This document shows positions 1 to 64,000 of a stretch of DNA of 64,000 nucleotides, in pieces; positions within the stretch are counted from its first letter, which is position 1, and every line of letters starts with the position of its first letter. A program made the position numbers and the translations under genes. The notes under the pieces were generated by a model. It searched no databases, was not told the origin of the DNA, and saw only the letters and a list, made by a program, of their open reading frames with translations. The stretch lies in sequence record LR745206.1. The stretch is one strand, 5' to 3'.

Positions 1-1
1 A

Positions 2-247
2 CTATTTTAGTATATCATCTATCTTTTTATCTCTGAGTATTTGATTATAAATGTTAATATCAATTAGATCAGAAACATCACCGCTAAAATTAACTCGTAT
101 TGATTTATAAGGTCGTTTGAATAATTTTGCTAAATTTGGTGAGTTAACAATAAGTTCAACATCCATAAGTTCATAGTTCCATTCATCAAAAGAAACAACA
201 CCCTTTGATTGTAATATAGTCATAACTACATATTTATCAATAATCAT
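2..247 (-). CDS. hypothetical protein, C-tag
   Basis: Ends ILRDKKIDDILK; ATGA overlap with upstream ORF. Confidence 0.7.
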   Translation of the reverse strand: MIIDKYVVMTILQSKGVVSFDEWNYELMDVELIVNSPNLAKLFKRPYKSIRVNFSGDVSDLIDINIYNQILRDKKIDDILK

Positions 248-495
248 AATATTTTTTCTAATTTCATATTTCTATATTCTTGTAGAGAGATTAGTTTATT
301 AAATCCGCCCCTGTAGCTAAATATAAAATGATTTGTTTTATCTATTGGGTTATATATGTTACAAGTTCCTGATTCAGATATATCGGATATAATAAATCCA
401 ACATCCATTGGAAAATGGTAATAATATGATCCACCTTGCTTACCATACTTGGCTTTATGTGGCTCTTTTAGGTAAACTATATCACCATTTTTCAT
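244..495 (-). CDS. hypothetical protein, C-tag
   Basis: Ends YRNMKLEKIL; ATGA-coupled. Confidence 0.75.
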   Translation of the reverse strand: MKNGDIVYLKEPHKAKYGKQGGSYYYHFPMDVGFIISDISESGTCNIYNPIDKTNHFIFSYRGGFNKLISLQEYRNMKLEKIL

Positions 496-917
496 TCCAA
501 TTCCAATTTCATCATCATATTACTCTCTGGATGGAGTATTAGCTCAATATAATCAACATATTCTTGTTTATCATGATATCCAACTAATCTTGCAAATTCC
601 TCTCCTTTGTAAAATATTATAACTGTTGGTACGAATCTAATATTATATACCTCATGTAAATCTTCCTCACTATTTATATCAATATCCATTGTGGTTACAT
701 TGGGATATTCCTTTTTTATTTCTTCTATATAAGGAGCAATCATCTTACACGGTTTGCATCCATCTGCCCAAAAATCAACAAGCACTATATCATTGTTATC
801 TTTAGCTTCTTCGAGTTCTTTACTACCGTAACCAGAGCTAAGAACTGATGCTATTATGTATAAGGATGATATACCTAGTAAAAAAAATGTTATTATTGTT
901 GGTATATTTTTTTTCAT
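492..917 (-). CDS. trxA: thioredoxin with N-terminal membrane anchor
   Basis: VLVDFWADGCKPCKMIAP and IRFVPTVIIF (cis-Pro) motifs; hydrophobic N-terminus; TGA stop. Confidence 0.9.
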   Translation of the reverse strand: MKKNIPTIITFFLLGISSLYIIASVLSSGYGSKELEEAKDNNDIVLVDFWADGCKPCKMIAPYIEEIKKEYPNVTTMDIDINSEEDLHEVYNIRFVPTVIIFYKGEEFARLVGYHDKQEYVDYIELILHPESNMMMKLELE

Positions 918-1213
918 ATTTGATCTATATTTTTTAATATTTGTTTTATCTTTTTATCTCTATCTCTTCTTACTTTCTTATCAACTACTGTGATGCTAGA
1001 AACACCAATAGATTTCCTTATTTTCTTATCTTTACAACGCTGACATCCACACTTCCTATTGGTTCTTAAATCATCATAATAAACAGATAGTTTTGATTTC
1101 GATAAATCAGACACTATAAATTCTTGGTTAGCGCATTTACACGAACCATAACCACTATAAACTTTTTTTATCCCTTTGTGGTTAATAATAAATATATCAC
1201 CAATTTCAGCCAT
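914..1213 (-). CDS. Cys-containing hypothetical protein, C-tag
   Basis: CKC and CGCQRC; RDRDKKIKQILK; TATATTTG 4 nt upstream of ATG. Confidence 0.75.
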   Translation of the reverse strand: MAEIGDIFIINHKGIKKVYSGYGSCKCANQEFIVSDLSKSKLSVYYDDLRTNRKCGCQRCKDKKIRKSIGVSSITVVDKKVRRDRDKKIKQILKNIDQI

Positions 1214-1217
1214 TTTA

Positions 1218-1225
1218 CAAATATA
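1218..1225 (-). promoter_or_regulatory. Bacteroidota-type -7 promoter box (TAnnTTTG); example of ~20 copies
   Basis: TATATTTG with TTG 20 nt upstream; same box heads most minus-strand operons. Confidence 0.7.
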
Positions 1226-1258
1226 AGGAACTTTTTTAGTTATGTCAATATAAATAAT

Positions 1259-1534
1259 ATGTTAAAGAAAATATATTGTCATACTAAACCAGATAAATGT
1301 CCAAGTCAATGGGTTATAAAATCTACCTATTGTGAGGTTGGTAAGTGGTATTATTATCATGAGTATAAAACAGGACCGATGAATAGCTTTGATATAAAAC
1401 TATTTGATGATAGAATGAGTAAGACTATGTTGTGTATGAGAATGAGTGAAATGAGTTTATTCTTTTGGACTAGAGAAGAATATCGTGATATAATGATAGA
1501 TGATATCTTATCTATATCTCATAAATTAGTTTAA
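1259..1534 (+). CDS. hypothetical protein, C-tag
   Basis: Start moved to ATG 1259 (upstream part overlaps an opposite gene); YRDIMIDDILS. Confidence 0.65.
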   Translation: MLKKIYCHTKPDKCPSQWVIKSTYCEVGKWYYYHEYKTGPMNSFDIKLFDDRMSKTMLCMRMSEMSLFFWTREEYRDIMIDDILSISHKLV

Positions 1535-1925
1535 TTAATTTATCAGACATTTTTTGTGGTTGAAAATTAGAATCTATAACAGTAACATCAAACTTATCAT
1601 TCCATAGATCTTTTATATTTATCATTTCCTCTAACTTCTCAGGTGATAATTTATTATTACCATACCCAGGAAAGGTATTAACATCATAAAATCCTTTATT
1701 ATCAATAAAGTAATCACCTACTTTGATAATTATATGTGAGAATTTAATATCATATTCTATTCTAGCTCTAGATCCTTCTAAATAATAGATTTCGCTATCA
1801 ACTCCATATTTATCTTTCAGTGTTTTATGTAAGTGATAGGAGAATGTGCCACAACCACCATAATTAATATTTGGTATTTTATTATCAATAGATTGTATTT
1901 TATATTTCAATTCTTCAATTATCAT
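1512..1925 (-). CDS. hypothetical protein
   Basis: 137-aa ORF coupled to upstream gene; NYGGCG and FSH motifs. Confidence 0.7.
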   Translation of the reverse strand: MIIEELKYKIQSIDNKIPNINYGGCGTFSYHLHKTLKDKYGVDSEIYYLEGSRARIEYDIKFSHIIIKVGDYFIDNKGFYDVNTFPGYGNNKLSPEKLEEMINIKDLWNDKFDVTVIDSNFQPQKMSDKLIKLIYEI

Positions 1926-2254
1926 AGTATTGAATCTATTTTTAGATCTCTAATTTCTTGTTTAGTTATTTCTTTTTTATAGAATAAGAATCGTTTAGTA
2001 TCTTGACCGTATATTTTGTAAGTTAGTGTTGTTAATAATAAGAAATCATCATCTATTAACCCACCAACATTTGTATCAATTATGTACCATTTTCTAAACT
2101 CTTTAATATCCATGTCAGATGTATAGGTGATAGAGAAAAGTTTAGTATCGTAACCACCAACCCAATTATCAAATCCTATGATATCAGCATCAATCGGTAA
2201 AATTATTTCTTGATTAACAAGATTCAATGGATCTGTTGAGTGTATCTTTTTCAT
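1922..2254 (-). CDS. hypothetical protein, C-tag
   Basis: Ends IRDLKIDSIL. Confidence 0.75.
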   Translation of the reverse strand: MKKIHSTDPLNLVNQEIILPIDADIIGFDNWVGGYDTKLFSITYTSDMDIKEFRKWYIIDTNVGGLIDDDFLLLTTLTYKIYGQDTKRFLFYKKEITKQEIRDLKIDSIL

Positions 2255-2571
2255 TTTACTAGTAGATTAACTTTTAAATCTCTTAAAATAATTTTATAGA
2301 AACCTCTAGCTTTTGTTGTGAAAAATTCTTTAGCAGTTGGTTGAATCTCGCACCAAATAGGTTCCGGATATATTTTATACTTGGTATTCAGAAACTTAGT
2401 AAAAGGTATCATATCAGTATCATATTTAGATAGAGTTTCGTTCATACGCTTAAATACCGGAATATCCATAAATGATTCATAACTATAATTCTTTCCAAAA
2501 TCATTATTATTATCATCCATAAGAAAGTCATGTATAGATTGTGTACACTCTAATATTTCTAAATCATTCAT
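2251..2571 (-). CDS. hypothetical protein, C-tag
   Basis: Ends LRDLKVNLLVK. Confidence 0.7.
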   Translation of the reverse strand: MNDLEILECTQSIHDFLMDDNNNDFGKNYSYESFMDIPVFKRMNETLSKYDTDMIPFTKFLNTKYKIYPEPIWCEIQPTAKEFFTTKARGFYKIILRDLKVNLLVK

Positions 2572-2794
2572 TATCTAATATGTTATTTATTCTATTCTCT
2601 CTATATTCTTCTATTGGTATAAAATTTTTAGCATCAAACTTCCTAAACATACCATCATTACATTTAACAATATAAAAAGGTTCGGTTGGTAATAATGTAT
2701 TTGGATCATACATTAATGGTGTCGGATCAGCATCATACTTACCATTAATATCTAAGTGTGGTGGATTATCTGTTAGGCAAATTACTATCATCAA
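2564..2794 (-). CDS. small hypothetical protein, C-tag
   Basis: Ends YRENRINNILDNE. Confidence 0.7.
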   Translation of the reverse strand: MMIVICLTDNPPHLDINGKYDADPTPLMYDPNTLLPTEPFYIVKCNDGMFRKFDAKNFIPIEEYRENRINNILDNE

Positions 2795-3035
2795 GTATCA
2801 ATTTTAAGGATTGAGTTCTTTTATCTTTTATTCTACCTATGACATATAGATAATCATATAGGTGATTATCACACCCACATCCACAGCCGTCACCAGCGTT
2901 TCTTTGTAAAACCTTATCACCAGATATAAATGTTATACATTCTGACCAATCATAACCACCATTAACATAATCCGTATTGTTATTACAATACTTAACATAG
3001 TGTTCAGCTTTCTTTATGGTATTAAATATAATCAT
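2766..3035 (-). CDS. hypothetical protein
   Basis: GCGCGC motif; C-tag-like KRTQSLKLIL. Confidence 0.65.
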   Translation of the reverse strand: MIIFNTIKKAEHYVKYCNNNTDYVNGGYDWSECITFISGDKVLQRNAGDGCGCGCDNHLYDYLYVIGRIKDKRTQSLKLILDDSNLPNR

Positions 3036-3056
3036 AATTATAGTTAAGTTAAAAAA

Positions 3057-3180
3057 GTACCGATTCGTTCACTCAGGATTTGCATCCAGAACTCGCTCGG
3101 TACAAGTGCGAAACAGATAGAGAGGTAAGAATCATATCTGAGTTAACCTTATTCCTACATAAGGTGACTTTGACAAGCCA
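3057..3180 (-). ncRNA. candidate structured RNA / terminator-like multi-hairpin
   Basis: GTACCGA..TCGGTAC stem enclosing GTTC/GAAC and GGAT-GCAA-ATCC, then T6; two more hairpins upstream. Confidence 0.4.
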
Positions 3181-3185
3181 ATATT

Positions 3186-3320
3186 TTAATTTTTATTTCC
3201 ACAAATTTCATCAATATAATCAATTATTGATTCTGATAATTCTTCAAGTTCCTTTTTTGTTAGATTATCATCAGCTTCATTTAAAGCCTCAATTATTTTA
3301 TTCTCAATTATTTCTTTCAT
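3186..3320 (-). CDS. small acidic protein (44 aa)
   Basis: Hand-translated MKEIIENKIIEALNEADD...GNKN*; below track cutoff. Confidence 0.6.
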   Translation of the reverse strand: MKEIIENKIIEALNEADDNLTKKELEELSESIIDYIDEICGNKN

Positions 3321-3337
3321 ATTTTTATTTTATTTTG

Positions 3338-3411
<74 letters not shown>

Positions 3412-3415
3412 ATTT

Positions 3416-3769
3416 TTATTTAAACAAATCTTCTAAAATAGTATCTCTTCTTAATTGTGTAAAATCATCATTGAAATCTTTAATATCAACCCAAGAACTT
3501 TTAACACCATTCATAATAACCTGATATTTATATTCTTGACCTACCTTATTTTGATCTTTATATGTTAAGATTATTTTATTATTATCCTTTTTAAATGTTA
3601 TTGTGAACAATCGTTCCTTAAATACTGATCCCCAAAATGTACCTTTGATATTTAATTGTCTATATCCACATTCTGAATCAATTTTATCCCATCCAGATCT
3701 TTTTAAATATCCTCTTGTTCCTCTATCCTCTGTGTCGAGTATAGTAAATTCCAATTCACCTTCTTCCAT
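3416..3769 (-). CDS. hypothetical protein, C-tag
   Basis: Ends RRDTILEDLFK. Confidence 0.7.
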   Translation of the reverse strand: MEEGELEFTILDTEDRGTRGYLKRSGWDKIDSECGYRQLNIKGTFWGSVFKERLFTITFKKDNNKIILTYKDQNKVGQEYKYQVIMNGVKSSWVDIKDFNDDFTQLRRDTILEDLFK

Positions 3770-3778
3770 ATCCTAATA

Positions 3779-4048
3779 TTATTGTAATTTATATCCACCC
3801 ATATCGAGTTTTCTTAAAAGTCCGTCTCTCCCATCAAGTCTTATAAATGATAGGAAGTATTTTGTATTGTGACTCCAACCATATGACTTACAGTTCTTTG
3901 AGTCTCCGTGAACATACATCCTTACCTCAACAGATCCACTATCCATATCTTCATCAAGATATTTGTCTTTATAAACAGCAATAACTTCTATTCTATGATC
4001 ATTCTTTGTCATAAAAATCTGTCCTGCTTTAAAGTCATGTATATTCAT
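3779..4048 (-). CDS. hypothetical protein
   Basis: Start moved to MNIHDFK; C-tag-like GRDGLLRKL. Confidence 0.65.
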   Translation of the reverse strand: MNIHDFKAGQIFMTKNDHRIEVIAVYKDKYLDEDMDSGSVEVRMYVHGDSKNCKSYGWSHNTKYFLSFIRLDGRDGLLRKLDMGGYKLQ

Positions 4049-4049
4049 A

Positions 4050-4307
4050 TCACTTATATTTCTCAACTTTCTCAATAATATCTTCATACATTTCGAATAA
4101 TTCATCACGACCTTCTAAATCTTCTGGTAGTTGATTGAGATCATTAGCAATATCTTCAATTTCTTCCCATGCTCCTTCACCAATTTCCTTTTCGAAAAAT
4201 TCTTTCTCTGTCATACCAGCCTCCTTGGCTCTCATTGGAATAGTATCTAATGCTTTAGATAAAATTCCCATTGTCATACCCAAAAGGGCTACCATCATAT
4301 CACTCAT
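4050..4307 (-). CDS. acidic hypothetical protein
   Basis: 85 aa; TACATTTG box upstream. Confidence 0.7.
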   Translation of the reverse strand: MSDMMVALLGMTMGILSKALDTIPMRAKEAGMTEKEFFEKEIGEGAWEEIEDIANDLNQLPEDLEGRDELFEMYEDIIEKVEKYK

Positions 4308-4336
4308 ATCATTCTATTTTTACAAATGTAAGGAAA

Positions 4337-4345
4337 TAATATATA
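4337..4345 (+). promoter_or_regulatory. putative phage (late) promoter TAATATATA; example of >=15 copies
   Basis: Lies just upstream of N-tag and T9SS genes; back-to-back with the TAnnTTTG box at 4323-4330. Confidence 0.55.
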
Positions 4346-4351
4346 CAACGT

Positions 4352-5107
4352 ATGAAATATTTAAAATCTTTTAACGAGAATGAATTTACTAAGTTAGCTA
4401 CCCATTTTATGGGTGATATGGATAAGAGCTTAAAGTTCACAGAACCAGCTGATAATGTTAGGTTAAGATTTTGTAATGTTACTTTTCCTGATGGGGTTAA
4501 GATTAGATTTAGAATGCATGAGAATATAAACTCAGATACAGAGACTATAACATTAAGATCGATAGAAGATGGTAGTGTTCAACAAAGACTATCAACTGCT
4601 TATCTAAACCTATATGGTCGTAAGTTACAATTTGATAATTATCAAGCTTTTAGAAGAATTAGGCTTTATATGAATGCTGTTGATTTATTTGATACTGAAT
4701 TTGAGGGATATATTTATGATGCTAATAAATTAGGATTTATTGAGGTGAGTATTGAAATAGATGATTCTAATATAAAGACAGATAACCCATCTAGTTTCAC
4801 TGACAATAGATCCATTCTAGATTCATTGGAGGGTTCATTATCTATATTAGAGAATGATGAATATATTAATGAGTTTAGAAAGAAAAAGAATGAGTTGATA
4901 AGAGACTTCATGGAAGTGTTGGAAAGTATGGGTGGTAACGATATAGTACCATTTGATATTACGTATAATGGTATGAATCTAATTGGGTATCTTTATCTAT
5001 TCACCATCTTAATAGAAGAACATGAGGATGTTCTAAAGGTATTGAAGATGTCTAGGAGGAGATTTAATAGAGAAGAATTAATAGGTATACTTTATGTAAT
5101 AGGATAA
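4352..5107 (+). CDS. hypothetical protein, N-tag
   Basis: Starts MKYLKSFNENEF. Confidence 0.8.
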   Translation: MKYLKSFNENEFTKLATHFMGDMDKSLKFTEPADNVRLRFCNVTFPDGVKIRFRMHENINSDTETITLRSIEDGSVQQRLSTAYLNLYGRKLQFDNYQAFRRIRLYMNAVDLFDTEFEGYIYDANKLGFIEVSIEIDDSNIKTDNPSSFTDNRSILDSLEGSLSILENDEYINEFRKKKNELIRDFMEVLESMGGNDIVPFDITYNGMNLIGYLYLFTILIEEHEDVLKVLKMSRRRFNREELIGILYVIG

Positions 5108-5136
5108 ACTTCATGATTTGTATTTATATAAATTAA

Positions 5137-5544
5137 ATGAAAACATCTCCAAGTAATTTCAAATTACACAAACTAACATATAAGTTAAGTAAATCTGAAT
5201 TAAATAGAGATAATATACAAATAAAATTACCAGATCATATTGAGTCTATTCTATCAGTATCTCCCGTTATATCTAAATGGCAAAAGATTATTCATAGATT
5301 TAGATGGTTGGTTACATCTTCTATGTTTATGATAGTTAGATTTGTTACTAAACTCATATATATTCATCCTGGTCAATATATACCACTAGGTGATATTATT
5401 AAGTTCGATTATAATACCAAGAATAATATACTAACTATGTTTAATGTGACAGCTTATGACAAGGAATATTATACTAAGATTGATATAATGTATATCTCAA
5501 AGAGTGAGGATAGAAATAAGATATTAGAGAAGTTGGGTATTTAA
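5137..5544 (+). CDS. hypothetical protein, C-tag
   Basis: Ends DRNKILEKLGI. Confidence 0.7.
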   Translation: MKTSPSNFKLHKLTYKLSKSELNRDNIQIKLPDHIESILSVSPVISKWQKIIHRFRWLVTSSMFMIVRFVTKLIYIHPGQYIPLGDIIKFDYNTKNNILTMFNVTAYDKEYYTKIDIMYISKSEDRNKILEKLGI

Positions 5545-5787
5545 TATATTATCAATTTTAATATCCCTTGATTCTTCTGGTGTTTCAAAATATTCATCAA
5601 TATCAAACCAACCAGATCCATTTGGATTAATTTCATCTGGTATTAAGAAACACCAATATCTCACACCATCATCCCTAGTTTGTTTTTCTAGTACTTTATA
5701 ATAAACATCCTCAGATATTCTTGGAAACTTTACTCTCGTAAGAGTATCTAACATATAATATGTTTTCTTACATCTTAATTTCATCAT
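5524..5787 (-). CDS. hypothetical protein, C-tag
   Basis: Ends SRDIKIDNILN. Confidence 0.7.
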   Translation of the reverse strand: MMKLRCKKTYYMLDTLTRVKFPRISEDVYYKVLEKQTRDDGVRYWCFLIPDEINPNGSGWFDIDEYFETPEESRDIKIDNILNTQLL

Positions 5788-6196
5788 CCAAAATAGAGTT
5801 TATCTTTTTTTCTCTTAGTTTACTTGGTGAGTTTTCAATAAACCAATCCATATCCATTGGTGTATTTATATCTTCCATTGTTAGTCCATATTCCTTTAAG
5901 AAGGAATAATCACCACTATTTAATGATTTTAATGTTTTTAAAACAGGATTTAGATCTTTACTATATTTTTGTAGGATACTAATATCCATATTATCCATAT
6001 TATCTAGTATCCATAAAATAAGATTAAACATTATTTTATTTCCATGTGATGTTGATATATCTAAATAGTGTTCTATATTGGTGTATATAAAACTATTATC
6101 AGTTTCTTTCGGGATGATTTCCACTTTTTCATTTGGGTCAGGAACCCAACCTTCTTCTGTGAATATCACACCTGGATAATTTTCGTTTGTGTACAT
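5768..6196 (-). CDS. hypothetical protein, C-tag
   Basis: LREKKINSILDD. Confidence 0.7.
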   Translation of the reverse strand: MYTNENYPGVIFTEEGWVPDPNEKVEIIPKETDNSFIYTNIEHYLDISTSHGNKIMFNLILWILDNMDNMDISILQKYSKDLNPVLKTLKSLNSGDYSFLKEYGLTMEDINTPMDMDWFIENSPSKLREKKINSILDDEIKM

Positions 6197-6579
6197 TATA
6201 CTAAAGTTATTTCTACTTTTTTTATTTCAGTGCTATTTTTAATGTATAGAGGATTAAAGTTATTATTACCTCTTGCTCTTTCGGTATATAAACCATCAAA
6301 AAATGATGTGTCAATATCTACTCTATATTTGAATTCATCATGTTTGATTTTATCAAAATTATTATATAATCTAGCACCATTTATGCGATTCTTTGTTGTT
6401 AAATCAAAATAAATATCTTTTTTATTTCTATAATAGAATAATCTCAATAGAATGTCTTTTATATCACCCACTCTGACTTTGAATGGATATTTATGTATTT
6501 CTATTGAATATTTACTATAAGATATAGTATATCCTTCATCTTCCAATTCAAGTAAAATATCTTTGATATCATCATTCAT
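6196..6579 (-). CDS. DIKDILLEL-family protein
   Basis: Start moved to MNDDIKDILLELEDEGY. Confidence 0.7.
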   Translation of the reverse strand: MNDDIKDILLELEDEGYTISYSKYSIEIHKYPFKVRVGDIKDILLRLFYYRNKKDIYFDLTTKNRINGARLYNNFDKIKHDEFKYRVDIDTSFFDGLYTERARGNNNFNPLYIKNSTEIKKVEITLV

Positions 6580-6635
6580 GTTATAAAGGTAATAAAAATC
6601 TACCAAATAAAAAAATATTATTAATATATAAGGTA

Positions 6636-7070
6636 ATGAAATACTTAAAGCTATTTAATGAGAGTAAAGGAACTTTTACTAAGGATGATATAGAGAGGAA
6701 AACTGAGGATATGTTAGATACTTTATTGGAAGTATTTGATAAGTATAACATAGGTTGTTTTGATGATTTAGATTCAGAACAAGCTTGGTGGTATATAAGA
6801 AGTATATGGAAAGATTCACAATACCAAGAAGATATAGAGTATGTTAATGATGGTATAACTATTTTACATTTCAGAGGTAGTGATGAATTATATAAAAATA
6901 TTTATAATGATATAAAAGAGTTGGTTCCAATAATTGAGTCAAGAACAGGATTGGGTGTTAAGCTTATATCTTCGGGTTATAAAATATCAATTGAGTTAAA
7001 ATGGGAAACGGTTGGTAGGAAATTAAAATCATTTTTTACTGGATACACATCAAATACTGGACCTAGATAG
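6636..7070 (+). CDS. hypothetical protein, N-tag
   Basis: MKYLKLFNES; TAATATATA at 6622-6630. Confidence 0.8.
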   Translation: MKYLKLFNESKGTFTKDDIERKTEDMLDTLLEVFDKYNIGCFDDLDSEQAWWYIRSIWKDSQYQEDIEYVNDGITILHFRGSDELYKNIYNDIKELVPIIESRTGLGVKLISSGYKISIELKWETVGRKLKSFFTGYTSNTGPR

Positions 7071-7135
7071 ATTAAATGAATCTATTAGAATTGATTTTGG
7101 AAAATAATATATAGTATATAAAAATTCACTAAATA

Positions 7136-7672
7136 ATGGCAAACAAAATCATTCTAAAGGACAACGGTTTATCAGGACAACCAAACTCACCAACAGGATA
7201 TAAATATCTTGGGTATGATGGTGAGACAATATCTGAAAAAACGGGTGCTACTGTAAGTTCTATTGGTGGTGGTATTTCAATTCTTTCAAAAGCTTTCAAC
7301 TTGGATTCAACAGATATATCAGGATTGGCTAGTCAATATTCTCTTGATTTGGGTATTAATGGTGAAACATTTATTTTAGTATCGATTGTGGTTGATTATA
7401 AAGTAAATGGTGGGGCTGGTATATCATGGGATGGATCTGGTAAATTAAGATTTAATTCAACGAATGGTAATTTTGGATTTGCGGATAATCAAATATTTGA
7501 AGCTAGTAATAGTGGACCTCGTCAAATTAGACTTGCTGATGAAAATGGTGATACACACGGAACGACTATATTAATGGCTGATCAATACTTTTTAGATATG
7601 GATCAAACGATAGGATCTATTGATCCATTAACAACATTGGATGTTACTATCCATTATATTAAATTTAGTTGA
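7136..7672 (+). CDS. hypothetical, possibly virion-associated protein
   Basis: Gly/Ser-rich, beta-type composition; TAATATATA at 7105-7113. Confidence 0.6.
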   Translation: MANKIILKDNGLSGQPNSPTGYKYLGYDGETISEKTGATVSSIGGGISILSKAFNLDSTDISGLASQYSLDLGINGETFILVSIVVDYKVNGGAGISWDGSGKLRFNSTNGNFGFADNQIFEASNSGPRQIRLADENGDTHGTTILMADQYFLDMDQTIGSIDPLTTLDVTIHYIKFS

Positions 7673-8053
7673 TTAGATTCCTAGTTTTTCCAAGCTACGT
7701 TGTCGTTTATCTTCTGTCGTCAATTCATCAAATATTTTTTTCTCATAATCAACTACCAATTCATAATCGAAAGATATATTAGAATTTTTTAACATACTCT
7801 CATATTTTGATAAGAAGAAACAATCTGGTGTACTTTTCTTATAGAAGAATTCTATCTGTTGTGATACAGAACTTCTTGATCCATAATAGGTTAAAGTTCT
7901 TCCTTTATCCTTTATATATGATATAGTTGATCCTTGATATTGTTTGGGTTCACCAGTAGTAAACTTATAAACCCTTTTGTTGAACCATGCTTTCTTGGAT
8001 CTTTGGTATCTACTTTTACCTGTTATTTTTCTTAGTAAATACTCCTTAATCAT
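7673..8053 (-). CDS. hypothetical protein, C-tag
   Basis: Ends KRQRSLEKLGI. Confidence 0.7.
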   Translation of the reverse strand: MIKEYLLRKITGKSRYQRSKKAWFNKRVYKFTTGEPKQYQGSTISYIKDKGRTLTYYGSRSSVSQQIEFFYKKSTPDCFFLSKYESMLKNSNISFDYELVVDYEKKIFDELTTEDKRQRSLEKLGI

Positions 8054-8262
8054 TTCAGTGTGTCTCCTATATTATATTTATCAACATCAGTGAAAGTTTG
8101 CTCACACCCATTAATATCTTGGTAGGTATATTCAACCCAAGAACTGTTAAATGTTTGTTTACCAACGATAATAAAAGGCTTCTCATATTTAGTTGGTTCA
8201 CAACTAGTGAGTAGTGTAAGTGCGAGTATTGATAGTATTATAACTATAATTAATCTTTTCAT
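8050..8262 (-). CDS. putative lipoprotein
   Basis: Basic N-terminus, hydrophobic stretch, lipobox LTSC. Confidence 0.7.
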   Translation of the reverse strand: MKRLIIVIILSILALTLLTSCEPTKYEKPFIIVGKQTFNSSWVEYTYQDINGCEQTFTDVDKYNIGDTLK

Positions 8263-8702
8263 TATACTTTTTTGATTGATATAGATGGAACTCCTACGTT
8301 TTCTAACAAACCTTGTTTGTTAGGTATTTTTAGGAATACATTTTTTCTAGCAGTTTTAGTAACTTCGTATTTCCCAGGGTATCTCTTAGCAAATGCTGGT
8401 GATACAAATTGCACAGTATCTCCACTAACATAAGTATCAGGTACCATTGGGTTATCCCATCCTGGTACAAGTTTATTAAGAAGTTTTGGGTTTAATAGGT
8501 CGTTCATAGCTTCCCCTATTGATGAGGTCTTAGCCTTTGTTTGAACATATTTATCAAGTGCTTCAAAAGCACCCTTCATTTCTACTAGTTGTCCACTTGC
8601 CTTTGCACCATTAAATGATGTGGTGAAGTTACCAACTGGTAATTTAAGGGTTATGTAGTCTCTTTGTGAGTTTATTTTCGGTAGTGAGTTTTTCTTAGCC
8701 AT
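8262..8702 (-). CDS. hypothetical protein
   Basis: Start moved to MAKKNS, 3 nt after TATATTTG. Confidence 0.7.
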   Translation of the reverse strand: MAKKNSLPKINSQRDYITLKLPVGNFTTSFNGAKASGQLVEMKGAFEALDKYVQTKAKTSSIGEAMNDLLNPKLLNKLVPGWDNPMVPDTYVSGDTVQFVSPAFAKRYPGKYEVTKTARKNVFLKIPNKQGLLENVGVPSISIKKV

Positions 8703-8749
8703 ATACAAATATACGGATAAATGATTAATTACCAAAATAAAATTAATGT

Positions 8750-9208
8750 TTAATCCTCACTTATTATTATTCTGATATAGTCAATTGGTGCCTTACCTAT
8801 ATCTAATAAAACACCATCAATATTATTTTTATCCTCTTTGAACTTTTCATAAGTGCAAATTTGACTTTCACTAATAGCTTCTAGTGTTAATGTATATCCA
8901 TTTTCTATCGTATATGATAGAAGATGTTCTATTGAGTCTGATATTGTTCTATTTATAATATATGGTTTTGTTAAATAGTCTCTTGTTACAACTGTGTTAA
9001 CTTCTTCTGTATCATCCAATTTCTCGATATAGATTCGAATATTCTCTCCTTGAACTTCCAATATATCATTATGATCAATATCATGTATTTCCACATAGAA
9101 CCCATCATCTTGTATATCAGCTAATATATCTCTGACATTATCCGAGAATGTTTTATCCGGACTAAAAGTACCAAGAACATCAAATGATTCGAATTTTAGA
9201 ATTTTCAT
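8750..9208 (-). CDS. DIKDILLEL-family protein, N-tag variant
   Basis: MKILKFESF; NVRDILADIQDDGF. Confidence 0.75.
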   Translation of the reverse strand: MKILKFESFDVLGTFSPDKTFSDNVRDILADIQDDGFYVEIHDIDHNDILEVQGENIRIYIEKLDDTEEVNTVVTRDYLTKPYIINRTISDSIEHLLSYTIENGYTLTLEAISESQICTYEKFKEDKNNIDGVLLDIGKAPIDYIRIIISED

Positions 9209-9252
9209 AGGTTATATATTTAATATATAAAATCACAAAATTAGAACACTAT

Positions 9253-9444
9253 ATGAAGTATTTAAGAACATTTGATGAGATAAATGAAAGAAGTTCAACT
9301 AAAGTAAGAACATCTTCTAAAAGAAAATCACCAACTGATAGTGCTACTGATCATAAAGTAGGTACTGAAATGGAAGGTAATGATGGTGAGATGTGGTGTG
9401 TTAAGACCGATAAAAACGGTGTTAAGAGCTGGAAAAGAATTTAA
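9253..9444 (+). CDS. small basic protein, N-tag
   Basis: MKYLRTFDEINE plus RKSPTDSAT..GNDGEMW..NGVKSWK motif. Confidence 0.75.
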   Translation: MKYLRTFDEINERSSTKVRTSSKRKSPTDSATDHKVGTEMEGNDGEMWCVKTDKNGVKSWKRI

Positions 9445-9480
9445 ACAAAAAAAGAGAGTAATATACTCTCTTTTTTGTTT
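9443..9480. terminator. bidirectional intrinsic terminator
   Basis: AAAAAGAGAGTA-ATA-TACTCTCTTTTT between convergent genes. Confidence 0.85.
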
Positions 9481-9485
9481 TCAGA

Positions 9486-9641
9486 TTACAATGTGTCTGA
9501 AACTGTATCAACACTCACAGAGTCAGAGACAACAATAGTTACCTCCTCCACTACATCTACTTCCGTAGCTACCTCTTCTGTGTTAGAAGAACATGCTACC
9601 AATAAAGTCATTGTTACAAATAAGAATAAAATCCTTTTCAT
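9486..9641 (-). CDS. small acidic lipoprotein (51 aa)
   Basis: Hand-translated MKRILFLFVTMTLLVAC-SSNTEEV; lipobox; not in track. Confidence 0.75.
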   Translation of the reverse strand: MKRILFLFVTMTLLVACSSNTEEVATEVDVVEEVTIVVSDSVSVDTVSDTL

Positions 9642-9711
9642 TAAGTTTATAATTTTTTATCCGTTTACGGTTAGACTATATATGATAATATATATCGTTT
9701 GTTTGGTGAAT

Positions 9712-10029
9712 TTACTCAAGTATATCATCTATTTTTTGATCCCTCTTCTCTTGTCGGGTATCATTAGTAGCATATTCCCATTTATCTTTATATTCTAATA
9801 TAAATTGAATACCTTCTTCTTTTGTTTTAAACTTCAGCCCATATTCACTAACAGTCTTTGTGTTCATATCTTGACTATACGTACATATCTCACTGCTTAA
9901 TTTAGTACCATTATGTGATATTACAAAATATTCCCAATATACTTTGGTTGTGTTAAATATACCATATATTGACAAATCACTACCATGATCTTTTAATTTC
10001 GAAGTGTATAGTATTTTACTCTTTAACAT
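9712..10029 (-). CDS. hypothetical protein, C-tag
   Basis: Ends KRDQKIDDILE. Confidence 0.75.
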   Translation of the reverse strand: MLKSKILYTSKLKDHGSDLSIYGIFNTTKVYWEYFVISHNGTKLSSEICTYSQDMNTKTVSEYGLKFKTKEEGIQFILEYKDKWEYATNDTRQEKRDQKIDDILE

Positions 10030-10499
10030 ATTCCTAATTCTTTTAGTTTTTTATCTCTTCTTGTTTGTACATAATCAAAATAATCATCTATCATATGTAC
10101 TGTGTAATTGAAACCAGGTCGACCTTCTCTATTACCACCTTTATTTTTAACAGCACCTAAGGCATAAACATCATCATCTGATAATAAACAAAAGGTATTT
10201 GTTTGTCCATCAGAACATAAAATATTAGCAAAGGGTATATCTACTTTTTTAGCATATCTTTTATGAACTTCTTTCATATCTAAATAACCTGGTATGACCT
10301 CATGTAGTGTTTCTTGTGTGTAACCTTTTCGGATCCATTCGATTGATCCAGATATCATACTGGTATATTTCCAATAGTTCTCATAATCTGTGATAAATTC
10401 AGTGCTCCTATTTTCTATTTTAGATATAGTATATTCTTGACCAACAATAAGAATCTCTCCCCAATGTGCTGTCATTGATTTAATACATTTTAATACCAT
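10023..10499 (-). CDS. hypothetical protein, C-tag
   Basis: Ends RRDKKLKELGIC. Confidence 0.75.
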   Translation of the reverse strand: MVLKCIKSMTAHWGEILIVGQEYTISKIENRSTEFITDYENYWKYTSMISGSIEWIRKGYTQETLHEVIPGYLDMKEVHKRYAKKVDIPFANILCSDGQTNTFCLLSDDDVYALGAVKNKGGNREGRPGFNYTVHMIDDYFDYVQTRRDKKLKELGIC

Positions 10500-10500
10500 A

Positions 10501-10761
10501 TTATTTTTCTATCCAAGCCGCTGCTGTTTCAGTACCAGCAGTAACTTCTGTTAAACCTAAATCTTTTTGTATATATGGATTACAACCATTTTCTATAGCA
10601 TCCAATATTAAATTCGTGAATTTTGTTTGTGATACTTTTAATACCACTATGATACAATCCGGTGGTGTCTCACCTAGGTTTTTAACAGCGTGTGCTATTT
10701 GTGAAGCTACTTTCTGCTCAGACATTTTAAGATTGTGTGGGTATATCGCTTTTATTCTCAT
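10501..10761 (-). CDS. peptidyl-tRNA hydrolase type 2 (PTH2)-like
   Basis: LKMSEQKVASQIAHA, IVVLKV and DLGLTEVTAGTET match PTH2 motifs; start moved to MRIKA. Confidence 0.75.
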   Translation of the reverse strand: MRIKAIYPHNLKMSEQKVASQIAHAVKNLGETPPDCIIVVLKVSQTKFTNLILDAIENGCNPYIQKDLGLTEVTAGTETAAAWIEK

Positions 10762-10994
10762 ATTCCTAATTCTTTCAATTTTTGATCTCTTATAAAGGAT
10801 GGTGTGGTATTCTCCGCCCATTCCCCATTATAGTAAATATAGCCTCCTTTACCATCAGTGAGTGCTCCTTTGTGATTACTATTATAAATATACTCAGTTG
10901 GCATAAAATATAACTTACAATCTTTTTTACTCTTAGCGCAATTATAAGTTGTGATGGATCTTTCACATTCTTGTCCATCACTACCAGGCACCAT
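10758..10994 (-). CDS. hypothetical protein, C-tag
   Basis: Ends IRDQKLKELGI; frame open 24 more codons upstream. Confidence 0.65.
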   Translation of the reverse strand: MVPGSDGQECERSITTYNCAKSKKDCKLYFMPTEYIYNSNHKGALTDGKGGYIYYNGEWAENTTPSFIRDQKLKELGI

Positions 10995-11066
10995 TATACC
11001 TTCTTCGAATCCTAATTCTTTAGCCTTCTCTAAGAGTTCTTTTAGTGTTTCACCACCTCTTTTTTC

Positions 11067-11459
11067 TTAGTTTAGTTGATAAACAGCAATATCCTTCAAT
11101 ATACTTTGTAGTCTTGATTCCCTTTTATGTAAAGGTGATTTGAAAATTGATTCATGTGACCATTGAACTACTTGAGCAATTGATCCATATCCTATTTTCT
11201 GTGATTTGGTATATTTAGAAAATGGAATAGCGTTATATTTTTCACTGAAATTACCCCATTTATAACCATCAATATATTTATGATAACATGAATACTCTTT
11301 TGTTCTAAATTCCACTTTATCATCTATGTGTCTAACTAGTCGAAGATGTCCAATTTTTATAAATCCAAATATTTCCTTATCCATTATTAGGACACAAATA
11401 TTCAAATTATCATGAAACTCAAGTGATTTTATTTTATACCAAATAGGAAACCTAACCAT
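11067..11459 (-). CDS. hypothetical protein, C-tag
   Basis: KRESRLQSILKD; start moved to MVRFP. Confidence 0.65.
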   Translation of the reverse strand: MVRFPIWYKIKSLEFHDNLNICVLIMDKEIFGFIKIGHLRLVRHIDDKVEFRTKEYSCYHKYIDGYKWGNFSEKYNAIPFSKYTKSQKIGYGSIAQVVQWSHESIFKSPLHKRESRLQSILKDIAVYQLN

Positions 11460-11460
11460 A

Positions 11461-11757
11461 CTATATCCACCTAGATTTCCATTTAACATTTTTCTTAGCC
11501 ATCATATTCATTAAATCCTCATATGTTATTCCATACGTATCAATTAATGATATAACACACTGGATTGTATCAGCAGCTTCTTCACAAATTAAGTCTATAA
11601 CTTCTTCCTTAGAGGTTGTATTTACTTTTCGACCTATTGACTTGTTAACAGCTTGTGCTAACTCCCCTGACTCTTCAAACAGCTTACAGAGTCTTTCTGC
11701 CGGTCCTACTTGATCCAATTTATTGATTTCTTGAATCTCTTTGTATAATTCTTTCAT
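11461..11757 (-). CDS. mazG: MazG-like nucleotide pyrophosphohydrolase
   Basis: KLFEESGELAQAV ... EEAADTI acidic helix motifs. Confidence 0.85.
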   Translation of the reverse strand: MKELYKEIQEINKLDQVGPAERLCKLFEESGELAQAVNKSIGRKVNTTSKEEVIDLICEEAADTIQCVISLIDTYGITYEDLMNMMAKKNVKWKSRWI

Positions 11758-12239
11758 TATTTATTATTTATTAATATTATATAGATTTTTCTAGCGGCGT
11801 AATAAATGCTTTTTTGGTACTTTTGGTATGTATAATCTCTATCCAGTAAATTGAATAATCTTCCACTACCCATTGTTTCTGTTGTGGATGTTAAATAAGT
11901 TTGTCCTGTATAATCATCGGTTCTATAATCAGGTGTTATCTTTTCCTTAGAATCACTATCACCAACAATTTTAATATTAGTCCATTGACCATCACGATCT
12001 AACTTTATCAAAAATTCATATTCTGGTTTAAATTCCATTAGACGTTTTATTATATCTGACATATAATTCAAACCGATTAATCCAGAATCATTCCTTTCAA
12101 TAACGACAGTCATACCATTATAGTTTCTGATAACAGCAACTTCATAATCATCATTATCAGATAATTCAAAACATATGTCTTGTACATCATGATAATCCCC
12201 AATAGATTCAAATATTTTATAATGTATTATGTGTTCCAC
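11757..12239 (-). CDS. DIKDILLEL-family protein, N-tag variant
   Basis: HYKIFES; DVQDICFELSD; GTG start. Confidence 0.7.
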   Translation of the reverse strand: MEHIIHYKIFESIGDYHDVQDICFELSDNDDYEVAVIRNYNGMTVVIERNDSGLIGLNYMSDIIKRLMEFKPEYEFLIKLDRDGQWTNIKIVGDSDSKEKITPDYRTDDYTGQTYLTSTTETMGSGRLFNLLDRDYTYQKYQKSIYYAARKIYIILINNK

Positions 12240-12243
12240 AATA

Positions 12244-12666
12244 CTATATATTTAATATCTGTTCAATTTTTTTATCTCTTATCCACTTTAGGAGTGATGA
12301 TTTATTGAATTGATGGTTATTTATTTTATTAAAATGTTTCCATTCACCATTTATATCACAGTTATCAAAAGGTGATATTAATAAAATTTCACCACATGGA
12401 TTACTTGACTCAGTGACTTTTGTTTTTATTTTCTTATATCCATTCCATGTTGGTTTAATCATTTCAATAAGAATATAATCACCATTTACATATTGTGTTG
12501 GGGATATCCCATTACCATTTACTATTAAATGATCAGTAACTTTATTATCCTTATCCTTTTGATGAAACCTCATTGTGTTTATTTTATATGAAATTACTTC
12601 ATCAACAATAATTCTATCAGGATATTTCTGATTAATATACTCCTTGATAAGTTCTTTTGATATCAT
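12244..12666 (-). CDS. hypothetical protein, C-tag
   Basis: Ends IRDKKIEQILNI. Confidence 0.7.
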   Translation of the reverse strand: MISKELIKEYINQKYPDRIIVDEVISYKINTMRFHQKDKDNKVTDHLIVNGNGISPTQYVNGDYILIEMIKPTWNGYKKIKTKVTESSNPCGEILLISPFDNCDINGEWKHFNKINNHQFNKSSLLKWIRDKKIEQILNI

Positions 12667-13004
12667 TTCTTTTCTATAAAATCATTCATATTTTTCGGTA
12701 GCCGAAGTCTATTCTTATTACTACCAAATATAGAGACATAATAACAATCACTATAAAAAATAGTATTATTTCTAGCAACCATCAATTGTAAATCATTTAA
12801 AGCCTCTTTAGTTGGCTCATCATCCACCCATTTAGATTCTAAATAATTACCAGATGATATATTATAGAATTTAATCTCATACTTTGGTTTTGAATCGGGA
12901 AATGCTTTTTCTAATAAATCAAGTATCCTATCAAAGGCATCATAATTATTAGTTTCTTTTTCCGTAATTTCAATAATGCGTTTTGCAACTTTTCTCTTAT
13001 CCAT
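12663..13004 (-). CDS. hypothetical protein
   Basis: 113-aa ORF in coupled operon. Confidence 0.65.
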   Translation of the reverse strand: MDKRKVAKRIIEITEKETNNYDAFDRILDLLEKAFPDSKPKYEIKFYNISSGNYLESKWVDDEPTKEALNDLQLMVARNNTIFYSDCYYVSIFGSNKNRLRLPKNMNDFIEKK

Positions 13005-13010
13005 ATTAGT

Positions 13011-13232
13011 TTACCATAATTTAAAATAATCAAATATATTTGGTTTCATGTTTTTATCAAGTTGAAGAGTAACTCCGAATCTATCATCATAATCTTCATC
13101 TGATATCTTTATATCAACATCACTTATTTTTATAATTCTATATTTAGCACCTGGTCTAAACAATGTTCCAAATTGTCTTGTACATGTAAGTTTATTACCA
13201 ACTACTAGTTTATCACTTTTTATTAAAATCAT
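13011..13232 (-). CDS. 73-aa paralog family member 1
   Basis: Aligns by eye with 33906..34127 and 34121..34342. Confidence 0.75.
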   Translation of the reverse strand: MILIKSDKLVVGNKLTCTRQFGTLFRPGAKYRIIKISDVDIKISDEDYDDRFGVTLQLDKNMKPNIFDYFKLW

Positions 13233-13381
13233 CCTTTTCTTTTAAATAATATTGATAGTGGAATACATATTAAAGCCATTACCAACATTACAATAGATTG
13301 TGCTTGATATCCTAATGATAGGTAAGTAAATGATACGCCTAATGAGAAGGCTAATACATAATTAAAAATTGAGTCTTTCAT
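13229..13381 (-). CDS. small membrane protein (50 aa)
   Basis: Hand-translated MKDSIFNYVLAFSLG...FKRKG*; two hydrophobic stretches. Confidence 0.6.
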   Translation of the reverse strand: MKDSIFNYVLAFSLGVSFTYLSLGYQAQSIVMLVMALICIPLSILFKRKG

Positions 13382-13383
13382 AG

Positions 13384-13644
13384 TTATTCCATATAAGGTT
13401 TAGATATTATCCAAGATTTATCTATCTGATATCCAGCTTTATTCAAATGGTATGAAGATTCTAATAGTGAGGTTGATAATTTTTGTCTTCCCCTTTTTAG
13501 ATCCTTGAAGCCATCAGACTTAATCTTTTGTGATAGATTGAATAGAAACTTGGCCAATTCTTCATAGTGTAAATCACCAATATCATTAGCCAAGTCTTCC
13601 ATATTATTATATCCTGGTATAGTTCTTTTGTGTTTTTCTTCCAA
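13384..13644 (-). CDS. hypothetical protein
   Basis: 86-aa helical ORF. Confidence 0.7.
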   Translation of the reverse strand: MEEKHKRTIPGYNNMEDLANDIGDLHYEELAKFLFNLSQKIKSDGFKDLKRGRQKLSTSLLESSYHLNKAGYQIDKSWIISKPYME

Positions 13645-13659
13645 TTTATTATATTTTTC

Positions 13660-14331
13660 TTAGTTAATATATTTACTAGCTATTTCCAGTATCTTCTCAA
13701 CCTTAACCAAATCAAATTCATCATTTGTTCTGGCACCACTTTCCAAATCAATCCATACCTCACTTGAATCACCGTGATTGGATATCATCTGACATATTCT
13801 ATCAGTGTTATCTGGATTTAATCCACCAGCATAACCAGTGTATAACCCTTTTACAGTTGGCTCAATAGATTGAATCTCTGTTCCTCTACCACCACTAGCA
13901 TCATATAATATGTGGAAGTTGTTTGGTATATCAGCGTTCTCAATGATATCAGCATTTGATTTGTTATATTGTAATATAACATTGATTGGTAATTCTGTGC
14001 TTAATAGTCTACCTAAATCCCAACCCTTTGAGTTTTTAAAATTGTAGTTTAGTTGAACTCGGTTGAATCCATTAAGATTTTTAATTAGGTCATAGTTGGC
14101 ATTTTCCAATACTTGTCTTGGATACCACCCACAGAAGTGAGCTGATAATGACAAATTGAATTTAGTTACTTCATGTATCCATTGACTTGATGGATATCTT
14201 TGAGATCCTTCTCTACCATTCGAGAAAAGAATACCCCATTCGACAAATGGATATTTGTTACTTAATCGAATTAGATCTTCGATTTTAGTATTATCATCTG
14301 CTCCTGTTATTGTTACTTTATTAATTTTCAT
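13660..14331 (-). CDS. TIM-barrel protein, TrpF/PRA-isomerase-like
   Basis: LYDASGGRG, GYAGGLNPDN and WIDLESG resemble the TrpF C-terminal half. Confidence 0.55.
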   Translation of the reverse strand: MKINKVTITGADDNTKIEDLIRLSNKYPFVEWGILFSNGREGSQRYPSSQWIHEVTKFNLSLSAHFCGWYPRQVLENANYDLIKNLNGFNRVQLNYNFKNSKGWDLGRLLSTELPINVILQYNKSNADIIENADIPNNFHILYDASGGRGTEIQSIEPTVKGLYTGYAGGLNPDNTDRICQMISNHGDSSEVWIDLESGARTNDEFDLVKVEKILEIASKYIN

Positions 14332-14707
14332 TTAAAATATTTTTTAATTTTTCATCCCTTATAAATTGTGGGATCATTTCTATGTGTTCTTTTAGTTCCA
14401 TCATCATACTATTTTCTCTGTCCCATATACTTCCGGTTAATGGAAATTTTTTGAAACAAGGATTTATATACATCCGATTATTAGAGATACCAACTGTATT
14501 GCTCCATGAATCACTTCTTATATAAGTTTTGTTATCAGTTGTTGAGTAGGATGGTGTTTGTATTAAAATCGTTTCACCATTATCTACTTCACTTACTTTA
14601 ACCTCTTCCGATTTTATATCACTATTGTATAAAAAATCAACAATATATTTTATACCTTGTTCCCTAACAAGCTTAATTAGATTTTTATCGGTAATATCAA
14701 CTGACAT
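14321..14707 (-). CDS. hypothetical protein, C-tag
   Basis: IRDEKLKNILNEN. Confidence 0.7.
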   Translation of the reverse strand: MSVDITDKNLIKLVREQGIKYIVDFLYNSDIKSEEVKVSEVDNGETILIQTPSYSTTDNKTYIRSDSWSNTVGISNNRMYINPCFKKFPLTGSIWDRENSMMMELKEHIEMIPQFIRDEKLKNILNEN

Positions 14708-15026
14708 CTTTTAATATTTCATTTAAAATTCGTTCTCTCTTTTCTGATACTAAGTTACTAAATAATTCACCTGGTGATTTGGAAAATATTTCCTCAGCGA
14801 CATCATCACTTATACTTATATTACACCTCTTTTCAATATTCATTATAAATTCAACCTGATCTAAATCATCCATTATATCCACCCATTCTTGCCTACTTAC
14901 CCATTTTATGTAATCTCCTATTGTTGATATATCTGATGGTATATCAATAACATCAATCATAGATTTAGCAATGGATTCTATATCAAGTGTTTTATATAAC
15001 TGTTTAATATCTTTAATTATAACCAT
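14697..15026 (-). CDS. acyl-carrier-protein-like protein lacking the Ppant serine, C-tag
   Basis: MDDLDQVEFIMNIEKRCNISISDDVAEEI vs ACP DSLDxVELxMxxE..I.D..AE.I. Confidence 0.65.
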   Translation of the reverse strand: MVIIKDIKQLYKTLDIESIAKSMIDVIDIPSDISTIGDYIKWVSRQEWVDIMDDLDQVEFIMNIEKRCNISISDDVAEEIFSKSPGELFSNLVSEKRERILNEILKDVS

Positions 15027-15064
15027 TTAAATACATTTTAACAAATATACGGAAATTATATAAC

Positions 15065-15094
15065 AAAAAAAAGGTTCATTAAAAAAATGAACCT
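15065..15094. terminator. intrinsic terminator
   Basis: AGGTTCATT/AATGAACCT stem with flanking A-tract (U-tract on minus strand). Confidence 0.7.
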
Positions 15095-15114
15095 CCTTAA
15101 TAACTTACTTAATA

Positions 15115-17613
15115 TTATTTTAATACAGTAACATGACCATGATGTTTATGTTTCCTATCTGACATAGTTTCTTTGAACTCAATTTGCCATACATAGACAC
15201 CAGACTCAGTAGTTTTACTACCATACGTACCATCCCATGATTTAGAAGCATCATATGATTCGAAAACGATTTCACCCCATCTATTAAATATGGTCATATG
15301 AAAGTCATAAGGATCATATCCAGAATAGAATACTGGTTGAAAAACATCATTCAACTCATCACCATCTGGTGTAAATGAATTCGGTACATAGAAAGTGATA
15401 ACATCATTAACGATTATTAGTTTAGATGTTTCATCTTGACAACCCAAATCATTCTCAACAGTTAAGGTAACAATATAGTTTACATTAGGTACGTCAGGAA
15501 ATAGATGTGATGGGTCTTCAATATTTGATACCGGACTTCCATCGCCAAAATTCCAACTTGATGTTGTTGAATTAAATGAAGTATTGTCAAATAAAATCAT
15601 TGGATCATCAATAGTAGCGTTACCACTAAACCCAAAGGATGCAATAGGAGTGGATATAACTTCAATATAATCTGTGTATGTAACTGTTCCTTGACATCCA
15701 CCTGGTAGTGTGACAGTTAGTGTAACATCATATGTTCCTTCTTGGTTATAGGTATTGGTTACAACACCACAACCAGTTCCAGTATTTCCATTTCCAAAAT
15801 TCCAATCACAAGATGAACCAGGAAATGGTGTTGTTAAGTTTGTAAACTGAACCGTGAATGGATCACATCCAATAAGTGTATCTGCTAAAAATACAACTGA
15901 TGGATTTGTAATTACTTCAATATCCACCATATCAGTATTCTGACATCCATTAGCATCTGTACCTATTACTGTGTAAGTGGTTGTGACTCCAACGGGTGGT
16001 GTGAATGGATTACCATCAATAACTCCACCATCCCAAACGTAACTTGTACCACCAGAACCATTAAGAGTAGTAATAACTCCTTGACAAAGTGTTTGATCAG
16101 GTCCTGCCCCGATTACCGGAATTGGATTAACTGTTACATACATATTATCTGTTGAGATACATCCAAGTAAATCTGCGGTTACTGTATAAGTTGATGATGA
16201 TACCAAGAAAGGTGTTCCGTCAATAACTCCACCATCCCATGATATAACAGCACCATCTGGATTATTTGCTATTAGTGTGACCAAGTCACCATCACATATA
16301 GTTACATCAACACCAGCTCCAATTATTGGATAAGGATTTGATGTAACATCTACAACATCAGTTGAAATACACCCAAGTAAATCTGCTGTTACGGTATAGG
16401 TAGTAGTTGTTCCTGTTGGTGGAATAAATGATATTCCATCGGTAACTCCACCAGTCCAAACTAATGTAGCACCATCTGGATTAATAGCCGTTAATGTTAC
16501 GTTTGATCCATCACATACTGTTTGGTCAACTCCAGCATCTATTACTGGTATAGGATTTACAGTTATACAAATTGTATCTGAGTAAGCTATAGTTCCACAA
16601 CTACTAACTTCTGCTCTATAACAAACATCAGAACTTAGTGAACCAGTAGTCCAAGTATCTAATACTTCACCAACAACTGTTACAAAAGGTCCAGCTGATG
16701 TAGGTGCACTTTCCCATTGGATAGTTCCAAAATATCCTACTAGAGTAATATCAGTTGTTTCACCATCACATATTGTTGTTGGTATAGCACTTGCGATTCC
16801 TCCAATTGGAGCAGTAGGTGTATATGTTATTGAAGAATATCCATTTCCGGTATTAGCTCCTGGTGTACAAACACCACCTGGGTTTAGTGAAGAGCCTCCA
16901 CCTCCGCCACCGCCGCCATTAGCGCCTGTGCAACATCCATCATTACCTCCGCCTCCACCGCCGAAGTAACCACCTCCGCCTCCACCACCGGAAGCAGTTT
17001 GCCATTGTCCACCCATCCCACCTTGTCCAGATGTGCCGGGTTGTCCACCGGGTGGTGTCCCTGCCCAAGGTGCACCTCCAGCTCCACCAGCTACTTGTGT
17101 TCCTGGTCCACCTCCAGCACCATATGTACTAACACCAGCAGTTCCGATTAGACATCCACCATTTCCACCACCGTTAAAAACATCTGAACCTCCACCACAT
17201 CCTCCGCCACCAGATGCAACTGCGGTCAAAACACCATTAACAAGTATATTTGTTGAACCTCCTCCACCACATGACCCGTAGTTTGGATTTCCATCACTTG
17301 AATTAAACCCAGTTCCTCCACCGTTATATCCTGGTGTAGGACATCCACCTTGACCACCAACTATAATTTCAATTATATCTCCTGGGAGAACTGGAATAGT
17401 AGCAGTTATTATAGCACCGTCTCCACCATTAGATCCACCAACCCCACCGCCTTCGGCACCAGCAATAACTATATCAAGTGATGTAACACATGGTGGTACA
17501 ACCCAAATTGATGGAGCTCCTGTATATGAAAAATTCACAACTGTTTGTGAATATGGTATAAATGATAGGAAGGTTATAAATAGAAAGGATAATATTTTCT
17601 TTGATAGTTTCAT
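15115..17613 (-). CDS. Gly-rich/PKD protein with T9SS type B (gliding-motility-associated) C-terminal domain
   Basis: Signal peptide; GGxGG-rich domain; WNFGDG PKD motifs; YVPNSFTPDGDELND..IFNRWGE..GVYVW. Confidence 0.9.
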   Translation of the reverse strand: MKLSKKILSFLFITFLSFIPYSQTVVNFSYTGAPSIWVVPPCVTSLDIVIAGAEGGGVGGSNGGDGAIITATIPVLPGDIIEIIVGGQGGCPTPGYNGGGTGFNSSDGNPNYGSCGGGGSTNILVNGVLTAVASGGGGCGGGSDVFNGGGNGGCLIGTAGVSTYGAGGGPGTQVAGGAGGAPWAGTPPGGQPGTSGQGGMGGQWQTASGGGGGGGYFGGGGGGNDGCCTGANGGGGGGGGSSLNPGGVCTPGANTGNGYSSITYTPTAPIGGIASAIPTTICDGETTDITLVGYFGTIQWESAPTSAGPFVTVVGEVLDTWTTGSLSSDVCYRAEVSSCGTIAYSDTICITVNPIPVIDAGVDQTVCDGSNVTLTAINPDGATLVWTGGVTDGISFIPPTGTTTTYTVTADLLGCISTDVVDVTSNPYPIIGAGVDVTICDGDLVTLIANNPDGAVISWDGGVIDGTPFLVSSSTYTVTADLLGCISTDNMYVTVNPIPVIGAGPDQTLCQGVITTLNGSGGTSYVWDGGVIDGNPFTPPVGVTTTYTVIGTDANGCQNTDMVDIEVITNPSVVFLADTLIGCDPFTVQFTNLTTPFPGSSCDWNFGNGNTGTGCGVVTNTYNQEGTYDVTLTVTLPGGCQGTVTYTDYIEVISTPIASFGFSGNATIDDPMILFDNTSFNSTTSSWNFGDGSPVSNIEDPSHLFPDVPNVNYIVTLTVENDLGCQDETSKLIIVNDVITFYVPNSFTPDGDELNDVFQPVFYSGYDPYDFHMTIFNRWGEIVFESYDASKSWDGTYGSKTTESGVYVWQIEFKETMSDRKHKHHGHVTVLK

Positions 17614-17925
17614 TTTTTATTTTTTATTTGTTTTTGTTTACCTACTCTGTTAGGGATTTTCAGTTATCTCCCACTAAAATCTTTTTTATCCCCATAGAAA
17701 TATGGAGGTTAAGATTTAGTAAATTAAAAAAGGTGATATAAAATTATTTATTCATGCGTTGAATGATATATATATTACGATGGAAATATTTAAAAGGTAG
17801 CTTTTTTGACGAAAAATCAAAAAAAATTTTACCGTCTTCGACAGGTCTCAAAAAATTTTTAAACTCAGACATCAGAAATAATCACACAAATTAGAATACA
17901 AATAAATATAAATAATATATAGATA

Positions 17926-18765
17926 ATGAAATATCTAAAGCAATATGAAGAGCTTAAAAAGTTCAAGCTTAAAAATCCATTTAAGAAGAGTAAGGAGGAA
18001 AAAGATCATAGTATATCAAAAGAAGATATTTCTAAATTCAAACATCCTGATATCGAGAATATTGATGATGGTAATATAACTTTCAAAAAGTCATTAATTG
18101 ATAAAATAATAAAACTAGATAAAAGACTGAGTGGTTTACGAGCTATTATTTATACAAGTGATGAGTCTGGTGAATTTCCAAAAGGTATTTCTATATGTTT
18201 CATTTTTGATTTGATTGGTAATGACTATTCAAATTTAAATTTTGGTAGAGATGTCAGATCCCGTACTATGGTTAGATCAAAAGTTATGAATTCTGATGTT
18301 TGGGAGGTTATGAAATATGTTTACCTACCGTATATTAACAAAAGGACAGATGAAGTGGTCAATTTAGAAAAGATATCATCATTTTTTGATGATATTTTAC
18401 AAATATCCAGAACTTGGTCATTATCTAGTGCTCTAGATGAATCTACTAAGAGGTATAATAGAAATATAAAAACAGAATTAATACAATCACATATTAGTGA
18501 GATAGAGGATTATTTTTTGGATTTAATTGATTTGAGTTATTCACATCATATTATGAAAAATCAAGCTGATGGTATAACATTAATATTCGATATCGAGAAA
18601 ATATATGTGGATAGTTTAGGTGATAGAACTTTTAGATTGGATGGTGTTATGTCAAAAGTTATGGATCATTTATTGGAGATAGAGGATAGAGTATCGAGTT
18701 TAATACCTAAAGCTGAATTTTTAGTTGATATAAAAAGTAATAAAGTTAGTATTTATATAAAATAG
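17926..18765 (+). CDS. hypothetical protein, N-tag
   Basis: MKYLKQYEE; TAATATATA at 17913-17921. Confidence 0.8.
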   Translation: MKYLKQYEELKKFKLKNPFKKSKEEKDHSISKEDISKFKHPDIENIDDGNITFKKSLIDKIIKLDKRLSGLRAIIYTSDESGEFPKGISICFIFDLIGNDYSNLNFGRDVRSRTMVRSKVMNSDVWEVMKYVYLPYINKRTDEVVNLEKISSFFDDILQISRTWSLSSALDESTKRYNRNIKTELIQSHISEIEDYFLDLIDLSYSHHIMKNQADGITLIFDIEKIYVDSLGDRTFRLDGVMSKVMDHLLEIEDRVSSLIPKAEFLVDIKSNKVSIYIK

Positions 18766-18782
18766 TTTAGAATATATAGTTT

Positions 18783-19250
18783 ATGAAATACGTTGAATTA
18801 TTTGAAAATTTCAAGAAGAGTAAAAAGAGTAAAAAGGTTAATGAGTTATCAGGAATTGTTTTGATTGTTGATAATAGAATATTAATGGTTAAAGCTACTA
18901 AATACTCTGATTATGATGATAGATGGTCAATTCCAAAAGGTCATATAGAGGGAAATTCACTAGATTCTGCTATAAAAGAGCTATATGAGGAGTCTGGGAT
19001 AAAAATAGATACAAATTATGATGTTATGTTTGATATCCAGTATGTGAAGTCTGGTGTTATTAAAATAATGGATGTTTATGTATATCACCGAGATAGAAGT
19101 GAATTTGAGAATTATTTGGATGGTTGGGAGATATCTAGTGATTTTTTACATGAAGAAGAGATAACAGAAGCTGAATTTTTCACACCAAGCGAAGCTATAC
19201 AAAGAATAGATATATCAATGATAGATATATTGGATATAGTTGAATTCTAA
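18783..19250 (+). CDS. NUDIX hydrolase, N-tag
   Basis: MKYVELFENF; Nudix box PKGHIEGNSLDSAIKELYEESG. Confidence 0.85.
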   Translation: MKYVELFENFKKSKKSKKVNELSGIVLIVDNRILMVKATKYSDYDDRWSIPKGHIEGNSLDSAIKELYEESGIKIDTNYDVMFDIQYVKSGVIKIMDVYVYHRDRSEFENYLDGWEISSDFLHEEEITEAEFFTPSEAIQRIDISMIDILDIVEF

Positions 19251-19681
19251 ACAGGGACAGGATATCTGCCTTGACCACTTGTATCATTATCAATACCGAA
19301 ATCATACCTTGGTATATTCCTATTTTTTTTTATTAAAAATTTTTCTATAACATATTCGGTATCGACAGAGTTATTATCATATAAAGACATATCCCCAGTT
19401 AATATAGATAATCTCCAATCACGACTTCTTTGTATATCTTTTTCGACTCTATATTCTTCTAATTGACAAGATCCATGTTCAGATAATACCCAACAATCAG
19501 GTACTATGCTCCAATGAAATTTTGATTCTGGCATGTGATCCCAAGGACCATAAGTCCCAACCACTTGACCTTTTAACAGACCCTCATTTTCCAATTCCCA
19601 TTCAGATAACTTATTGTTTCTTCTAGCTTCACTCCATGAATATATATGTTGTATAATCACAAAATCTCCTATATTAATCAT
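19247..19681 (-). CDS. hypothetical protein
   Basis: 144 aa; internal tag-like SRDWRLSIL. Confidence 0.65.
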   Translation of the reverse strand: MINIGDFVIIQHIYSWSEARRNNKLSEWELENEGLLKGQVVGTYGPWDHMPESKFHWSIVPDCWVLSEHGSCQLEEYRVEKDIQRSRDWRLSILTGDMSLYDNNSVDTEYVIEKFLIKKNRNIPRYDFGIDNDTSGQGRYPVPV

Positions 19682-19884
19682 AATATCTTCCCAAGTTTTA
19701 TTTCACGTACTCTTTCCAATTCTAAGAATAAGATTGATGAACATTCCTTTATATCACCAATATCATCTTTTATAACATAAGTAGGGAAAGCTCCATATAT
19801 CTTTGTTTCTATAACATCATATGTTTTATTGATAGTTAAGTTATAGTTCTCTCTTAGTTTATTATACATACAAACCACTTTCAT
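19678..19884 (-). CDS. small hypothetical protein, C-tag
   Basis: KVVC..LTINKTYDV; VREIKLGKIL. Confidence 0.7.
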   Translation of the reverse strand: MKVVCMYNKLRENYNLTINKTYDVIETKIYGAFPTYVIKDDIGDIKECSSILFLELERVREIKLGKIL

Positions 19885-19904
19885 TATTTTAAAAGATTAT
19901 ATGT

Positions 19905-20588
19905 TTAATCCAATTCATATATTTCCCCAAACTTAGTTCCATTTATAATCGTGATTAGTTTATACCCCTTGAATATTCTATATTGGTGTTTTTCTATCTG
20001 CGCTACATCAATATATTTTAGAAATTCATCTAATCTATATTTTATCACACATGGGTTATTTTCATCACGTATTATATCATAATCATTAAATAGATCTATT
20101 AGTTTAACATCTTTGAATAAATTCCACATGTTGTTAATAGGATTACCCAAGAATGGTGTTTTTCCCCACAACCAAATATCATCTCTATATCCATCAAAAG
20201 ATATTATTTTATTATCACGACAATCCAATCTACCAACAACCTCAAATCCTATATCCAACTTACTATATCCGATAGAAGGGCAACCATTTAATGATGTAAA
20301 TTTATTACCTCTTATAATCAAATCCCCATTTATTTTTTTCGGAAATCCATCAAACGATGATAGTTTATTAAAAGAACAATCAAAATTACCATTAACTATA
20401 TTAAATCTAAGTGGTAGTTTTTCTAATATTTTGGATGAATGTATTGGCCCTAATTCTAATCCATTACATGATGATCCACATTTTAGATTAACGTGACCAT
20501 CAACATCAATTGATCCATCTTTATTTATAGTATAGTTTTTTATACCATATTTCTTACATAAATATTTTGTTCTCAGCCTTTTAAACAT
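19905..20588 (-). CDS. leucine-rich-repeat-like protein
   Basis: Repeats FDCSFNKLSSFDGFP / IRGNKFTSLNGCP / LDCRDNKIISFDG. Confidence 0.7.
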   Translation of the reverse strand: MFKRLRTKYLCKKYGIKNYTINKDGSIDVDGHVNLKCGSSCNGLELGPIHSSKILEKLPLRFNIVNGNFDCSFNKLSSFDGFPKKINGDLIIRGNKFTSLNGCPSIGYSKLDIGFEVVGRLDCRDNKIISFDGYRDDIWLWGKTPFLGNPINNMWNLFKDVKLIDLFNDYDIIRDENNPCVIKYRLDEFLKYIDVAQIEKHQYRIFKGYKLITIINGTKFGEIYELD

Positions 20589-20589
20589 A

Positions 20590-20844
20590 TTATCTTAATA
20601 TATCATCAATTTTAGAATCACGTATAGAGGCTTTTCCTACTATATTGTGAATTTTTTTAAGTGATTCATCCACCTTATCTTTTTTATCCTTATTTAATTT
20701 CGTTTTGTATTCAACATATATGTCATAGAAGAATTTATAATCATCAAGACATAATTTACCCTTATAAGTATAAGTACCAACTGATGATATCATAACAGAA
20801 TTTATTTTAAATAATCCATCCTTTATTTTATAGTTAATAACCAA
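20590..20844 (-). CDS. hypothetical protein, C-tag
   Basis: Ends IRDSKIDDILR. Confidence 0.7.
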   Translation of the reverse strand: MVINYKIKDGLFKINSVMISSVGTYTYKGKLCLDDYKFFYDIYVEYKTKLNKDKKDKVDESLKKIHNIVGKASIRDSKIDDILR

Positions 20845-20942
20845 TTTAACCTCATCTTGGTTTCGATAGGAAGATTCATCCTTTTTTTGTGATTTTCTGA
20901 ATCTTATTTCTTCGTGTGATTGGTATTATTATAATATCAATT

Positions 20943-21119
20943 ATGAGATACAGAACAAATAAACTTAAAAATACTATCCAAATTCCAAAAGAGGAATTTA
21001 CCGAAATAAAATCTTTTGATGAGGATCAATACATCAAAGATACATTTAAATTGGTTTTTAATTCTATACAAAAAGAAGATTGGGTTAGAAGTATAGACGT
21101 ACAAGAGAAGATAAATTAA
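20943..21119 (+). CDS. small hypothetical protein
   Basis: Start moved to ATG 20943. Confidence 0.55.
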   Translation: MRYRTNKLKNTIQIPKEEFTEIKSFDEDQYIKDTFKLVFNSIQKEDWVRSIDVQEKIN

Positions 21120-21132
21120 ATAAGATATTAAA

Positions 21133-21663
21133 ATGATAACAAATATAAAAAACGGAAACTTAACGGATAAAGGAATGGTTAAGATGGTGGATAATCCTTG
21201 GAATGATAAGGATGGTAATCCAGTTGATAGAATAGTAACAACCACACAGGGCGCTTTTAGAGAAAGTGAATTAACCATTATCGAAAAAGCTGAAAAAACA
21301 ACTAAACCAATTAAAGAACTTATTGATTTCAACACGGCTATGTCTGTTGATATAAGACCTGGTAGAGTTACTATGGCTAAAAGAGTACCAAAGACTGATA
21401 AACTATTACATCTTGTTATCAACACATCATTAGGTACAAAAAACGTAGTTACTAATTTAGGTGGTCAATTCGAACCAGAAGTATTTGTTGGTAATACATT
21501 TATGTTTATTGTAAATATGCCATCTGTTAAGATGAAAGGAATAGAATCAGAAGCTATGATATTAGCTAATGAGGTTGAAGTTTTCAACCCAAACGAAAAT
21601 TCATGGTCAACAGTCACCAAACTTATGAAAGTAGATTTACCAATAAACTCAACAATACTATAA
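21133..21663 (+). CDS. tRNA-binding OB-fold protein (Trbp111/CsaA/MetRS C-terminal-like) with extra N-terminal domain
   Basis: DIRPGRV..AKRVPKTDKLL..FIVNMPSVKMKGIESEAMIL. Confidence 0.85.
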   Translation: MITNIKNGNLTDKGMVKMVDNPWNDKDGNPVDRIVTTTQGAFRESELTIIEKAEKTTKPIKELIDFNTAMSVDIRPGRVTMAKRVPKTDKLLHLVINTSLGTKNVVTNLGGQFEPEVFVGNTFMFIVNMPSVKMKGIESEAMILANEVEVFNPNENSWSTVTKLMKVDLPINSTIL

Positions 21664-21972
21664 ATGAGGTTAATATTTATTTTAATATTTCTATTTACTC
21701 ACCAAGTTTCTATATCACAAGATACATTAACAATTAAGGAGATTGAAAAATATGAGAATGAACTCATACAAATGAATCGAAATACTGATATACTATTAAC
21801 AATCGGTATTAGTTTAAATTTAATAACTATAACAAGCTTACCAAATAAAATAAACACATCAACTATAACATATGGATTGATTGGATTATTATTTGACTAT
21901 TTAGCAATTTCACAACATATTAAATATAAGAAAAGGGAACTTTTCGTTAATAAATTATACATAAAATATTAG
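21664..21972 (+). CDS. putative membrane/exported protein
   Basis: Signal-like N-terminus and two hydrophobic stretches. Confidence 0.6.
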   Translation: MRLIFILIFLFTHQVSISQDTLTIKEIEKYENELIQMNRNTDILLTIGISLNLITITSLPNKINTSTITYGLIGLLFDYLAISQHIKYKKRELFVNKLYIKY

Positions 21973-21974
21973 GT

Positions 21975-22151
21975 ATGAGAAAAATAATACTTAGAATTAA
22001 ACTATTCAAAGCAAAAAGTAGATTGAGAGAATTTAAATTTGTTTATAGATTCTATAAAGGTACAGATAATGAAGAAACCTTTGATAGTTGTTATAATGAA
22101 CAATTGATCAAAATTAAAAATCTTGAAAACGAACTAAATAAAATTAAATGA
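21975..22151 (+). CDS. small hypothetical protein (58 aa)
   Basis: Hand-translated MRKIILRIKLF...; ATGA overlap with next gene. Confidence 0.6.
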   Translation: MRKIILRIKLFKAKSRLREFKFVYRFYKGTDNEETFDSCYNEQLIKIKNLENELNKIK

Positions 22152-22519
22152 AAATATTAAAATTTATATTAAACATAATATTTCCATTCTTACTATTTAA
22201 AACTTTATTCTTAAATATAAAGGATGATATGAAAGATGGTGTCTGTGCATTAAAAAAGTTTGATTTCTGGGATTCTAATATAGGATGGACTCTTAAATTA
22301 TACTCACTAACATCAGTTATCCCCTTTGCTGGTACAGTAATGATAATATTGTTTTCAATTCTAGGACAAACTATGAAATATTCATTTTTCGAAGGTATAT
22401 GGAGAATGTGGTGTGATTTTTATATAACCGGAACATTCTTAGATGTTGCTGCCTGGAGGTGGCAAATTATATTATTGATAGTAGCATTTATATTCAACAT
22501 AGCAAATAAAGATTCATGA
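22148..22519 (+). CDS. membrane protein
   Basis: Three hydrophobic segments. Confidence 0.65.
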   Translation: MKILKFILNIIFPFLLFKTLFLNIKDDMKDGVCALKKFDFWDSNIGWTLKLYSLTSVIPFAGTVMIILFSILGQTMKYSFFEGIWRMWCDFYITGTFLDVAAWRWQIILLIVAFIFNIANKDS

Positions 22520-22527
22520 GCACATCA

Positions 22528-22740
22528 TTAATTATAATTGGATCTTTCTAAATCTATTGTTATTAATTCACCGCTTATTTTATCTGGAAATACATTACAA
22601 GAAATTGTTCCGGTATCACTTTGATACCTAACTCTATAATATCTAGCCGCTGTGTTTACAAATTCAATAGTTCCACTTCTATCAATTATACCAATGTGTC
22701 GTTTTGTGAAAATAACTTTATCACCCTCTTTTAAATCCAT
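22528..22740 (-). CDS. small SH3/KOW-like protein
   Basis: LKEGDKVIF..GTIEFV..YRVRY pattern. Confidence 0.55.
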   Translation of the reverse strand: MDLKEGDKVIFTKRHIGIIDRSGTIEFVNTAARYYRVRYQSDTGTISCNVFPDKISGELITIDLERSNYN

Positions 22741-22742
22741 GA

Positions 22743-22940
22743 TTAATCCTCACTAAGTATCTTTAATAATCTATCAAATAGGTTATTTTGTTTTGTGGCT
22801 TCTTTATTCAATTGGTCAAGTTTATTACTTACTCTCTTTAGCATAACATGATTTTTCCTCCTTTTTTTAGCAATTATAACATCCCTTATCACTAAATAAA
22901 GGAATAAAATCACTAATAAGGTTATAATTATGTAATCCAT
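22743..22940 (-). CDS. single-pass membrane protein
   Basis: TM helix then basic coil; ATG 5 nt after TATATTTG. Confidence 0.65.
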   Translation of the reverse strand: MDYIIITLLVILFLYLVIRDVIIAKKRRKNHVMLKRVSNKLDQLNKEATKQNNLFDRLLKILSED

Positions 22941-23006
22941 ACTCACAAATATAAGGAATTATATTTATATCTCAAATAAATTTTTAATCATTTTAATATA
23001 TAGTAA

Positions 23007-23360
23007 ATGATTACACCTGAGTTATTAACAGATACAGTTTTGGAATGGTTTGATAGTTTGGATTATGAGTATATGATACTACATATACTTGTGTCTTATG
23101 GTTTATACTTCTCTAAAAATATGAAATGGGTATCAGATAAACTTGGTGGTCTACCATATTCTGTTTGGTGGGTTGGTGGTATATTAGCAATTATTGAAAT
23201 GTGTAGATTTTTACCATATTTTGGTGAGAATGATCTATCAATTCAAAAAATGGTTAGTATATTTCACTCATTTTTATTGATACAAGTTTTTGTAGAGGAT
23301 ATTGTACGTAACCTTAATAAATGGATTAATATGTTTAAGAGGTCTGAGAAGTCTGATTAA
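23007..23360 (+). CDS. membrane protein (holin-like possible)
   Basis: About 3 TM segments; TAATATATA at 22994-23002. Confidence 0.5.
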   Translation: MITPELLTDTVLEWFDSLDYEYMILHILVSYGLYFSKNMKWVSDKLGGLPYSVWWVGGILAIIEMCRFLPYFGENDLSIQKMVSIFHSFLLIQVFVEDIVRNLNKWINMFKRSEKSD

Positions 23361-24192
23361 ATTTTACCCAAGTTTCAATATTTGAAAATTCTGATATATC
23401 AAAACTTTCAAATTTCTTAATTCTAGATAATTTATTCTTCCACATCTTTTCTAAAAATAGTAATTTATTCTTATCTATTTTACAGTTTCTATTTGAAATG
23501 TTACCTTCGTTGAAAAGACTTATCATTTCATCCATAGTTAATGTTTTGTGGTGTTTATCAAAGTTTGGATCTGGATGTGACCAACCAAATTTAACTAACC
23601 AATTTAACAAAGCCTCTTTACTAAAGTCTTTGTAATCTTCTGTTGTTCCATTTCCTGTTCTTTTTGATAGTTTTTTATTACCCTCAAATAAAAGACCAGC
23701 ATGTGTTATTTCTGGAAATTTTTTATCACCTTCAACTTCACATATTTTATCCCATATTAGCTTTTGTTTTGGTTCATTAGAAACATGATCCACTCCCCTC
23801 ACTATGTTTGTTACATCATAATCATAATCATCTAATATAGAAGAGAAGTTATAAGTTGGGAATCCATTATTTCTGAGTATAACCATTTTATAGTCACCCA
23901 TATCCAGTTCATATCCGTTATCAGTCTTGGTTCCTATTTTCTCAGCAACTTCTTTATATCTATCTAATCTTTCTGATTGTCTAAAAGTTATATCATAATC
24001 TAACCCAAAAGCACTCATTTGTTCATAGATATAATCTATCCATTCTGGTCTATTTCTTTCTTGGTCAGTATCATCGATACGTAAAATGAAAGTACCATTA
24101 TTAGCACGAGCCATTAAATAATTAAGCAATGCTGTTCTTAAAGTACCTAGGTGAAATTCTCCTGTTGGAGAGGGTGCTATTCTTGTTACCAT
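23335..24192 (-). CDS. gltX: minimal glutamyl-tRNA synthetase-like protein (catalytic domain only, GluQ-sized)
   Basis: RIAPSPTGEFHLG, RIDDTD, RGVDH, KLSKR; 285 aa, no anticodon-binding domain. Confidence 0.85.
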   Translation of the reverse strand: MVTRIAPSPTGEFHLGTLRTALLNYLMARANNGTFILRIDDTDQERNRPEWIDYIYEQMSAFGLDYDITFRQSERLDRYKEVAEKIGTKTDNGYELDMGDYKMVILRNNGFPTYNFSSILDDYDYDVTNIVRGVDHVSNEPKQKLIWDKICEVEGDKKFPEITHAGLLFEGNKKLSKRTGNGTTEDYKDFSKEALLNWLVKFGWSHPDPNFDKHHKTLTMDEMISLFNEGNISNRNCKIDKNKLLFLEKMWKNKLSRIKKFESFDISEFSNIETWVKFNQTSQTS

Positions 24193-24240
24193 AATATTAT
24201 TTTTAATTTATTAATTATATATTAAAAATAATATATGAAA

Positions 24241-24600
24241 TTACTTTTTCAAATAGTCTTTTTCTGGATTTTGTATTGTTAATGCTATTTCAGAACCATA
24301 TTTCAAAATATCAATCATATCCTTATTATTTATAAATAGATATGAGTATGATCCGAATCCACTGGATTCACAAGAGTAAACTATTAAACCAAACTCTGAT
24401 TTTATTTTATCAATACTATATGGTATATTTAGAGCACCTGATATACCACTATTTCTACTACCAAATTTAACATCACCGTTTCTTATAGCATCTATAAGTT
24501 CCAACTGAACCTTTGTTTCATTGATGTTGTCACAGAAATATATAAGTTTTTCTTTTCTTCTCTCAGTGGCCTTTTTGCGTTCTTTTATTTTTTTAAACAT
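24241..24600 (-). CDS. hypothetical protein
   Basis: 119-aa ORF. Confidence 0.6.
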   Translation of the reverse strand: MFKKIKERKKATERRKEKLIYFCDNINETKVQLELIDAIRNGDVKFGSRNSGISGALNIPYSIDKIKSEFGLIVYSCESSGFGSYSYLFINNKDMIDILKYGSEIALTIQNPEKDYLKK

Positions 24601-24779
24601 CTTTCAATTCTTTCGATTTCGATTTCTTTTATTTCTGGGCATCCCCTACGATCTTTTGGTGATTCACCAGCAAATCGATGAACTCTGATGTAATATGATT
24701 CATTATAGGGGTAAACATCAGTTATACCAAGATATTTACCTAATCCTTCATAATATTGTTCTTTTACGTATTCATTCAT
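24585..24779 (-). CDS. hypothetical protein
   Basis: 64 aa, coupled. Confidence 0.55.
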   Translation of the reverse strand: MNEYVKEQYYEGLGKYLGITDVYPYNESYYIRVHRFAGESPKDRRGCPEIKEIEIERIERCLKK

Positions 24780-25306
24780 TATTTTAAGATATTTTTTAAT
24801 TGGTTAAGTACATTTGTTAATTGTCTTCCATTATCAAATGGATACATATAACTACCGATAACATCACTTACGGTGAATAGAACTTTTGTGAAATATTCAT
24901 CAACAAAGAATCTTGATTTAGCTTTTTCTAAAATCTCTGGACAAGTTTCTTCTGATGTTAATAAACCACATAACCATATCCCATTAGATTTCAATTCTAA
25001 TAAAACATATGGGTGTCTAAAGTGTGGGTGCATAAGTACATCACCTTTTTTATATCGAGTTGGTACTTTTTTGGATTTTGATTTAATAACATTTTGGACT
25101 TCAATCATTTTTGTTTGGTTATCAATTTGATCAATATGGTATTCATTTACCCATTCTATCAGTTGTTCTTTGGTGAATGGTGTTTTAATTTTTTCGGATA
25201 AGGATTTTCTATCAAAGTTTAATTTAGGTAGTGAGTTTATCCAAGCTTTTAGTTGTGTGTTGGTATATCCCTCTTCAATCTTTTGTAATAGTAATTCTTT
25301 TGTCAT
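24779..25306 (-). CDS. hypothetical protein
   Basis: Start moved to MTKELL downstream of TATATTTG. Confidence 0.7.
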   Translation of the reverse strand: MTKELLLQKIEEGYTNTQLKAWINSLPKLNFDRKSLSEKIKTPFTKEQLIEWVNEYHIDQIDNQTKMIEVQNVIKSKSKKVPTRYKKGDVLMHPHFRHPYVLLELKSNGIWLCGLLTSEETCPEILEKAKSRFFVDEYFTKVLFTVSDVIGSYMYPFDNGRQLTNVLNQLKNILK

Positions 25307-25350
25307 AATATATTTTTTACAAATATACAAAAAAATTTAATATATACAAC

Positions 25351-25686
25351 ATGAAAGAACATATTTTTGTGTATGGTTTATTTAGAGATTCTGGTAATCC
25401 TTTATTGATGGGTGCTACTTTTTGTGGCAGGACTAGTGTTATTGGTAAGCTATATAAAGTTAATGAATTCTATCCAGGATTTGTCAGAAATGGAAATAAT
25501 AAAGTTTATGGTGATGTTTATTTAATAGATCCATCTATACTACCAGAGTTGGATGAATTTGAGGGTGATGAGTATATTAGAACAAAAATAAGAACAACTA
25601 GTGATATAGAATGTTTAATCTATGAATATAGACATGACGTGTCTAAATTTACAGAGATTAAAGGAGGTGACTGGATGTTGAGATAA
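25351..25686 (+). CDS. gamma-glutamylcyclotransferase (AIG2-like) family protein
   Basis: IFVYGLFR, YPGFV, VYGDVY, LDEFEG..Y.R. Confidence 0.85.
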   Translation: MKEHIFVYGLFRDSGNPLLMGATFCGRTSVIGKLYKVNEFYPGFVRNGNNKVYGDVYLIDPSILPELDEFEGDEYIRTKIRTTSDIECLIYEYRHDVSKFTEIKGGDWMLR

Positions 25687-25767
25687 ACAACTAATTGTAT
25701 TTTTGGTCGTCTATATAAAACAAACTAGTATTATTTACCTATAAATAGACAAATCAAACTAAACTAA

Positions 25768-27966
25768 ATGAAAAAGTTATTATCATTATTATTCATATTA
25801 CTATTAACAACTGTATCTAACGCTCAATTCTGTCCTGATTTAGGACCTGATCAATTTCTACCTTGTGGTGTTGGTACAACTACACTAACTGCTAATCTAA
25901 GCTCCTGTTCACCTGGTGTGAACCCAAATGAAACCACGACATATGGTGTAACACCTATTCCTTATGTTGCTCAAGTTAACACAGGAACTAATGTTTCATT
26001 GAGTGATGATTCACAAGCAGGTCCATTTCCAATTGGATTTAATTTTTGTTTTTTCGGTAATACATATACACAATTTTATATAGGATCAAATGGTTGGATA
26101 TCATTTAGTGCTGGGATGCCAACTACATTTACATCAGCAACTATACCAAGTGTTGGTCCAACAATACCTAAGAATTGTATAATGGGTCCTTGGCAAGATT
26201 GGCATCCTGGTTTAGGTGGTCAGATTAAATATCAAACTCAAGGAACAGCTCCTTGTAGAACATTAATAGTTAGTTGGATAAACGTACCAATGTATAGTTG
26301 TACCGCAACAACAGGAACATTCCATATTGTAATACACGAATCAACAAATTTAATAGAAAATTTTATAGAGAATAAACAATTTTGTGCTTGGGCAGGTGGT
26401 ACGGCAGTTCAAGGAATACACAATCTACCAGGAACAGTAGCTGTGGTTGTGCCTGGTAGGAATTCAACGGTATGGACTGCTGTTAATGAAGCTTATTCTT
26501 ATACACCAAATGGTGCTGTTGTTAATCCAATACTTACTTGGTATCAAGTAGGTATACCTGGATCAATAGGAACAGGACCAACTATTGTTGTTACTCCACC
26601 ACCAGGTGGTGCTCAATACACTTGCCATTTGGAATATCCTATTTGTAATGCTGGTTGGAGTGCTTGTAATCCTTCTGCAGGACCTGGTCCTGATACAGTA
26701 TTGGTTGTACCAACACCATCACTAGCTCCTCCTTTAATGACATTTACTGATCCATTATGTAATGGTAGTTGTGATGGTACAGCTACTATAACTCCTATTG
26801 TTCCTAGTGCTGGATATACCTATCTTTGGTCAACTGGTGGATTAACACCAACAATAACAGGATTGTGTGCTGGTATTTATACGGTTACTGCTGATGATGG
26901 TAATGGGTGTATAACAACCGGTACTGTTACCTTAACTGATCCACCGTTATTAATAGCTCCTCCGATAGTATCACCACCTATTGTTTGTTATCAATCAAAT
27001 AGTGAAATCTATTCAGTAACTCCTGTTGGTACTGGTATAACATATACTTGGGTAACTTCCGGTATAATAAATTCTGGACAAGGAACTGATGTTGTTGATT
27101 TAGATTTATCAACACTTATTGGTGGAATAACACCTAACGCAGTTGGTGTTTTCATTACTGATATTAATGGTTGTGTTAGTGATACAGTATTTGTTGATGT
27201 TAATGTGTTAAACATAACAACAACTATTGATCCAATAGGACCTTTTTGTTCAAATGATCCTTGTGTTGTCTTAGTTGGTAGTCCTGTTGGTGGTGTTTTC
27301 AGTGGTGTTGGTGTTAGTGGTATGAATTTTTGTCCTGATTCTGGTAGTAGTGATATAACATATACATATACACAAAGTGGTTGTACTTTCGATACGACTA
27401 TATCTGTGATATCAAATCAACAACCATTAATACTTTCTATATTACCATCAAGTCAATATATTACGGTGTGTGAAAATGAAACACTATCTGTTACATACAC
27501 AACACAAACAACTTTACCGGGAACCAATGAATGGCTATTTGATGGTCAAGTGTACACAAGTAATGGTTTGGATGTTATATGGGACACGCCAGGAGCTTAT
27601 AATATCGAGGTTATTCATTATAGTAATGGTTGTCCATCAGATCCTTATAACGTGTTAATTGTTGTATCAGAGTGTCCTTCATTGATATATTATATACCAA
27701 ATGCTTTTACACCAGATGGTGATGGTCATAATCAATTATGGTTTCCTGTCTTTACAAAAGGATTTGATCCATATGACTTCCACTTATCTATCTTCAATAG
27801 ATGGGGTGAAACTATATGGGAATCTTATGATGTTAATGGTAAGTGGGATGGTACTTATGGTGGTCAACTAGTTCCACAAGGTGTTTATGTGTGGGTAGTT
27901 GAATTTGGTGATTCGTATAACGATTCCAGACACATTGATTATGGGTCTGTTAATGTGATTAGATAG
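25768..27966 (+). CDS. secreted adhesin-like protein with T9SS type B C-terminal domain
   Basis: Signal peptide; nidogen-like LSDDSQAGPFPIGFNFCFFG; SprB-like repeat; YIPNAFTPDGDGHN..IFNRWGE. Confidence 0.9.
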   Translation: MKKLLSLLFILLLTTVSNAQFCPDLGPDQFLPCGVGTTTLTANLSSCSPGVNPNETTTYGVTPIPYVAQVNTGTNVSLSDDSQAGPFPIGFNFCFFGNTYTQFYIGSNGWISFSAGMPTTFTSATIPSVGPTIPKNCIMGPWQDWHPGLGGQIKYQTQGTAPCRTLIVSWINVPMYSCTATTGTFHIVIHESTNLIENFIENKQFCAWAGGTAVQGIHNLPGTVAVVVPGRNSTVWTAVNEAYSYTPNGAVVNPILTWYQVGIPGSIGTGPTIVVTPPPGGAQYTCHLEYPICNAGWSACNPSAGPGPDTVLVVPTPSLAPPLMTFTDPLCNGSCDGTATITPIVPSAGYTYLWSTGGLTPTITGLCAGIYTVTADDGNGCITTGTVTLTDPPLLIAPPIVSPPIVCYQSNSEIYSVTPVGTGITYTWVTSGIINSGQGTDVVDLDLSTLIGGITPNAVGVFITDINGCVSDTVFVDVNVLNITTTIDPIGPFCSNDPCVVLVGSPVGGVFSGVGVSGMNFCPDSGSSDITYTYTQSGCTFDTTISVISNQQPLILSILPSSQYITVCENETLSVTYTTQTTLPGTNEWLFDGQVYTSNGLDVIWDTPGAYNIEVIHYSNGCPSDPYNVLIVVSECPSLIYYIPNAFTPDGDGHNQLWFPVFTKGFDPYDFHLSIFNRWGETIWESYDVNGKWDGTYGGQLVPQGVYVWVVEFGDSYNDSRHIDYGSVNVIR

Positions 27967-28207
27967 ATAATAGATAATCTATTTTAGTTTCTCTTTGATA
28001 TATTTTATAATCATCCAAAAACATCCAGTGTGTTGGTTGAAATGGTAGGGGAATTTCATCATCTAATTCTTCTGAGATATTAATCCATCTATATTCTGAG
28101 CTACATAAATAGTATAAAATGGCAACTGATTCACCATCAGTTGCCATAACATCTACACCCTCTGGTGGTAATGTTGATAATATATCATTGTCGAATTTTA
28201 CCCACAT
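27959..28207 (-). CDS. DUF551-like small protein, C-tag
   Basis: LPPEG.DV..PTHWM; QRETKIDYLL. Confidence 0.6.
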   Translation of the reverse strand: MWVKFDNDILSTLPPEGVDVMATDGESVAILYYLCSSEYRWINISEELDDEIPLPFQPTHWMFLDDYKIYQRETKIDYLLSI

Positions 28208-28208
28208 A

Positions 28209-28394
28209 TTATTTTGATGCTACCGGAAGTACTTCATAGAAGCATCCACTATCAGAATTTTCATTCATAACCTCGACTAGTTTATTAGCCACATTCTCAT
28301 GTGCTATCTCTAGTACTTCACTATGACCATTTGTTAAAAACACATGAATTTTCTTTCCCTCTCTTACTAATGTTTTCTTAATTACGTAAATCAT
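28209..28394 (-). CDS. hypothetical protein
   Basis: 61-aa ORF. Confidence 0.6.
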   Translation of the reverse strand: MIYVIKKTLVREGKKIHVFLTNGHSEVLEIAHENVANKLVEVMNENSDSGCFYEVLPVASK

Positions 28395-28406
28395 TTTATT
28401 TAAATT

Positions 28407-28538
28407 TTAATTGTTTTTTTGTTTAGGGAATAGGAATAGACCAAATACAACAGCAAGTGCAATACCTACTCCTATATTAGCTGTTGCTAATCCAATTGCT
28501 AATCCTATAATACCTGGTATTAAGTTGAATTTTTCCAT
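28407..28538 (-). CDS. small Gly-zipper membrane peptide (43 aa)
   Basis: Hand-translated MEKFNLIPGIIGLAIGLATANIGVGIALAVVFGLFLFPKQKNN*. Confidence 0.6.
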   Translation of the reverse strand: MEKFNLIPGIIGLAIGLATANIGVGIALAVVFGLFLFPKQKNN

Positions 28539-29053
28539 TATCTTGTATATTTTTTTGATTCGTAAGAGTTAAAATATATAGCTATAACCGGACCATCTAT
28601 TTTCTCACCAGTTTCTATATTTCTATATTGATGTCCTGACATATCCAATGCAATGTCATTTTTTAATATGTATGTTAGTTCCTCACCTAAATAATCTTTT
28701 ACTCTCTCTGTTACCTCCATAACATCAATATTATTAATTAAATTAGAAATACACCAACTTGATACACTTTTAGATATAACAGAAGGTGTTATGATGGCTA
28801 CTTTATATAAAGTGGTTACTTCATATTTCCTATCAACGGCTTTCAATCTATGATATTGGAACTCTTCTTCAAATGACACATCATTATCTCTTTCCAATTC
28901 ATAAAATTGAACCATTTTTCTATTTCTAGGTTTACCCATTACATCTTGAACGATAACATCGAAGTTGGAGGTATCTTCCAATTCAAGGAATATATCTTCA
29001 ACCATATCAGCATTCACTAAATCATTTATTGGATGTTTCTCTCTGGTATACAT
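28538..29053 (-). CDS. DIKDILLEL-family protein
   Basis: MVEDIFLELEDTSNF; TATCTTTG 5 nt upstream. Confidence 0.7.
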   Translation of the reverse strand: MYTREKHPINDLVNADMVEDIFLELEDTSNFDVIVQDVMGKPRNRKMVQFYELERDNDVSFEEEFQYHRLKAVDRKYEVTTLYKVAIITPSVISKSVSSWCISNLINNIDVMEVTERVKDYLGEELTYILKNDIALDMSGHQYRNIETGEKIDGPVIAIYFNSYESKKYTR

Positions 29054-29077
29054 AATACCAAAGATAAGGAATATTAT

Positions 29078-29671
29078 TTACTTTTTCTTTCTTAATTGCT
29101 TTTTAGCTTCTAAAAAATTATCCTTTATTTCTTGTGTAGTTGTATCAACCGTAACATATTTTCTGAGTGTTCGATCGTATCTTGATTTATCCGAACAAGG
29201 ATTGGTGAATCCATGACATTTTAATAGAATTTTATACCATTCAACATCAGTTAGTACTGTGGTGAAGTATCTCTTTTGTTTAACAAGAACACCAGCGAAT
29301 GCTTTTTTGTCATGTTGGTATTTTCTAAGCAACTTTATCATTATTTCCTTTGTATTGGTTTCAGTGGCATAGTTACCATAACCATTTTTAATAACTTTAC
29401 CATTTGGTGCATTTTTCTCATAAAAGGATATTAGATCCATTGCTGATTCTTCTTTAACATCTAACTCACCAAGTATAGATCTTAATTGAGTATCTCGGTC
29501 TCTTTCTTTAAAGAATGATTCGGTGGTTATTTTAGATGTTAGGTTGTATTCTAATATTTCTTGATTTTTATCAGCAGATATTGCTTTAAGCAACTGGGTC
29601 TCTGATTTATATACTTTGTGTTTTTGATTTCTATACGATCCATTATTTATTACTATCCAAATTTTATTCAT
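29078..29671 (-). CDS. hypothetical protein, internal C-tag-like helix
   Basis: DRDTQLRSILGE. Confidence 0.7.
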   Translation of the reverse strand: MNKIWIVINNGSYRNQKHKVYKSETQLLKAISADKNQEILEYNLTSKITTESFFKERDRDTQLRSILGELDVKEESAMDLISFYEKNAPNGKVIKNGYGNYATETNTKEIMIKLLRKYQHDKKAFAGVLVKQKRYFTTVLTDVEWYKILLKCHGFTNPCSDKSRYDRTLRKYVTVDTTTQEIKDNFLEAKKQLRKKK

Positions 29672-29930
29672 ATAAACTTTTTATTTTTTTATCTCTTAAT
29701 TTACTTATATAATCGGGGTGATATTCCAATTCATCATCTGGTATAACCTGTACACTTATAAAATCGTCAGATTTGAATTCAATACAATGTGATGTCTCTG
29801 ATATTCTATAATCAGAATTATATTCGATAGATTTCTTTTTACAATATTCTACTCTGTCTATAATAGTACCCCTTTCAGAACCATATGATTCCTTTTTAGT
29901 TACTTCGTCACCAACTACAAATTTATTCAT
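29664..29930 (-). CDS. hypothetical protein, C-tag
   Basis: FVVGDEV; LRDKKIKSLYE. Confidence 0.7.
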   Translation of the reverse strand: MNKFVVGDEVTKKESYGSERGTIIDRVEYCKKKSIEYNSDYRISETSHCIEFKSDDFISVQVIPDDELEYHPDYISKLRDKKIKSLYE

Positions 29931-29984
29931 ATATGTTATATGATAAATTCAAAAGTTGTTTATTATACAAATATAGTTAAAAAT

Positions 29985-30012
29985 AAAAAAGTCCTGTCAT
30001 AAACAGGACTTT
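29985..30012 (-). terminator. fusA intrinsic terminator
   Basis: AAAGTCCTGT/ACAGGACTTT stem plus U-tract right after the fusA stop. Confidence 0.85.
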
Positions 30013-30016
30013 AATT

Positions 30017-31972
30017 TTAAACTTTCTCGTAATGTGAGAAGACCATATTATAATCACCTCTACCAGAAGTTATTGTTCTTAGGTTAGTCATATAACCAAA
30101 CATCCTAGATATAGGAACGGTGCCGGTGATATATTTCAATTCACCCTTATTATCCATTTCGGATATAATACCTTTCCTCTTACTAAAATCACTAACAACT
30201 CCACCAACATAATCTTCTGGTGTTATGATATTAGTATTCATAATAGGCTCCAATAAACAAGGATCACATTTTTCCAAAGCTGATCTAAATGCTAACTGAG
30301 CTACCATTTCAAATGAGTAAGCATCAGAGTCAACATTATGATAACTACCATCAAGAAGTCTAACTTTAAGATTTTGAACAGGGTAACCAAAAGCACCATT
30401 ACTCAAACAATTCTTAAATCCTTTTTCAATAGCTGGTATATACTCTTTTGGAATATTACCACCAGTAACTTCATTGATGAATTGTAAACCTTCTACATCA
30501 TCATCAGCAGGTCCAATCTCAATAGAGATATCGGCAAATTTACCCTTACCACCAGTTTGTTTACTCAAAACCTCTTTGTGTAAAACAGTTTTCTGTAATC
30601 TTTCCTTATGAGCAACCTTAGGGACACCCTTAGTAACCTCAACACCAAAATCGGTTTGTAATCTACTTATAATAACATCAAGGTGTAACTCACCCATACC
30701 ACTAAGAATAGTCTGACCAGCTTCATTACTCTTAACTATAAGAGTTGGATCCTCTTCCGTTAGCTTAGATAAAGCAACTGATATCTTATCATAATCAACT
30801 TGAGTTTTTGGTTCGATAGCTATTGATATAACTGGGTCAGGAAAATTCATAGACATCAACTCCACAGGATTATCAACATCACAAATTGTTTGACCAGTGT
30901 TAGTATTTTTCAGACCAACAACCGTAACTATATCACCAGCTACCGCAACATCAACAGCTTTCTTATTTTGAGCATGCATCTGGAATATTCTAGATATTCT
31001 TTCATGTTCATTCGTATAAGGATTCAAAACAACATCACCTGGTTTTAATTGACCGGAGTATATTCTTATGAACGTAAGTTTTCCATGTTTATCAGTCATA
31101 ATCTTAAATACCAAAGCACTAAATGGATCCTCTACTCTATTACCTTTATCTTCTGGACTAGGTAATATATTAATAATAGTATCCAATAAAGTTTGAACTC
31201 CTTTGTTCTTAAAGGCAGAGCCACAAAGAACCGGGATAGCTAAGTTATTAAGGCAAATATCATGTAGAGCCTCATTAATACCATCAACAGTAACTTCATC
31301 ATTCAAATAAGACATCATAAACTTATCATTAAGATCAGATATCTGCTCCAACATAATACTTCTATATTCTTTAGAAATATCAATCATATGATCTGGTATA
31401 GTTTCGATGGAAACAACTTCACCCATCTCACCTGATTGTTTTATAGCAACCATATTTATTAGGTCAATAATACCTTCGAAGTCTGTCTCAGCACCAATTG
31501 GTAACTGTATAGCAATCGGATTAGCATTAAGTCTTTCTCTTATTTGTTTACACACCGATAAGAAGTCAGAACCAACTCTATCCATTTTATTAACAAACGC
31601 AACACGACTCACACCATACTCATTGGCTAATCTCCAATTCGTTTCTGATTGAGGTTCGACACCATCAACAGCAGAGAAAAGGAATACTAAACCATCAAGA
31701 ACTCTTAATGATCTATTTACCTCAACTGTAAAGTCAACGTGACCTGGGGTATCAATGATATTAATTTTATTATTGTTCCAATAGCAAGTTGTAGCAGCCG
31801 AAGTAATTGTTATACCACGGTCTCTTTCTTGAACCATATGGTCCATAGTTGTATTACCATCATGTACTTCACCAATTTTGTGATTTACACCTGTGTAATA
31901 AAGAATTCTTTCGGTTAGGGTTGTTTTACCTGAGTCGATGTGGGCGACGATGCCTATATTTCTTGTTTTCAT
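30017..31972 (-). CDS. fusA: elongation factor G
   Basis: [42 protein letters not shown]; ATG at 31972. Confidence 0.97.
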
Positions 31973-32059
31973 AATTTTCAAATTTTTATTTAAACCAACA
32001 TCTTCCGAAGCCTCTCTTATGAGAAGTTGTTAATTTTGTTAATAAAGTTTAGGGAATAA

Positions 32060-32094
32060 AAATTTAGTCAATCACCAAGGATTTGGGTGATTGA
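32060..32094 (-). terminator. terminator-like hairpin in the fusA leader
   Basis: TCAATCACC/GGTGATTGA stem 1 nt after the leader stop, followed by AAATTTTT. Confidence 0.6.
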
Positions 32095-32095
32095 A

Positions 32096-32131
32096 TTATA
32101 AAACAGCTCGTATGATAATTACGTTTTTCAT
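32096..32131 (-). CDS. putative fusA leader peptide MKNVIIIRAVL
   Basis: Hand-translated; between TATATTTG (32176-32183) and the hairpin. Confidence 0.65.
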   Translation of the reverse strand: MKNVIIIRAVL

Positions 32132-32194
32132 TATTCGTTATATATTACTTTCGTAAATAGTTTATTTTCCGATTACAAATATAAGAAAATAAAC

Positions 32195-33613
32195 TTAAAT
32201 CCTGTCAAATAAAATTTGTTTTTTACAACCTTCGATAACATTTAAAAATTCATTAGTCTTTTCAACGCCAAATAATGGTATGTATAATGTATTAACAACC
32301 AATAATAGTGAATATAAATTAGATAACTCAACTTCATAATTTTCGGAAGCCCAAGGTTTATTATCATTTATATATTTGTTTGCAAATTTAACCAATTCAT
32401 TAGTCTTACATAAAGCATCTTTAACTTTAAAGTTATCCCATAAATCTACAACAGAATCTTTATAACTATTTATTGTATCATTGAATGAATCTTCTGGTAA
32501 ACAATTTGGTCTGCGACCACATTTTATATCAATTAAATGTAATACTCTTGATACTAAATTTCCCCAATCATTTACAATTTCAGAATTCCATATTTGTTTA
32601 AGTTCATCATCATCCCAAGATGAATTAGCATAAGTATTTAATCTAAGAGCATAATACCTAACTGGGTATAATCCATACTTATCTAATTGATCAATTGGAT
32701 CTACAACATTACCAATTGATTTGGAAATCTTACGACCATCTTTATCGAGAATAGTACCATGAACTAGTAATTTATCGGTGTGTTTTATATTCTCAGCTTC
32801 TAGAAAGGATTGAAATATAACTCCCTGGAACCTTATATTATCTGGTCCACAGAGTTGTATAACTCTATTCCAGTTGAAATTATCTGTTAGATACCCAGCA
32901 GCGAAGATGTAATTGAGTAAAGCATCAAACCAGACATAAATAACTTGGTCTTCGTCATTTGGTACAGAAACACCCCAAGGGCAATTCTTTCTTACTCTAG
33001 ATATAGATATATCATCAGAATCTATAATTAGATTCCTTAATTCGTTTATTTTTGATATTGGTTCTAAGAACGTTGGATTATTTTCAATCCATTTTAGTAG
33101 TGAGTCTCTGTACTTAGATAATCTAAAGAAATAATTTTCCTCATCTACTATTTTTATTTCGGTTGTTGTATGATCTTGGCATTTACCATCCACCAATTCG
33201 GAATCTTTTTTAGCTGATTCACATCCAACACAATATTTACCCTTATATGAGCCTTTGTATATATCACCGTTGTTTAAGAATTTTGTCCAAATGGATTGCA
33301 CTTTCTCGTGGTGAGAGATGTCAGAGGTTTTATAAAAGGAATCATAGTCTATGTTAAATTTAACACAAAAGTCCTTCCAAGACGTTGTTAGGTTGTTTAT
33401 ATGTTGTTCTGGTGTTATACCAAGCTCTTGAGATTTCTCCCAGACTTTCAAACCATGTTCATCCAATCCAATGTTAAAATGAACATCATTTTTAATTTTA
33501 AACCATTTTGAAAGAGCATCTCCCAATATAAATTCGAAAGCGTGTCCAATATGTGGAACTGAGTTCACATATGGTAATGTTGTTGTTATAAATATATTTT
33601 CTGCGATTTCTAT
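32195..33613 (-). CDS. metG: methionyl-tRNA synthetase lacking the C-terminal OB domain; probable AUA start
   Basis: FITTTLPYVNSVPHIGH, YCVGCE Zn knuckle, YVWFDAL, KISKS; no in-frame ATG before the first motif. Confidence 0.9.
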   Translation of the reverse strand: MEIAENIFITTTLPYVNSVPHIGHAFEFILGDALSKWFKIKNDVHFNIGLDEHGLKVWEKSQELGITPEQHINNLTTSWKDFCVKFNIDYDSFYKTSDISHHEKVQSIWTKFLNNGDIYKGSYKGKYCVGCESAKKDSELVDGKCQDHTTTEIKIVDEENYFFRLSKYRDSLLKWIENNPTFLEPISKINELRNLIIDSDDISISRVRKNCPWGVSVPNDEDQVIYVWFDALLNYIFAAGYLTDNFNWNRVIQLCGPDNIRFQGVIFQSFLEAENIKHTDKLLVHGTILDKDGRKISKSIGNVVDPIDQLDKYGLYPVRYYALRLNTYANSSWDDDELKQIWNSEIVNDWGNLVSRVLHLIDIKCGRRPNCLPEDSFNDTINSYKDSVVDLWDNFKVKDALCKTNELVKFANKYINDNKPWASENYEVELSNLYSLLLVVNTLYIPLFGVEKTNEFLNVIEGCKKQILFDRI

Positions 33614-33906
33614 GTTTTTTTAAATAATAAATAATTCAATCTAATTTCTCTAATAACTGGTTTTAATAAATCTAACATTTCTTTATCACATTCAAATTTA
33701 TCACCTATTTCAGTATTATATATGTAATGTATTTCTCCTGTGTCAAAATTACCACTATCTTCTTCTAATATATTGTTCTTTATTAGGTAATAAACAACCG
33801 AATTGGGTATTTTTATTGCCTTTTTTCGTGGATGCCACTTACTTAATATACAATTTAATGTTGGTTCGATAGTTAGTTCTCGACCATAAAATATCTCTTT
33901 CAGCAT
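33610..33906 (-). CDS. hypothetical protein, C-tag
   Basis: IREIRLNYLL; TAG overlaps candidate ATA start of metG. Confidence 0.65.
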   Translation of the reverse strand: MLKEIFYGRELTIEPTLNCILSKWHPRKKAIKIPNSVVYYLIKNNILEEDSGNFDTGEIHYIYNTEIGDKFECDKEMLDLLKPVIREIRLNYLLFKKT

Positions 33907-34127
33907 TAAAATACAATAAAATAATCAAATATACTCATTCTATCCTCTTTAAGTAAAGATACACTCAATGGTACTTTTATATCATTATCATTATCTAGAA
34001 TTTTAATATTTTCATCTAGAATATCAAGTATTTCATAATCCACACCAGGTGTTAAAAGCTTACTAAATTGTTTTTTACATCTTATTAGCTTACCAATCTT
34101 TATCTTTTCACTTTTAATTTTTACCAT
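33906..34127 (-). CDS. 73-aa paralog family member 2
   Basis: IKSEKI.IG..I.C..LLTPG.DYEI..SIFDYF. Confidence 0.75.
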   Translation of the reverse strand: MVKIKSEKIKIGKLIRCKKQFSKLLTPGVDYEILDILDENIKILDNDNDIKVPLSVSLLKEDRMSIFDYFIVF

Positions 34128-34342
34128 ATTTGAAAATATCTGAAAATATTTGGACTTTCACTTTTATTCATCGACATAGACAAAGGGAAAGTTCTATCAT
34201 TTTCATTGTCCATTATGAAAATACTATCATCTGTAATTGAGATTATCTCATAATCCAATCCAGTTGTTAATAAAACAGCCATTGGTGTAATACATTTGAG
34301 TTTTTTACCAACAGCTATGTTTTCACTCTTAATTAATATCAT
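34121..34342 (-). CDS. 73-aa paralog family member 3
   Basis: Tandem paralog of the adjacent gene. Confidence 0.75.
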   Translation of the reverse strand: MILIKSENIAVGKKLKCITPMAVLLTTGLDYEIISITDDSIFIMDNENDRTFPLSMSMNKSESPNIFRYFQIW

Positions 34343-34377
34343 TTGTGTTTAATTTATACAAATATAAGGAAAATTAA

Positions 34378-35709
34378 TTATATTTCATAAATAATATTAA
34401 ATATTGGTTCCAAGTCCTCTATGATATACTTTAATGTAATTGATGTTGGTTTTGTTTTTGATGATTCTATCCACTCATCACAGAATAGATTCCAGAAAAA
34501 CTTATATAATAAATCATTAGCGATGCTAAGATCCATATTATCAAAAGCATTTAATATATCAGATTTATATTGTGACCAAATCTCTATTAATTTATCATCC
34601 TCTCCTATCCATTCGTTATCAATTTGTATTTGAATGAACTTCTTAGCGTTCTTAAACTTATTACTCATCTTCCAACCCATTCTCATCTTAGACTCATCTA
34701 TCTTAGTGTCCATACCCAATGTACCAGATGTTGACCAACTTCTTATACCATTAGCACCATATCTATCTATTAAAGGTTTTGGTGGTGTTGCATTACCACT
34801 CGACTTACTAAACTTATCACCGTTACCATCAAGTGTATGTCCTGTTATCATAATACTTTTCCAAGGTATTTGGTTATTTAAAAAGTAGGACATAGCTATT
34901 GTATAGAATGCCCAAGTTCTAATAATATCATGTGATTGAAATCTCATATCAAATATAGGACACTCTAAAGATGGTATTCCGGTGTGAGCTGACCAAGCTA
35001 ATTGTGGTGTTAGTGCTGATATAAACCAAGTATCGAACGTGGATGTTTCACCAGGAATCATAATTCCGAAATTTCTCTCTCTTGATATTGACCAGTCCCA
35101 TTTGATTTGTTCTAACCAATCATCTGCTCTTTTTTTGTGAGAGAAGGGTTTCCAATCTATCTTGTCTATCATTTCTTTTATTTTTGGTAAATGATCTTTT
35201 ATATTTATAAACCAGCCTTCACCAGTTTTTATTAAAGGAATCTCACCAGTTCTTTCGATTATCCCATCATCATTTAGTTCTGATTGTGATATAGATGTCT
35301 TTAATTTTTCTGACCATAAATATTCAGTTGTTGCTTTATAAGCAATTCCTCTTTCTTTTAATTTCTCAAATGCCATATAAGCAATATTAATTGATTGGTC
35401 ATCATAGGTATAATATCTTTGTTCACCAAAATTAATACCTGATAGATTAAATGTGTCATGATAATCTTTTGACTTGTTTATTGAGAAATCAATAATATTT
35501 TGTGTACCCTTTATTCCTTTGTTTGATGCAAGTTTACCAGTTGGTATTCCGTTGTTGTCAAAACAGAATGGATAAATTAAATTTTTACCAAGATATTTTT
35601 GATATCTAGCAATTATATCTCCTTGTGTATAAGAGAATATATGACCTATGTGTAGGTTACCACTTATTGTAGGTGGTGGTGTGTCGATTAAATAATTGTT
35701 TGTTTTCAT
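34378..35709 (-). CDS. valS: minimal valyl-tRNA synthetase (443 aa; CP1 editing region and C-terminal coil missing)
   Basis: DTPPPTISGNLHIGH, DWSISR, FDTWF, DIIRTW, KFSKS; Val-rich leader supports Val specificity. Confidence 0.9.
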   Translation of the reverse strand: MKTNNYLIDTPPPTISGNLHIGHIFSYTQGDIIARYQKYLGKNLIYPFCFDNNGIPTGKLASNKGIKGTQNIIDFSINKSKDYHDTFNLSGINFGEQRYYTYDDQSINIAYMAFEKLKERGIAYKATTEYLWSEKLKTSISQSELNDDGIIERTGEIPLIKTGEGWFINIKDHLPKIKEMIDKIDWKPFSHKKRADDWLEQIKWDWSISRERNFGIMIPGETSTFDTWFISALTPQLAWSAHTGIPSLECPIFDMRFQSHDIIRTWAFYTIAMSYFLNNQIPWKSIMITGHTLDGNGDKFSKSSGNATPPKPLIDRYGANGIRSWSTSGTLGMDTKIDESKMRMGWKMSNKFKNAKKFIQIQIDNEWIGEDDKLIEIWSQYKSDILNAFDNMDLSIANDLLYKFFWNLFCDEWIESSKTKPTSITLKYIIEDLEPIFNIIYEI

Positions 35710-35731
35710 GTTTATAATTTTATAATTTTTT

Positions 35732-35852
35732 AAAATAAAAAACCCGACATATCTTTTGATATGTCGGGTCGAGTGAGTTATATAATAGCTATTCCAACAT
35801 ATCAGACTGATACATTGACAACCACTAAGTTATTTAAATTTATTGTTTTCAT
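35732..35852 (-). promoter_or_regulatory. Val-sensing transcription attenuator of valS
   Basis: Leader ORF, alternative 1:2, 2:3 and 3:4 pairings; 12-bp terminator ACCCGACATATC/GATATGTCGGGT plus U-tract. Confidence 0.9.
35802..35852 (-). CDS. valS leader peptide MKTINLNNLVVVNVSV
   Basis: 5 Val in the last 7 codons (GTG GTT GTC GTA GTC); promoter TATATTTG at 35869-35876. Confidence 0.88.
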   Translation of the reverse strand: MKTINLNNLVVVNVSV

Positions 35853-35900
35853 ATTCTTTATATATCTACAAATATAATTAAAGTTTTTCACTTTTCAAAA

Positions 35901-36356
35901 TTATTTAGTGAATTCTATTTTGATGTGTTTGAATCCAGCATTTGATCCATCATAATTAAAATTTATATATCTATCTCTAAATATATCAAGAAACTCACCC
36001 AATCTTTTCTCACTAAGGTATTGGAACATTAAACAACCATTATTTAAATGATTATCATTATACAAAGTAGCGTCAACTCTCATTATCCACCTTCTATCTA
36101 TGACCATATAATAGTATAGTCTTTCAATAACATCAACAACTTCATCACCTCCAAATGTCTCTCTATCTTGATATACTCTATCTGGGAAAATATTAACATT
36201 TAGAAACGCTGTTCTTGAAGTCCAAGTTGAACTACCATATTCATGACACTCAGTTTTATACTTTAGATTACTATCCGAAAGTTCCATACAGATTTCATCA
36301 ACTATCTCTAATTCACCATCTTCTTTTTTCTCGTTATATGATTTTATATGTTTCAT
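35901..36356 (-). CDS. DIKDILLEL-family protein, N-tag
   Basis: MKHIKSYNE; IVDEICMELSD. Confidence 0.75.
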   Translation of the reverse strand: MKHIKSYNEKKEDGELEIVDEICMELSDSNLKYKTECHEYGSSTWTSRTAFLNVNIFPDRVYQDRETFGGDEVVDVIERLYYYMVIDRRWIMRVDATLYNDNHLNNGCLMFQYLSEKRLGEFLDIFRDRYINFNYDGSNAGFKHIKIEFTK

Positions 36357-37057
36357 TATTTCTTAAATGGTTGTAAATCTTTAAATATAGTATCTAATAA
36401 CATCTTCAATCCTTTCTTTGAGTTAACAATATAATTTATATACTCTCTAAGTATCTTTTCATTATTACATTGTAATTTCAATAAATATGACTCTCTACCA
36501 CCTAAACAAGATATAGGGTGTATTTCAAAATGTAAGTTATCTAAACTAGTGTATGATAAATTATTAATTGGACTAACCTCATCAATTGTATTATAAGGTG
36601 ATTTCAATTCTGGTTTATATTCATCATTTGTATATGTTATAAATTTATAATTACCAGCATCCTCTACTCCATAATTACTATCGGTGGTGAATTCAGAGTG
36701 CCAATCATCAATATAGTTTACAGCATCAAAACCAACATCAATAGAATTTGCGGTGGTTGACCAGTATGATTTTTGTAAACTCTTATCGTAAAATGATAAT
36801 TGTTCAAGAGCTTGTGAGAGTGTCTTGAATTGAAAATAGTTATATGCTATTGATCCTGGTTTATCCACTATATCCTTGTTTGGATCGTATTTAGCGATTA
36901 CCCATTCTTCATTATTTTTATAGAAGAAGAATCTTATACCATCATATGCAATTACATGAAATCTTATTATACCATTGTTAGCAATTGTATAATCCAAATC
37001 ATTATCGGTAATAAATTTTATTATTTTTTCTATATTTTCTTTATCCAGTTCTATCAT
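36356..37057 (-). CDS. hypothetical protein
   Basis: 233-aa ORF in coupled operon. Confidence 0.7.
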   Translation of the reverse strand: MIELDKENIEKIIKFITDNDLDYTIANNGIIRFHVIAYDGIRFFFYKNNEEWVIAKYDPNKDIVDKPGSIAYNYFQFKTLSQALEQLSFYDKSLQKSYWSTTANSIDVGFDAVNYIDDWHSEFTTDSNYGVEDAGNYKFITYTNDEYKPELKSPYNTIDEVSPINNLSYTSLDNLHFEIHPISCLGGRESYLLKLQCNNEKILREYINYIVNSKKGLKMLLDTIFKDLQPFKK

Positions 37058-37391
37058 TTACATTTTTAAAATTTATTAGGATGTATTGGTAAAAAGTTAC
37101 ACCATCTTTCTCTATTTTCATATATTTATTATCATGTGAATATCCTTTTTGATCCATATAATCATAGAGCCTTTCACAAAAATCTTCAACCTCATCATAT
37201 GTGAAATTAAAATCTTTCGGTTTTGGAAGAGATACAACATGACCTTTGGCTATATGTATACCTATACTATCATCATATATACCTTCACCAGTTCCTAATT
37301 CAAATCCATCATCTTTCAACTCAAGAAACATATCCTTTATATCATTTAATATAGATTCATTATTAGACTCAAATGTTTTTAAATACTTCAT
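37041..37391 (-). CDS. DIKDILLEL-family protein, N-tag
   Basis: MKYLKTFESNNE; DIKDMFLELKDDGF; TAATATATA at 37396-37404. Confidence 0.8.
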   Translation of the reverse strand: MKYLKTFESNNESILNDIKDMFLELKDDGFELGTGEGIYDDSIGIHIAKGHVVSLPKPKDFNFTYDEVEDFCERLYDYMDQKGYSHDNKYMKIEKDGVTFYQYILINFKNVNDRTG

Positions 37392-37424
37392 TTATTATAT
37401 ATTAAATCTATTTCTTAGATAAAA

Positions 37425-37451
37425 AAAATAGGACTATGTTAGTCCTATTTT
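37425..37451. terminator. intrinsic terminator
   Basis: AAAATAGGACT/AGTCCTATTTT stem. Confidence 0.8.
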
Positions 37452-37469
37452 AAGTAAATATAAATATTA

Positions 37470-37892
37470 TTAAATGTCTAATAATTTCTTCAATGCTGAG
37501 TTACGAGCAATCATAACCTTTAGATGTTCGGTGTTATAAACCCATTCACCAAATACTGATCCAACTATTCTATTATTACTACCAACCTTTTCTCTTGTGT
37601 ATCCAGGTTCACGGTATAGATATTTTATCACAACTGATTTAGCATTTTTCTTAATTACTTCAACTCTATCACCTCTTCGTAAACCACCTTGTCCCCAATA
37701 AGGGTTAATCCCCGTATTAAATTCAATAACATCACCTATTTCTATATAATCTAGTACTAATGTAAAAGATGATTGTTTTTTATCTATTTTCAATGATTTA
37801 TTAATCTTTCTCAAATTGGAAATTTCAGCTTCCTTACAACGTATTATATCGTTGTTTGTATTGATTAATTTTTGTATCTCTTCTGGCTTCAT
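37470..37892 (-). CDS. hypothetical protein, C-tag
   Basis: Coil plus SH3-like segment; ARNSALKKLLDI. Confidence 0.7.
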   Translation of the reverse strand: MKPEEIQKLINTNNDIIRCKEAEISNLRKINKSLKIDKKQSSFTLVLDYIEIGDVIEFNTGINPYWGQGGLRRGDRVEVIKKNAKSVVIKYLYREPGYTREKVGSNNRIVGSVFGEWVYNTEHLKVMIARNSALKKLLDI

Positions 37893-38338
37893 TAGATTAT
37901 TATCTCCTTATTTGTTTTGGATTTTTTAACCTTATGTGCTTTTTTGGAACTACTCAACATAGAATATAACCAAGCATCATGATTAGCTAGAGCTCTCTTA
38001 TCACTTTCCATTTTTTTAACTAAATCAGACCTTGTTGTTCCTTTTAATTGGTGATAAACAACTTGCCCAGATTTGGTATCCATTATAATAACAGACTTAG
38101 TATCTAAATAATCTCTTAGTCTATCAGACAATTCCCAATTCTTATTATTCCTAGCCTTTTCTCTTATATCAATAAGTTCGTCTATATAATAATCATCTAA
38201 ATTATCTAGACTTCTCTTATCAACCAATAAACTCGCTGCGTTTTCTAAAGCATCTTTCCAATCTTTGTTAGAGTGTTGAGCTTTTAATTTATAACCCTCA
38301 CTAACTAATTTCTTTAATATTTTTCTTATATCACTCAT
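37892..38338 (-). CDS. protein with a CysRS C-terminal (anticodon-binding)-like domain
   Basis: LIDIREKARNNKNWELSDRLRDYL...IMDTKSG matches the CysRS C-terminal signature. Confidence 0.7.
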   Translation of the reverse strand: MSDIRKILKKLVSEGYKLKAQHSNKDWKDALENAASLLVDKRSLDNLDDYYIDELIDIREKARNNKNWELSDRLRDYLDTKSVIIMDTKSGQVVYHQLKGTTRSDLVKKMESDKRALANHDAWLYSMLSSSKKAHKVKKSKTNKEIII

Positions 38339-38344
38339 GTTTCT

Positions 38345-38653
38345 TTATTTAATGGTTTCCCATATTGATACAGGATCACCTTTTTCTTTAACTTTGAATA
38401 CACTTTTGAATGTTGATTTATATACTTTAACCTCTTGACCACTAACTGAGTGTGAGAACTTCTCAACAGATTTGAAATCATCTGTCCCAAAAGAATATAA
38501 AGATTTAAATTTCTTATCCTTTTCACCTTTTAGGTTTATACGATCTATCACATAACAAAATGAATTAGAGTTTTTAACCCCGGTATAGAACCGAGTCATT
38601 ACTAATCTTCTTTTAGAATCTACCTTTGGTGTGAATGTCTTGAATTTGCTCAT
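38345..38653 (-). CDS. basic hypothetical protein
   Basis: Start moved to MSKFKT, downstream of TATATTTG. Confidence 0.65.
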   Translation of the reverse strand: MSKFKTFTPKVDSKRRLVMTRFYTGVKNSNSFCYVIDRINLKGEKDKKFKSLYSFGTDDFKSVEKFSHSVSGQEVKVYKSTFKSVFKVKEKGDPVSIWETIK

Positions 38654-38701
38654 AGTTAGTATTTTAAACAAATATACGAAAAATATTTTAATATATAATT
38701 A

Positions 38702-38896
38702 ATGAAAGTAAAACTAAAAGAATTCTTTGGTAGATTTGATGCTATTAATGGATGGAAAAATGGATGTGGGGCTAAACAAGGTGATAAGTATGTTATTGAG
38801 TTTAGACTTGGTAAACTAACTGTTATTCAAATAAGACTTGATCTAAATAAAGAGGTAAGACTTACGTTGTTTAATTTTGCTATATCATTCAAATGA
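38702..38896 (+). CDS. small hypothetical protein
   Basis: TAATATATA at 38689-38697. Confidence 0.65.
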   Translation: MKVKLKEFFGRFDAINGWKNGCGAKQGDKYVIEFRLGKLTVIQIRLDLNKEVRLTLFNFAISFK

Positions 38897-39214
38897 TAAT
38901 TTATCATTGAGTATTTGTATAAGTTCTTTTTGATAATATTTATAAATGTCTTTTATATCTAGGACTGATAGTTTATTATTGTATCTACTTCCTATATTAT
39001 CAACTATAATTTTTTTGTGTTTATTTTCCATCACATAGATATTATCTGACCATTCCAACATCCATTCTTCTAATAGAGTTGTTCCTTCTTTATTACAAAT
39101 TTTGTGATTTGTACCAGCAGACATAAATGATATCTCTGGATACTTCAAAGAGAAGTAATCATCAGCGGTTTTTGACCGTTGTTTATTAGCTGAGCATATA
39201 AATAAAACATTCAT
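38885..39214 (-). CDS. low-molecular-weight phosphatase-like protein
   Basis: NVLFICSANKQRSKTA (CX5R P-loop), SAGT, IYVME. Confidence 0.85.
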   Translation of the reverse strand: MNVLFICSANKQRSKTADDYFSLKYPEISFMSAGTNHKICNKEGTTLLEEWMLEWSDNIYVMENKHKKIIVDNIGSRYNNKLSVLDIKDIYKYYQKELIQILNDKLSFE

Positions 39215-39765
39215 TATTCAATACAACATTTTTTATATTTCTTACCTGATCCACAAGGACAAGTAACATTTCTTTCTATTTTAATATTCTTAATATCAAC
39301 ATTACCTTCTCGGACATCTTCTTCTATACCGTTAAGATGATTAATTTCATGTTGCCAAACTTGAGCTTCGAATCCGGTCACCTCAATCTCCTTCATTTCA
39401 CCATCAGATGTGTGATACTCAACAATAATCCTATGATTTCTTTCAGCTACTATTGTTTTCCCTATCCAGGTCAAACAACCTTCTGATTTAGTCCTAACCA
39501 TACCCAATTTTTGTTTTATTATCGGGTTTATTATTATAGACCATTCGTTGGTATTTAAATCCATTTTACCAAACATCCTTTTCATTATTCTTTCACCATT
39601 CAATGATGCTTGATTAGCGGCTAACCCAGCCGCATTGGGTAGTGTTTTAACATAGTTTAAGAACGAATCGATTAGTTCCTTGTTTTCTGAAATAAAGTCT
39701 CTTACATCAGTTATTTCAGGAACCGATGGTGTTTGTTCATCTTTGATTATATCAAAATTATTCAT
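39214..39765 (-). CDS. def: peptide deformylase with C-terminal SEC-C motif
   Basis: GLAANQ, EGCL, QHEINHLNG; CPCGSGKKYKKCC. Confidence 0.93.
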   Translation of the reverse strand: MNNFDIIKDEQTPSVPEITDVRDFISENKELIDSFLNYVKTLPNAAGLAANQASLNGERIMKRMFGKMDLNTNEWSIIINPIIKQKLGMVRTKSEGCLTWIGKTIVAERNHRIIVEYHTSDGEMKEIEVTGFEAQVWQHEINHLNGIEEDVREGNVDIKNIKIERNVTCPCGSGKKYKKCCIE

Positions 39766-40135
39766 CTAATATTTTTTTAATTTTACTATCTCTCAATTTT
39801 TGAGAATTGCTATCATACCATATAATTCTACTAGTTGGTACCCAATCATTATGTCCCCAATATCTTAGTATTTTGGATTGATCCTGTTCAGACCTTCTAT
39901 CTGGTATAACTTTGTGTAATTTTATTTTAGTTCTATCACCAGCAGTATCTAATTCCTCAACTTCAAATACAGCATACATTGATTGATAATCATTATCATA
40001 TCTGATAATACCCATACGACCAGTTCCTTCATTAAGTGTTTCACTTATGAAGGTTTTGTACCTTTTTTTACCCATCTTATATCCAAATATAAAAAGTATA
40101 GGTAGTAAAGTTAATAATATTATTTGTAAAATCAT
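39758..40135 (-). CDS. membrane-anchored protein, C-tag
   Basis: N-terminal TM; LRDSKIKKILDE. Confidence 0.7.
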   Translation of the reverse strand: MILQIILLTLLPILFIFGYKMGKKRYKTFISETLNEGTGRMGIIRYDNDYQSMYAVFEVEELDTAGDRTKIKLHKVIPDRRSEQDQSKILRYWGHNDWVPTSRIIWYDSNSQKLRDSKIKKILDE

Positions 40136-40746
40136 TATGCTAATTCTAAAGCTGGTTGAATTTTCTCTTTAATAACATCAATCAATACTTTGTGTGTATC
40201 TGTTAATGTTCTATTGTTTTCTAGAGCATCTACGATATTTTTTGTTTGGTATGAATATTTAACCGCCCATTTAATATCAGAATTTTTACCACTGTCAATT
40301 TTTGATTGAACATCTGATAAGTTATGAATTCTATCTGATAGTTTGATAACAAGACCCCAGGTGGACATATTAGACATCTTATTAATTAAGTATTGCTCTT
40401 TTCCATATTGCTCTAACCCTTTTGGATCCGATGTAAGTTCTTCTACTAGAGAAGCTATTAAATCACCAAATTCGTCTCTAATTACGTCTATTGTTACCCA
40501 ATCTACGTCCTCAACGGTATCATGTAACATACAAACCGCTACTAATACCGCTATCTTATGTGATTTCTTATATTTATGTACAATTTTACCAACAGCAACT
40601 GGGTGAGTTATATACTCTAACCTATTACCATTCTCGTCTTTACCTTTACGATAAACACCTTTATGCGCATTTGTCGCGAAAACTCTAGCTCTCTTAACTA
40701 AAGAAACAAAGTCTGTGAATCGTGATATGTCATTATTGTTGTTCAT
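40135..40746 (-). CDS. HD-domain small alarmone hydrolase (SpoT/Mesh1-like)
   Basis: YITHPVAV, LHDTVED, IKLSDRIHNL; no synthetase domain; start moved to MNNNND. Confidence 0.88.
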   Translation of the reverse strand: MNNNNDISRFTDFVSLVKRARVFATNAHKGVYRKGKDENGNRLEYITHPVAVGKIVHKYKKSHKIAVLVAVCMLHDTVEDVDWVTIDVIRDEFGDLIASLVEELTSDPKGLEQYGKEQYLINKMSNMSTWGLVIKLSDRIHNLSDVQSKIDSGKNSDIKWAVKYSYQTKNIVDALENNRTLTDTHKVLIDVIKEKIQPALELA

Positions 40747-40769
40747 GTTACAAATATACGAATTTTTAA

Positions 40770-41483
40770 TCAATTAATGGAATTATATTTAAAATATTTA
40801 ACTACCATTTCGTGCTCTGGTTGATTAGTTTTAATATAATCTTCTTGTATTGAGTTATTAATTATAACATTCATTTTTTTACCCCTGAACTGACTTATTG
40901 TTTTTTCATCATTTATGGTTCTAACAACCCTATCATTAAATAGTATCTTTATTTCACTTTCTGTCCAAACACATCCATATTTATTAAATGTTTTATTAGG
41001 TCTCTTCCAACCCAACCAATGTGATTTAGCACCCATCATATAATTATTTGGGGAATTTCCAAGATGTATATTTGAATTAACTGCCCAGAATTTACCAATA
41101 AGCGAACGAAGTGACCAGTTAAAATAACTTCCCTTTTTATTACTGTAACCTTCGAATACATCTATCTCTGGTGGCCATGAATCAAACGACCACATCCAAA
41201 AAGCTGGCCAAGTATATGGACCACTTGGTAACTTAGCAACTATTTCAAATTTACCATATCCAAATTCGGTAGTGCAAGATATCAATCCCGTACCAATTGG
41301 TATTTCGATGTTTCCCTTATCAGTAATAAAAAAATTAGGATTTGGTCTTGTTTTTAGTCTAAGTGTTTGATCAGTATCAATCACTACTGCTGATGGATCA
41401 TACCATACAATTGGTTTGTCTGGATGGAATTGTCCCCATCTTTCATTTGTCAACCATTCATAACCTTGCCATTTAATATTCAT
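40770..41483 (-). CDS. glycoside hydrolase family 16
   Basis: GYGKFE, WPAFWM, EIDVFE catalytic motif. Confidence 0.85.
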   Translation of the reverse strand: MNIKWQGYEWLTNERWGQFHPDKPIVWYDPSAVVIDTDQTLRLKTRPNPNFFITDKGNIEIPIGTGLISCTTEFGYGKFEIVAKLPSGPYTWPAFWMWSFDSWPPEIDVFEGYSNKKGSYFNWSLRSLIGKFWAVNSNIHLGNSPNNYMMGAKSHWLGWKRPNKTFNKYGCVWTESEIKILFNDRVVRTINDEKTISQFRGKKMNVIINNSIQEDYIKTNQPEHEMVVKYFKYNSIN

Positions 41484-41521
41484 TTATTTGGTTTTCTTTT
41501 TATTTATTAAAAAGCAAAAAC

Positions 41522-41878
41522 CTAAAATGTTATAGTTATGACAAGACCTGTTGATAGTAGAATTACACCCCCAAGAACGGCAGATGCTCTTGCTGGATTT
41601 TCAAAGAATTTTTTATCTGGTCCATTAAGTCCATACTGTTCGGTTGATGTTAATAAACCACCAATTAAAAATCCAGCACCAGCCACCATCATACCTGGTC
41701 CGAGATCGTTATTACCTTTACTAGTTTTATACCCATATGTTGGTGAGTTTGATACGAGATTAACTTTTTCTAAGTTTAAGTTTATTGTTGGTTCATTTAA
41801 ACTTGCAAATAACTGGTTATCTTGAGCACTAAGTGACATTGATACCAGTAGTAATAATACGGTAATTAATTTTTTCAT
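41522..41878 (-). CDS. exported/membrane protein
   Basis: Signal peptide plus two hydrophobic segments. Confidence 0.65.
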   Translation of the reverse strand: MKKLITVLLLLVSMSLSAQDNQLFASLNEPTINLNLEKVNLVSNSPTYGYKTSKGNNDLGPGMMVAGAGFLIGGLLTSTEQYGLNGPDKKFFENPARASAVLGGVILLSTGLVITITF

Positions 41879-41890
41879 ATATCTAAAGTT

Positions 41891-41989
41891 TTATTGTTTC
41901 TTGTTGTTTCTACTTATTCTTATTTTGTCAATTGCTATTGTTAATATGACAATACTTAGAATACAAACTATTATAATTCCAGGATTCAT
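41891..41989 (-). CDS. small membrane peptide (32 aa)
   Basis: Hand-translated MNPGIIIVCILSIVILTIAIDKIRISRNNKKQ*. Confidence 0.45.
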   Translation of the reverse strand: MNPGIIIVCILSIVILTIAIDKIRISRNNKKQ

Positions 41990-41992
41990 AAT

Positions 41993-42223
41993 TTAATCTT
42001 TTAATATTTTGTCTATTTTTTCATTTCGTTTACAAGACTTACAACATATCATATTTTCTAAATAATCATTGTATATATCTCCACACCTATCACATTTTTT
42101 AGCGAATGCGCTAATATAATCTGGTGGTATAATACCATCTTCATAATCCGTGTTATTATATTTTCTAACCATTAGATAGTTCAAATTGATAAACACATTG
42201 TTTATCACCATTTTTGTTTCCAA
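41993..42223 (-). CDS. Zn-ribbon protein, C-tag
   Basis: CDRC..CKSC; KRNEKIDKILKD. Confidence 0.65.
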   Translation of the reverse strand: METKMVINNVFINLNYLMVRKYNNTDYEDGIIPPDYISAFAKKCDRCGDIYNDYLENMICCKSCKRNEKIDKILKD

Positions 42224-42407
42224 CTAAATAATCATGTCTGCCCGTTTCGATTATAATAACCTCTTCTCCAGTTTTATATTTGGTGTTGGTTAATTTGTAA
42301 AAATTTATCTTACATTTATCACCAATTTTATATCTTCTCTGTAATGGTGATGTATATCCATGATTATTATCTAATTTACTTAGTAGTGACCAAAGTATTC
42401 TTTTCAT
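42165..42407 (-). CDS. hypothetical protein
   Basis: YKIGDK / YKTGEEV SH3-like; TATATTTG upstream. Confidence 0.6.
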   Translation of the reverse strand: MKRILWSLLSKLDNNHGYTSPLQRRYKIGDKCKINFYKLTNTKYKTGEEVIIIETGRHDYLVGNKNGDKQCVYQFELSNG

Positions 42408-42492
42408 TATTTTACGGTATTAATTACAAATATATGGAAAAAATATTACAATTCAAAATTTATATGTGATATATAAAAGAAAAAAATAATAA

Positions 42493-42648
42493 ATGGGTAC
42501 AATTAAATTTTTAGAAGGTAAAATAGTTACGGAAAATGAGGGTGTTAAAGAAACTTGGATAATGTTAGGAGAAAAAACTAATAAATTTATAAAATATAAT
42601 GGTATTACATATCACCTAAAACAAACAAAGATAGAAGAATCTGAGTAA
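42493..42648 (+). CDS. small hypothetical protein (51 aa)
   Basis: Hand-translated MGTIKFLEGK...; GATATATA upstream. Confidence 0.5.
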   Translation: MGTIKFLEGKIVTENEGVKETWIMLGEKTNKFIKYNGITYHLKQTKIEESE

Positions 42649-42654
42649 GTAAAC

Positions 42655-44333
42655 TTACTCAGAAATATATTTCTTCTTTACACTACCATCCTCATAGATT
42701 TCAAATATTAAACCTTTTTGGTATTCATCTACTTCTTGTCCTAAAGTATTAACTCTTTTTACTAATGGTGAATTGAATTCTCCTGATACATTTATTGCAA
42801 TAGTATTGAATGTTTCTCTTTCACCATTAAAATCTGTTTGTGACAATCTATAATAAACTACACCAGATCTTACATTAAAATCTTTATATCTATATTCTAA
42901 TGTTGATGATGAATTACCAGCACCTTTTATATTAGTAATATTCGTCCAATTATAACCATTATATGACTTCTCTAATGTATAGAAATCATTATTTAATTCT
43001 GATGCTGATACCCATTTTACCAATAGAATTGATATCATTTGATGGTGTATTGAATAAATTACAAACTCCATATATTGATATATGAAATACACCCAATATT
43101 AACTATTTGTGAATATGTTTTTACACAACCAACAGCATCAGTTACGGTTAGTGAGACTGTATATGTTCCAGTTGTAGCGTATGTATATGAAGTTAATGCA
43201 CCATTTGTTGACGTATTCCCGTCTCCAAAGTTCCATAAATATGTGGAATTTGGGCCTGTGTAAAACGGAGCTCTATTTAATGTTAAAATCATACAGGTTG
43301 CATCAAGTGATGTTGTGAAATCTGCTGGTTGTCCCATAACAGAAGTTCCTCCAAATGTAACACTAAATCCATTATTTGATGCTGAATAATTATCTATTAA
43401 AATTGTATATGTTTGAGCAACTAAATTTATAGTATTGGACCATTGAAATGGTCCGGGAGCACAAGTTCCAGGACCAGGCGGGTTATTGTTTTGCCATAAT
43501 CCAGCTCCTAAACCACCAGCACTTCCAAAGCTAGTAACTGGGTTAGTTGCAATTCCTGTTGTACCAGCACACCCACTCCAATTACATGAAAGTGGTGCTC
43601 CTAATGTAGTTCCACTAGTATAACAACCAGTTGTTGTGTTCCATAAAGCAAAATCATAATCATTTGTATAAGTTACTGGATTTATCATAAACACGAATGT
43701 TCCACTAACACCTACTGTGAATTTATACCATTTAGATTGTTGTTCATTGGCACCAAAACATGAATTTGTTGAGATATTTTCAGCAACCCCTATCCCAGAA
43801 AACATACCTTGTGAGAATGATGAATTATCACACAATACTGCTGAATTAGTACAATCTTGTCCAGGTACAGGTGGTGGGGTTGTGTTGGTAACACAAGTTG
43901 TGAATGTCCCAAGTGATCCTGTATTTGAAATAGTATAATAATATGTTGCTCCTATTGTTAGGTTGTTAGATACCATACCAACTAATGGACTTGCCCCACA
44001 TAAGCTACCTTCAAGTGTTAAACCAGAACAAGGTCCGGTAGATTCAACTAGTATGAATTCAATATTACCAGTCATTGTTCCGTTTGTAACATTAATATTT
44101 AATTGTGTACCAGTTGCTACGAAAGAAAACCAAACCTCTTGGTTATTACCAGCACATCCTACGGTACCTACCCAGTTATCAGCAGATCCTGCTGTTGTTG
44201 TTTGTGGTAGTCCAGGTCCATAACATGTTCCATTTGGATTTACACTAAAAGCTCCTGAACAAAAATCATTTGGTGGTTGCGCATAAATTACTGTTGATAT
44301 TAAAATCAACAACATAGTTAATAGTTTCTTCAT
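42655..44333 (-). pseudogene. secreted PKD/T9SS-type protein split by a micro-inversion at ~43017-43082
   Basis: Signal peptide, PPNDFC, WNFGDG; missing linker LPIELISFDG reads on the opposite strand; tail KRVNTLGQEV..IFEIYEDGSVKK. Confidence 0.8.
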
Positions 44334-44572
44334 TATTTCTCTTCTTTAATTGTAATCACTTTCTTTGGATAGATTATGATTGTTGTGTATATTGATAAAT
44401 TATAGTAAACCGTATCTGTTGGGATAGCCAATGTAGCAACTTTTACTGCAATGGTATCCATAGTCTCTTTAGTAAGTAGTTCTTCTACTTTTGTCTCTTG
44501 TTTAATCTCATAAGTTTGAGATTTTCCTATAAATGGAATCAAAAGAATAGATATTAATAATAATTTTTTCAT
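44333..44572 (-). CDS. small exported protein
   Basis: Signal peptide MKKLLLISILLIPFIGKS-Q. Confidence 0.65.
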   Translation of the reverse strand: MKKLLLISILLIPFIGKSQTYEIKQETKVEELLTKETMDTIAVKVATLAIPTDTVYYNLSIYTTIIIYPKKVITIKEEK

Positions 44573-44610
44573 AATAAATTTGTTTTTGTTATAGTATATA
44601 TCATTTATTT

Positions 44611-45174
44611 TTACATTGGTTTTATATCTCTTGATATTTTTAGTGAGTTGTCGAATGTGATGTGAGCATCTTCGGAGAGTGTTTTTGATAGTGTAACAAC
44701 ATCGTCTGGAATTGTAGTATTAGTTTTCTTCTCATGTTCTATGATGGATTTTAAATCATCAATTGAATTTAATGCTTTATTAAACTCATTTAATAGTATT
44801 ACCCAATCACTACCTGGTGATTTATGATCTATGAAGAATGCAATAGAGTCTGATGTTGTTAATATCTCTTCGAGTGCTATGAGTGATACCTTTAATATAC
44901 TTGAAGTATTATCACATATTGATAATATATTGTTTATAGAGGCTACATCATAACACAATTTAAGAATTTCTTTAGCGTTTTTTTCTATCTCTATCTCTTG
45001 GAATGGGCTAATTTTTCGATCATTTTTTGATCTAACCTCAATATCATATTTATCAAACAACGCTTTTATTGTTTTGTGTTTTGTAGCTGGATTATCTTTT
45101 GGTTCCATGTCCTCTATGAGGTGTAGAACTTCTAACCATAGAAACTTTTTGTCTATCTCTTCTTTATTCTCCAT
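44611..45174 (-). CDS. hypothetical protein
   Basis: 187 aa; TATATTTG upstream. Confidence 0.7.
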   Translation of the reverse strand: MENKEEIDKKFLWLEVLHLIEDMEPKDNPATKHKTIKALFDKYDIEVRSKNDRKISPFQEIEIEKNAKEILKLCYDVASINNILSICDNTSSILKVSLIALEEILTTSDSIAFFIDHKSPGSDWVILLNEFNKALNSIDDLKSIIEHEKKTNTTIPDDVVTLSKTLSEDAHITFDNSLKISRDIKPM

Positions 45175-45252
45175 TAATTTAAAATATTTGTATCATCACA
45201 AATATAAGTAAAATATTTACACTATTGGAATATAATATATAATTTATTAAAA

Positions 45253-45516
45253 ATGAAAATGAAAATGAAATATTTAAAAAGTTTTAATGAAGATGTTATT
45301 GATGGTAATGTTATAGAACCATCTTCAACAATGATAGATAATAATTTAGATACGAGTGAGGAAAATCCACTTGATACTGAATTAGAAAATCAAGATGAAC
45401 AATTCAGTATATTCAATGATATAGAATCTGATATTGATAACATGGATCCTTCTGATGCTAAAGATTATCTAAAAAGTATAATCGTGTTCTGTAATCAGAA
45501 GATTAATGATATTTAA
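45253..45516 (+). CDS. acidic protein, N-tag
   Basis: (MKMK)MKYLKSFNED; TAATATATA at 45233-45241. Confidence 0.75.
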   Translation: MKMKMKYLKSFNEDVIDGNVIEPSSTMIDNNLDTSEENPLDTELENQDEQFSIFNDIESDIDNMDPSDAKDYLKSIIVFCNQKINDI

Positions 45517-45908
45517 TTTAAAATATCATTAATCTTACTATCTCTTAGTATCTTCTTCGAAACGGGAATATCCCAACCTGGTTGACTATTATCGATAACC
45601 ATTTTCTTACAAGCTCTGTATAATTTCCACTTTTTTATAATACCTAATCCACTAATCTTAAATTCACTTGTGAATTCTGGTAATTTTCCAGGTTTCGTAA
45701 AAGTCATTTTACGTGGTACTTTTATATCACAACAAGGAAATCCATTAGCTAACCAAATAACCACACCAATTTCTTTATTTTCTATTTCATATGGAATACC
45801 AACACCTTTGCTATGTGTGTGATAATGGTCACTATATGTCCAATCTTCTGGTGATTGTTTGAGTGATTTGTATATCAGTTCATATAGATCACTGGTTGTA
45901 AGTTTCAT
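45513..45908 (-). CDS. hypothetical protein, C-tag
   Basis: Ends LRDSKINDILN. Confidence 0.7.
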   Translation of the reverse strand: MKLTTSDLYELIYKSLKQSPEDWTYSDHYHTHSKGVGIPYEIENKEIGVVIWLANGFPCCDIKVPRKMTFTKPGKLPEFTSEFKISGLGIIKKWKLYRACKKMVIDNSQPGWDIPVSKKILRDSKINDILN

Positions 45909-45925
45909 CTTATTAAATTTAAAGA

Positions 45926-47752
45926 TTAATAAATTTTAATTGATTTATCAATATCGTTATTGAATATTCTGATTATAGAAATCTGACCTGGTCTATTAAC
46001 TCTATATCCTGATTTTATATTCACATTACTATCACTAAGTATCACTTGACCCAACATATTATAGATAACAACATTAACTGTCTCTGATTGGTTTGACTTT
46101 ATAATAATTTGATCATTATCATATAACACTTTTATACTATCATCGTTGTTTATTTCCGCCACATTTACCGAACTACCAGCAAATAGGTGAATTATGAATC
46201 TATTAGTATAATTTATGTTACTTCCTATAAATGGATATCCAGTTGTTAAAGTGCTTATTTGTGTCATACTATTATCAGATAAATCTTCAAGATAAAGGTC
46301 ATAATGTGGTTCCCATGTAACTAAATCATTGAAATATAAAGTTCCACTACCAATAGTATAAACAGGAATGGATGATGTGGAATCATTTATTGAATTTATT
46401 GAATACATTACTGTATCGGTGTAGAATTTTGAATAGATTCTAGAACCATCACCCATAAATTTATAAGCATCAAAATCTGAATTGAAACTGGAATTTGTTA
46501 AATCATTAGCTCTTATTATAATTTCATCATCACCAAGAGATACTCTTAGAATATTATCCAATGGGTTTGATGATTTTAATAGCGTTGTTGGGTTTGATGT
46601 TATTACTCTACTTTTTGATGTTAGTGAGGGTGAAGTATTATTGGTTTTTATATAAAATCCCTGAAATGTTGATATATACCTATCACCACCATTCACACCA
46701 ATACTACCAACATATGATGAATATGTTTGGTTACAAGTGTTGAATTCATAAATAGCGTTATCCACATTTGTTCTAACCCATCCAATATCATCCCAATCAA
46801 TAACACCTGGGTATGGGTTAGAAACTAGATTCCAACCATCTGATGTTATATCACCTGTGTTTGTGTATTGAATAGGGAAACTAAAAGTGCTTGTAAAATC
46901 GATTGTTCCTTTAGTTGCTACTTTCCATTTTTGTTGTATTGGTGGACCACTACTGTTGAACACTGTATCGGAATTCCAATACCAAAATCCGGTACCTCTA
47001 GCTAATGTCACATTTCCGTTTGGTGTTACCCAACCTTGTGCTGGTGTATTCCAATTTTCATCCCAAAGCCAAGTGTTTGTCCATCCGAAAGTTGGATAAT
47101 CAGAATTTGGAAAATTCGTATATATCATTTGTCCTGTAGCGCTATCAGCATACTCATTAAGTGTAGCATCAAAAGGTCCACCATATAATGACCAATTATT
47201 ACATCTATCTACCCATTGTTCGAAAATAAAACTACCTATGATATTGTCATTATTTCCTATACCAACTAATCTACCAGTGTATATAGAGTCACCAACGATT
47301 GTTAACATCCCACTAGTAACATCCAAAATACCATTTTTTATATCAAGATCATTTCTAACCCATATACTATCATTAACAAAAACAGTCTTATTCATCTGTA
47401 ATGTTAGATTAAAAAATTTTGTGTTACCAGTTAGTTGGTGATTTGTATTATTTCTGAAAAGAACTTCACCAGATGTATCTGTATATGTTCCATTTTTTAT
47501 CCAATCTCCATCAACTCTTAATTGATAACCACCATTAATTAAGGTTCCATTAATTGTAATATTTTTAAGCCTATCGTTTTGATTAAGTGTTATGGTATGA
47601 TTGATAATTGCGTTATCGTTGTTACCAGGTACACCGTTACTCCAATTAGAAGCATTGTTCCAGTTACCAGATGATACAGTTGTTGTGTTCGCTGAGAACA
47701 TTATACTTGGTATTAATAATACCAAGAATAGAAATGTTAGTATTTTCTTCAT
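45926..47752 (-). CDS. secreted protein with T9SS type A-like C-terminal domain
   Basis: Signal peptide; SSGNWNNASNWSNGVP; GWNLVSNPYPGVIDW; VIYNMLGQVI..KIY; TAATATATA at 47757-47765. Confidence 0.8.
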   Translation of the reverse strand: MKKILTFLFLVLLIPSIMFSANTTTVSSGNWNNASNWSNGVPGNNDNAIINHTITLNQNDRLKNITINGTLINGGYQLRVDGDWIKNGTYTDTSGEVLFRNNTNHQLTGNTKFFNLTLQMNKTVFVNDSIWVRNDLDIKNGILDVTSGMLTIVGDSIYTGRLVGIGNNDNIIGSFIFEQWVDRCNNWSLYGGPFDATLNEYADSATGQMIYTNFPNSDYPTFGWTNTWLWDENWNTPAQGWVTPNGNVTLARGTGFWYWNSDTVFNSSGPPIQQKWKVATKGTIDFTSTFSFPIQYTNTGDITSDGWNLVSNPYPGVIDWDDIGWVRTNVDNAIYEFNTCNQTYSSYVGSIGVNGGDRYISTFQGFYIKTNNTSPSLTSKSRVITSNPTTLLKSSNPLDNILRVSLGDDEIIIRANDLTNSSFNSDFDAYKFMGDGSRIYSKFYTDTVMYSINSINDSTSSIPVYTIGSGTLYFNDLVTWEPHYDLYLEDLSDNSMTQISTLTTGYPFIGSNINYTNRFIIHLFAGSSVNVAEINNDDSIKVLYDNDQIIIKSNQSETVNVVIYNMLGQVILSDSNVNIKSGYRVNRPGQISIIRIFNNDIDKSIKIY

Positions 47753-47755
47753 ATT

Positions 47756-47995
47756 TTATATATTAATAAATTTGTTGTATAATTTCTCATTTTTTCCACA
47801 CCAATAAACAAACTCTATAAATGTGTAATGTCTATGTGGGTGTGGTGATATAATAGATCGTCCTGTGATTATACACCAATGGTTCGAATATATATCATCA
47901 TTCACACGATTAAGTATTTTCAACTCTCTTGTGAACTTTGGTAACTTTAGATATTCTTCATATCCTGATTGTAATTTTTCCTCAAATTTATTCAT
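47756..47995 (-). CDS. hypothetical protein
   Basis: 79 aa; TATCTTTG upstream. Confidence 0.65.
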   Translation of the reverse strand: MNKFEEKLQSGYEEYLKLPKFTRELKILNRVNDDIYSNHWCIITGRSIISPHPHRHYTFIEFVYWCGKNEKLYNKFINI

Positions 47996-48030
47996 ATATA
48001 TTTTTTAATTTACAAAGATAAGGAAAAATA

Positions 48031-48060
48031 AAAAACCCACCATTTTTGGTGGGTTTTTTA
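48031..48060 (-). terminator. terminator after the release-factor gene
   Basis: AAAAACCCACCA/TGGTGGGTTTTT abutting the TAA stop. Confidence 0.85.
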
Positions 48061-48759
48061 TTAGGATTTATTTTTATGTAAGGATTTAATCTGACCCTTG
48101 TACAACTCTTTAATTGTTATTCTTTTATTTGTGATATGATCCAAAACCCACCCATCTTGTTCTCTATATGTTCGTCTTTTATCATTTCTGTTACCATATC
48201 CGATTTGGTTGAATCTAGCTTCTTTTATTTCATCATTTTTAGAACTATCATTAATTGATTGTAATTTTTCCTCTAACCTCTTCCAAGCAGCTTCTTCGTT
48301 TTTACCTTGTGTTCTGCTTTCCTCTGAACGCACCATTATACCACTTGGTTTATGTAATAGTATAACACAAGTTGATCTTCTGTTGACATTTTGACCGCCT
48401 TTACCACCAGAGCAGGTATATTGACGCTCTACATCACCTTTATTAATAATAATTTTTTGATTTTGATTTTCGTTCATAACCGCAACTGTTACAGTGCTTG
48501 TTTGAACTCTACCTCTTTTTTCAGTTGGAGGTATTCTTTGCCATCTATGTCCACCTACTTCGTTCTCAAAGAACTTACCGACTCCGTTTCCAGTCAGTCA
48601 TATCGAGACATATCCTGGTATTCAGTGTTCTACTTTATAGGAGAATCCGTTTAGGTTAGCAGTCTTTTTATAGATATCTGCCATATCATTTACAAGAAGT
48701 TTGGCATCTTCACCACCTTCAGCTGCTCGAAGTTCGAGTTTAATTGTTTGTGTTTTCAT
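48061..48759 (-). CDS. prfA: RF1-like peptide chain release factor (232 codons, no domain 1) with two in-frame TGA codons
   Basis: Hand-translated LELRAAEGGEDAKL...VEH*IPGYVSI*LTG...GGHRWQRIPPTEKRGRVQTSTVTVAV...GGKGGQNVN; TGA at 48624-48622 and 48600-48598. Confidence 0.9.
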
Positions 48760-48787
48760 TTTATTCGGTTTTTTTTATTATATATTC

Positions 48788-49132
48788 TTATTTAAGACTC
48801 AGTTTATCTTTTAGTTTAACAAAATTAAATATTTGCTCCTCAGTTTTATTATAGAATTTCATTTTACTTTTCAATACCCAATTAAGATCTTCTATTCTTT
48901 TTATACAACTTCTTATATAAAAAGATCCATATCTTTGTCTCGAAGATGTTATTTCATCCCAATTAGCACTCAATACAGCCTCGATGTTTATGGTTTCATC
49001 TTTTAATAAAACCTTTTTGAAATTAACACATCTAATCTCTAAAGAATCTTTTATTTGATTAACATCATGTCCGTTTTTGAAAGATTGTATAATGGTTGTA
49101 TCAACCATTTTAAGTATTTTATCTGCATCCAT
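48788..49132 (-). CDS. hypothetical protein
   Basis: Start moved to MDADK, 4 nt after TATATTTG; heads the RF operon. Confidence 0.7.
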   Translation of the reverse strand: MDADKILKMVDTTIIQSFKNGHDVNQIKDSLEIRCVNFKKVLLKDETINIEAVLSANWDEITSSRQRYGSFYIRSCIKRIEDLNWVLKSKMKFYNKTEEQIFNFVKLKDKLSLK

Positions 49133-49242
49133 ATTACAAATATAAGGAATTAATTCCAATATATAGATATATGAATATCATTTTGTATATTTTTGGGTTT
49201 AGTTATAATAAGAAAGAAAATTCTTATACTAGAATAAGATAG

Positions 49243-49692
49243 CTATCGACCACTTCTATTAATCTTACGTAATGCTTTTTGTAATGAGAATTCAACTTTA
49301 GCAACAGCATCTCTTTTAAATTTAGATCTTCTTTTATTCAACTCTCTTTTAAATACAGCACTTATATAATTCTCTGTATTTATATCTATTTCTATATCAT
49401 ATCCGAAAACGGTATTAACCATTTTAATATTCCTTGGTTCTAAGAAGAAAAATATATCACCACTCGGATCTATTCTTTTTATATAACATTCTTGTGATTC
49501 GATATCATAGTATAATTCAGATGTTGAATCGAGTATAGATTTAATAATAATATCAACTGCCATACTCTGTGACTCATTTAATTTTGTTGGTCTTTTAGGT
49601 CTATCAATTTTTGATTTCATTTTAAGCACTCTTTTCCACCTAACCCACATGCGCCTCAATTTCCACTTTATCTTATCTTTCAATGTTCTCAT
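49243..49692 (-). CDS. basic hypothetical protein
   Basis: 149-aa ORF. Confidence 0.7.
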   Translation of the reverse strand: MRTLKDKIKWKLRRMWVRWKRVLKMKSKIDRPKRPTKLNESQSMAVDIIIKSILDSTSELYYDIESQECYIKRIDPSGDIFFFLEPRNIKMVNTVFGYDIEIDINTENYISAVFKRELNKRRSKFKRDAVAKVEFSLQKALRKINRSGR

Positions 49693-49791
49693 ATCCGTTT
49701 ATTATAATTTACAATACTTTATATATTATAATTCTAAGTGATAATTTTTACAATTTGTTAAATTATCCTTAATTTCATTGATGTTGGGAGT

Positions 49792-50040
49792 TTATATCTT
49801 ACCAGACTTACTTCCATGTCTTAATTCATCAGATAATATCCCAAATGTTATTTTTATAATAGGGTTATCTCTAAAGCTTTTTAGATTTATAAGTATTGTT
49901 CTTAATGAACCTCTGTCTGGGTCACCTATAAATGATTTAGCATAAGTGTTTAAATCAATTAATCTATCATCAATTGTCCCATCTGAGTTCATTATTCTAT
50001 GAACTTCCTCATATATATCTTCGTATTTTTGTAAATTCAT
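49792..50040 (-). CDS. hypothetical protein
   Basis: 82-aa ORF. Confidence 0.65.
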   Translation of the reverse strand: MNLQKYEDIYEEVHRIMNSDGTIDDRLIDLNTYAKSFIGDPDRGSLRTILINLKSFRDNPIIKITFGILSDELRHGSKSGKI

Positions 50041-50041
50041 T

Positions 50042-50215
50042 TTACTTTATAACTAATCTATCACCATCAAACATACCAAACATCATATTAATCCATTGTT
50101 TGGGTGTGTTTTGTTCTTTTAGTTGTATTCGAATTTGACACATTTGTTCTCCTTTATCATTAAATTCTTTAAAATAATAATAAAAGTTATCACGCTCTCT
50201 TTGTATAAATTGCAT
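50042..50215 (-). CDS. small hypothetical protein (57 aa)
   Basis: Hand-translated MQFIQRERDNFYYYF...RLVIK*; fills the gap exactly. Confidence 0.55.
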   Translation of the reverse strand: MQFIQRERDNFYYYFKEFNDKGEQMCQIRIQLKEQNTPKQWINMMFGMFDGDRLVIK

Positions 50216-50216
50216 A

Positions 50217-50660
50217 TTATCTATCTTTTATTAGATTGGATCCCAATGCAGCGCTAGTAGCTAATACATCACATCTTTCATTTTCGACATGACCATTGTG
50301 TCCTTTAACCCAATTAAATGTTATTTTGAAGTTTTTATGGACATTTAAGTATCTTCTCCAAATATCTTCATTCTTTTTTCCTCCAAAATTTGACTTCTTA
50401 TCCCAGTTGAATACCCAACCTTTATTAATAGAGTCTATAACATATTTTGAATCGGAATATATCTCGATCGGATATTTTGTAATTTTAATAGACTCTAAAG
50501 CAACAACAATTGCGAGTAACTCCATTCTATTATTTGTGGTATGAATATATCCCTGTGATATTTCTTTGGTTTTATCCTTAAATTTCATGACGATTCCATA
50601 TCCGCCTGGACCCGGATTACCGCGCGAACTACCATCTGTATAAATATAAATTTTATCCAT
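50217..50660 (-). CDS. rnhA: ribonuclease HI
   Basis: IYTDGSSRGNPGPGG, TNNRMEL, SDSKY, WVKGHNGHVENERCD. Confidence 0.96.
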   Translation of the reverse strand: MDKIYIYTDGSSRGNPGPGGYGIVMKFKDKTKEISQGYIHTTNNRMELLAIVVALESIKITKYPIEIYSDSKYVIDSINKGWVFNWDKKSNFGGKKNEDIWRRYLNVHKNFKITFNWVKGHNGHVENERCDVLATSAALGSNLIKDR

Positions 50661-50786
50661 AATTACAAATATAGTGAATTTAATTGATTTTTATTTATAT
50701 CAAATCAATTAAATTAGTTTTAATAAATATCAAAAAAGAGATTTAATATATAATATATACATTATAAACAAAAATAATACTATAAT

Positions 50787-51368
50787 ATGAGATACCTAAA
50801 AGCTTTTGAAAATTTCAAAATTAATGAAGAAACAGAGGGTGATATAGATCAAGTTGTTACACAGAAGATTAATAATTTATCTGATGAGGATAAAGATAAA
50901 GTTAAAAATGAACTAATTAACCTAGCTGATAAACTTGGATTATCACCGGAGGATATGACAGATCCAAATAAAGTAGGTGAAGCACTATCTAAACATCAAG
51001 GTGAACTTGCTGAAATAACTGAATCAGTTCTTAATGAAGGATTGAGTGATTGGTGGGGTAGAGTAAAAAACTCTTTCTATTCTTGGATGACTAAGTTAGG
51101 TATTATGGGTATGTTGGGTAGTATAACCAGTGTAGCTATTGGGGCAAATGCTCTAGAAACAGCAACCAATTTAGCTGATTATGTACCAGATTCAGTTGTT
51201 GAGCCTAACACAGCTATTATAATGGGTGGTATTGCTTTGGTAATATCATTAGCGGCTACAATAGTAGGAATGCAAGGTCAATCTAGTCCGGTGGGTTCTA
51301 ATAATGCTATTGATCCTGAAAGAGCGAAGGCGATAATTGCTAAAAGAAAACTTAGACACAGAAGATAA
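50787..51368 (+). CDS. membrane protein, N-tag
   Basis: MRYLKAFENFKINEE; two C-terminal TM segments; tandem TAATATATA at 50744-50759. Confidence 0.75.
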   Translation: MRYLKAFENFKINEETEGDIDQVVTQKINNLSDEDKDKVKNELINLADKLGLSPEDMTDPNKVGEALSKHQGELAEITESVLNEGLSDWWGRVKNSFYSWMTKLGIMGMLGSITSVAIGANALETATNLADYVPDSVVEPNTAIIMGGIALVISLAATIVGMQGQSSPVGSNNAIDPERAKAIIAKRKLRHRR

Positions 51369-51385
51369 TAAATATATTTAAAATT

Positions 51386-51417
51386 AAAAAACCTCAGACT
51401 ATATCTGAGGTTTTTTT
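51386..51417. terminator. bidirectional terminator
   Basis: AAAAACCTCAGA/TCTGAGGTTTTT between convergent genes. Confidence 0.85.
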
Positions 51418-51418
51418 A

Positions 51419-51772
51419 TTATTTAGATTTTTCAAGTTTAATTTCATTTAAGACTTCGATGGTATATTTAAATTCACCATATACAACTTTAGCATCCTTG
51501 AAGAGTACTTTTGAGTAAAAGAATTTATACAATAAGAAGTGTGATACCATCAACATAATACCTGCTGATGCAAGTACACCAAAATCAACATTTGGTAATA
51601 GGTAAATCAAAGTTACCAAAAATGGTATAAGTGATGCAATAAAGATAGTAGATTCACTATATAAAAATTTCATTACTTTTGAAATTTTAATAGCGATGTT
51701 GATGTTTTTAACGGTCTCGTTGTTAAAATCTTTTTGGATTTCTGACTTTAGTGTTAATTTATCTTTTGTCAT
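51419..51772 (-). CDS. membrane protein
   Basis: Two TM segments. Confidence 0.65.
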   Translation of the reverse strand: MTKDKLTLKSEIQKDFNNETVKNINIAIKISKVMKFLYSESTIFIASLIPFLVTLIYLLPNVDFGVLASAGIMLMVSHFLLYKFFYSKVLFKDAKVVYGEFKYTIEVLNEIKLEKSK

Positions 51773-51845
51773 GTCTTTAGTTTTTTGTAGTGATTATTTA
51801 GTGATTATTTAACAAATATAAGCAAATAATATCGATAAAAGAAAT

Positions 51846-52133
51846 TTATTTATATATTTCTTTTATAATTTCCAAAGTTTTTTGATTTATTAACTCTTTT
51901 ATCAATGGATCGTTTGGATCATCTTCGATAACACAAAATTCCTTATCCAATCCTTTTATCAATTCATTGTTTATTACAAGTTCTAATTCGTTGGTTGCTT
52001 TATATTTAAACTTTTCGTTATTTAGATAATTTTCATTTATATACTTAGCAAGAATCCTAACTCGATGTTTATTCATTATATCATCTATTTCTTCTAAAGA
52101 AAGCTTTGATAATTTTATTCTCTTTTCCGACAT
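51846..52133 (-). CDS. hypothetical protein
   Basis: 95 aa, coupled. Confidence 0.6.
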   Translation of the reverse strand: MSEKRIKLSKLSLEEIDDIMNKHRVRILAKYINENYLNNEKFKYKATNELELVINNELIKGLDKEFCVIEDDPNDPLIKELINQKTLEIIKEIYK

Positions 52134-52402
52134 TAGTTATTCTTTTTAAATTTTTGTTCTTTTCCACAATAGAAGCATTTTATGTATCTATTATCATCAA
52201 CACCAACAATCCTTTTATCACATTGGCTCAAACACTTAACCTGTGATTTAACATCACTACGATCAACTATTTTTGTTCTCTTGGATTTGAAGAATTTAAC
52301 CACGACATCATCATCTTTTTCGGATAAGACTTTACCAAGCTTACCATTAACGGTAACAATTTCTTCTGGTGTAAATTCCTCAAATAGCTTTATATAAAAC
52401 AT
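52133..52402 (-). CDS. SH3/Zn-ribbon protein, N-tag variant
   Basis: MFYIKLFEEF; CLSQC..CFYC. Confidence 0.65.
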   Translation of the reverse strand: MFYIKLFEEFTPEEIVTVNGKLGKVLSEKDDDVVVKFFKSKRTKIVDRSDVKSQVKCLSQCDKRIVGVDDNRYIKCFYCGKEQKFKKNN

Positions 52403-52426
52403 AAGTTATATATAAAGTTGGTAAAC

Positions 52427-52630
52427 TTATTTATGCTTTGTTAGATATATATCAAACGTTTTATCACATAATAAGTTACGAACATCATGAATATATTCTT
52501 TCTCATTTGGTTCTAATGATTGATAACTATCAATCACCTTTGAGGCATTACCTGTATCCTCCATAGTCACACAACTCTCTATAATTTTATATATTTTTGA
52601 TTGTGCCATTACATTTAAATAGGGTGTCAT
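52427..52630 (-). CDS. hypothetical protein
   Basis: 67-aa ORF. Confidence 0.6.
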   Translation of the reverse strand: MTPYLNVMAQSKIYKIIESCVTMEDTGNASKVIDSYQSLEPNEKEYIHDVRNLLCDKTFDIYLTKHK

Positions 52631-52644
52631 AATTTATTTATTTA

Positions 52645-53382
52645 TTAGTTTATAATATTTTTTAACTTTTCAATTTTTTCTTCACTTAGTAATTTACCCA
52701 TTACTCTCCAATAGATATCATCAGTACTAGCCATTGATTCTGATAATCTAAATATAGGAACCGGATTCTCTATATTCTTTAGCTCCATTTCGAAGATATA
52801 AAATAACATAAATTCTTTAGAAATAAGAATAACTTCTGGGTTATCCACTAGTAATTTATCATAGTTATTATTACTTTTTAAAATCTCAAAAGATGCTGGG
52901 TAAAAATGTTTTATTAGTTTATTATAAAGATAGAACCCGATAGATGATGTTGTGTTAGCAAATAGCTTAGTATTAGATTCTATTCTTGATGTTCTGTTAA
53001 TAACTGAACCGACATAAGTATTTAGTGAATCCTCTCCAACTCTCCAAATACTACCAGAATCAGCACCAATACCGAATGATGTATAAAATCCGGTGCTTTT
53101 GGTAAAATCACTACATATCTTATTTAATGCTCTATTAACAGCTAATAAAAAAGCATATCCATCAATGTGATTATTTTCAGATAGGAATATTGTTAATACA
53201 CCATCACCAGTTGTACCCATGTGTATATCATCTGATATAAGCTTTGCTATATCAGATTGTGCTTGATAATATTTCTCAATAAATTGTAAAAATTCATCAG
53301 AATAATTATGTTGGAATTTTTCGAATAACCCACTGAAATTTCTAATATCGGTTAATATTGTCGTAGCGTATGTTTTGTGCAT
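52645..53382 (-). CDS. class III adenylate/guanylate cyclase
   Basis: ILTDIRNFS, TGDGVL, GIGADSG, VGSVINRTSRIE. Confidence 0.85.
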   Translation of the reverse strand: MHKTYATTILTDIRNFSGLFEKFQHNYSDEFLQFIEKYYQAQSDIAKLISDDIHMGTTGDGVLTIFLSENNHIDGYAFLLAVNRALNKICSDFTKSTGFYTSFGIGADSGSIWRVGEDSLNTYVGSVINRTSRIESNTKLFANTTSSIGFYLYNKLIKHFYPASFEILKSNNNYDKLLVDNPEVILISKEFMLFYIFEMELKNIENPVPIFRLSESMASTDDIYWRVMGKLLSEEKIEKLKNIIN

Positions 53383-53462
53383 CTTTTTTTATTTCAGGTC
53401 AAATATACGGATTTTTTCCATATTTATAGGATAATATATACATTATAAAAAAATTATTATTT

Positions 53463-53849
53463 ATGAAGTACTTAAAGAAGTTTTTCGAAGACCTTGAAGA
53501 GGCTCAAGAAGAAATGGCACAAGCTCAAAATGAGGGTGACATGGGTGCTTGTATAGAAGCATGTAGAAAATGTGTAGAAATCTGTAACAAATGTGCTGAG
53601 GAATGCGCATCAAATGATATGGAAGATTGTGCAAAGATATGTAAAGAATGTGCCTTACTATGTGAGTTGTGTGCTACATCTTGTGAAAATGGATCAACAA
53701 GATCTAAAGACATATGTGAACTTTGTGTTGATGTGTGTAAAGATTGTGTTGAATCTTGTGAGAACTGTGGATCAGAAACCTGTACAGAATGTGTTGGTGT
53801 TTGTAACACTTGTATCGAAGAGTGTATGAAATGTCTCGAAACTATGTAA
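53463..53849 (+). CDS. Cys-rich four-helix copper-storage-like (Csp/DUF326) protein, N-tag
   Basis: MKYLKKFFE; 24 Cys in CxxxCxxC periodicity. Confidence 0.75.
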   Translation: MKYLKKFFEDLEEAQEEMAQAQNEGDMGACIEACRKCVEICNKCAEECASNDMEDCAKICKECALLCELCATSCENGSTRSKDICELCVDVCKDCVESCENCGSETCTECVGVCNTCIEECMKCLETM

Positions 53850-53855
53850 AAAATT

Positions 53856-53881
53856 AAAACCACTCAATGAGTGGTTTTTTT
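53856..53881. terminator. bidirectional terminator
   Basis: AAAACCACTCA/TGAGTGGTTTT. Confidence 0.8.
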
Positions 53882-54262
53882 GTTTATTAAATCATCTAAA
53901 TTTTTTCTTCTATTATATAACTTTTTTGACTTCTCAATTTCATCTTTACTATTACCGAACATATAGTTACCATAATATAATAAAGTAGCATCTTCTAAAT
54001 TCTCAGATATACATTTATCACAAATACCAATTATTATTTTATCACCATCATGACTACTTCCGTATCCAGCGTCAATGATATGTATTATACCATTATTGAT
54101 CATCGCGTTGTTTATGGATTGTCTTCTTGTACCACCGTCATTCATCGATACAGATTTATCTTCCCATAACATATCAACCTCACTTTTTTGATCAACACCA
54201 TCAATGTCGTTACCAACATCTATTGGTTCTATATTATTTTCTTTACAACATATACAATACAT
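53864..54262 (-). CDS. hypothetical protein, C-tag
   Basis: CICC..CDKC; NRRKNLDDLINK. Confidence 0.7.
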   Translation of the reverse strand: MYCICCKENNIEPIDVGNDIDGVDQKSEVDMLWEDKSVSMNDGGTRRQSINNAMINNGIIHIIDAGYGSSHDGDKIIIGICDKCISENLEDATLLYYGNYMFGNSKDEIEKSKKLYNRRKNLDDLINKKTTH

Positions 54263-54263
54263 A

Positions 54264-54878
54264 CTATTTCTTTATAATTCCTAAATCCTTCAATGCTAGA
54301 TACCCAAAATAACCACCAAATATTGCCATAAAGAAGTATCCAGTTAGTAAACTAAAAATAACTAATAATATTGATGTTATTAAAGATGTCTTAGATGCGA
54401 TATCAGCGGCTTTTCTTCTGGTTATATTTAGCTTCCTACTTCTTGATAGAAGGAAATCCTTTAATATTCGGCCTCCATCCATTGGATATATTGGTAATAT
54501 ATTGAAAATGAATAGGAATAGGTTAACCATCATAAATGAATCAATAAATTGATTTGTGTAAACCAAACTTATAATAAATCCCAGTAAATATAATAATAAA
54601 TTACTAGCAGGTCCAGCAGCTGAGATTGGTATAGCATCTCGTTCATGCATGTTAGAATCGATTGCGGCTGATCCATTGAATAACCCAATCTCAATACCAT
54701 ACACATGATAACCCTTTCTATTAGCTACATAAGCGTGTGCCATTTCGTGTAAGAGTATAGCGATAAATATCGATATAGCTACTGATAATGGAGCTAGTGC
54801 GAATATAATAAGGAATAATAGATTTAATTTAACAGGTGATCCTAGAAAATTAAATAATTTAAATGTTAAATTTGTCAT
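54264..54878 (-). CDS. site-2 protease (M50)
   Basis: LLHEMAH, AGPASN, FNILPIYPMDGG; start moved to MTNLT. Confidence 0.92.
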   Translation of the reverse strand: MTNLTFKLFNFLGSPVKLNLLFLIIFALAPLSVAISIFIAILLHEMAHAYVANRKGYHVYGIEIGLFNGSAAIDSNMHERDAIPISAAGPASNLLLYLLGFIISLVYTNQFIDSFMMVNLFLFIFNILPIYPMDGGRILKDFLLSRSRKLNITRRKAADIASKTSLITSILLVIFSLLTGYFFMAIFGGYFGYLALKDLGIIKK

Positions 54879-54883
54879 ATTTT

Positions 54884-55291
54884 TTAATATTGTGTTATTG
54901 TTAATTTTTGCCCACCGTACCAAGGGGAAATATAAATTTCTTTTCCATCAATTTCATCACATGGGAATTGTTCAAATCCTTCACCAATACCATCAGACCA
55001 TTGACCTTGTGTATATTCACCCAAATCGTGTAATTCATCTGGTGTTAGTTCTCTTGTTGATGAATAGGTAGTTATTGTGTATAATTCACCATTTTCATAT
55101 TTGAATCTCATATAACCACCACTTACCGCATCAGTATATGAATCATCATCAAAATAGTCAGAGAAATTATCTTGACAATCTATACCATCTAATTTAGATA
55201 AATCATCTGTTCCACCAACACTACCAGATTTAGCCTTTATTGTTATTTTCCATTTTTTTGTTTGTTGTTCAAACATTTTTATTTTATCCAT
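54884..55291 (-). CDS. acidic hypothetical protein, N-tag variant
   Basis: MDKIKMFEQ; GQWSDGIGEGFEQ. Confidence 0.7.
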   Translation of the reverse strand: MDKIKMFEQQTKKWKITIKAKSGSVGGTDDLSKLDGIDCQDNFSDYFDDDSYTDAVSGGYMRFKYENGELYTITTYSSTRELTPDELHDLGEYTQGQWSDGIGEGFEQFPCDEIDGKEIYISPWYGGQKLTITQY

Positions 55292-55326
55292 ACTATTTAA
55301 TTTTGTGATTTTTGAATTATAAAAAA

Positions 55327-56943
55327 TTACCAAGATCCTGATGATCCACCACCACCTGATGATCCACCACCAAATCCACCAAAGCTACTACCACTTGAGC
55401 TACTACCATATGATGATCCACCATACCCACCATAACTACTTGAACTAGAACTTCTTCTCCTTCTTCTAGAACTCTCTTCATCATCTATATCAGAACTAGC
55501 TTTTCTAGTAACTGACTTTATTTCGGATATCAAAGATAATAATAATAAACAAGAAGATATAACCGATGATTGGTCATAATTGGGTGAATATTTCTTTACC
55601 TTATCTTCAACATCCTTAGCCTTTCTTCTTGTTGATGATGATACATCAGAATCTTTACACTTCTTATTCATTTTAGATAATAGATCAGGTAATTCCGATA
55701 ACCCTGATTTAATAGATTTGTTTGATGAATAATGTGATTCGAGATCACTAGAATATTTAGAAATTATAGAATTTGAATGATCAATAAGTGATAAACATTT
55801 CTTATAATCTATTCTTAATTTTTCTATATTTTTTATATCTAAATTTTTCTCTATCTCAGAAAAATATCTTCTACTACTTTCAATATTATTTATAATGTTC
55901 ATATCAGACCATTTGATAGAGTATAGTCCTTTATCATTTGAAACCTTAAAGGATCTAACTGAATCATTTAATGATTTTATTTTATACTCTAGTGTGTTTC
56001 TATCAACAAATGATTTTATTTCTGAAAAATCTTTATGTGTATTAATTATATTAATCATTGGATTAATTGATGAACTAGATATTCTAACAAGTTCACTTGA
56101 TTTACTTTCTAATTTATCTAAAGATATTGATGTGTCACATAGTTTAACTATGTCAGAAATATCATTAGATAATTTTGTCCATTCTTTTATTTTTGGGTTG
56201 TTGGGTTCTAGTGATTTAACCGTTTCTAAAGTTCTGTTGAATTGTATTGCATTAGCTTTTATTTTACTAATAACATTATTAATCATTCTTCTCAATTCTT
56301 CTGCTTTTTCTTTAGCAATTCTTTTTATTGTAAAAAGACCCCATGCCGCAAATCCTAAAACCAAGATAATACCAAACCACATGAAGAAGTTTGCCACTGC
56401 TTTTCTAGATTCTTCTGCATCTTTCTCAGCTTGTATTTTATTTTTCTCAATTTCTGCCTCTCTCTCTATCCAAGTCATTTCACCTAATCTATTTTGAAAT
56501 AGGTCAACTATTGGATTAATACCACCGAAGTAGTCATTTTTTTTGAAGTGTGATGGGAATTCCTTCTCAGCTTCAATCTTAGTATATCCATCAGTCAGAT
56601 ATTCTTCTAGACCATACCCAACTTCAATTCTCCATTTACGTTCATTAGGAGCAATTAGAATCATTAATCCATTATTTTTACCAGATTTACCAACACCCCA
56701 TCTATTATATAAATCGTTGGTAAAACTTTCAACATCACGATCATTAAGTGAATTAACAGTAACAATTGCAAACTCAATATCTGTTTTCTTTTCAAAGTTT
56801 TCAATCTTGGTATTTAAAATTGATTCTTGTTCATCTGATAATACATCAGCATAGTCATTTACCCAATTATTATACTTTAAGTTATCTTGTGAAAAGGAAC
56901 TTAAAGTTAATAAAGTCATTAATATAAATATAATTTTCTTCAT
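55327..56943 (-). CDS. TPM-domain membrane protein
   Basis: WVNDYADVL, WGVG, RIEVGYGLE; TM; coil; GGFGGGSSGGGGSSGSW tail. Confidence 0.9.
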   Translation of the reverse strand: MKKIIFILMTLLTLSSFSQDNLKYNNWVNDYADVLSDEQESILNTKIENFEKKTDIEFAIVTVNSLNDRDVESFTNDLYNRWGVGKSGKNNGLMILIAPNERKWRIEVGYGLEEYLTDGYTKIEAEKEFPSHFKKNDYFGGINPIVDLFQNRLGEMTWIEREAEIEKNKIQAEKDAEESRKAVANFFMWFGIILVLGFAAWGLFTIKRIAKEKAEELRRMINNVISKIKANAIQFNRTLETVKSLEPNNPKIKEWTKLSNDISDIVKLCDTSISLDKLESKSSELVRISSSSINPMINIINTHKDFSEIKSFVDRNTLEYKIKSLNDSVRSFKVSNDKGLYSIKWSDMNIINNIESSRRYFSEIEKNLDIKNIEKLRIDYKKCLSLIDHSNSIISKYSSDLESHYSSNKSIKSGLSELPDLLSKMNKKCKDSDVSSSTRRKAKDVEDKVKKYSPNYDQSSVISSCLLLLSLISEIKSVTRKASSDIDDEESSRRRRRSSSSSSYGGYGGSSYGSSSSGSSFGGFGGGSSGGGGSSGSW

Positions 56944-56954
56944 AGTTAGTTAGA

Positions 56955-57470
56955 TTAAAATTCAACGGTTGGTACGATATCAGCTCCTTCAGCAGATTCA
57001 AAGTAATTTCTTGTCTCAAACCCAAACATATTAGCCCATAGGTTACCAGGAAATATTCGAATTTTCTTATTATATTTCTTAACAGTCTCATTGAAATTCT
57101 TTCTCTCAACAGCAATTCTATTTTCTGTACCTGCCAATTCAGCTTGTAGTGATAAGAAATTCTCATTAGCTTTTAAGTCTGGGTATCTTTCGACAACCAT
57201 TAGTTTAATGTTTACACTTGTAGCCTTGGATCTTGCTTCAATAACACCTTCTAGTGTTTCTTTTTCGTGTGCGGCATATCCCTTAACTGTGTTTACTAGA
57301 TTTGGGATAAGGTCTACTCTTCGCTGATAGACATTCTCAACTTGTGACCAAGCTGTTGATACATCTTCGTCATTTGAGACGAGTGTGTTGTAGGTTGAGC
57401 AACCATTCATTCCGGTTATCATCAACAGGAAGATTAAAACTCCCCAAATAATTTGACTTTTTGTTGGCAT
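56955..57470 (-). CDS. lemA: LemA family protein with internal in-frame deletion
   Basis: YQRRVDLIPNLV, YPDLKANENF, ENRIAVER; helix between ATSVNI and KLMVV absent. Confidence 0.9.
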   Translation of the reverse strand: MPTKSQIIWGVLIFLLMITGMNGCSTYNTLVSNDEDVSTAWSQVENVYQRRVDLIPNLVNTVKGYAAHEKETLEGVIEARSKATSVNIKLMVVERYPDLKANENFLSLQAELAGTENRIAVERKNFNETVKKYNKKIRIFPGNLWANMFGFETRNYFESAEGADIVPTVEF

Positions 57471-57492
57471 AATTTAATTTAGTTTAATTGAT

Positions 57493-57696
57493 TTATATTA
57501 CTTTTTTTGTTAAAAATTTTGCTAGTTTGGATGACTTAAAGAATATCTCTGGTATAACCAATAGAATGAATATAGAGATTTCACAGAGTAACATAGTTAC
57601 CCCGGTATTTGTTGTTAGTATTCCATCTTTATACATTATTGATGCAATAATAGCAATTGATAAAGCGTGTATTAAGAATATTATATCTCTGACCAT
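57493..57696 (-). CDS. small two-TM protein
   Basis: ATG 4 nt after TATATTTG; heads lemA operon. Confidence 0.65.
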   Translation of the reverse strand: MVRDIIFLIHALSIAIIASIMYKDGILTTNTGVTMLLCEISIFILLVIPEIFFKSSKLAKFLTKKVI

Positions 57697-57758
57697 TTTA
57701 CAAATATAATAATTTTATTTTAATATATAACCAAGATAATAAAATTAAATTTATAAAA

Positions 57759-57983
57759 ATGGGACTTCCTGTTGTATCTTTTAAAGAGTTTGTAAAAAAT
57801 CCAATAGTAGCTTTACTATTCATGTGTTTGATGGCTATAGGATATTTATACATTGATAACAAATCTACACTAACAAATCAAATAGAAGAATTACAAGGTG
57901 AAGTTAAAACTTTAAGGGATGATTACAAAGCATTAAATGATAAATTCATAGATACAATACAAAAAATTAAAAAAAATGATTAA
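57759..57983 (+). CDS. TM plus coiled-coil protein
   Basis: TAATATATA at 57721-57729. Confidence 0.65.
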   Translation: MGLPVVSFKEFVKNPIVALLFMCLMAIGYLYIDNKSTLTNQIEELQGEVKTLRDDYKALNDKFIDTIQKIKKND

Positions 57984-58572
57984 ACATCTAAAAAAATACT
58001 TTTATATAATTTTCAGTATTTTTATTGCTGCTATTATAATAATAACTCTAAGAGAAGATCGTAATAAAAAACTTCATGAGACATGTGTTAGTGTGAATGA
58101 ATTAAGTAACCAATCGGATAGTCTTTTTAATTTAGCAGATGAAGTATTGGAAGTTGTTAGTAAGGAAAAAGAAATGAATGATTCTGTTGTTAATAGTTTG
58201 GATGATAAGGTTAAAAATAAAGAGATTACTATCGAAGAACAAATAAAGGAATTGAAGAGGTTGGTAAAACAATCTAATGATGCAAGGTTATTCGCTATCG
58301 AACAATCTGAACTTGCTACAGAAATGGAAAGGCAATCAATATTACAAAAACAATTAGCTGAGGAAGCTAGATTGCAATCCGAGATTAAATACAAGAAACT
58401 ACTAGAGGAGAATTTTAAACTACAAGAAACAATAGATATTTTAAATAAAAAGATTGAAGATCTAGCTAATTTACTTAACAAAAAAGCTGATATTATTGTT
58501 GATATTGAATCTGATACTATACCATCATTTGATAATGTAGATGATAAGAAAAAGAAAAAGAAAAGAAATTAA
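57976..58572 (+). CDS. membrane-anchored coiled-coil protein (spanin-like possible)
   Basis: N-terminal TM, long heptads, poly-Lys tail. Confidence 0.6.
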   Translation: MIKHLKKYFYIIFSIFIAAIIIITLREDRNKKLHETCVSVNELSNQSDSLFNLADEVLEVVSKEKEMNDSVVNSLDDKVKNKEITIEEQIKELKRLVKQSNDARLFAIEQSELATEMERQSILQKQLAEEARLQSEIKYKKLLEENFKLQETIDILNKKIEDLANLLNKKADIIVDIESDTIPSFDNVDDKKKKKKRN

Positions 58573-58578
58573 TTTCTT

Positions 58579-59310
58579 TTAGATAATTATTAAAATAGGA
58601 AGATGATCAGATAAACTTCTTCTATCTCCATCATATTTATAATCAAAAACTTCTGAATGATTTATCTTTAATCCTTTCTCAACAAAGAAATGGTCATAAC
58701 TATTATTACTTATACTACCATCTGTTTTGAATGTCGTTGGTAGTCCTTTTAATGGACATTGAAAATATGTTAATAAAGGAATATAAATTAAATGTTTTGA
58801 TGTTAGATTGAAATCACCACATATGATACCATCATTATATTTATATAGTTTTGATACTTCATATTGTGGATTTTTAGATGCTGGTACAATATGAACTTGT
58901 CTAATTACAATCTTTTTACAATTATAGGTAAAGTTTGCTACATAAGGCTCTCTATCAATAGAGTCAGCTAATGATTCATCTAAATAAGCAGAATCTAATT
59001 TAATATCTTTGTTATAAAGATAGGCATATCTTTCAGCCCCTTTACCACTAGTTCTATCCGATATGATGTAATCATATTTCAATATATTTGCTAATTGTAT
59101 AATACAAGAGTCACCATATTTTGATAATACTAATTCCTGTATAGCTATTATATCAGCCTTTGACTGTATCATCACCTCAGCAATTGCTGGTATTATGGTA
59201 TCTCTTTTGAATTTCGCCTCTCCTAGATTCTGTATGTTCCATGACATTATAACCTGTGAGAAGGTCATAATTGGTAATAAAACGAATAATAATAATATAA
59301 ATTTTTTCAT
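58579..59310 (-). CDS. secreted endonuclease/exonuclease/phosphatase (EEP) protein
   Basis: Signal peptide; SWNI, AIQE, GDFN, YDH, SDHLP. Confidence 0.9.
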   Translation of the reverse strand: MKKFILLLFVLLPIMTFSQVIMSWNIQNLGEAKFKRDTIIPAIAEVMIQSKADIIAIQELVLSKYGDSCIIQLANILKYDYIISDRTSGKGAERYAYLYNKDIKLDSAYLDESLADSIDREPYVANFTYNCKKIVIRQVHIVPASKNPQYEVSKLYKYNDGIICGDFNLTSKHLIYIPLLTYFQCPLKGLPTTFKTDGSISNNSYDHFFVEKGLKINHSEVFDYKYDGDRRSLSDHLPILIII

Positions 59311-59345
59311 AAAGTATATATCTAATCAAATATACGAATAATATT

Positions 59346-59534
59346 TCATATATCCTTCATTATAAGTTCAGTTAGTGGGTTGTTATAAATATCAAGCTTA
59401 CCTAAATTGTAACCAACCCATCTTCCTTCTTTCGGAAAATAAACTTTAACCATAAAATAGTCTAACTCTGATATCCACATACTATCTACTATACCAGGTC
59501 CATTTGGTGTGTTGACTTCAACTTCTCTCTTCAT
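59346..59534 (-). CDS. hypothetical protein
   Basis: 62-aa ORF. Confidence 0.6.
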   Translation of the reverse strand: MKREVEVNTPNGPGIVDSMWISELDYFMVKVYFPKEGRWVGYNLGKLDIYNNPLTELIMKDI

Positions 59535-59580
59535 TAATATTTAATAATTTTTTATGAAACTATATATTAATATATATTTA

Positions 59581-60030
59581 ATGAAATATCTAAAATTATT
59601 CGAAGGGGTAGATAATATAAATGAGGAGAAAGATTATATTTTGTATAGTTTAGCTAATTTGGTTATAGATCAAATGGAGGAATATGTTAAAAATGAAACG
59701 ACACATCACACACTTGAATTAGCCAGTGAGCGTTTTAGCGCTACTACAATCTATTCAATTATATTTGGTGGGGAGGATAAGTTAATAATGGGTATAAATA
59801 AGTTATTTGATGAAATGGATTTACACACCGGTGATTATAGAATTAATCAACCCAATGTTAGACTAAATATTAAAACAATGAATATTGAACAATCAGGATC
59901 ATGGTCAAAAACACTATATTTATATATAAGTAATGCTTATAAACTATTGAAATATTGTGATAGTGATGATGAATTAAAGTCTCAGTTATCGAATTGGGAA
60001 GATATAGAAAAATATATGGAGAAGAAATAA
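59581..60030 (+). CDS. hypothetical protein, N-tag
   Basis: Start moved to MKYLKLFEG; TAATATATA at 59568-59576. Confidence 0.75.
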   Translation: MKYLKLFEGVDNINEEKDYILYSLANLVIDQMEEYVKNETTHHTLELASERFSATTIYSIIFGGEDKLIMGINKLFDEMDLHTGDYRINQPNVRLNIKTMNIEQSGSWSKTLYLYISNAYKLLKYCDSDDELKSQLSNWEDIEKYMEKK

Positions 60031-61403
60031 TGTTACAAAGGTCTTATTACGAATTTCTTTTAGAAAAGAGAGAGAATGAAATATTAGAATTATTAAATGA
60101 ATCGGTTTTTATAATGTCTAGTAAAATGGGTGATATCATTGAAGAATTGGTAGATAACAAAGAGGACTATTCGAAAATAGCTAAGTGTTTTTATTTACTT
60201 GATATGGAAGATATAGATACTAAGGTTAGTTACTTAGACCTAGGTGATGATAACTCATCTATAACATTTTTAGATCCTGATAAAGTTGATAAAATTAGAG
60301 ATGAAAAGGGGTGGACGGTAAATGATGTTTATCGTAATGTAAAAGGTAACTCTATTAAAGTTGGTAGATTAGCGAGAAAGGTTATTGAATTATATGTTAA
60401 ATATAAAAAGCCAAAGGGGTCTGATTTTAACTTCACTGATCAGGATATTGAAAAGTTTGTAAATGCTTATAAATCACAATATGATTTTAGTAATAATATA
60501 ATGGATAGTTTTAGTTTAGTGAGTGGTGATGATATAAAGGATGTTTATTTAGATTCTAATTATTATAATGAAGATGGTACACTTGGTGGATCTTGCATGA
60601 GAGATGAAGATTGTCAAGATTATTTTAGGTTATATACTGATTCGTCTGTTAATCTTTTGGTATTAAAATCTCCTAATAAAAAGATAATGGGTCGAGCAGT
60701 TATTTGGACACTAATGGATGGTTCTAAATTCATGGATAGAGTTTATACTAACAGAGATTCCGATGTTGATTTGTTTATTAAGTATGCTAAGGAAAACGGA
60801 TTCACTTATAAAAATAATCAAAATTCATTAGCAAATACTAAATTTCTTACACCAGATGATGATTATTCGGAACCAAAAAATCTCAAATTAGAATCTAAGG
60901 TTTATAAGTTTCGATATGATGAAAGAGAAGATGCTAATTTCCCTTATATGGATACTATGAAATATCTTTATTGGAGAGAAGGTGTTGTCCGTAACTATAC
61001 AACTTCTGGAAGTTATTATGTTTGTATGGAAGATACAGATGGTGGTTGTGACTGTAATGAATGTAATGGTGATGGTAAATCAGAATGTGAATCTTGTCAC
61101 GGTAGGGGTAGTAATGATTGTGATTCATGTGATGGGAATGGATGGACTAACTGTGAGGAATGTGATGGACAAGGTAGTTATGATTGTAGTGAGTGTGATG
61201 GTAGAGGATTAATTGATAATGGTGAAACTGAGTGTGATAAGTGTAGTGGTAATGGTTATGTGGATTGTGATAAATGTTCAGCATCTGGTCACATAGACTG
61301 TGATGATTGTAATACCAATGGATCAATGGAGTGTGAAGATTGTGAAGGTGAAGGTAATGCTTCTTGTTCTAGATGTGGTGGGTTCTCAAATAAATGGGAT
61401 TAA
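60030..61403 (+). CDS. protein with ten C-terminal DnaJ-type CxxCxGxG repeats
   Basis: Start moved to MLQRSYYEFLLE; GSCM..GRAVIW..FMDRVY core; CNECNGDG...CSRCGG. Confidence 0.8.
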   Translation: MLQRSYYEFLLEKRENEILELLNESVFIMSSKMGDIIEELVDNKEDYSKIAKCFYLLDMEDIDTKVSYLDLGDDNSSITFLDPDKVDKIRDEKGWTVNDVYRNVKGNSIKVGRLARKVIELYVKYKKPKGSDFNFTDQDIEKFVNAYKSQYDFSNNIMDSFSLVSGDDIKDVYLDSNYYNEDGTLGGSCMRDEDCQDYFRLYTDSSVNLLVLKSPNKKIMGRAVIWTLMDGSKFMDRVYTNRDSDVDLFIKYAKENGFTYKNNQNSLANTKFLTPDDDYSEPKNLKLESKVYKFRYDEREDANFPYMDTMKYLYWREGVVRNYTTSGSYYVCMEDTDGGCDCNECNGDGKSECESCHGRGSNDCDSCDGNGWTNCEECDGQGSYDCSECDGRGLIDNGETECDKCSGNGYVDCDKCSASGHIDCDDCNTNGSMECEDCEGEGNASCSRCGGFSNKWD

Positions 61404-61636
61404 CAAACCTCTCTATAATAAAGATTTGCTAGTAGTTTTCTAGCAAGTTTAAATTCACTTACCCTATTCAACTTTAATCCATATATCAAAGCCACATCAT
61501 TTAAATGTGGCATAACTTCTGATATTTTCATTTTACCTATTTCCATTTTATAAATTATCATATCCAAATCCATATTCTTGTCTATTAAATTCTTCTCTAC
61601 GTCTATCCCAGTTGTATTGTGCTCTTCTGTGAGCAT
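61400..61636 (-). CDS. hypothetical protein
   Basis: Short ORF; start uncertain. Confidence 0.5.
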   Translation of the reverse strand: MLTEEHNTTGIDVEKNLIDKNMDLDMIIYKMEIGKMKISEVMPHLNDVALIYGLKLNRVSEFKLARKLLANLYYREVC

Positions 61637-62750
61637 CTCTTGTTATGATATCTATATTTCCTGTATCTGGATTATAATTTAGATCCCATGTATCATTCTG
61701 AACTAATTCCTCATCTTCCTTATCTATAATAGGAGTTACTTTTATAACAAACCCACTACTCAAAAATTCAATTGAAATATCACATATATGATATCCCTTT
61801 ATCTTGGAAATAGCATCTGTTAGTTCATAAAATATATTAGTTGATTTATCATCCATTTTGAATATTACACCATTATCTGATTTTTTAGCACCAAATTTAA
61901 ATGATATTTTATAAAAATGATCTTTGTATAAAATATTAAAATTATCATCACCAATAACATCTATAACATGTGAGAAACAATCTTTTATAACATCATTTGT
62001 TATATTTTTTGTAAAATCATCAACTTGTTTAATAATTGATAACTGTCTATTATTTTGTTTTATTTCTTCGCTGATATTATTTTCTATTTGACTTCTTATA
62101 TTTCTTATGAAGTCATTCAATATTTCATTTATATTTAATTCAGTTCTTCTACTTCTAAGATATTCTTTCTTAGGTATAGAGATATTTCTATAATCATGAT
62201 TTTTTATTCCTATACTAGGATTTGAATCTATATTATGTAATGTTTTATAAGTTCTACTAACAATAGTATCCGAAACCTTAACATCATAAAATGTCATATC
62301 AGAGTCCCTATTTTCGCTTATTGATAGATTCAAAGTTACACTTTTAACGAATATTCTACTATTATCTATGTTAATAACACCAATTCCATAACCAGGAATA
62401 CTATTTGATGTTGTTAAACTTCCCATTGGTTGGAATAAATATGACCCATCGATATTTAAAGCTACTTTATATTCATAACTACTATTCTCATATCTAGAAC
62501 GTGTATAATAGCTATCTCTACGATAGGTATCATTATTCCCATAATAATTATCATAATCATTTTCTATTCTAGAGATTCTACACCAATGTGGTGTTTTTAT
62601 TGATCTTATTTTATCTCCAAGTGTTTCAACAATAGGTTTTGGTGTTTCAATTTGTTTTGTTGTTTCAATTGGATTTTTATCGCGCGATGTTGTATCCGAA
62701 TATAATCCGCCCCATCCTAAATTTTTAAATATATCACGAAATGCCATCAA
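61548..62750 (-). CDS. hypothetical protein (400 aa)
   Basis: Long ORF, no recognisable motif. Confidence 0.75.
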   Translation of the reverse strand: MMAFRDIFKNLGWGGLYSDTTSRDKNPIETTKQIETPKPIVETLGDKIRSIKTPHWCRISRIENDYDNYYGNNDTYRRDSYYTRSRYENSSYEYKVALNIDGSYLFQPMGSLTTSNSIPGYGIGVINIDNSRIFVKSVTLNLSISENRDSDMTFYDVKVSDTIVSRTYKTLHNIDSNPSIGIKNHDYRNISIPKKEYLRSRRTELNINEILNDFIRNIRSQIENNISEEIKQNNRQLSIIKQVDDFTKNITNDVIKDCFSHVIDVIGDDNFNILYKDHFYKISFKFGAKKSDNGVIFKMDDKSTNIFYELTDAISKIKGYHICDISIEFLSSGFVIKVTPIIDKEDEELVQNDTWDLNYNPDTGNIDIITRDAHRRAQYNWDRRREEFNRQEYGFGYDNL

Positions 62751-62764
62751 TTATCATTTAAAAT

Positions 62765-62792
62765 AAAATACAACCCAAATGGGTTGTATTTT
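62765..62792. terminator. intrinsic terminator
   Basis: AAAATACAACCC/GGGTTGTATTTT. Confidence 0.8.
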
Positions 62793-62807
62793 ATAAATAT
62801 TTTATTA

Positions 62808-63059
62808 TTACTTAGAAAAAGTACCAGCCACCATTTGTGTTTCAATTTCCTTTGCTCTTAAAATAGCAGCTTCTTTATTTTTGAATCCTGTTTCAATCAT
62901 TTTCTTACCAGCAAATATACCGATTGTTGTTGATTGACACTTTCTAATCTTTTCTTTACTACCGACAGCAGTTACATAACCAAATACTAGCTTTTGTCTG
63001 ATTCTTAATCCACCAACTTGAGCAATTACTTTACCAATGTCATTTTTTCCTAGTCCCAT
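62808..63059 (-). CDS. basic hypothetical protein
   Basis: 83-aa ORF. Confidence 0.7.
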   Translation of the reverse strand: MGLGKNDIGKVIAQVGGLRIRQKLVFGYVTAVGSKEKIRKCQSTTIGIFAGKKMIETGFKNKEAAILRAKEIETQMVAGTFSK

Positions 63060-63123
63060 TTTTTCTTTTCTTTTTTAAGTGATTAATTTCTACAAATATA
63101 TATAAAGTATTTTAATTAAACTA

Positions 63124-63438
63124 TTATTTTTTCAAAATATTATTAATTAATCTATTTCTTTTTTCTTGTTTTGTTTCTGGTTCACCAATAGCTCTTACAT
63201 TAACATCAACAATATCAGTATCATTTGGTAATTGTTTTGTTGATTTTACCCATTTCCAGTCACCTGGTGTCATTTTAGTTTTTTCTTGTTTATGACATAC
63301 ATTACATTTTCGCCACCTTGGTAGTACCTTCCCTTCTATATTACTTCTATCAGAATGTAATCTAACATTCCAATACCTCCATGTGTGTTTACATGTGAGT
63401 TGTTTAAAGTAGAATTTTATTACTTGTAAAATACCCAT
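63124..63438 (-). CDS. Cys/His protein, C-tag
   Basis: CKH..CNVC; KRNRLINNILKK. Confidence 0.7.
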   Translation of the reverse strand: MGILQVIKFYFKQLTCKHTWRYWNVRLHSDRSNIEGKVLPRWRKCNVCHKQEKTKMTPGDWKWVKSTKQLPNDTDIVDVNVRAIGEPETKQEKRNRLINNILKK

Positions 63439-63719
63439 TAGATATTTATTCTTTTGTATTTATTTGATTCAACCCAACTTATTTTGAATCGAGCTGTTCC
63501 ATAGTATCTATTATTGACGAAGCATTCCAATAGATTGGTTTTTTTATTAAAATTAAATTTAACTTTCTTTTTATCACTAGCACCAACAATTTGTGCTACT
63601 TCTAATACGAATATCTTTTTATGTGGTTGAAATTGTGTTTTGAAATTTCCCATAGTTCCTCTAATAGAAATATAGGTTTGCTCAGATTCATTTTCAATTA
63701 AATTTTTTATAAAATCCAC
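63438..63719 (-). CDS. hypothetical protein
   Basis: 93 aa; TATATTTG upstream. Confidence 0.6.
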   Translation of the reverse strand: MDFIKNLIENESEQTYISIRGTMGNFKTQFQPHKKIFVLEVAQIVGASDKKKVKFNFNKKTNLLECFVNNRYYGTARFKISWVESNKYKRINI

Positions 63720-63763
63720 ATTTTATGATTTAGTTACTGCAAATATAATAAAAAAAATTCAAT

Positions 63764-64000
63764 TTATAACATATCTTTTAATCCTACTAACATTTCACAA
63801 GAAAGACCAGATCTATCTCTAAGATTTACTTCGGTTGATATGTTTTTACCAAAATAGTTAATATCAACTTTTATATAAGCTCTAACAGAAAATCCAGATG
63901 ATGATTTTGACATCTGAACACTTGTTATCTCAGGAAATTGAATTTTTAAATCATTTGTGTATTTCCTTTCTAAGGATTTTTGCTCAACCCTTGTTATTGA
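63764..64000 (-). CDS. partial hypothetical protein (5' end outside window)
   Basis: 79 open codons from the window edge to TAA. Confidence 0.55.
   Translation of the reverse strand, partial: SITRVEQKSLERKYTNDLKIQFPEITSVQMSKSSSGFSVRAYIKVDINYFGKNISTEVNLRDRSGLSCEMLVGLKDML

What the first reader, a model, noticed from the sequence alone, without database searches (positions are those of the whole stretch)
4352..60100. N-terminal MKYLKxF[NE]E tag on about 14 proteins: candidate capsid-targeting sequence
Seen: MKYLKSFNE (4352, 45265), MKYLKLFNE (6636), MKILKFES (9208), MKYLRTFDE (9253), MKYLKQYEE (17926), MKYVELFEN (18783), MKHIKSYNE (36356), MKYLKTFES (37391), MRYLKAFEN (50787), MFYIKLFEE (52402), MKYLKKFFE (53463), MKYLKLFEG (59581), plus variants at 12239, 55291 and 60030. 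It is fused to unrelated cargo (NUDIX, Csp-like, membrane protein). Known: T4 internal proteins use a ~10-aa N-terminal capsid-targeting sequence ending in Glu that is cleaved by gp21. Inference: an analogous signal packages and injects a payload of proteins.
Basis: partly seen in the sequence, partly recalled or inferred. Interest (0 to 1): 0.7.

Follow-up and report, generated by a model that had tools for sequence, protein, structure and literature searches.

The report
Capsid-targeting-like tag in a huge phage
About one gene in ten of this 635-kb uncultured phage starts with the same 9-12 residue peptide, which resembles the tag phage T4 uses to load proteins into its capsid, so the phage may carry and inject an unusually large protein payload, though this is not yet shown.

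Summary
The window is bases 1-64000 of LR745206.1, a 634,780-bp uncultured phage. Twelve window ORFs start with M-K-[YH]-[LI]-[KR]-x-[FY]-[NE]-E, and two to four more carry variants. Across the genome about 90 of 924 ORFs carry the tag, roughly 1000-fold above chance.

Conservation acts on the peptide, not the DNA. Synonymous codons vary as in the rest of the genome. Conservation ends at residue 12, and the cargo proteins are mostly unrelated ORFans.

The phage has a T4-type head: a gp23-family capsid protein, a gp20-family portal, and a gp21-family prohead protease fused to a scaffold. Proteases of that family cut after Glu.

The tag has hydrophobic residues at positions 4 and 7, the positions that determine T4 capsid targeting. 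It ends in Φ-x-E followed by S or N. The same motif recurs in the capsid protein's N-terminal region and in the protease-scaffold protein.

An ATATATA box precedes all nine recognised structural genes. It is also enriched upstream of tagged genes.

Best reading: a capsid-targeting and processing signal, a new variant of a known kind used on an unusual scale. Packaging, cleavage and injection are inferred, not shown.

The parts
4352..5107 (+). Tagged ORF, 251 aa, MKYLKSFNE. An ORFan. ATATATA box at 4339-4345, 6 nt before the ATG.
   Evidence: No Pfam hit. No homologue in the phage collection apart from itself.
6636..7070 (+). Tagged ORF, 144 aa, MKYLKLFNES. Box at 6624-6630.
8750..9208 (-). ORF, 152 aa, with a shortened tag, MKILKFESF. 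Member of the DIFxELxDxGF paralogue family. Box at 9213-9219.
9253..9444 (+). Tagged ORF, 63 aa, MKYLRTFDE. Basic protein. Box at 9223-9229, 23 nt upstream of the start codon.
11757..12239 (-). GTG-start ORF, 160 aa, with the class-2 tag MEHIIHYKIFES. Box at 12245-12251.
17926..18765 (+). Tagged ORF, 279 aa, MKYLKQYEE. Has a paralogue at genome position 67274. Box at 17915-17921.
18783..19250 (+). Tagged NUDIX hydrolase, 155 aa, MKYVELFEN, with a second VNE|L at residues 19-21. The Pfam domain starts at residue 25.
35901..36356 (-). Tagged ORF, 151 aa, MKHIKSYNE. Member of the DIFxELxDxGF family. No box within 60 nt.
37041..37391 (-). Tagged ORF, 116 aa, MKYLKTFES. Member of the DIFxELxDxGF family. 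In the AlphaFold2 model the tag residues 1-8 have low confidence.
45265..45516 (+). Tagged ORF, 83 aa, MKYLKSFNE. Very acidic. Box 23 nt upstream of the start codon.
50787..51368 (+). Tagged ORF, 193 aa, MRYLKAFEN, with INE|E at residues 12-14. Has one TM-like segment.
52133..52402 (-). Tagged ORF, 89 aa, MFYIKLFEE. Basic protein. Box at 52407-52413.
53463..53849 (+). Tagged Cys-rich ORF, 128 aa, MKYLKKFFE.
59581..60030 (+). Tagged ORF, 149 aa, MKYLKLFEG, with INE|E at residues 13-15. Box at 59570-59576.
54884..55291 (-). Weak tag variant, MDKIKMFEQ, 135 aa. Membership is doubtful.
   Evidence: Below the score threshold.
60030..61403 (+). 457-aa protein with a DnaJ-like Cys-rich domain. It has no tag, but its N-terminal peptide contains LLNE|S (motif starting at residue 22), which makes it a candidate propeptide.
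6199..6579 (-). Untagged member of the DIFxELxDxGF family; it begins directly at the domain. Shows that the tag is a separable extension.
28541..29053 (-). A second untagged member of the same family.

Best explanation
The peptide is a modular N-terminal address of the T4 capsid-targeting-sequence type. There are two classes: M-K-[YH]-[LI]-[KR]-x-[FY]-[NE]-E, and MK[YH]LKxYK[IL]FE[SN].

Proposed steps, all inferred:
1. Tagged genes are transcribed with the virion genes from an ATATATA-box promoter.
2. The hydrophobic face of the tag (residues 3, 4 and 7) binds the scaffolding core of the assembling prohead.
3. The phage's gp21-family protease then cuts after the Glu (Φ-x-E|S/N), releasing the cargo inside the capsid.
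4. The cargo leaves with the DNA at the next infection.

What is shown directly: the tag exists and is conserved at the peptide level, it is modular, the head genes are T4-type, the E|S/N motif is shared, and the promoter-like box is associated with tagged genes.
For: 1. Enrichment. 68-73 class-1 tags and 20 further class-2 tags occur among 924 ORFs, against 11 and 7 internal matches in about 180-195 thousand positions.

2. Selection on the peptide. Codon choice for K, L, N, E, H, R, I and S inside the tag matches genome-wide usage, including TTA/CTA and TCN/AGY alternation; Y, F and T deviate only marginally (p = 0.02-0.05).

3. Modularity.
- Information content falls to background at residue 13.
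- Cargo forms 64 BLAST clusters, with four unrelated Pfam domains.
- One 29-member family has members with class-1 tags, class-2 tags or no tag, with linkers of roughly 0-15 residues.
- In the AlphaFold2 model, tag residues 1-8 have pLDDT below 50.

4. T4-type head. Portal_T4 at 2.7e-57 and Gp23 at 1.8e-26. TerL, sheath and tube are found by phmmer. The 707-aa gene immediately upstream of the capsid gene aligns to T4 gp21 with the GExxHP and SSR motifs conserved. Its family profile hits PDB 5JBL, T4 gp21, at 1.7e-7.

5. Literature on T4.
- The first 10 residues of IPIII suffice for packaging.
- Residues 4 and 7 determine targeting, and residues 8 and 10 determine processing.
- gp21-family proteases cut after Glu (PMC9026906; PMC5694885).
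- T4 IPIII starts MKTYQEFIAE and IPI starts MKTFKEF.
- Here, position 4 is L/I/V in 68 of 68 tags, position 7 is F/Y in 66 of 68, and Glu is at position 8 or 9 in 65 of 68.

6. A shared candidate cleavage motif.
- Φ-N-E-[SNAG] is rare, at 0.63 per 1000 residues.
- It occurs in the capsid protein's N-terminal region (SINE|N), three times in the protease-scaffold protein, and at residues 13-22 of about ten larger proteins.
- The capsid site is conserved in 69 IMG/VR homologues that matched the anchor motif.
- The second scaffold site alternates between LNES, LFES and VFEN in homologues, mirroring the two tag classes.
- Tags lacking Glu at position 9 have a downstream Φ-N-E in 8 of 31 cases, against 5.8% of untagged proteins (p = 4.5e-4).

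7. Promoter. The ATATATA box lies upstream of 9 of 9 recognised structural genes, 49% of tagged genes and 24% of untagged genes (p = 4e-5).

8. Restriction to phage sequence. Only 27 match in 596 Gb of cellular genomes, most of them in one metagenome bin; one of that bin's contigs carries a DNA polymerase with an intein-like insert.

9. Concerted drift. In the sister phage LR756502, position 7 is Tyr in 14 of 16 tags spread over 13 cargo clusters, against 17 of 73 here (p = 3e-6). This fits a common phage-specific binding partner.

10. Cargo character. Cargo is soluble (2 of 73 with TM-like segments), mostly acidic and fast-turning-over: two window proteins have no homologue even in the sister phage. 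This resembles the T4 internal proteins.
Against: - There is no direct evidence that any tagged protein is in a virion, is cleaved or is injected.
- The phage is uncultured. Cultured or better-known relatives sampled showed no tag: Tenacibaculum phage PTm1 (last 50 kb) and Lak-A1 (50 kb).
- About 90 different packaged proteins is far more than the three internal proteins plus Alt of T4.
- In the F-E-[NS]-[FY] subclass, the Glu at position 8 has no hydrophobic residue at P3, so cleavage there is uncertain.
- The tag is not detectably homologous to the T4 sequence; T4 IPI scores -13.6 on the tag profile.
- That the ATATATA box is a late promoter is inferred. No gp55 homologue was found, and half the tagged genes have no box within 60 nt.
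- At least 25 tagged proteins belong to one superfamily, so common descent explains part of the recurrence.
Confidence: 0.6

Rival explanations
1. The shared N-terminus is inherited, not functional as an address. On this view the tagged genes are a fast-diverging paralogous family in which only the first residues stay recognisable.
For: Iterative HMM searches on tag-stripped sequences join 29 genome proteins into one superfamily, and most of them carry a tag. Tandem clusters of tagged genes exist, for example at 451-458 kb. One family keeps the tag invariant down to 29% overall identity.
Against: The tag also sits on NUDIX, M15 peptidase, glycosyltransferase and DUF6576 domains. 58 of 73 tagged proteins are BLAST singletons. 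Within the one superfamily some members lack the tag and linker length varies. Strict conservation of 9 residues beside a sharp drop to background requires selection on the tag itself.
Confidence: 0.12
2. The motif reflects a nucleic-acid signal at the 5' end of nearly leaderless mRNAs, such as a promoter-proximal or translation-initiation sequence. The peptide would be a by-product.
For: In 9 of 16 window cases the ATATATA box ends 4-6 nt before the start codon, so the first codons lie at the very 5' end of the transcript. The codons are A/T-rich.
Against: Synonymous sites inside the tag follow genome-wide codon usage, including two-base Leu and Ser alternatives. Many genes with the same box and spacing have no tag. 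Half the tagged genes have no box within 60 nt.
Confidence: 0.05
3. The tag is a recognition peptide for a different phage-specific partner. Candidates are a chaperone, a timed degradation or activation system using the same protease outside the capsid, or another late assembly or compartment.
For: The lineage-specific concerted drift and the restriction to phage sequence require only some phage-encoded partner, not specifically the scaffold.
Against: No such system is known for T4-type phages. The positional match to the T4 targeting determinants, and the shared E|S/N motif with the capsid and scaffold proteins, point to the prohead. The tag has no hydrophobic core, so it is not a Sec or Tat signal.
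Confidence: 0.2

Closest known systems
Phage T4 capsid targeting sequence (CTS) of internal proteins IPI, IPII and IPIII (Mullaney and Black 1996, as reviewed in PMC9026906 and PMC3012670)
   Same: A short N-terminal peptide starting M-K, with hydrophobic or aromatic residues at positions 4 and 7 and a Glu at position 8-10. It sits on otherwise unrelated, fast-evolving small proteins. The phage has gp20, gp21 and gp23-type head genes.
   Different: The sequence differs: MKYLKxFNE against MKTYQEFIAE. There are two tag classes. About 90 carriers (about 10% of genes) compare with a handful in T4. The host is predicted to be Bacteroidetes. The protease is fused to the scaffold. Nothing here has been shown experimentally.
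Propeptides of head and ejection proteins in phiKZ, 201phi2-1 and SPN3US giant phages (PMC5694885, PMC10052503)
   Same: Many head proteins (8-19) are processed after Glu by a diverged gp21-type protease, and a large mass of protein is ejected with the DNA.
   Different: Those propeptides are often longer than 100 residues, have no shared N-terminal consensus, and are cut at [SAG]-x-E. Here the signal is a uniform 9-12 residue tag with a hydrophobic residue at P3.
Hyperplastic internal-protein loci of T-even phages (T4D, T2L, T6; cited in PMC9026906)
   Same: Variable cargo proteins share only a CTS-like leader, which is interpreted as an arms race with host defences.
   Different: Those are confined to one or two loci. 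Here the tagged genes are scattered over the whole 635-kb genome, often as single genes with their own promoter-like box.

Membership tests
T4-type capsid targeting sequence / internal protein system | A short (10-20 aa) N-terminal peptide shared by otherwise unrelated proteins | tested here: met
   Conservation is confined to residues 2-12. Cargo forms 64 clusters among 73 proteins, with four unrelated Pfam domains.
T4-type capsid targeting sequence / internal protein system | Targeting determinants at residues 4 and 7 (hydrophobic or aromatic) | tested here: met
   Position 4 is L/I/V in 68 of 68 tags and position 7 is F/Y in 66 of 68. The T4 determinants are taken from PMC9026906.
T4-type capsid targeting sequence / internal protein system | The peptide ends at a Glu in a context cut by the prohead protease | tested here: inconclusive
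   Glu is at position 8 or 9 in 65 of 68 tags. F-N-E|S and [IL]-F-E|S fit Φ-x-E; the F-E|N subclass does not clearly fit. Actual cleavage was not tested.
T4-type capsid targeting sequence / internal protein system | The phage encodes a gp21-family (S77) prohead protease with a T4-type capsid protein, portal and scaffold | tested here: met
   (PDB 5JBL at 1.7e-7; GExxHP and SSR motifs conserved).
T4-type capsid targeting sequence / internal protein system | Sequence homology of the tag to the T4 CTS | tested here: not met
   T4 IPI scores -13.6 on the tag profile. Only the pattern M-K-x-Φ-x-x-F..E is shared. A 10-residue peptide cannot establish homology.
T4-type capsid targeting sequence / internal protein system | Late co-expression with head genes | tested here: inconclusive
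   The ATATATA box is upstream of 9 of 9 structural genes and enriched at tagged genes. No expression data exist and no gp55 homologue was found.
T4-type capsid targeting sequence / internal protein system | Tagged proteins are present in the prohead or virion, and the tag is sufficient to package a foreign protein | not testable with these tools
   The phage is uncultured, and no tag was found in the sampled parts of cultured relatives.
Sec/Tat signal peptide | A hydrophobic h-region after a basic N-terminus | tested here: not met
   The tag is followed by polar or acidic residues. Only 2 of 73 tagged proteins have any TM-like segment.

The most novel reading that the evidence does not exclude
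A clade of huge Bacteroidetes phages uses one simple peptide address to load roughly a tenth of its proteome, about 90 mostly unknown, fast-evolving proteins, into the capsid for injection. This clade has hundreds of related contigs in public viromes. If true, the tag would be a sequence-only way to list the injected effectors and anti-defence candidates of uncultured megaphages.
Probability: 0.35. Interest if true: 0.8.

Novelty: new variant of a known kind. Interest (0 to 1): 0.65.

Why it matters
Huge phages are known almost only from metagenomes, and most of their genes have no assigned function. If this tag marks packaged proteins, then about 90 genes per genome would be assigned at once to 'delivered with the DNA at infection'. 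That covers many hundreds of genes across related contigs. Such genes are the natural place to look for anti-defence and host-takeover factors.

It would also show that the T4 capsid-targeting principle is old, widespread and scalable. A second, different tag would be available for protein-packaging tools.

I found no description of this tag in the paper library searched. That does not prove there is none.

Tried and rejected
- **Cultured relative carrying the tag.** None found. PTm1 (last 50 kb), Lak-A1 (50 kb) and the 735-kb phage (50 kb) had no class-1 tag. The 735-kb phage shows a related M-x-K-[LF]-x-x-[LY]-K-x-[FY]-E-N form, seen by eye only.
- **Homologues of window cargo.** The 4352 and 17926 proteins hit nothing but themselves in the phage collection. 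A search of IMG/VR for relatives of the 4352 protein found none. NUDIX relatives found in IMG/VR were distant, high-GC and uninformative.
- **Function of the DIFxELxDxGF family.** The AlphaFold2 model was moderate (pLDDT 71) and had no significant match in the PDB (best E = 0.017, TM at most 0.43). There were no Pfam hits.
- **A conserved tagged family searched in the 5.8-billion-protein set.** It returned 34 metagenomic proteins, none with an informative name (the only source label is 'hypothetical protein'), all with the tag.
- **Single-sequence PDB search with the protease domain.** This failed. The family profile was needed.
- **T4 gp55 late sigma factor.** No hit by phmmer.
- **Structure prediction with the full family alignment.** I used window and IMG/VR members instead.
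- **ORF at 22148 (MKILKFILNIIF).** Rejected as a regex false positive; it is a membrane protein.

Full report
**Identity of the window.** The window matches bases 1-64000 of LR745206.1 at 100% identity. That record is an unannotated 634,780-bp 'uncultured phage'. GC content is about 29%. The record is one of the genomes longer than 634 kb. Al-Shayeb et al. placed all of these in the 'Mahaphage' clade and predicted that they replicate in Bacteroidetes (PMC7162821). Three features of the window fit that host prediction:
- proteins with CHU_C type IX secretion domains;
- EF-G and class I aminoacyl-tRNA synthetase genes;
- many TAnnTTTG promoter-like boxes.

I fetched the rest of the record in 50-kb pieces so the finding could be judged genome-wide.

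**The observation.** A degenerate DNA pattern for M-K-[YH]-[LI]-[KR]-x-[FY] matches 9 times in the window, against 0.05 expected from dinucleotide-preserving shuffles.

I built a position-specific score from the tags and applied it to a simple ORF set of 924 genes. The scores are bimodal. 68 starts score at least 12 and 73 score at least 10. Only 11 of 179,107 internal windows reach 12.

A second class, MK[YH]LKxYK[IL]FE[SN], adds 20 more genes, against 7 internal matches. In total about 90 genes, roughly 10% of the genome, carry a tag.

**Peptide or nucleotide signal.** Inside the tag, codon choice for K, L, N, E, H, R, I and S does not differ from genome-wide usage. Y, F and T deviate only marginally (p = 0.02-0.05). 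Leu alternates between TTA, CTA and TTG, and Ser between TCN and AGY. Selection therefore acts on the peptide.

**Modularity.**
- Information content is high at residues 2-10 and is at background from residue 13 onward.
- With the first 14 residues removed, the 73 proteins form 64 BLAST clusters.
- Only 4 of 72 have a Pfam domain, and each domain is different: NUDIX, Peptidase_M15_4, Galactosyl_T and DUF6576.
- Iterative profile searches on tag-stripped sequences reveal one hidden superfamily of 29 proteins. It has an α/β domain beginning DIFxELxDxGF.
- Members of that superfamily carry a class-1 tag, a class-2 tag or no tag, with a linker of roughly 0-15 residues. Window ORFs 6199-6579 and 28541-29053 are untagged members.
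- In an AlphaFold2 model of the 37391 protein (pLDDT 71), residues 1-8 are below 50. The fold has no significant match in the PDB.

The tag is therefore a separable N-terminal extension. Common descent still accounts for part of its recurrence.

**The head machinery is T4-type.** phmmer with T4 proteins finds the large terminase subunit, the sheath, the tube, the portal and the major capsid protein at 166-203 kb. Pfam gives Portal_T4 at 2.7e-57 and Gp23 at 1.8e-26.

The 707-aa gene immediately upstream of the capsid gene aligns to T4 gp21 with the GExxHP and SSR motifs conserved. A profile of six homologues hits PDB 5JBL, the T4 prohead protease, at 1.7e-7. In Tenacibaculum phage PTm1 the equivalent gene is annotated 'prohead core scaffolding protein and protease'.

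The C-terminal 500 residues include about ten tandem 14-residue repeats, NIAYSEY[LI]AENLDK.

**Comparison with the T4 signal.** From the T4 record, IPIII starts MKTYQEFIAE|A and IPI starts MKTFKEF. The literature reports that:
- the first 10 residues of IPIII suffice for packaging;
- residues 4 and 7 carry targeting, and residues 8 and 10 carry processing;
- T-even internal proteins are diverse and share only this sequence (PMC9026906; PMC3012670);
- all studied gp21-family proteases cut after Glu (PMC5694885).

In this phage, position 4 is L/I/V in 68 of 68 tags. Position 7 is F/Y in 66 of 68. Glu is at position 8 or 9 in 65 of 68, most often followed by Ser or Asn. The resemblance is one of pattern only. 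T4 IPI scores -13.6 on the tag profile.

**A shared candidate cleavage motif (inference).** Φ-N-E-[SNAG] is rare, with 123 occurrences in 194,815 residues. Its density is 3.4 per 1000 residues at positions 1-12, 0.81 at positions 13-40, and about 0.4 elsewhere.

Outside the tags it occurs at these places:
- residues 42-45 of the capsid protein (SINE|N), upstream of the Gp23 core, and unchanged in all 69 IMG/VR homologues that matched the anchor motif;
- three sites in the protease-scaffold protein, including VLNE|S just after the protease domain;
- residues 13-22 of about ten larger proteins, including the 794-aa gene next to the sheath (MKYLSKRSEYLKSAKYKVINE|S) and window ORF 60030.

The second scaffold site alternates between KLNES, KLFES and KVFEN in homologues. 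That is the same alternation that separates the tag classes.

Tags lacking Glu at position 9 have a downstream Φ-N-E within residues 10-35 in 8 of 31 cases, against 5.8% of untagged proteins (p = 4.5e-4).

The protease's own N-terminus reads VLIIE|N. T4 gp21 has LIE at residue 9.

**Expression signal.** An ATATATA box lies within 60 nt upstream of 49% of tagged genes and 24% of untagged genes (p = 4e-5). Its spacing is bimodal: 4-5 nt or about 20 nt between the box and the start codon. Of the AATATATA octamers, 68% lie in the 8% of the genome that is intergenic.

All nine recognised structural genes have the box. The DNA polymerase, EF-G and the synthetases do not. By analogy with the T4 late promoter TATAAATA (my own knowledge), I read it as a late promoter. 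This is an inference, and no gp55 homologue was found.

**Distribution.** It found only 27 stretches in 596 Gb of cellular genomes. Most of those are in one metagenome bin named Candidatus Muiribacterium halophilum. The contigs of that bin carry tandem arrays of tagged leucine-rich-repeat proteins. One contig carries a DNA polymerase with an intein-like insert. The bin is therefore probably a mis-binned large phage.

Capsid-protein relatives occur in 458 IMG/VR stretches. At least six of the top contigs also appear in the tag list.

The sister phage LR756502 has 76% capsid-protein identity. It carries 17 tags in its first 50 kb. Its consensus has shifted. Tyr is at position 7 in 14 of 16 tags across 13 cargo clusters, against 17 of 73 here (p = 3e-6). 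That is what a shared, phage-specific binding partner would produce.

One tagged family keeps MKYLKRFNEEL invariant down to 29% overall identity.

**Cargo properties.** The proteins have a median length of 159 aa. 75% are acidic and only 2 of 73 have TM-like segments. Two window proteins have no homologue even in the sister phage. This matches the turnover described for T4 internal proteins.

**Verdict.** The best explanation is a T4-like capsid-targeting and processing tag, at confidence 0.6. Packaging, cleavage and injection are unproven.

The rivals are:
- a different phage-specific partner (0.2);
- mere paralogy (0.12);
- a nucleic-acid signal (0.05).

It is a new variant of a known kind. 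Its scale, sequence and host group are unusual.

Noticed in passing
window-wide, e.g. 4339-4345, 17915-17921, 37396-37402; TAnnTTTG boxes e.g. upstream of 1213, 8702, 15026, 25306: There are two promoter-like motifs. A Bacteroidetes-type TAnnTTTG box precedes many minus-strand genes. An ATATATA box has bimodal spacing to the start codon (4-6 nt or about 22-27 nt). The short spacing suggests nearly leaderless mRNAs.
   Followed up: partly
window 30017-31981, 32195-33568, 34378-35709 (all - strand): The phage encodes an EF-G and two class I aminoacyl-tRNA-synthetase-like proteins (MetRS type and Ile/Leu/Val type). These translation genes are typical of huge phages.
   Followed up: partly
window 15115-17613 (-), 25768-27966 (+), 43059-44333 (-): Large proteins with N-terminal signal-peptide-like sequences. 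The first two have PKD-type and CHU_C type IX secretion domains; the third has PKD domains only. They may be displayed on, or secreted by, the infected Bacteroidetes host.
   Followed up: no
L003:34546-36669 (genome 198546-200669): The protease-scaffold fusion contains about ten tandem 14-residue repeats, NIAYSEY[LI]AENLDK, followed by an acidic low-complexity stretch that is poorly conserved among homologues.
   Followed up: partly
genome 291407-291880 (L005): A 157-aa protein carries SHYAEMHSINEN, a near copy of the capsid protein's N-terminal motif SEYAEFHSINEN. It may be a small protein borrowing the capsid protein's N-terminal region.
   Followed up: no
L133, L137, L142, L143, L146, L155 (MAG JALOAD01, 'Ca. 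Muiribacterium halophilum'): Tandem arrays of dozens of tagged leucine-rich-repeat proteins (MKYIRTFNESTNTSEIEA...). Their lengths differ by multiples of 21 aa. On another contig of the bin (L136), tagged repeat proteins sit beside a DNA polymerase with an intein-like insert. The bin probably contains a large phage.
   Followed up: partly
window 13011-13232, 33906-34127, 34121-34342 (all - strand): Three 73-aa ORFs start with a different shared N-terminus (MILIKSDKLVVGNKL, MVKIKSEKIKIGKLI, MILIKSENIAVGKKL). This is a small paralogue family unrelated to the tag.
   Followed up: no
L166 (LR756501, 80-130 kb): The 735-kb relative has N-termini such as MEKFRKLKTFENYE and MNKLKTYKTFENAD. This may be a third, lineage-specific form of the tag. 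It was seen by eye only.
   Followed up: no
window 55327-56943 (-): A 538-aa protein with a TPM-phosphatase domain and an N-terminal signal-like sequence.
   Followed up: no
window 53463-53849 (+): This tagged protein is extremely Cys-rich, with repeated CxxC-type spacing and a weak DUF326 hit. It may bind metal.
   Followed up: no

Follow-up and report, generated by a model that had tools for sequence, protein, structure and literature searches.

Does a huge phage that carries spare translation genes control them together, as one rescue regulon that detects which step of host translation is failing, or does each gene answer to a device of its own? The question is raised by bases 1-64000 of LR745206.1, an uncultured 'Mahaphage' genome of 634,780 bp; this whole 64,000-nt stretch is referred to below as the window. 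A preliminary description had listed a set of translation genes in it and had proposed that four of them (fusA, metG, valS and a release-factor gene) each carry a sensor for the step on which they act.

The source is a huge Bacteroidota phage and the region is rich in translation genes. Profile matches, gene by gene within the window, confirmed that the listed genes are real (Table 1). The truncated GluRS lacks an anticodon-binding domain and has no leader, and one further ORF without family assignment sits between the deformylase and the HD_4 gene. This gene class has already been reported in Mahaphages and is not new here: passages of Al-Shayeb et al. 2020 (PMC7162821) describe aminoacyl-tRNA synthetases (aaRS), EF-G, PDF, RF1/2 and many tRNAs in the same genome set and propose that huge phages intercept host translation. 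The searched passages of that paper hold no description of leaders, attenuators or in-frame stops of these genes.

Table 1. Features of the window discussed in the text, in order of position.
Feature	Position	Strand	Basis
PTH2-like peptidyl-tRNA hydrolase	10501-10821	-	PF01981, 27.9 bits, cutoff 23 (weak)
tRNA-binding domain protein, MetRS C-terminal / CsaA type	21133-21663	+	PF01588 (tRNA_bind), 51.8 bits; NCBIfam agrees
GluRS catalytic core, truncated, 285 aa	23335-24192	-	gltX_bact 221 bits, cutoff 290; GluQRS models 127 bits
Terminator 3' of EF-G gene	30012-29988	-	terminator scan
EF-G (fusA), 651 aa	30017-31972	-	TIGR00484, 855.7 bits, cutoff 659
fusA hairpin, 9 bp, TCAATCACC...GGTGATTGA	32068-32094	-	starts 2 nt past uORF stop
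fusA uORF MKNVIIIRAVL, 11 codons + TAA	32096-32131	-	sequence reading, orthologous uORFs
Promoter-like motif TTATATTTGTA upstream of fusA leader	32174-32184	-	motif search
MetRS core (metG)	32195-33613	-	metG models
Three small overlapping ORFs before metG	34342-34121, 34127-33906, 33906-33610	-	junctions ATGgTAA, TAATG, ATAG
Promoter-like motif before metG operon	34357-34367	-	motif search
Mini-ValRS (valS), 443 aa	34378-35709	-	best NCBIfam models are valS, 328 bits, cutoff 738
Intrinsic terminator, 13-bp stem GACCCGACATATC/GATATGTCGGGTT + T-run	35733-35770	-	31 nt upstream of valS ATG
Antiterminator segment UGAUAUGUUGGA	35793-35804	-	overlaps leader stop codon; can pair with terminator 5' arm
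valS leader ORF MKTINLNNLVVVNVSV, 16 codons + TGA	35802-35852	-	direct sequence reading
Promoter-like motif, Bacteroidota-type -7, TTATATTTGTA, upstream of valS leader	35867-35877	-	motif count
CysS_C-like domain	37892-38338	-	20.9 bits, under cutoff 23
Peptide deformylase + SEC-C motif	39214-39765	-	profile match
HD_4 domain protein, SpoT/RelA hydrolase type	40135-40773	-	profile match
Mini-RF1, 232 codons	48061-48759	-	prfA best family, 152.7 bits, under cutoff 400
In-frame TGA, site 2 (codon 54), next CTG	48598-48600	-	TGA at same column in 10/12 orthologues
In-frame TGA, site 1 (codon 46), next base A	48622-48624	-	TGA at same column in 5/12 orthologues

The window holds 8 copies of the promoter-like motif TTATNTTTGTA where 1.6 would be expected; this number was reached in 0 of 100 shuffles, and 7 of the 8 copies lie on the minus strand. 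A full TTTG-N19-TAnnTTTG match was found upstream of the valS leader at 35869-35899; with 6 matches in the window and 3.8 expected, this two-part pattern showed no enrichment. By analogy with the known Bacteroidetes consensus, the motif may act as a promoter.

The valS leader

The HIGH and KFSKS motifs of mini-ValRS were located, and its alignment to the valS model is broken into three stretches. The third begins at model position 454, on which basis we read the editing domain as absent. There is no close copy in other Mahaphage records, the best other phage match having 27.5% identity, and a genome scan suggests that the family is phage-restricted.

The terminator before valS (35770-35741) is the strongest on the minus strand in a scan of 29.5-49.4 kb. 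The leader fold has a z of -4.8, and the antiterminator duplex amounts to -13.6 kcal/mol (shuffle p = 0.01). The antiterminator has the same position and pairing in L010, L062, L075, L011 and L070, each with p <= 0.01 in shuffles, giving six loci with the present one. Val-rich leaders are present in 13 further related loci, drawn from IMG/VR, metagenomes and one MAG contig, with a VVV core in all but one. Terminator and antiterminator covary across loci (GATATGTTGG/CCGACATATC, GATGTTGG/CCAACATC, TCTGGTG/CACCAGA), and at L115, where the terminator is wholly different, the antiterminator segment changes along with it. The leader has no Shine-Dalgarno sequence, and an Rfam search with it returned no family at threshold (best, the trpB motif RF04312, 29.6 bits against 59). 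The Val leader claimed in the preliminary description was therefore borne out, since the attenuator is conserved and its two competing arms covary, and the case for a classical, amino-acid-specific leader-peptide attenuator is strong.

The stop of gene 35901-36356 is only 130 nt upstream of the terminator, and the hairpin with its T-run might merely terminate that gene, the Val-rich uORF being due to chance. However, a promoter-like motif sits between that gene and the leader, the 31 nt from terminator to valS contain no such motif, Val leaders with matching antiterminators are conserved in the 13 loci although the upstream genes differ, and four other aaRS genes are also preceded by cognate leaders. 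We regard this explanation as highly improbable.

As an attenuator, the element would work as follows. RNA polymerase would start at the host-type promoter and transcribe the 16-codon leader with its VVV-N-V-S-V tract. When Val-tRNA is ample, a ribosome at the leader UGA would mask the overlapping antiterminator, the 13-bp terminator would form and transcription would end before valS is reached. When Val-tRNA is scarce, the ribosome would stall at the Val codons, the antiterminator would pair with the terminator 5' arm and valS would be transcribed. The response to valine is predicted from the trp/his/pheST paradigm; attenuation requires coupled transcription and translation by a polymerase using these promoters, a coupling that we assume from the host-like motif alone.

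A genome-wide scan for a uORF, a terminator and a long ORF gave seven matches, four of them aaRS genes with cognate leaders (Val, Ile, Asn and Phe-type), and a looser scan added mini-LeuRS with its cognate leader. Elsewhere in the genome, the design of the valS attenuator, with cognate codons, also precedes the IleRS, AsnRS, mini-LeuRS and PheS-like ligase genes. An antiterminator overlapping the leader stop codon is common to the Val, Asn and Phe-type leaders, unlike that of the Ile leader, which is located within the leader ORF. Several aaRS genes of the phage seem to follow a general rule of cognate leader-peptide attenuation.

In-frame TGA codons of the mini-RF1 gene

The 635-kb genome has no RF-family gene other than that of mini-RF1. 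The protein comprises the C-terminal half of PCRF and the RF-1 domain, carries GGQ and PPT (PxT-type) motifs and lacks domain 1, which corrects an earlier reading as a full-length RF. The in-frame UGAs noted at the same time stood up: the sites are conserved, and the pieces flanking them match successive parts of a single PCRF domain (100-139 and 158-194), with in-frame coding scores of +12.8 and +12.2 (best other frame, -10.4 and -8.7). An in-frame TGA is found in 11 of 12 low-GC RF orthologues; none is interrupted by TAA or TAG, and all of them end in TAA. The RF of LR756511 is free of TGA. The base 3' of these in-frame TGAs is C in 8/16 and A in 8/16, and C follows 0/80 of the TGA codons that genuinely end long ORFs of this genome. 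The rare codon CTG or CTA directly follows site 2 in 7 of 10 orthologues, CTG making up 1% of Leu codons in this genome. The in-frame TGAs sit in a weak-stop context. The evidence for this device is strong, and we read it as programmed UGA readthrough.

The mechanical ORF call covers only 138 aa (48061-48477), as it would if the gene were a decaying pseudogene or yielded only a short GGQ-domain protein from an internal ATG at 48477. Against this, the stop positions are kept among orthologues of ~50% identity, there are no frameshifts, TGA alone occurs, both flanks are coding in frame, codons 1-54 (both TGAs included) differ from those of an 80%-identical orthologue by 16 synonymous and 16 non-synonymous changes, and the internal Met is missing in 8 of 12 orthologues. 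Either possibility seems to us very slight. With programmed readthrough, full-length mini-RF1 would be made only when one or two conserved UGAs are decoded as sense, and its yield would report the balance of host RF2 and a UGA-reading tRNA. As both UGAs have to be passed, basal readthrough would yield hardly any product, and a booster would therefore be needed. Both the reader and the physiological trigger are predictions from sequence.

A candidate reader, by analogy, is the phage's own tRNA-Trp(CCA), encoded at 343 kb and thus beyond the window. Positions 27:43 are unpaired (A27·C43 in LR745206, C27·C43 in LR756502, a comparison that covers these two genomes), giving a 4-bp anticodon stem. 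A tRNA-Trp(CCA) with such a stem reads UGA in E. coli, as seen in a C27A test (PMC13092985). An unpaired 27:43 occurs in 8 of 59 phage tRNAs and is not special to tRNA-Trp.

The same tRNA would fit a wider switch of code, in which UGA comes to mean Trp late in infection and the RF is one late-coded gene of a recoded set. Such a switch has been proposed for TGA-recoded gut phages, and RF1 genes go with TGA recoding in Jade phages (bioRxiv 10.1101/2021.08.26.457843), but the Jade-phage RF1 gene is itself in standard code. Besides RF, no TGA-bridged gene was found in 635 kb by a screen that asked for 20 or more codons from an ATG before the TGA and 15 or more start-free codons after it, a rule that short or unusual cases could escape. 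Moreover, TGA terminates 47 of 312 long ORFs (15%, ATGA overlaps included), no tRNA(UCA) is present among the 59 distinct phage tRNAs, and TGG never occurs at either TGA site, where TGA-free orthologues show S, K, V, I, D or Q. We consider a code switch unlikely.

The starts of fusA and metG

EF-G starts at ATG 31972; a TTG start given earlier was rejected. Orthologous fusA uORFs of equal length are MKTLIYIRAVV (LR756502) and MKTNRRIRAVV (IMG/VR L089), each followed by a stop, and the uORF-to-fusA spacing is 119-123 nt across the three phages. The last five codons are conserved as amino acids (IRAV[V/L]), with a synonymous CGA/CGC change. Pairing in the hairpin extends to 96% of cells, and compensatory double changes were seen in 3 of its 9 pairs (three sequences), whereas in a control slid by 1-3 columns only 7-44% of cells pair. 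This conservation indicates that the element itself is real. A pattern scan of IMG/VR gave none beyond these three genomes, and in two other relatives the fusA leader is different or absent.

The hairpin was rejected as a canonical terminator, as its T-run begins 6 nt beyond the stem and the terminator scan made no call there. Of the leader plus terminator described earlier for fusA, the leader therefore stands and the terminator does not; nor is fusA supported as a sensor of its own step, although the leader is conserved in three phages. Because the hairpin begins 2 nt after the uORF stop, a ribosome at that stop would melt it. The EF-G gene follows the 11-codon uORF, which ends IRAV[V/L]-UAA, and the covarying hairpin; together these two are probably a translation-dependent 5'-UTR switch. 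A stability or processing element of the 5' UTR, or a small peptide gene, neither with a sensing role, would suit the non-canonical hairpin, the lack of a conserved alternative pairing and the occurrence in three genomes only; the amino-acid conservation despite synonymous change, the fixed uORF length and the position of the hairpin, placed as in a translation-coupled switch, speak against it. We hold it to be possible but the less probable explanation.

The metG gene has no AUG, as had been noted, and the in-frame start candidates upstream of GTG 33568 are AUA or AUC codons only. A start at that GTG would delete the first beta-strand; MetRS homology begins 9-11 residues upstream of it, and metG models align from residues 7-9 of a translation beginning at 33619. 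In the LR756504 orthologue an ATG aligns exactly with ATA 33613, which overlaps the upstream TAG stop. The probable start is therefore AUA at 33613, from which MetRS would be translated in coupling with the ORF before it. Whatever the start codon, initiation employs one and the same initiator tRNA, and the metG start therefore does not sense methionine. As the only orthologue found has AUG, we take the non-AUG start to be lineage-specific; it is not a sensor.

Separate devices and their known counterparts

The valS attenuator and the UGA dependence of the RF gene make it very likely that both genes are expressed conditionally, each tied to its own translation step. Step-specific sensing, proposed for four genes, is thus supported for valS and RF and not for the metG start or fusA; in relatives the valS leader and RF TGAs are kept, the fusA leader is kept in three phages, and the metG start and synteny are not conserved. 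The responses to Val-tRNA, RF2 and tRNA-Trp are all predictions from sequence.

Four coordinated sensors in one regulon, detecting the step hit by a defence and making the needed part, would agree with two of four genes carrying conserved step-related devices, with the extended promoter-like motif shared by valS, the metG operon and fusA, and with many translation genes clustered in about 38 kb. However, the metG start is not conserved, and no shared regulator, operator or conserved synteny was found for the four genes. Promoters are separate, and genes are scattered or absent in relatives: in LR756504, EF-G and MetRS are found at 66 and 223 kb and RF at 568 kb, and a valS locus of 81% identity lacks metG in the 3 kb to either side. 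Attenuators answer everyday shortages of amino acids or of charging, for which the demand of the phage itself would be sufficient cause, and nothing in our searches, a defence library being outside them, tied the gene set to the abortive-infection defences that it was said to counter. The preliminary interpretation is partly supported, but a coordinated regulon is improbable. We see the valS and RF switches as distinct devices rather than as parts of a proven anti-defence regulon, and we favour, with some confidence, spare translation genes under mutually independent cis controls (valS attenuator, RF UGA readthrough, fusA switch, metG coupling).

These cis features are new variants of known mechanisms. 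Like the E. coli trp, his, ilvGMEDA and pheM-pheST attenuators, the valS element combines a small ORF in which the cognate codon is frequent with an intrinsic terminator immediately before the controlled gene, and it has an antiterminator that competes for the terminator 5' arm and is masked once the ribosome finishes the leader; pheM-pheST is especially close, since it also controls an aminoacyl-tRNA synthetase. It differs in being phage-encoded, in controlling a truncated ValRS read as lacking the editing domain, in an antiterminator overlapping the leader stop codon (…TC UGA U/G…), in lying behind a Bacteroidota-type promoter-like motif, and in having no Shine-Dalgarno sequence.

Mini-RF1 resembles prfB (RF2), a release-factor gene broken early by a conserved in-frame UGA, whose full-length yield is set by the efficiency of UGA termination. 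Unlike prfB, it needs no +1 frameshift, as the frame continues, and it carries one or two UGAs. Being RF1-type (PxT motif), it should not itself read UGA, and the loop would therefore run via host RF2 or a UGA-reading tRNA and not be autogenous. The UGA-reading 4-bp-stem tRNA-Trp(CCA) of Blastocrithidia, Condylostoma and Zinderia (PMC13092985) shares the unpaired 27:43 with those of LR745206 and LR756502, for which UGA reading is a prediction; 14% of this phage's tRNAs have the feature. The code-change module of Jade phages (suppressor tRNA, TrpRS, RF1; Borges et al., bioRxiv 10.1101/2021.08.26.457843) likewise ties a phage RF1-type factor to UGA as sense, but many late genes carry TGA there and RF1 is in standard code, whereas here in-frame TGA is in the RF gene only, TGA is otherwise a normal stop, and the phage has no tRNA(UCA). 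With the huge-phage gene sets of Al-Shayeb et al. 2020 (PMC7162821), as far as the searched passages go, our material shares genomes and translation genes, to which the present analysis adds the cis controls.

Gene content and host signals

Huge phages are known to carry translation genes. The window corresponds to positions 1-64000 of LR745206.1, an uncultured phage genome of 634,780 bp that carries no annotation and is one of the 'Mahaphage' set of Al-Shayeb et al. (2020). Our Pfam and NCBIfam searches bore out the gene list of the preliminary description. Solid matches were obtained for a full-length EF-G, a MetRS core, a 443-aa ValRS-like enzyme, a 285-aa GluRS catalytic core, a tRNA-binding-domain protein, a deformylase with a SEC-C motif and a protein with an HD_4 SpoT/RelA-type hydrolase domain; the match of the PTH2-like protein was weak and a CysS_C-like fragment fell below the Pfam cutoff. 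EF-G scored 855.7 bits against TIGR00484 (cutoff 659.4), as expected of a five-domain EF-G, and was below cutoff in the tetracycline ribosomal-protection model. The ValRS-like match is fragmentary, which we read as loss of the editing domain; the HIGH and KFSKS motifs are both present. Translation genes of these kinds in these phages are already reported in passages of Al-Shayeb et al. (2020, PMC7162821). What may be new is confined to the cis features.

The overall GC content of 29%, the T9SS sorting-domain proteins and a recurrent Bacteroidota-type -7 motif fit a Bacteroidota host. The motif, TTATNTTTGTA, occurs 8 times in the window against 1.6 expected, 7 of the copies being on the minus strand; the two-part promoter pattern TTTG-N17-21-TAnnTTTG was not enriched in the window (6 against 3.8 expected). 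The sequence is consistent with the standard genetic code, with TGA serving as the stop of 10 of 79 genes in the window and of 47 of 312 long ORFs across the genome, frequently within ATGA overlaps. Code 4, code 15 or another global recoding of the window was rejected, as the ORF statistics agree with the standard code.

Several further observations concern the gene inventory. Two large phage proteins carry CHU_C/T9SS C-terminal sorting domains and PKD/SprB repeats; their genes lie in local GC peaks (0.36-0.39 versus 0.29 overall) and may be recent acquisitions from the host. An Rfam DUF805b motif lies directly upstream of the first of them. The SEC-C metal-binding motif of the deformylase is C-terminal, an uncommon fusion. 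A lone tRNA-Arg(TCT) is distant from the stretch at 340-420 kb where the main clusters, with most of the genome's 59 distinct tRNAs, are located.

Features in the LR745206.1 genome discussed in the text
Feature	Position	Strand	Remark
tRNA-Arg(TCT)	3337-3411	-	
T9SS-sorted PKD-domain protein	15115-17613	-	
DUF805b motif	17639-17673	-	38.2 bits, gathering score 35.6
Second CHU_C/T9SS protein	25768-27966	+	
fusA start codon	31972	-	ATG
fusA uORF	32131-32096		MKNVIIIRAVL, then stop; 11 codons
Promoter-like motif	32174-32184		upstream of fusA uORF
Small ORFs before metG	33610-34342	-	three ORFs
valS terminator	35770-35741	-	
valS leader ORF	35852-35802	-	MKTINLNNLVVVNVSV, then stop
Promoter-like motif	35867-35877		upstream of valS leader
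Deformylase	39214-39765	-	
RF gene	48759-48061	-	
ValRS	35709		leader MKTINLNNLVVVNVSV
IleRS	382047		leader MNFNTIIIIRYSIPWSIPIG, IIII
AsnRS	390522		leader MKTMTINNRNRLTDII, NN-N
mini-LeuRS	404831		leader MINNNVNILLLPLT, LLL; looser scan rule only
PheS-related 'SrmL' ligase	614897		leader MNTNTTFNFFFSHKMV, F-FFF
tRNA-Trp(CCA)	343033-343104		segment L055, 34033-34104

Leaders of synthetase and EF-G genes, and the metG start

The mini-ValRS gene valS is preceded by a short leader ORF whose last 7 codons include 5 Val. Its terminator, with a 13-bp stem (6 GC pairs) followed by a T-run, was the strongest on the minus strand over the 20 kb scanned, and the valS ATG lies 31 nt further on. The leader RNA fold had a z-score of -4.8 versus shuffles, with hairpin one over the Val codons and hairpin two forming the terminator. 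The putative antiterminator UGAUAUGUUGGA begins at the leader stop; its predicted pairing partner is the terminator's 5' arm (-13.6 kcal/mol, p = 0.01), in a geometry shared by six loci. The layout is that of a leader attenuator, with cognate codons, a terminator and a mutually exclusive antiterminator positioned so that a ribosome at the stop would block it and one held up at the Val codons would leave it free; the predicted RNA is of textbook 1:2 / 2:3 / 3:4 geometry. Rfam gave no significant match to a T-box or other curated RNA leader in 31900-36000, and over the window the gathering score was reached only by a tRNA and DUF805b.

To follow the element in relatives, mini-ValRS homologues (66-85% identity) were gathered from IMG/VR, metagenomes and one MAG contig. 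A Val-rich leader was found in 13 further loci, 12 of them with a VVV core, the exception being VIV (contig L014); in the one contig broken off within the leader region, the terminator was still visible. In most of these loci an antiterminator at or adjoining the leader stop matches the terminator, and, while terminators vary, antiterminators covary with them (contig L115 included). Distant high-GC homologues lack the Val leader. Among 185,579 species genomes a single close cellular match was found, on a 3.9-kb MAG contig, so the mini-ValRS family looks phage-borne. As a separate observation, in three contigs (L012, L063 and L068) a homing-endonuclease-like ORF ending …TAGGYIF takes the place of the Val leader and terminator, which suggests insertion of a mobile element at the leader.

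The rest of LR745206 was then scanned for a uORF followed by a terminator and a long ORF. The strict rule returned 7 sites, of which 4 are aminoacyl-tRNA synthetase (aaRS) genes with cognate leaders, and the looser rule added mini-LeuRS. By sequence inspection, the antiterminators of the Asn and Phe-type leaders overlap the respective stop codon, and that of the Ile leader lies within the leader ORF. No cognate leader of the valS design was found for MetRS, the GluRS-like core or GlnRS; a GlnRS 'leader' was dismissed, Gln not being enriched in it. For several of the phage synthetases a predicted cognate attenuator is the rule across the genome. A literature search of limited scope returned no report of leader attenuation for phage-encoded synthetases. 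Such attenuators indicate that these enzymes would be produced on demand, at charged-tRNA shortage, and on-demand synthesis directly supports a 'back-up during infection' role.

The fusA gene, encoding EF-G, has a different element: a 9-bp hairpin begins 2 nt past the stop of its uORF. Similar uORFs precede the EF-G genes of another Mahaphage record, LR756502 (72% identical EF-G; MKTLIYIRAVV, then stop), and of the IMG/VR contig L089 (71% identical; MKTNRRIRAVV, then stop). The uORF length, its spacing to fusA (119-123 nt) and the hairpin are common to the three phages, with compensatory double changes in 3 of the 9 pairs and 96% of cells paired. The T-run is poorly conserved and lies 6 nt off the stem, so the hairpin is not a canonical terminator. 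Two further Mahaphages differ: LR756504 carries another uORF with a true terminator after it, and LR756501 has no leader. Scanning IMG/VR with the hairpin pattern gave 0 matches and single-protein scans there for EF-G and MetRS returned nothing; an EF-G alignment query recovered one new close relative. Pairing of the uORF end with the fusA start codon was rejected, as the fold of the window shows it and those of the relatives do not. On this comparative evidence the fusA element is real and conserved within a narrow clade, and its geometry suggests a switch dependent on a ribosome at the uORF stop.

Homology of MetRS begins 9-11 residues upstream of GTG 33568, in a stretch without ATG, GTG or TTG. 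The LR756504 orthologue begins MKAEIKIYITTT, and its ATG aligns exactly with ATA 33613; this ATA shares bases with the upstream ORF's TAG stop (ATAG). The three small ORFs before metG are likewise chained by stop/start overlaps (ATGgTAA, TAATG). Taken together, the simplest reading is that metG is translated by coupling from an AUA start. A -1 frameshift on an A7 run joining ORF 33906-33610 to metG was dropped, as the orthologue's ATG aligns with ATA 33613. The first two small ORFs are paralogues of each other (about 72 aa each), and none of the three had a Pfam match.

These results bear differently on the proposal that EF-G, ValRS, MetRS and RF1 are four sensors of one anti-defence regulon. 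The ValRS part is well supported as a conditional device by its cognate leader, terminator and antiterminator, conserved and covarying. For EF-G the leader is real and conserved in three phages and the canonical terminator falls away. MetRS is not a sensor: its non-AUG start lacks conservation, an ATG being present in the LR756504 orthologue, and no logic connects such a start with the sensing of methionine.

In-frame UGA codons in the release factor gene

The RF gene frame has 232 codons, with TGA at codons 46 (site 1) and 54 (site 2) and a terminal TAA. The 45-aa piece before the first TGA corresponds to PCRF positions 100-139 and the piece after the second to PCRF 158-194 plus the RF-1 domain (85 bits); an uninterrupted orthologue gives a continuous PCRF match over 101-194. 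The GGQ motif is located in SGGKGGQNVN. The tripeptide is PPT (in RIPPTE), of the PxT type where RF2 has SPF, with PPT, PDT, PST and one PPN in orthologues, and predicts RF1 specificity, not UGA. The protein has no domain 1 and hence not the four-domain prfA architecture. Its best family is prfA, below cutoff (NF001859, 152.7 bits versus 400; TIGR00019, 139 versus 423), and the alignment of the third piece (178 aa) covers prfA model positions 163-340 only. ArfB (38.8 bits versus cutoff 100) and prfH (49.8 versus 166.65) were rejected as identities. This mini-RF1 is the sole RF-family gene of the genome. In the high-GC relatives L022-L029 from IMG/VR, the region upstream of the GGVFEFE…HRWQRVPPTE core is out of frame, with TGA, TAA or TAG stops and the usual EGGxDA motif absent; their N-terminus may differ, or a frameshift or another start may be involved.

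We considered whether the gene is decayed, starts internally or belongs to a phage with a changed code. The TGAs are recurrent: an in-frame TGA is present in 11 of 12 low-GC orthologues (LR756511 alone has none), at site 2 in 10 and at site 1 in 5, with an additional TGA at a third position in one. TGA is the sole interrupting codon and TAA the sole terminal stop. Where the sites are TGA-free they encode S, K, V, I, D or Q and in no case W. Both flanks of the TGAs score as coding in the RF frame alone, and codons 1-54 differ from an 80%-identical orthologue by 16 synonymous and 16 non-synonymous changes. An internal start would use an internal Met that is missing in 8 of the 12 orthologues. 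UGA-C is the weakest termination context in bacteria. Of the 16 in-frame TGAs, 8 have C as the next base and the other 8 have A, versus C after 0 of the 80 real TGA stops that end long ORFs in the genome. At site 2 the next codon is CTG or CTA in 7 of 10 cases, CTG making up 1% of the genome's Leu codons, and the codons preceding the TGAs are AUA, AUU, AUC, CUG or CUA.

A stop-recoded (code 4) phage should have further bridged genes and a matching tRNA, and should not use TGA as a stop. A best-of-six-frames screen of the 635 kb found no other TGA-bridged gene, ARAGORN found no tRNA(UCA) among the 59 distinct tRNAs, and TGA ends 47 of the 312 long ORFs. An earlier genome-wide TGA-interruption screen gave only off-frame or antisense artefacts, as judged by eye, and a candidate readthrough hairpin after site 2 (48598-48577) was not kept in orthologues, also by eye. 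Conservation, context, frame and screens together speak against decay of the gene, against translation from an internal start and against a general change of code, and we read the TGAs as probable gene-specific programmed UGA readthrough. As a conditional device, the RF1 gene is well supported by this conservation. Beyond a shared promoter class nothing was found to join the four genes into a regulon, their synteny is not conserved in relatives, and the anti-defence role is not supported. The more interesting result lies partly outside that frame, in the genome-wide synthetase attenuators and the conserved RF1-type UGA-readthrough requirement.

A candidate UGA reader and known systems

The phage tRNA-Trp(CCA) has an A27·C43 mismatch atop the anticodon stem, leaving a 4-bp stem; a diverged copy in LR756502 (373501-373572; segment L113, 18502-18573), seen at a relaxed ARAGORN threshold only, has C27·C43. 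A tRNA-Trp(CCA) with a 4-bp stem promotes UGA readthrough in E. coli (2026 study, PMC13092985), and by analogy we hypothesize that the phage tRNA could read the RF UGAs. Position 27:43 is unpaired in 8 of the phage's 59 tRNAs, and BLAST with both sequences found no tRNA-Trp in other Mahaphages, so that the tRNA/TGA correlation has n = 2. Odd tRNA-like genes were also seen on segments L057 (364-437 and 12836-12923) and L059 (2344-2421): in one the anticodon loop has 8 nt (gtag), in another it has 6 nt (gt), and the third is a relaxed-threshold CTA-anticodon candidate.

A bolder reading, which we hold tentatively and think rather unlikely as a whole, is that mini-RF1 is a trans-wired counterpart of prfB autoregulation, alongside aaRS attenuators as demand-controlled back-ups. 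Synthesis would be triggered by the phage's near-cognate tRNA-Trp(CCA), or when host RF2 is overloaded or disabled, and the fresh RF1-type factor would take over termination at UAA and UAG, which end 85% of phage long ORFs. If true, this would be a gene-specific, phage-timed recoding switch with the genetic code unchanged; as at least five aaRS genes would also be under cognate attenuators, huge phages would run demand-controlled back-ups of host translation. To our knowledge, few compact portable regulatory parts have been characterised from Bacteroidota, and the attenuators and UGA-readthrough elements would be such parts.

Among known systems, pheM-pheST is the classical synthetase case of the attenuation mechanism. 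A release factor gene that would be completed only via UGA readthrough represents an unusual translational logic, tying termination capacity to UGA decoding and possibly to a phage tRNA whose anticodon stem is shortened. It resembles prfB in having a conserved early in-frame UGA inside a release factor gene. However, prfB uses a +1 frameshift at CUU UGA with an upstream SD-like stimulator, whereas the mini-RF1 frame is unchanged over both TGAs, and the prfB product recognises its own in-frame stop, whereas mini-RF1, a PxT-type factor, is not expected to recognise UGA.

What the first reader, a model, noticed from the sequence alone, without database searches (positions are those of the whole stretch)
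31975..32183. Leader peptide abutting a terminator upstream of EF-G
Seen: promoter 32176-32183, then MKNVIIIRAVL* (Ile codons ATT ATC ATA then CGA), a 9-bp hairpin starting 1 nt after TAA, a U-rich tract, and a second hairpin (~31995-32030) before fusA. No upstream antiterminator strand is evident. Inference: a ribosome lingering at the leader end would mask the terminator's 5' arm. Since EF-G drives translocation and recycling, fusA would be induced when EF-G activity is low. Ile/Val/Leu sensing is an alternative.
Basis: partly seen in the sequence, partly recalled or inferred. Interest (0 to 1): 0.65.

Follow-up and report, generated by a model that had tools for sequence, protein, structure and literature searches.

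The report
Conserved uORF–pseudoknot leader of phage EF-G
The EF-G gene of one of the largest known phages is preceded by a conserved 11-codon mini-gene that ends one base before a hairpin, and the hairpin's loop pairs with a second hairpin downstream.

Summary
The window is the first 64 kb of LR745206.1, a 634,780-bp uncultured "Mahaphage" predicted to infect Bacteroidetes. The "fusA" here is a phage gene for a short EF-G (651 aa).

In 24 recovered copies (20 distinct sequences aligned, about 14 lineages, EF-G 62-97% identical) the leader is conserved although the flanking genes differ:
- The uORF is always 11 codons, M-x-x-x-[I/R]-x-I-R-A-V-[L/V/S]-stop. Arg uses four synonymous codons, Ala two, and all three stop codons occur.
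- Hairpin H1 always starts 1 nt after the stop. It has compensatory pairs and an invariant AAAUCC loop.
- New here: the H1 loop pairs with N'GGCUUU in the apical loop of a second, co-varying hairpin (H2). This forms a kissing-loop pseudoknot about 35 nt before the EF-G start.

H1 is not a convincing intrinsic terminator. Its loop is 8-9 nt and conserved, only 1-5 U lie in the 8 nt after the stem, and the U-run is absent in several lineages. The phage's real terminators look different.

The Ile run is not conserved, so Ile/Val/Leu sensing is rejected.

Best reading: an arrest-type uORF whose ribosome must melt H1 and break the pseudoknot, which changes EF-G expression. The output step and any EF-G feedback are untested. 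There is no Rfam match and no description in the literature searched.

The parts
32176..32183 (-). TATATTTG, a Bacteroidota-type -7 promoter box (TAnnTTTG), 45 nt before the uORF ATG
   Evidence: One search shows the sequence. One search shows the motif alone is weak evidence (137 matches against 103 expected in the window). One search shows a TAnnTTTG box upstream of the uORF in nearly all relatives, 4-45 nt from the start codon.
32139..32147 (-). TAATATATA, a motif linked to gene starts in this phage, 7 nt before the uORF ATG
   Evidence: 22 copies against 9.5 +/- 3.3 expected; 21 of 22 copies lie 4-34 nt upstream of a same-strand ORF start, and 11 of them lie at 4-7 nt. The uORF therefore has the start context of ordinary phage genes.
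32096..32131 (-). uORF of 11 codons plus TAA, encoding MKNVIIIRAVL*. The core I7-R8-A9-V10 is invariant.
   Evidence: All 24 copies have 11 codons. There are 14 peptide variants. Arg uses CGA, CGC, CGG and AGG; Ala uses GCT and GCA. Stops TAA, TGA and TAG all occur (TAG in L158). The uORF-ATG to EF-G-ATG distance is 153-162 nt.
32068..32094 (-). Hairpin H1: 5' arm 32094-32086, loop 32085-32077 (CAAAUCCUU), 3' arm 32076-32068. It starts 1 nt after the stop, which is +11 from the first base of the Val10 codon.
   Evidence: 98.8% of cells paired and four pairs with changes on both sides. L158 carries three further compensatory pairs.: -9.7 to -13.2 kcal/mol in all lineages.
32037..32067 (-).
   Evidence: the window has 0 G and 10 C in 48 nt, against a strand background of G 16% and C 13%. 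All lineages have 0-4 G and 5-14 C; the U-run is not conserved.
31992..32036 (-). Hairpin H2: 5' strand 32036-32023, 17-nt apical loop 32022-32006, 3' strand 32005-31992. A competing mini-hairpin lies at 32026-32021 paired with 32016-32011.
   Evidence: One search gives the fold with the kissing strand held unpaired; cognate against non-cognate stem energy is -7.3 against -4.4 kcal/mol, permutation p = 5e-5. One search shows helix substitutions at equivalent positions: CUGAA:UUCAG, CCG:CGG, CUAAA:UUUGG and UCUAC:GUAGG.
32006..32013 (-). AGGCUUCG, the 3' strand of the kissing-loop pseudoknot. It pairs with the H1 loop at 32085-32078.
   Evidence: Column pair 57:127 is CG 7, UA 6, AU 2, UG 2, with none unpaired. 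Column pair 50:134 is CG 9, AU 4. Sliding the partner drops pairing from 93.7% to 49.7% or less; cognate against non-cognate loop-loop energy, p = 0.002. L157 lacks the one unpaired loop U.
30017..31972 (-). Phage EF-G gene, 651 aa, ATG at 31972
   Evidence: TIGR00484, 855.7 bits against a 659.4 cutoff; it belongs to a clade of about 80 short EF-Gs (645-659 aa); 58% identity to a Bacteroidia EF-G, with the P-loop and catalytic His kept and several small deletions.
29988..30012 (-). Canonical intrinsic terminator directly after the EF-G stop. It closes a one-gene transcription unit.
   Evidence: 11-bp stem, 3-nt loop and an abutting T-run.

Best explanation
This is the cis-regulatory leader of a huge-phage EF-G gene. 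A promoter drives a short mRNA leader in which an 11-codon uORF is translated. The last residues of the peptide (I-R-A-V-x) are under amino-acid-level selection, as in ribosome-arrest or regulatory nascent peptides.

The stop codon lies 1 nt before hairpin H1. When Val10 is in the P site, the base of H1 sits at about +11, the mRNA entrance of the ribosome. When the stop codon is in the A site, most of H1's 5' arm lies inside the ribosome.

With no ribosome present, the H1 loop (AAAUCCN) pairs with N'GGCUUU in the apical loop of hairpin H2, which closes about 20 nt before the EF-G start. This makes a compact kissing-loop pseudoknot. A ribosome dwelling at the end of the uORF must melt H1 and so break the kissing complex, which refolds the 120-nt spacer. 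The dwell time there therefore sets how much EF-G is made.

The output is most likely translation initiation at the Shine-Dalgarno-less, A-rich EF-G start. A Rho-type effect on the G-poor linker is the main alternative.

**Shown:** conservation of the uORF, the spacing, H1, H2 and the loop-loop pairing; one copy per genome; exclusive linkage to this EF-G clade.

**Inferred:** that the uORF is translated, that the peptide slows the ribosome, the direction of regulation, and the output step.
For: **uORF**
- 24 of 24 copies have 11 codons.
- I7, R8, A9 and V10 are invariant, while Arg uses four codons from two codon families and Ala uses two.
- Residues 2-6 and 11 vary, and all three stop codons are used.
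- Its ATG has the same TAATATATA context as ordinary genes of the phage.

**Linkage to EF-G**
- The leader stays with EF-G while both neighbouring genes change.
- There is one copy per genome in LR745206, LR756502 and a 185-kb IMG/VR contig.

**RNA structure**
- H1 covaries.
- The loop-loop pairing has four pair types at one position, a second covarying position, and collapses in the slide controls. Cognate pairs beat non-cognate pairs with p = 0.002. A natural deletion removes the single unpaired loop base.
- H2 stems co-evolve (p = 5e-5).

**Geometry**
- H1 starts at +11 from the first base of the Val10 codon in every lineage.

**Gene unit**
- EF-G has its own terminator and so forms a one-gene unit.

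**Published context**
- SecM stalls with I162-R163-A164-G165 at the peptidyl-transferase centre, in the same register as I7-R8-A9-V10. It also slows translocation so that more EF-G sampling is needed (PMC4737659).
- The EF-G paralogues TetM and TetQ are controlled by leader-peptide attenuators (PMC5418344).
Against: - There is no expression data: no RNA run holds the locus. Translation of the uORF, stalling and any regulation are unproven.
- The peptide lacks the Pro that SecM and RAPP arrests need.
- Helices that would hide the EF-G start (uORF end with the AUG region; post-H1 U-stretch with the pre-start A-stretch) appear in the window's subgroup. They are not supported across lineages (p = 0.40 and 0.06). 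How the pseudoknot reaches the start site is therefore unknown.
- The loop-loop duplex is thermodynamically modest: -1.8 to -6.6 kcal/mol, and -2.9 in the window.
- I7 is always ATA and V10 always GTT. An RNA-level constraint on these codons cannot be excluded.
Confidence: 0.5

Rival explanations
1. H1 plus the following U-rich stretch is an intrinsic terminator. A ribosome lingering at the leader's stop masks its 5' arm and allows read-through into EF-G.
For: In the window's subgroup a U5 run follows H1. The ribosome geometry is correct. A distant Mahaphage, LR756504, has a different uORF followed by a canonical terminator in front of its EF-G. The same window also holds a classical leader-terminator attenuator in front of its ValRS-like gene. 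Attenuation by termination is therefore used in these phages.
Against: The U-run starts 6 nt after the stem. Only 1-5 U lie in the first 8 nt, and lineages L128, L130, L135, L131 and L144 have no U-run. The loop is 8-9 nt and sequence-invariant, which is unlike a terminator. The scan does not flag H1. The phage's real terminators have 11-13-bp stems, 3-4-nt loops and abutting U-runs. The conserved loop has another partner.
Confidence: 0.1
2. Rho-dependent attenuation of the tnaC or speFL type. The G-poor, C-containing linker after H1 is a Rho loading site. A ribosome held at the end of the uORF blocks Rho, and fast release lets Rho stop transcription before or within EF-G. The pseudoknot would tune exposure of the linker.
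For: The linker has 0-4 G and 5-14 C in every lineage, although its sequence diverges. The window has 0 G in 48 nt against a 16% background. The uORF has conserved C-terminal residues next to the stop, as in TnaC and SpeFL (general knowledge).
Against: The linker is short (40-50 nt) and mostly A/U. The conserved H1/H2 structure has no counterpart in tna or speF. G depletion could simply keep the linker unpaired. Nothing is known about Rho in the unknown host.
Confidence: 0.15
3. The H1-H2 pseudoknot is an operator for a trans-acting factor: a phage or host protein, EF-G itself, a ribosomal protein or a small ligand. The uORF would be secondary, for example serving only to clear or load the site.
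For: The loop sequence is invariant, and a conserved unpaired U/C position lies inside the kissing helix. Pseudoknotted operators are known for phage T4 gene 32 and for several ribosomal-protein mRNAs (general knowledge).
Against: No Rfam family matches, even at E up to 10. This model does not explain amino-acid-level conservation of IRAV or the fixed 1-nt spacing from stop to hairpin. EF-G is not known to bind mRNA operators.
Confidence: 0.12
4. Amino-acid supply sensing (Ile/Val/Leu), as in classical leader-peptide attenuators.
For: The window's own peptide reads V-I-I-I-R-A-V-L.
Against: Positions 4-6 are Q, N, Y, R, H, L, V, S or P in other lineages, and only one Ile and one Val are fixed. 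There is no terminator/antiterminator pair. The genuine Val-codon leader in the same window looks quite different.
Confidence: 0.03

Closest known systems
SecM-secA arrest-peptide control (E. coli) and RAPP-type arrest peptides
   Same: A nascent peptide with an I-R-A core near the peptidyl-transferase centre: SecM I162-R163-A164-G165 against I7-R8-A9-V10 here, in the same register if Val10 is in the P site. In SecM the arrested ribosome opens a downstream mRNA structure to switch on the next gene. SecM also slows translocation and raises EF-G sampling (PMC4737659, PMC10951299, PMC10951233).
   Different: SecM is 170 aa and needs upstream residues and Pro166 in the A site. RAPP peptides need Pro-Pro. 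The peptide here is 11 aa, has no Pro, has a variable last residue and ends in a stop. No secretion link exists. Arrest is not demonstrated.
tet(M) (Tn916) transcription attenuator and tetQ (Bacteroides CTnDOT) translational attenuator
   Same: Short leader ORFs control translational GTPases of the EF-G family by sensing ribosome behaviour. tetQ acts in Bacteroidetes, the predicted host phylum (PMC5418344, PMC3809561).
   Different: Those leaders respond to tetracycline and use terminators (tetM) or hairpins that hide the ribosome-binding site (tetQ, 3-codon leader). No conserved peptide core or loop-loop pseudoknot is reported for them. Here the regulated gene is a phage EF-G.
tnaC and speFL leader peptides (Rho-dependent attenuation)
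   Same: Short leader peptides with conserved C-terminal residues that hold the ribosome at or next to the stop codon. A G-poor untranslated spacer precedes the regulated gene.
   Different: Those peptides sense tryptophan or ornithine, depend on a particular release factor, and have no hairpin abutting the stop. Here all three stop codons occur and a pseudoknot follows.
ermC and cat-86 translational attenuators
   Same: A ribosome paused near the end of a short leader ORF melts the adjacent hairpin arm and refolds the mRNA.
   Different: In those cases the melted hairpin directly hides the ribosome-binding site, and the pause is drug-induced. Here the hairpin is about 95 nt from the start and acts, if at all, through a loop-loop contact.
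Classical amino-acid attenuators (trp, pheST). The Val-codon leader of the ValRS-like gene in this same window (35876-35709) has this layout.
   Same: A promoter, a short leader ORF, RNA structure and then a translation gene.
   Different: Those have runs of cognate codons, a 1:2 / 2:3 / 3:4 alternative fold and a canonical terminator. The EF-G leader has none of these.
-1 frameshift-stimulating pseudoknots
   Same: A pseudoknotted hairpin placed about 11-12 nt downstream of the P-site codon, where it resists EF-G-driven translocation.
   Different: There is no slippery site and no downstream frame to enter. The uORF-to-EF-G distance is not a fixed multiple of three.

Membership tests
Intrinsic (Rho-independent) terminator | Stable G+C-containing stem | tested here: met
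   The stem has 8-9 bp, 4-6 of them G-C pairs, and a free energy of -9.7 to -13.2 kcal/mol.
Intrinsic (Rho-independent) terminator | Short loop whose sequence is free to vary | tested here: not met
   The loop is 8-9 nt with an invariant AAAUCC. The phage's own terminators have 3-4-nt loops.
Intrinsic (Rho-independent) terminator | U-run directly abutting the stem | tested here: not met
   Only 1-5 U lie in the first 8 nt. In the window the run starts after CUAAA, and several lineages have none. The scan does not flag H1.
Classical amino-acid leader-peptide attenuator | Conserved run of codons for the sensed amino acid | tested here: not met
   The Ile run exists only in some lineages, and positions 4-6 vary freely.
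Classical amino-acid leader-peptide attenuator | Mutually exclusive antiterminator and terminator helices | tested here: not met
   No conserved alternative partner for either H1 arm was found. The ValRS-like leader in the same window does show this layout.
Ribosome arrest / regulatory nascent peptide | Short ORF just upstream of the regulated gene, with amino-acid-level conservation concentrated at its C-terminal end | tested here: met
   IRAV is invariant with synonymous codon variation, and the N-terminal part varies.
Ribosome arrest / regulatory nascent peptide | An mRNA structure that a ribosome at the arrest site would disrupt | tested here: met
   H1 starts at +11 from the first base of the Val10 codon and 1 nt after the stop, in all copies.
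Ribosome arrest / regulatory nascent peptide | Demonstrated translation arrest (toeprint, peptidyl-tRNA accumulation) | not testable with these tools
   No RNA or ribosome-profiling data hold this locus.
SecM / RAPP-like arrest motif | R-A-[G/P]-P, with Pro-tRNA in the A site | tested here: not met
   The motif is R-A-V-[L/V/S]-stop. No copy has a Pro.
Kissing-loop / H-type pseudoknot RNA | Complementarity between a hairpin loop and a distal segment, kept by covariation | tested here: met
   Column pair 57:127 is CG, UA, AU or UG with none unpaired. Column pair 50:134 is CG or AU. Slide controls collapse. Cognate against non-cognate gives p = 0.002.
Any Rfam 15 family | Covariance-model match | tested here: not met
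   There is no hit at gathering scores. At E up to 10 only implausible hits far below threshold appear.
Elongation factor G (TIGR00484) | Score above the curated cutoff, with all five domains | tested here: met
   The score is 855.7 bits against 659.4. The Pfam GTP_EFTU, D2, EFG_III, EFG_IV and EFG_C domains are found in relatives. The P-loop and the catalytic His are present.

The most novel reading that the evidence does not exclude
The uORF-pseudoknot is a direct sensor of EF-G activity. The invariant IRAV peptide and the pseudoknot at the mRNA entrance make the last translocations of the uORF, or the EF-G/RRF-dependent removal of the post-termination ribosome, unusually dependent on EF-G. 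Ribosome dwell time at that spot would then report EF-G availability. It would let the phage top up its own EF-G when the host factor is limiting, damaged by a defence system or inhibited.
Probability: 0.2. Interest if true: 0.85.

Novelty: new variant of a known kind. Interest (0 to 1): 0.62.

Why it matters
Huge phages are known to carry translation factors (PMC7162821), but how they control them is unknown. This would be a defined, conserved cis-regulatory element for a phage-encoded EF-G. It can be tested in Bacteroidota hosts, which lack Shine-Dalgarno-led initiation.

It combines a very short peptide with an invariant core and a loop-loop pseudoknot. No curated RNA family and none of the known arrest peptides compared here has this layout. 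If the peptide stalls ribosomes, it adds a Pro-free I-R-A-V arrest motif. If the stall depends on EF-G, it would be a feedback sensor for translocation or recycling, for which I know of no precedent.

The same window also holds a textbook Val-codon attenuator in front of a phage ValRS-like gene. This phage therefore appears to control at least two of its translation genes through leader ORFs.

Tried and rejected
- **Peptide-pattern scan of IMG/VR with the EF-G protein:** no relatives found.
- **First DNA pattern (loop plus stem ends, 14 specified bases):** about 120 chance hits, and only L001 was real. A corrected hairpin-only pattern gave one chance hit in a GC-rich coding region plus the known L143.
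- **Rfam at gathering and at permissive thresholds:** nothing relevant.
- **Sequencing runs:** only DNA metagenomes hold the locus and no RNA runs do.
- **Whole-genome handle for the window:** none is held. The phage records were searched through locus handles instead.
- **Helices hiding the EF-G start** (uORF end with the AUG region; post-H1 U-stretch with the pre-start A-stretch): predicted in the window's subgroup. They are no better in cognate than in non-cognate pairs across lineages (p = 0.40 and 0.06).
- **A second AAUCC-like copy just after H1 as a decoy partner for the H2 loop:** not supported (p = 0.93; shuffle control 0.14).
- **Pairing of the linker with the 5' part of the uORF:** p = 0.09.
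- **Recoding, hopping or fusion of the uORF into EF-G:** rejected. The distance is 153-162 nt and not a fixed multiple of three, no take-off/landing codon pair exists, and no slippery site is conserved (sequence inspection).
- **H1 as the terminator of the upstream MetRS-like gene:** rejected. The upstream gene differs or lies on the other strand in relatives, while H1 stays with EF-G.
- **Further copies of the element:** none in the window, the four Mahaphage genomes or the IMG/VR contig. The next best hits score 21.4 bits or less.
- **RNAalifold on MAFFT alignments:** recovers only H1, because indels misalign H2. H2 therefore rests on the energy test and on inspection.
- **Not used:** the costly exhaustive protein search, structure prediction and complex prediction were not needed. 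No N stretches were met.
Full report
**What the window is.** The region 30017-33568 is 100% identical, at identical coordinates, to LR745206.1, an uncultured phage of 634,780 bp. This is one of the four largest curated genomes of the "Mahaphage" clade. That clade is predicted to replicate in Bacteroidetes and is reported to encode elongation factors G, Tu and Ts (PMC7162821). The window fits a phage: 27-31% G+C and dense small ORFs, mostly on the minus strand. The "fusA" of the finding is therefore a phage gene. It encodes a 651-aa protein that scores 855.7 bits on the EF-G equivalog TIGR00484, cutoff 659.4. The protein is 58% identical to a Bacteroidia EF-G. It keeps the P-loop and the catalytic His and has several small deletions. 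The gene upstream is a truncated MetRS-like ORF at 33568-32195.

**Checking the observation.**
- TATATTTG at 32183-32176.
- The ORF MKNVIIIRAVL* at 32131-32096.
- One spacer base, then a 9-bp hairpin (32094-32086 with 32076-32068, 9-nt loop, -11.1 kcal/mol).
- A U-rich stretch, although it starts only after CUAAA.
- A second stem-loop around 32036-31992.
- The EF-G ATG at 31972.

The -7 box alone is weak evidence, with 137 matches against 103 expected in the window. The simple terminator scan does not flag the hairpin.

**Relatives.**
- The related megaphage LR756502.1 keeps an 11-codon ORF and the hairpin in front of its EF-G, although its upstream gene lies on the other strand.
- A word-based protein search shows that the window's EF-G belongs to a clade of about 80 short EF-Gs (645-659 aa) at 62-97% identity. 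Ordinary Bacteroidota EF-Gs (about 700 aa) reach only 57-59%.
- Contigs were fetched for ten of these proteins, and DNA was returned for nine.
- One exact-pattern scan each of metagenome, viral and genome collections was run.
- Together these gave 24 copies of the leader, and 20 distinct sequences in about 14 lineages were aligned.
- Both flanking genes differ among the loci, while a gap of about 210-255 nt in front of EF-G persists.
- A covariance model of the uORF plus H1 finds exactly one copy in each of LR745206, LR756502 and a 185-kb IMG/VR contig.
- The model finds none in the more distant LR756504 and LR756501, whose EF-Gs are 708 and 675 aa.

**The uORF.**
- All copies have 11 sense codons, starting with ATG or GTG.
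- There are 14 peptide variants.
- Residues 7-10 are always I-R-A-V.
- Arg is encoded by CGA, CGC, CGG or AGG, and Ala by GCT or GCA.
- Residue 11 is L, V or S.
- The stop is TAA, TGA or TAG.
- Residues 2-6 vary widely.
- The uORF-ATG to EF-G-ATG distance is 153-162 nt.

This is the pattern of selection on an encoded peptide whose C-terminal end matters. In the window the ATG lies 7 nt after a TAATATATA motif. That motif is enriched (22 against 9.5 expected) and sits 4-7 nt or 22-29 nt before many ORF starts in this phage. The uORF thus has the start context of ordinary phage genes. In several lineages a TAnnTTTG box lies only 4-9 nt before the start, which suggests a very short or absent 5' UTR (inference).

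**Hairpin H1.** H1 begins 1 nt after the stop in every copy. On the 18-sequence alignment it is 98.8% paired. Four of its nine pairs change on both sides, and the slide and shuffle controls collapse. L158 adds three more compensatory pairs. The loop carries an invariant AAAUCC.

**H1 is unlike a terminator.**
- The loop is long and conserved.
- The first 8 nt after the stem hold only 1-5 U.
- Several lineages have no U-run.
- The phage's canonical terminators have 11-13-bp stems, 3-4-nt loops and abutting U-runs. One lies directly after the EF-G stop (30012-29988) and another before the ValRS-like gene (35770-35741).

**The loop has a partner.** The H1 loop 5'-(C/A)AAAUCCN pairs with 5'-N'GGCUUU(G/U) about 55 nt downstream, at window 32013-32006.
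- The N:N' position is C-G in 7 sequences, U-A in 6, A-U in 2 and U-G in 2, and it is never unpaired.
- The first loop base covaries as C-G (9) or A-U (4).
- An internal U opposite C is conserved as a mismatch.
- Sliding the partner by 1-3 columns drops pairing from 93.7% to 49.7% or less.
- Cognate loop-strand duplexes are more stable than non-cognate ones (permutation p = 0.002).
- In L157 the mismatched loop U is simply deleted, as expected for an unpaired base.

**Hairpin H2.** The partner strand lies in the apical part of a second hairpin, H2.
- The stem sequences of H2 differ between lineages but co-evolve. Cognate stem energy is -7.3 kcal/mol against -4.4 for non-cognate pairs (p = 5e-5).
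- Visible substitutions at equivalent positions include CUGAA:UUCAG, CCG:CGG, CUAAA:UUUGG and UCUAC:GUAGG.
- In the window H2 is 32036-32023 with 32005-31992, and it has a 17-nt loop.
- RNAalifold on MAFFT alignments finds only H1, because indels misalign H2. H2 therefore rests on the energy test and on inspection.

**The linker.** The 40-50 nt between H1 and H2 are G-poor and relatively C-rich in all lineages, although the sequence diverges. The window has 0 G and 10 C in 48 nt.

**What does not hold up.**
- In the window's subgroup the minimum-energy fold also pairs the uORF end with the EF-G start region. It further pairs the post-H1 U-stretch with the A-stretch just before the start.
- Across lineages these helices are no better in cognate than in non-cognate combinations (p = 0.40 and 0.06). 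I do not claim them as family features.
- A second AAUCC-like sequence after H1, considered as a decoy partner, is not supported either.
- No Rfam family matches.
- No RNA sequencing run holds the locus.

**How it most likely works.** The geometry comes from the sequence. The first base pair of H1 is at +11 from the first base of the Val10 codon.

From established knowledge of the bacterial ribosome, the mRNA entrance and helicase site lie about 11-13 nt downstream of the first P-site base. This is my own knowledge and was not tested here. It follows that H1 stands at the entrance exactly when I-R-A-V occupies the peptidyl-transferase end of the tunnel. The next two translocations must open it. 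With the stop in the A site, most of the 5' arm lies inside the ribosome.

A ribosome at the end of the uORF and the H1-H2 kissing complex are therefore mutually exclusive. I infer that ribosome dwell time there sets the fold of the spacer and so EF-G output.

The invariant I-R-A-V is in the same register as SecM I162-R163-A164-G165. In SecM, I162 and R163 contact the peptidyl-transferase centre, and the arrest also prolongs the rotated state so that more EF-G sampling is needed (PMC4737659). This is a lead, not a test. The Pro that SecM and RAPP peptides need is absent here (PMC10951233).

The output step is open. I favour translation initiation, because H2 closes about 20 nt before an A-rich start without a Shine-Dalgarno sequence. 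Rho loading on the G-poor linker is the main alternative. Intrinsic termination is unlikely.

**Comparison with known systems.**
- The closest precedents by gene family are the leader-peptide attenuators of the EF-G paralogues TetM (transcriptional) and TetQ (translational, in Bacteroides) (PMC5418344).
- The closest by mechanism are SecM-secA, ermC and cat-86, and tnaC and speFL.
- None combines an 11-codon peptide with an invariant core, a stop-abutting hairpin and a loop-loop pseudoknot.
- The literature searches found no description of a leader for phage EF-G.
- I file it as a new variant of leader-peptide (ribosome-sensing) regulation, not as a member of any named family.

**Context noticed.**
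- The same window holds a textbook attenuator in front of the ValRS-like gene. Its uORF, MKTINLNNLVVVNVSV*, has five Val among its last seven codons. The fold is a 1:2 / 2:3 / 3:4 arrangement with a z-score of -5.9 and a canonical terminator.
- The distant Mahaphage LR756504 has an unrelated uORF plus a canonical terminator in front of its EF-G.
- Leader-ORF control of translation genes therefore seems to recur in these phages. This makes a regulatory role for the EF-G uORF more plausible. It also shows what a real terminator-based attenuator looks like here.

**Verdict.** It is partly wrong about the terminator, the Ile/Val/Leu alternative and the cellular fusA. The EF-G-feedback idea remains an attractive, untested possibility.

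Noticed in passing
window 35709-35876 (minus strand): In front of the 443-aa ValRS-like gene lies TATATTTG, then a 16-codon uORF MKTINLNNLVVVNVSV* with five Val among its last seven codons. A strongly structured leader follows (z = -5.9), in which the Val-codon strand pairs with a segment that could instead pair with the terminator's 5' arm. A canonical terminator sits at 35770-35741, before the ATG at 35709. This looks like a classical Val-sensing leader-peptide attenuator of a phage aaRS gene.
   Followed up: partly
window 34378-35709 and 32195-33568 (minus strand): The aaRS-like genes are much shorter than cellular ones. The ValRS-like protein has 443 aa against a profile of 801-863 positions, and its residues around 220-420 match profile positions around 454-662. 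An internal block, probably the editing domain, therefore seems to be missing. The MetRS-like protein has 457 aa and covers profile positions 16-448 of 648.
   Followed up: no
window, 22 sites (for example 4337, 6622, 17913, 22994, 25338, 37404, 47765, 32147): TAATATATA is enriched, with 22 copies against 9.5 expected. In 21 of 22 cases it lies upstream of a same-strand ORF start, at either 4-7 nt or 22-29 nt. It is a candidate phage promoter or translation-start motif.
   Followed up: partly
L002 (LR756504.1) 2735-2955: This distant Mahaphage has a 708-aa EF-G preceded by a TAnnTTTG box, an unrelated 23-codon uORF and a canonical terminator hairpin with a U-run 25 nt before the ATG. A uORF segment (ACAGGGU) could pair with the terminator's 5' arm. 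It may be an independent terminator-based attenuator of EF-G. Only one sequence is available, so conservation is unchecked.
   Followed up: partly
proteins P0064 and P0075: Members of the short-EF-G clade are recorded on contigs of 1,254,637 and 1,086,864 bp. These are larger than any described phage genome, so they may be cellular genomes, misassemblies or larger phages. Only an 11.9-kb contig could be fetched for P0064, and it carries the leader.
   Followed up: partly
window 25768-27966 (+); L124 4492-6687; L131 4541-6238: Large proteins with type IX secretion C-terminal sorting domains (TIGR04131, CHU_C, Por_Secre_tail) are encoded near the EF-G gene in several of these phage contigs. This fits a Bacteroidota host.
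   Followed up: no
window 17639-17673 (-) and 3337-3411 (-): There is a DUF805b RNA motif hit (38.2 bits, gathering score 35.6) and a tRNA-Arg(TCT) gene.
   Followed up: no
L144-L146 (genome contigs): Three contigs binned into Bacteroidota or Sediminibacterium MAGs carry the phage-type leader and the short EF-G. They are probably phage contigs mis-binned into bacterial genomes.
   Followed up: no
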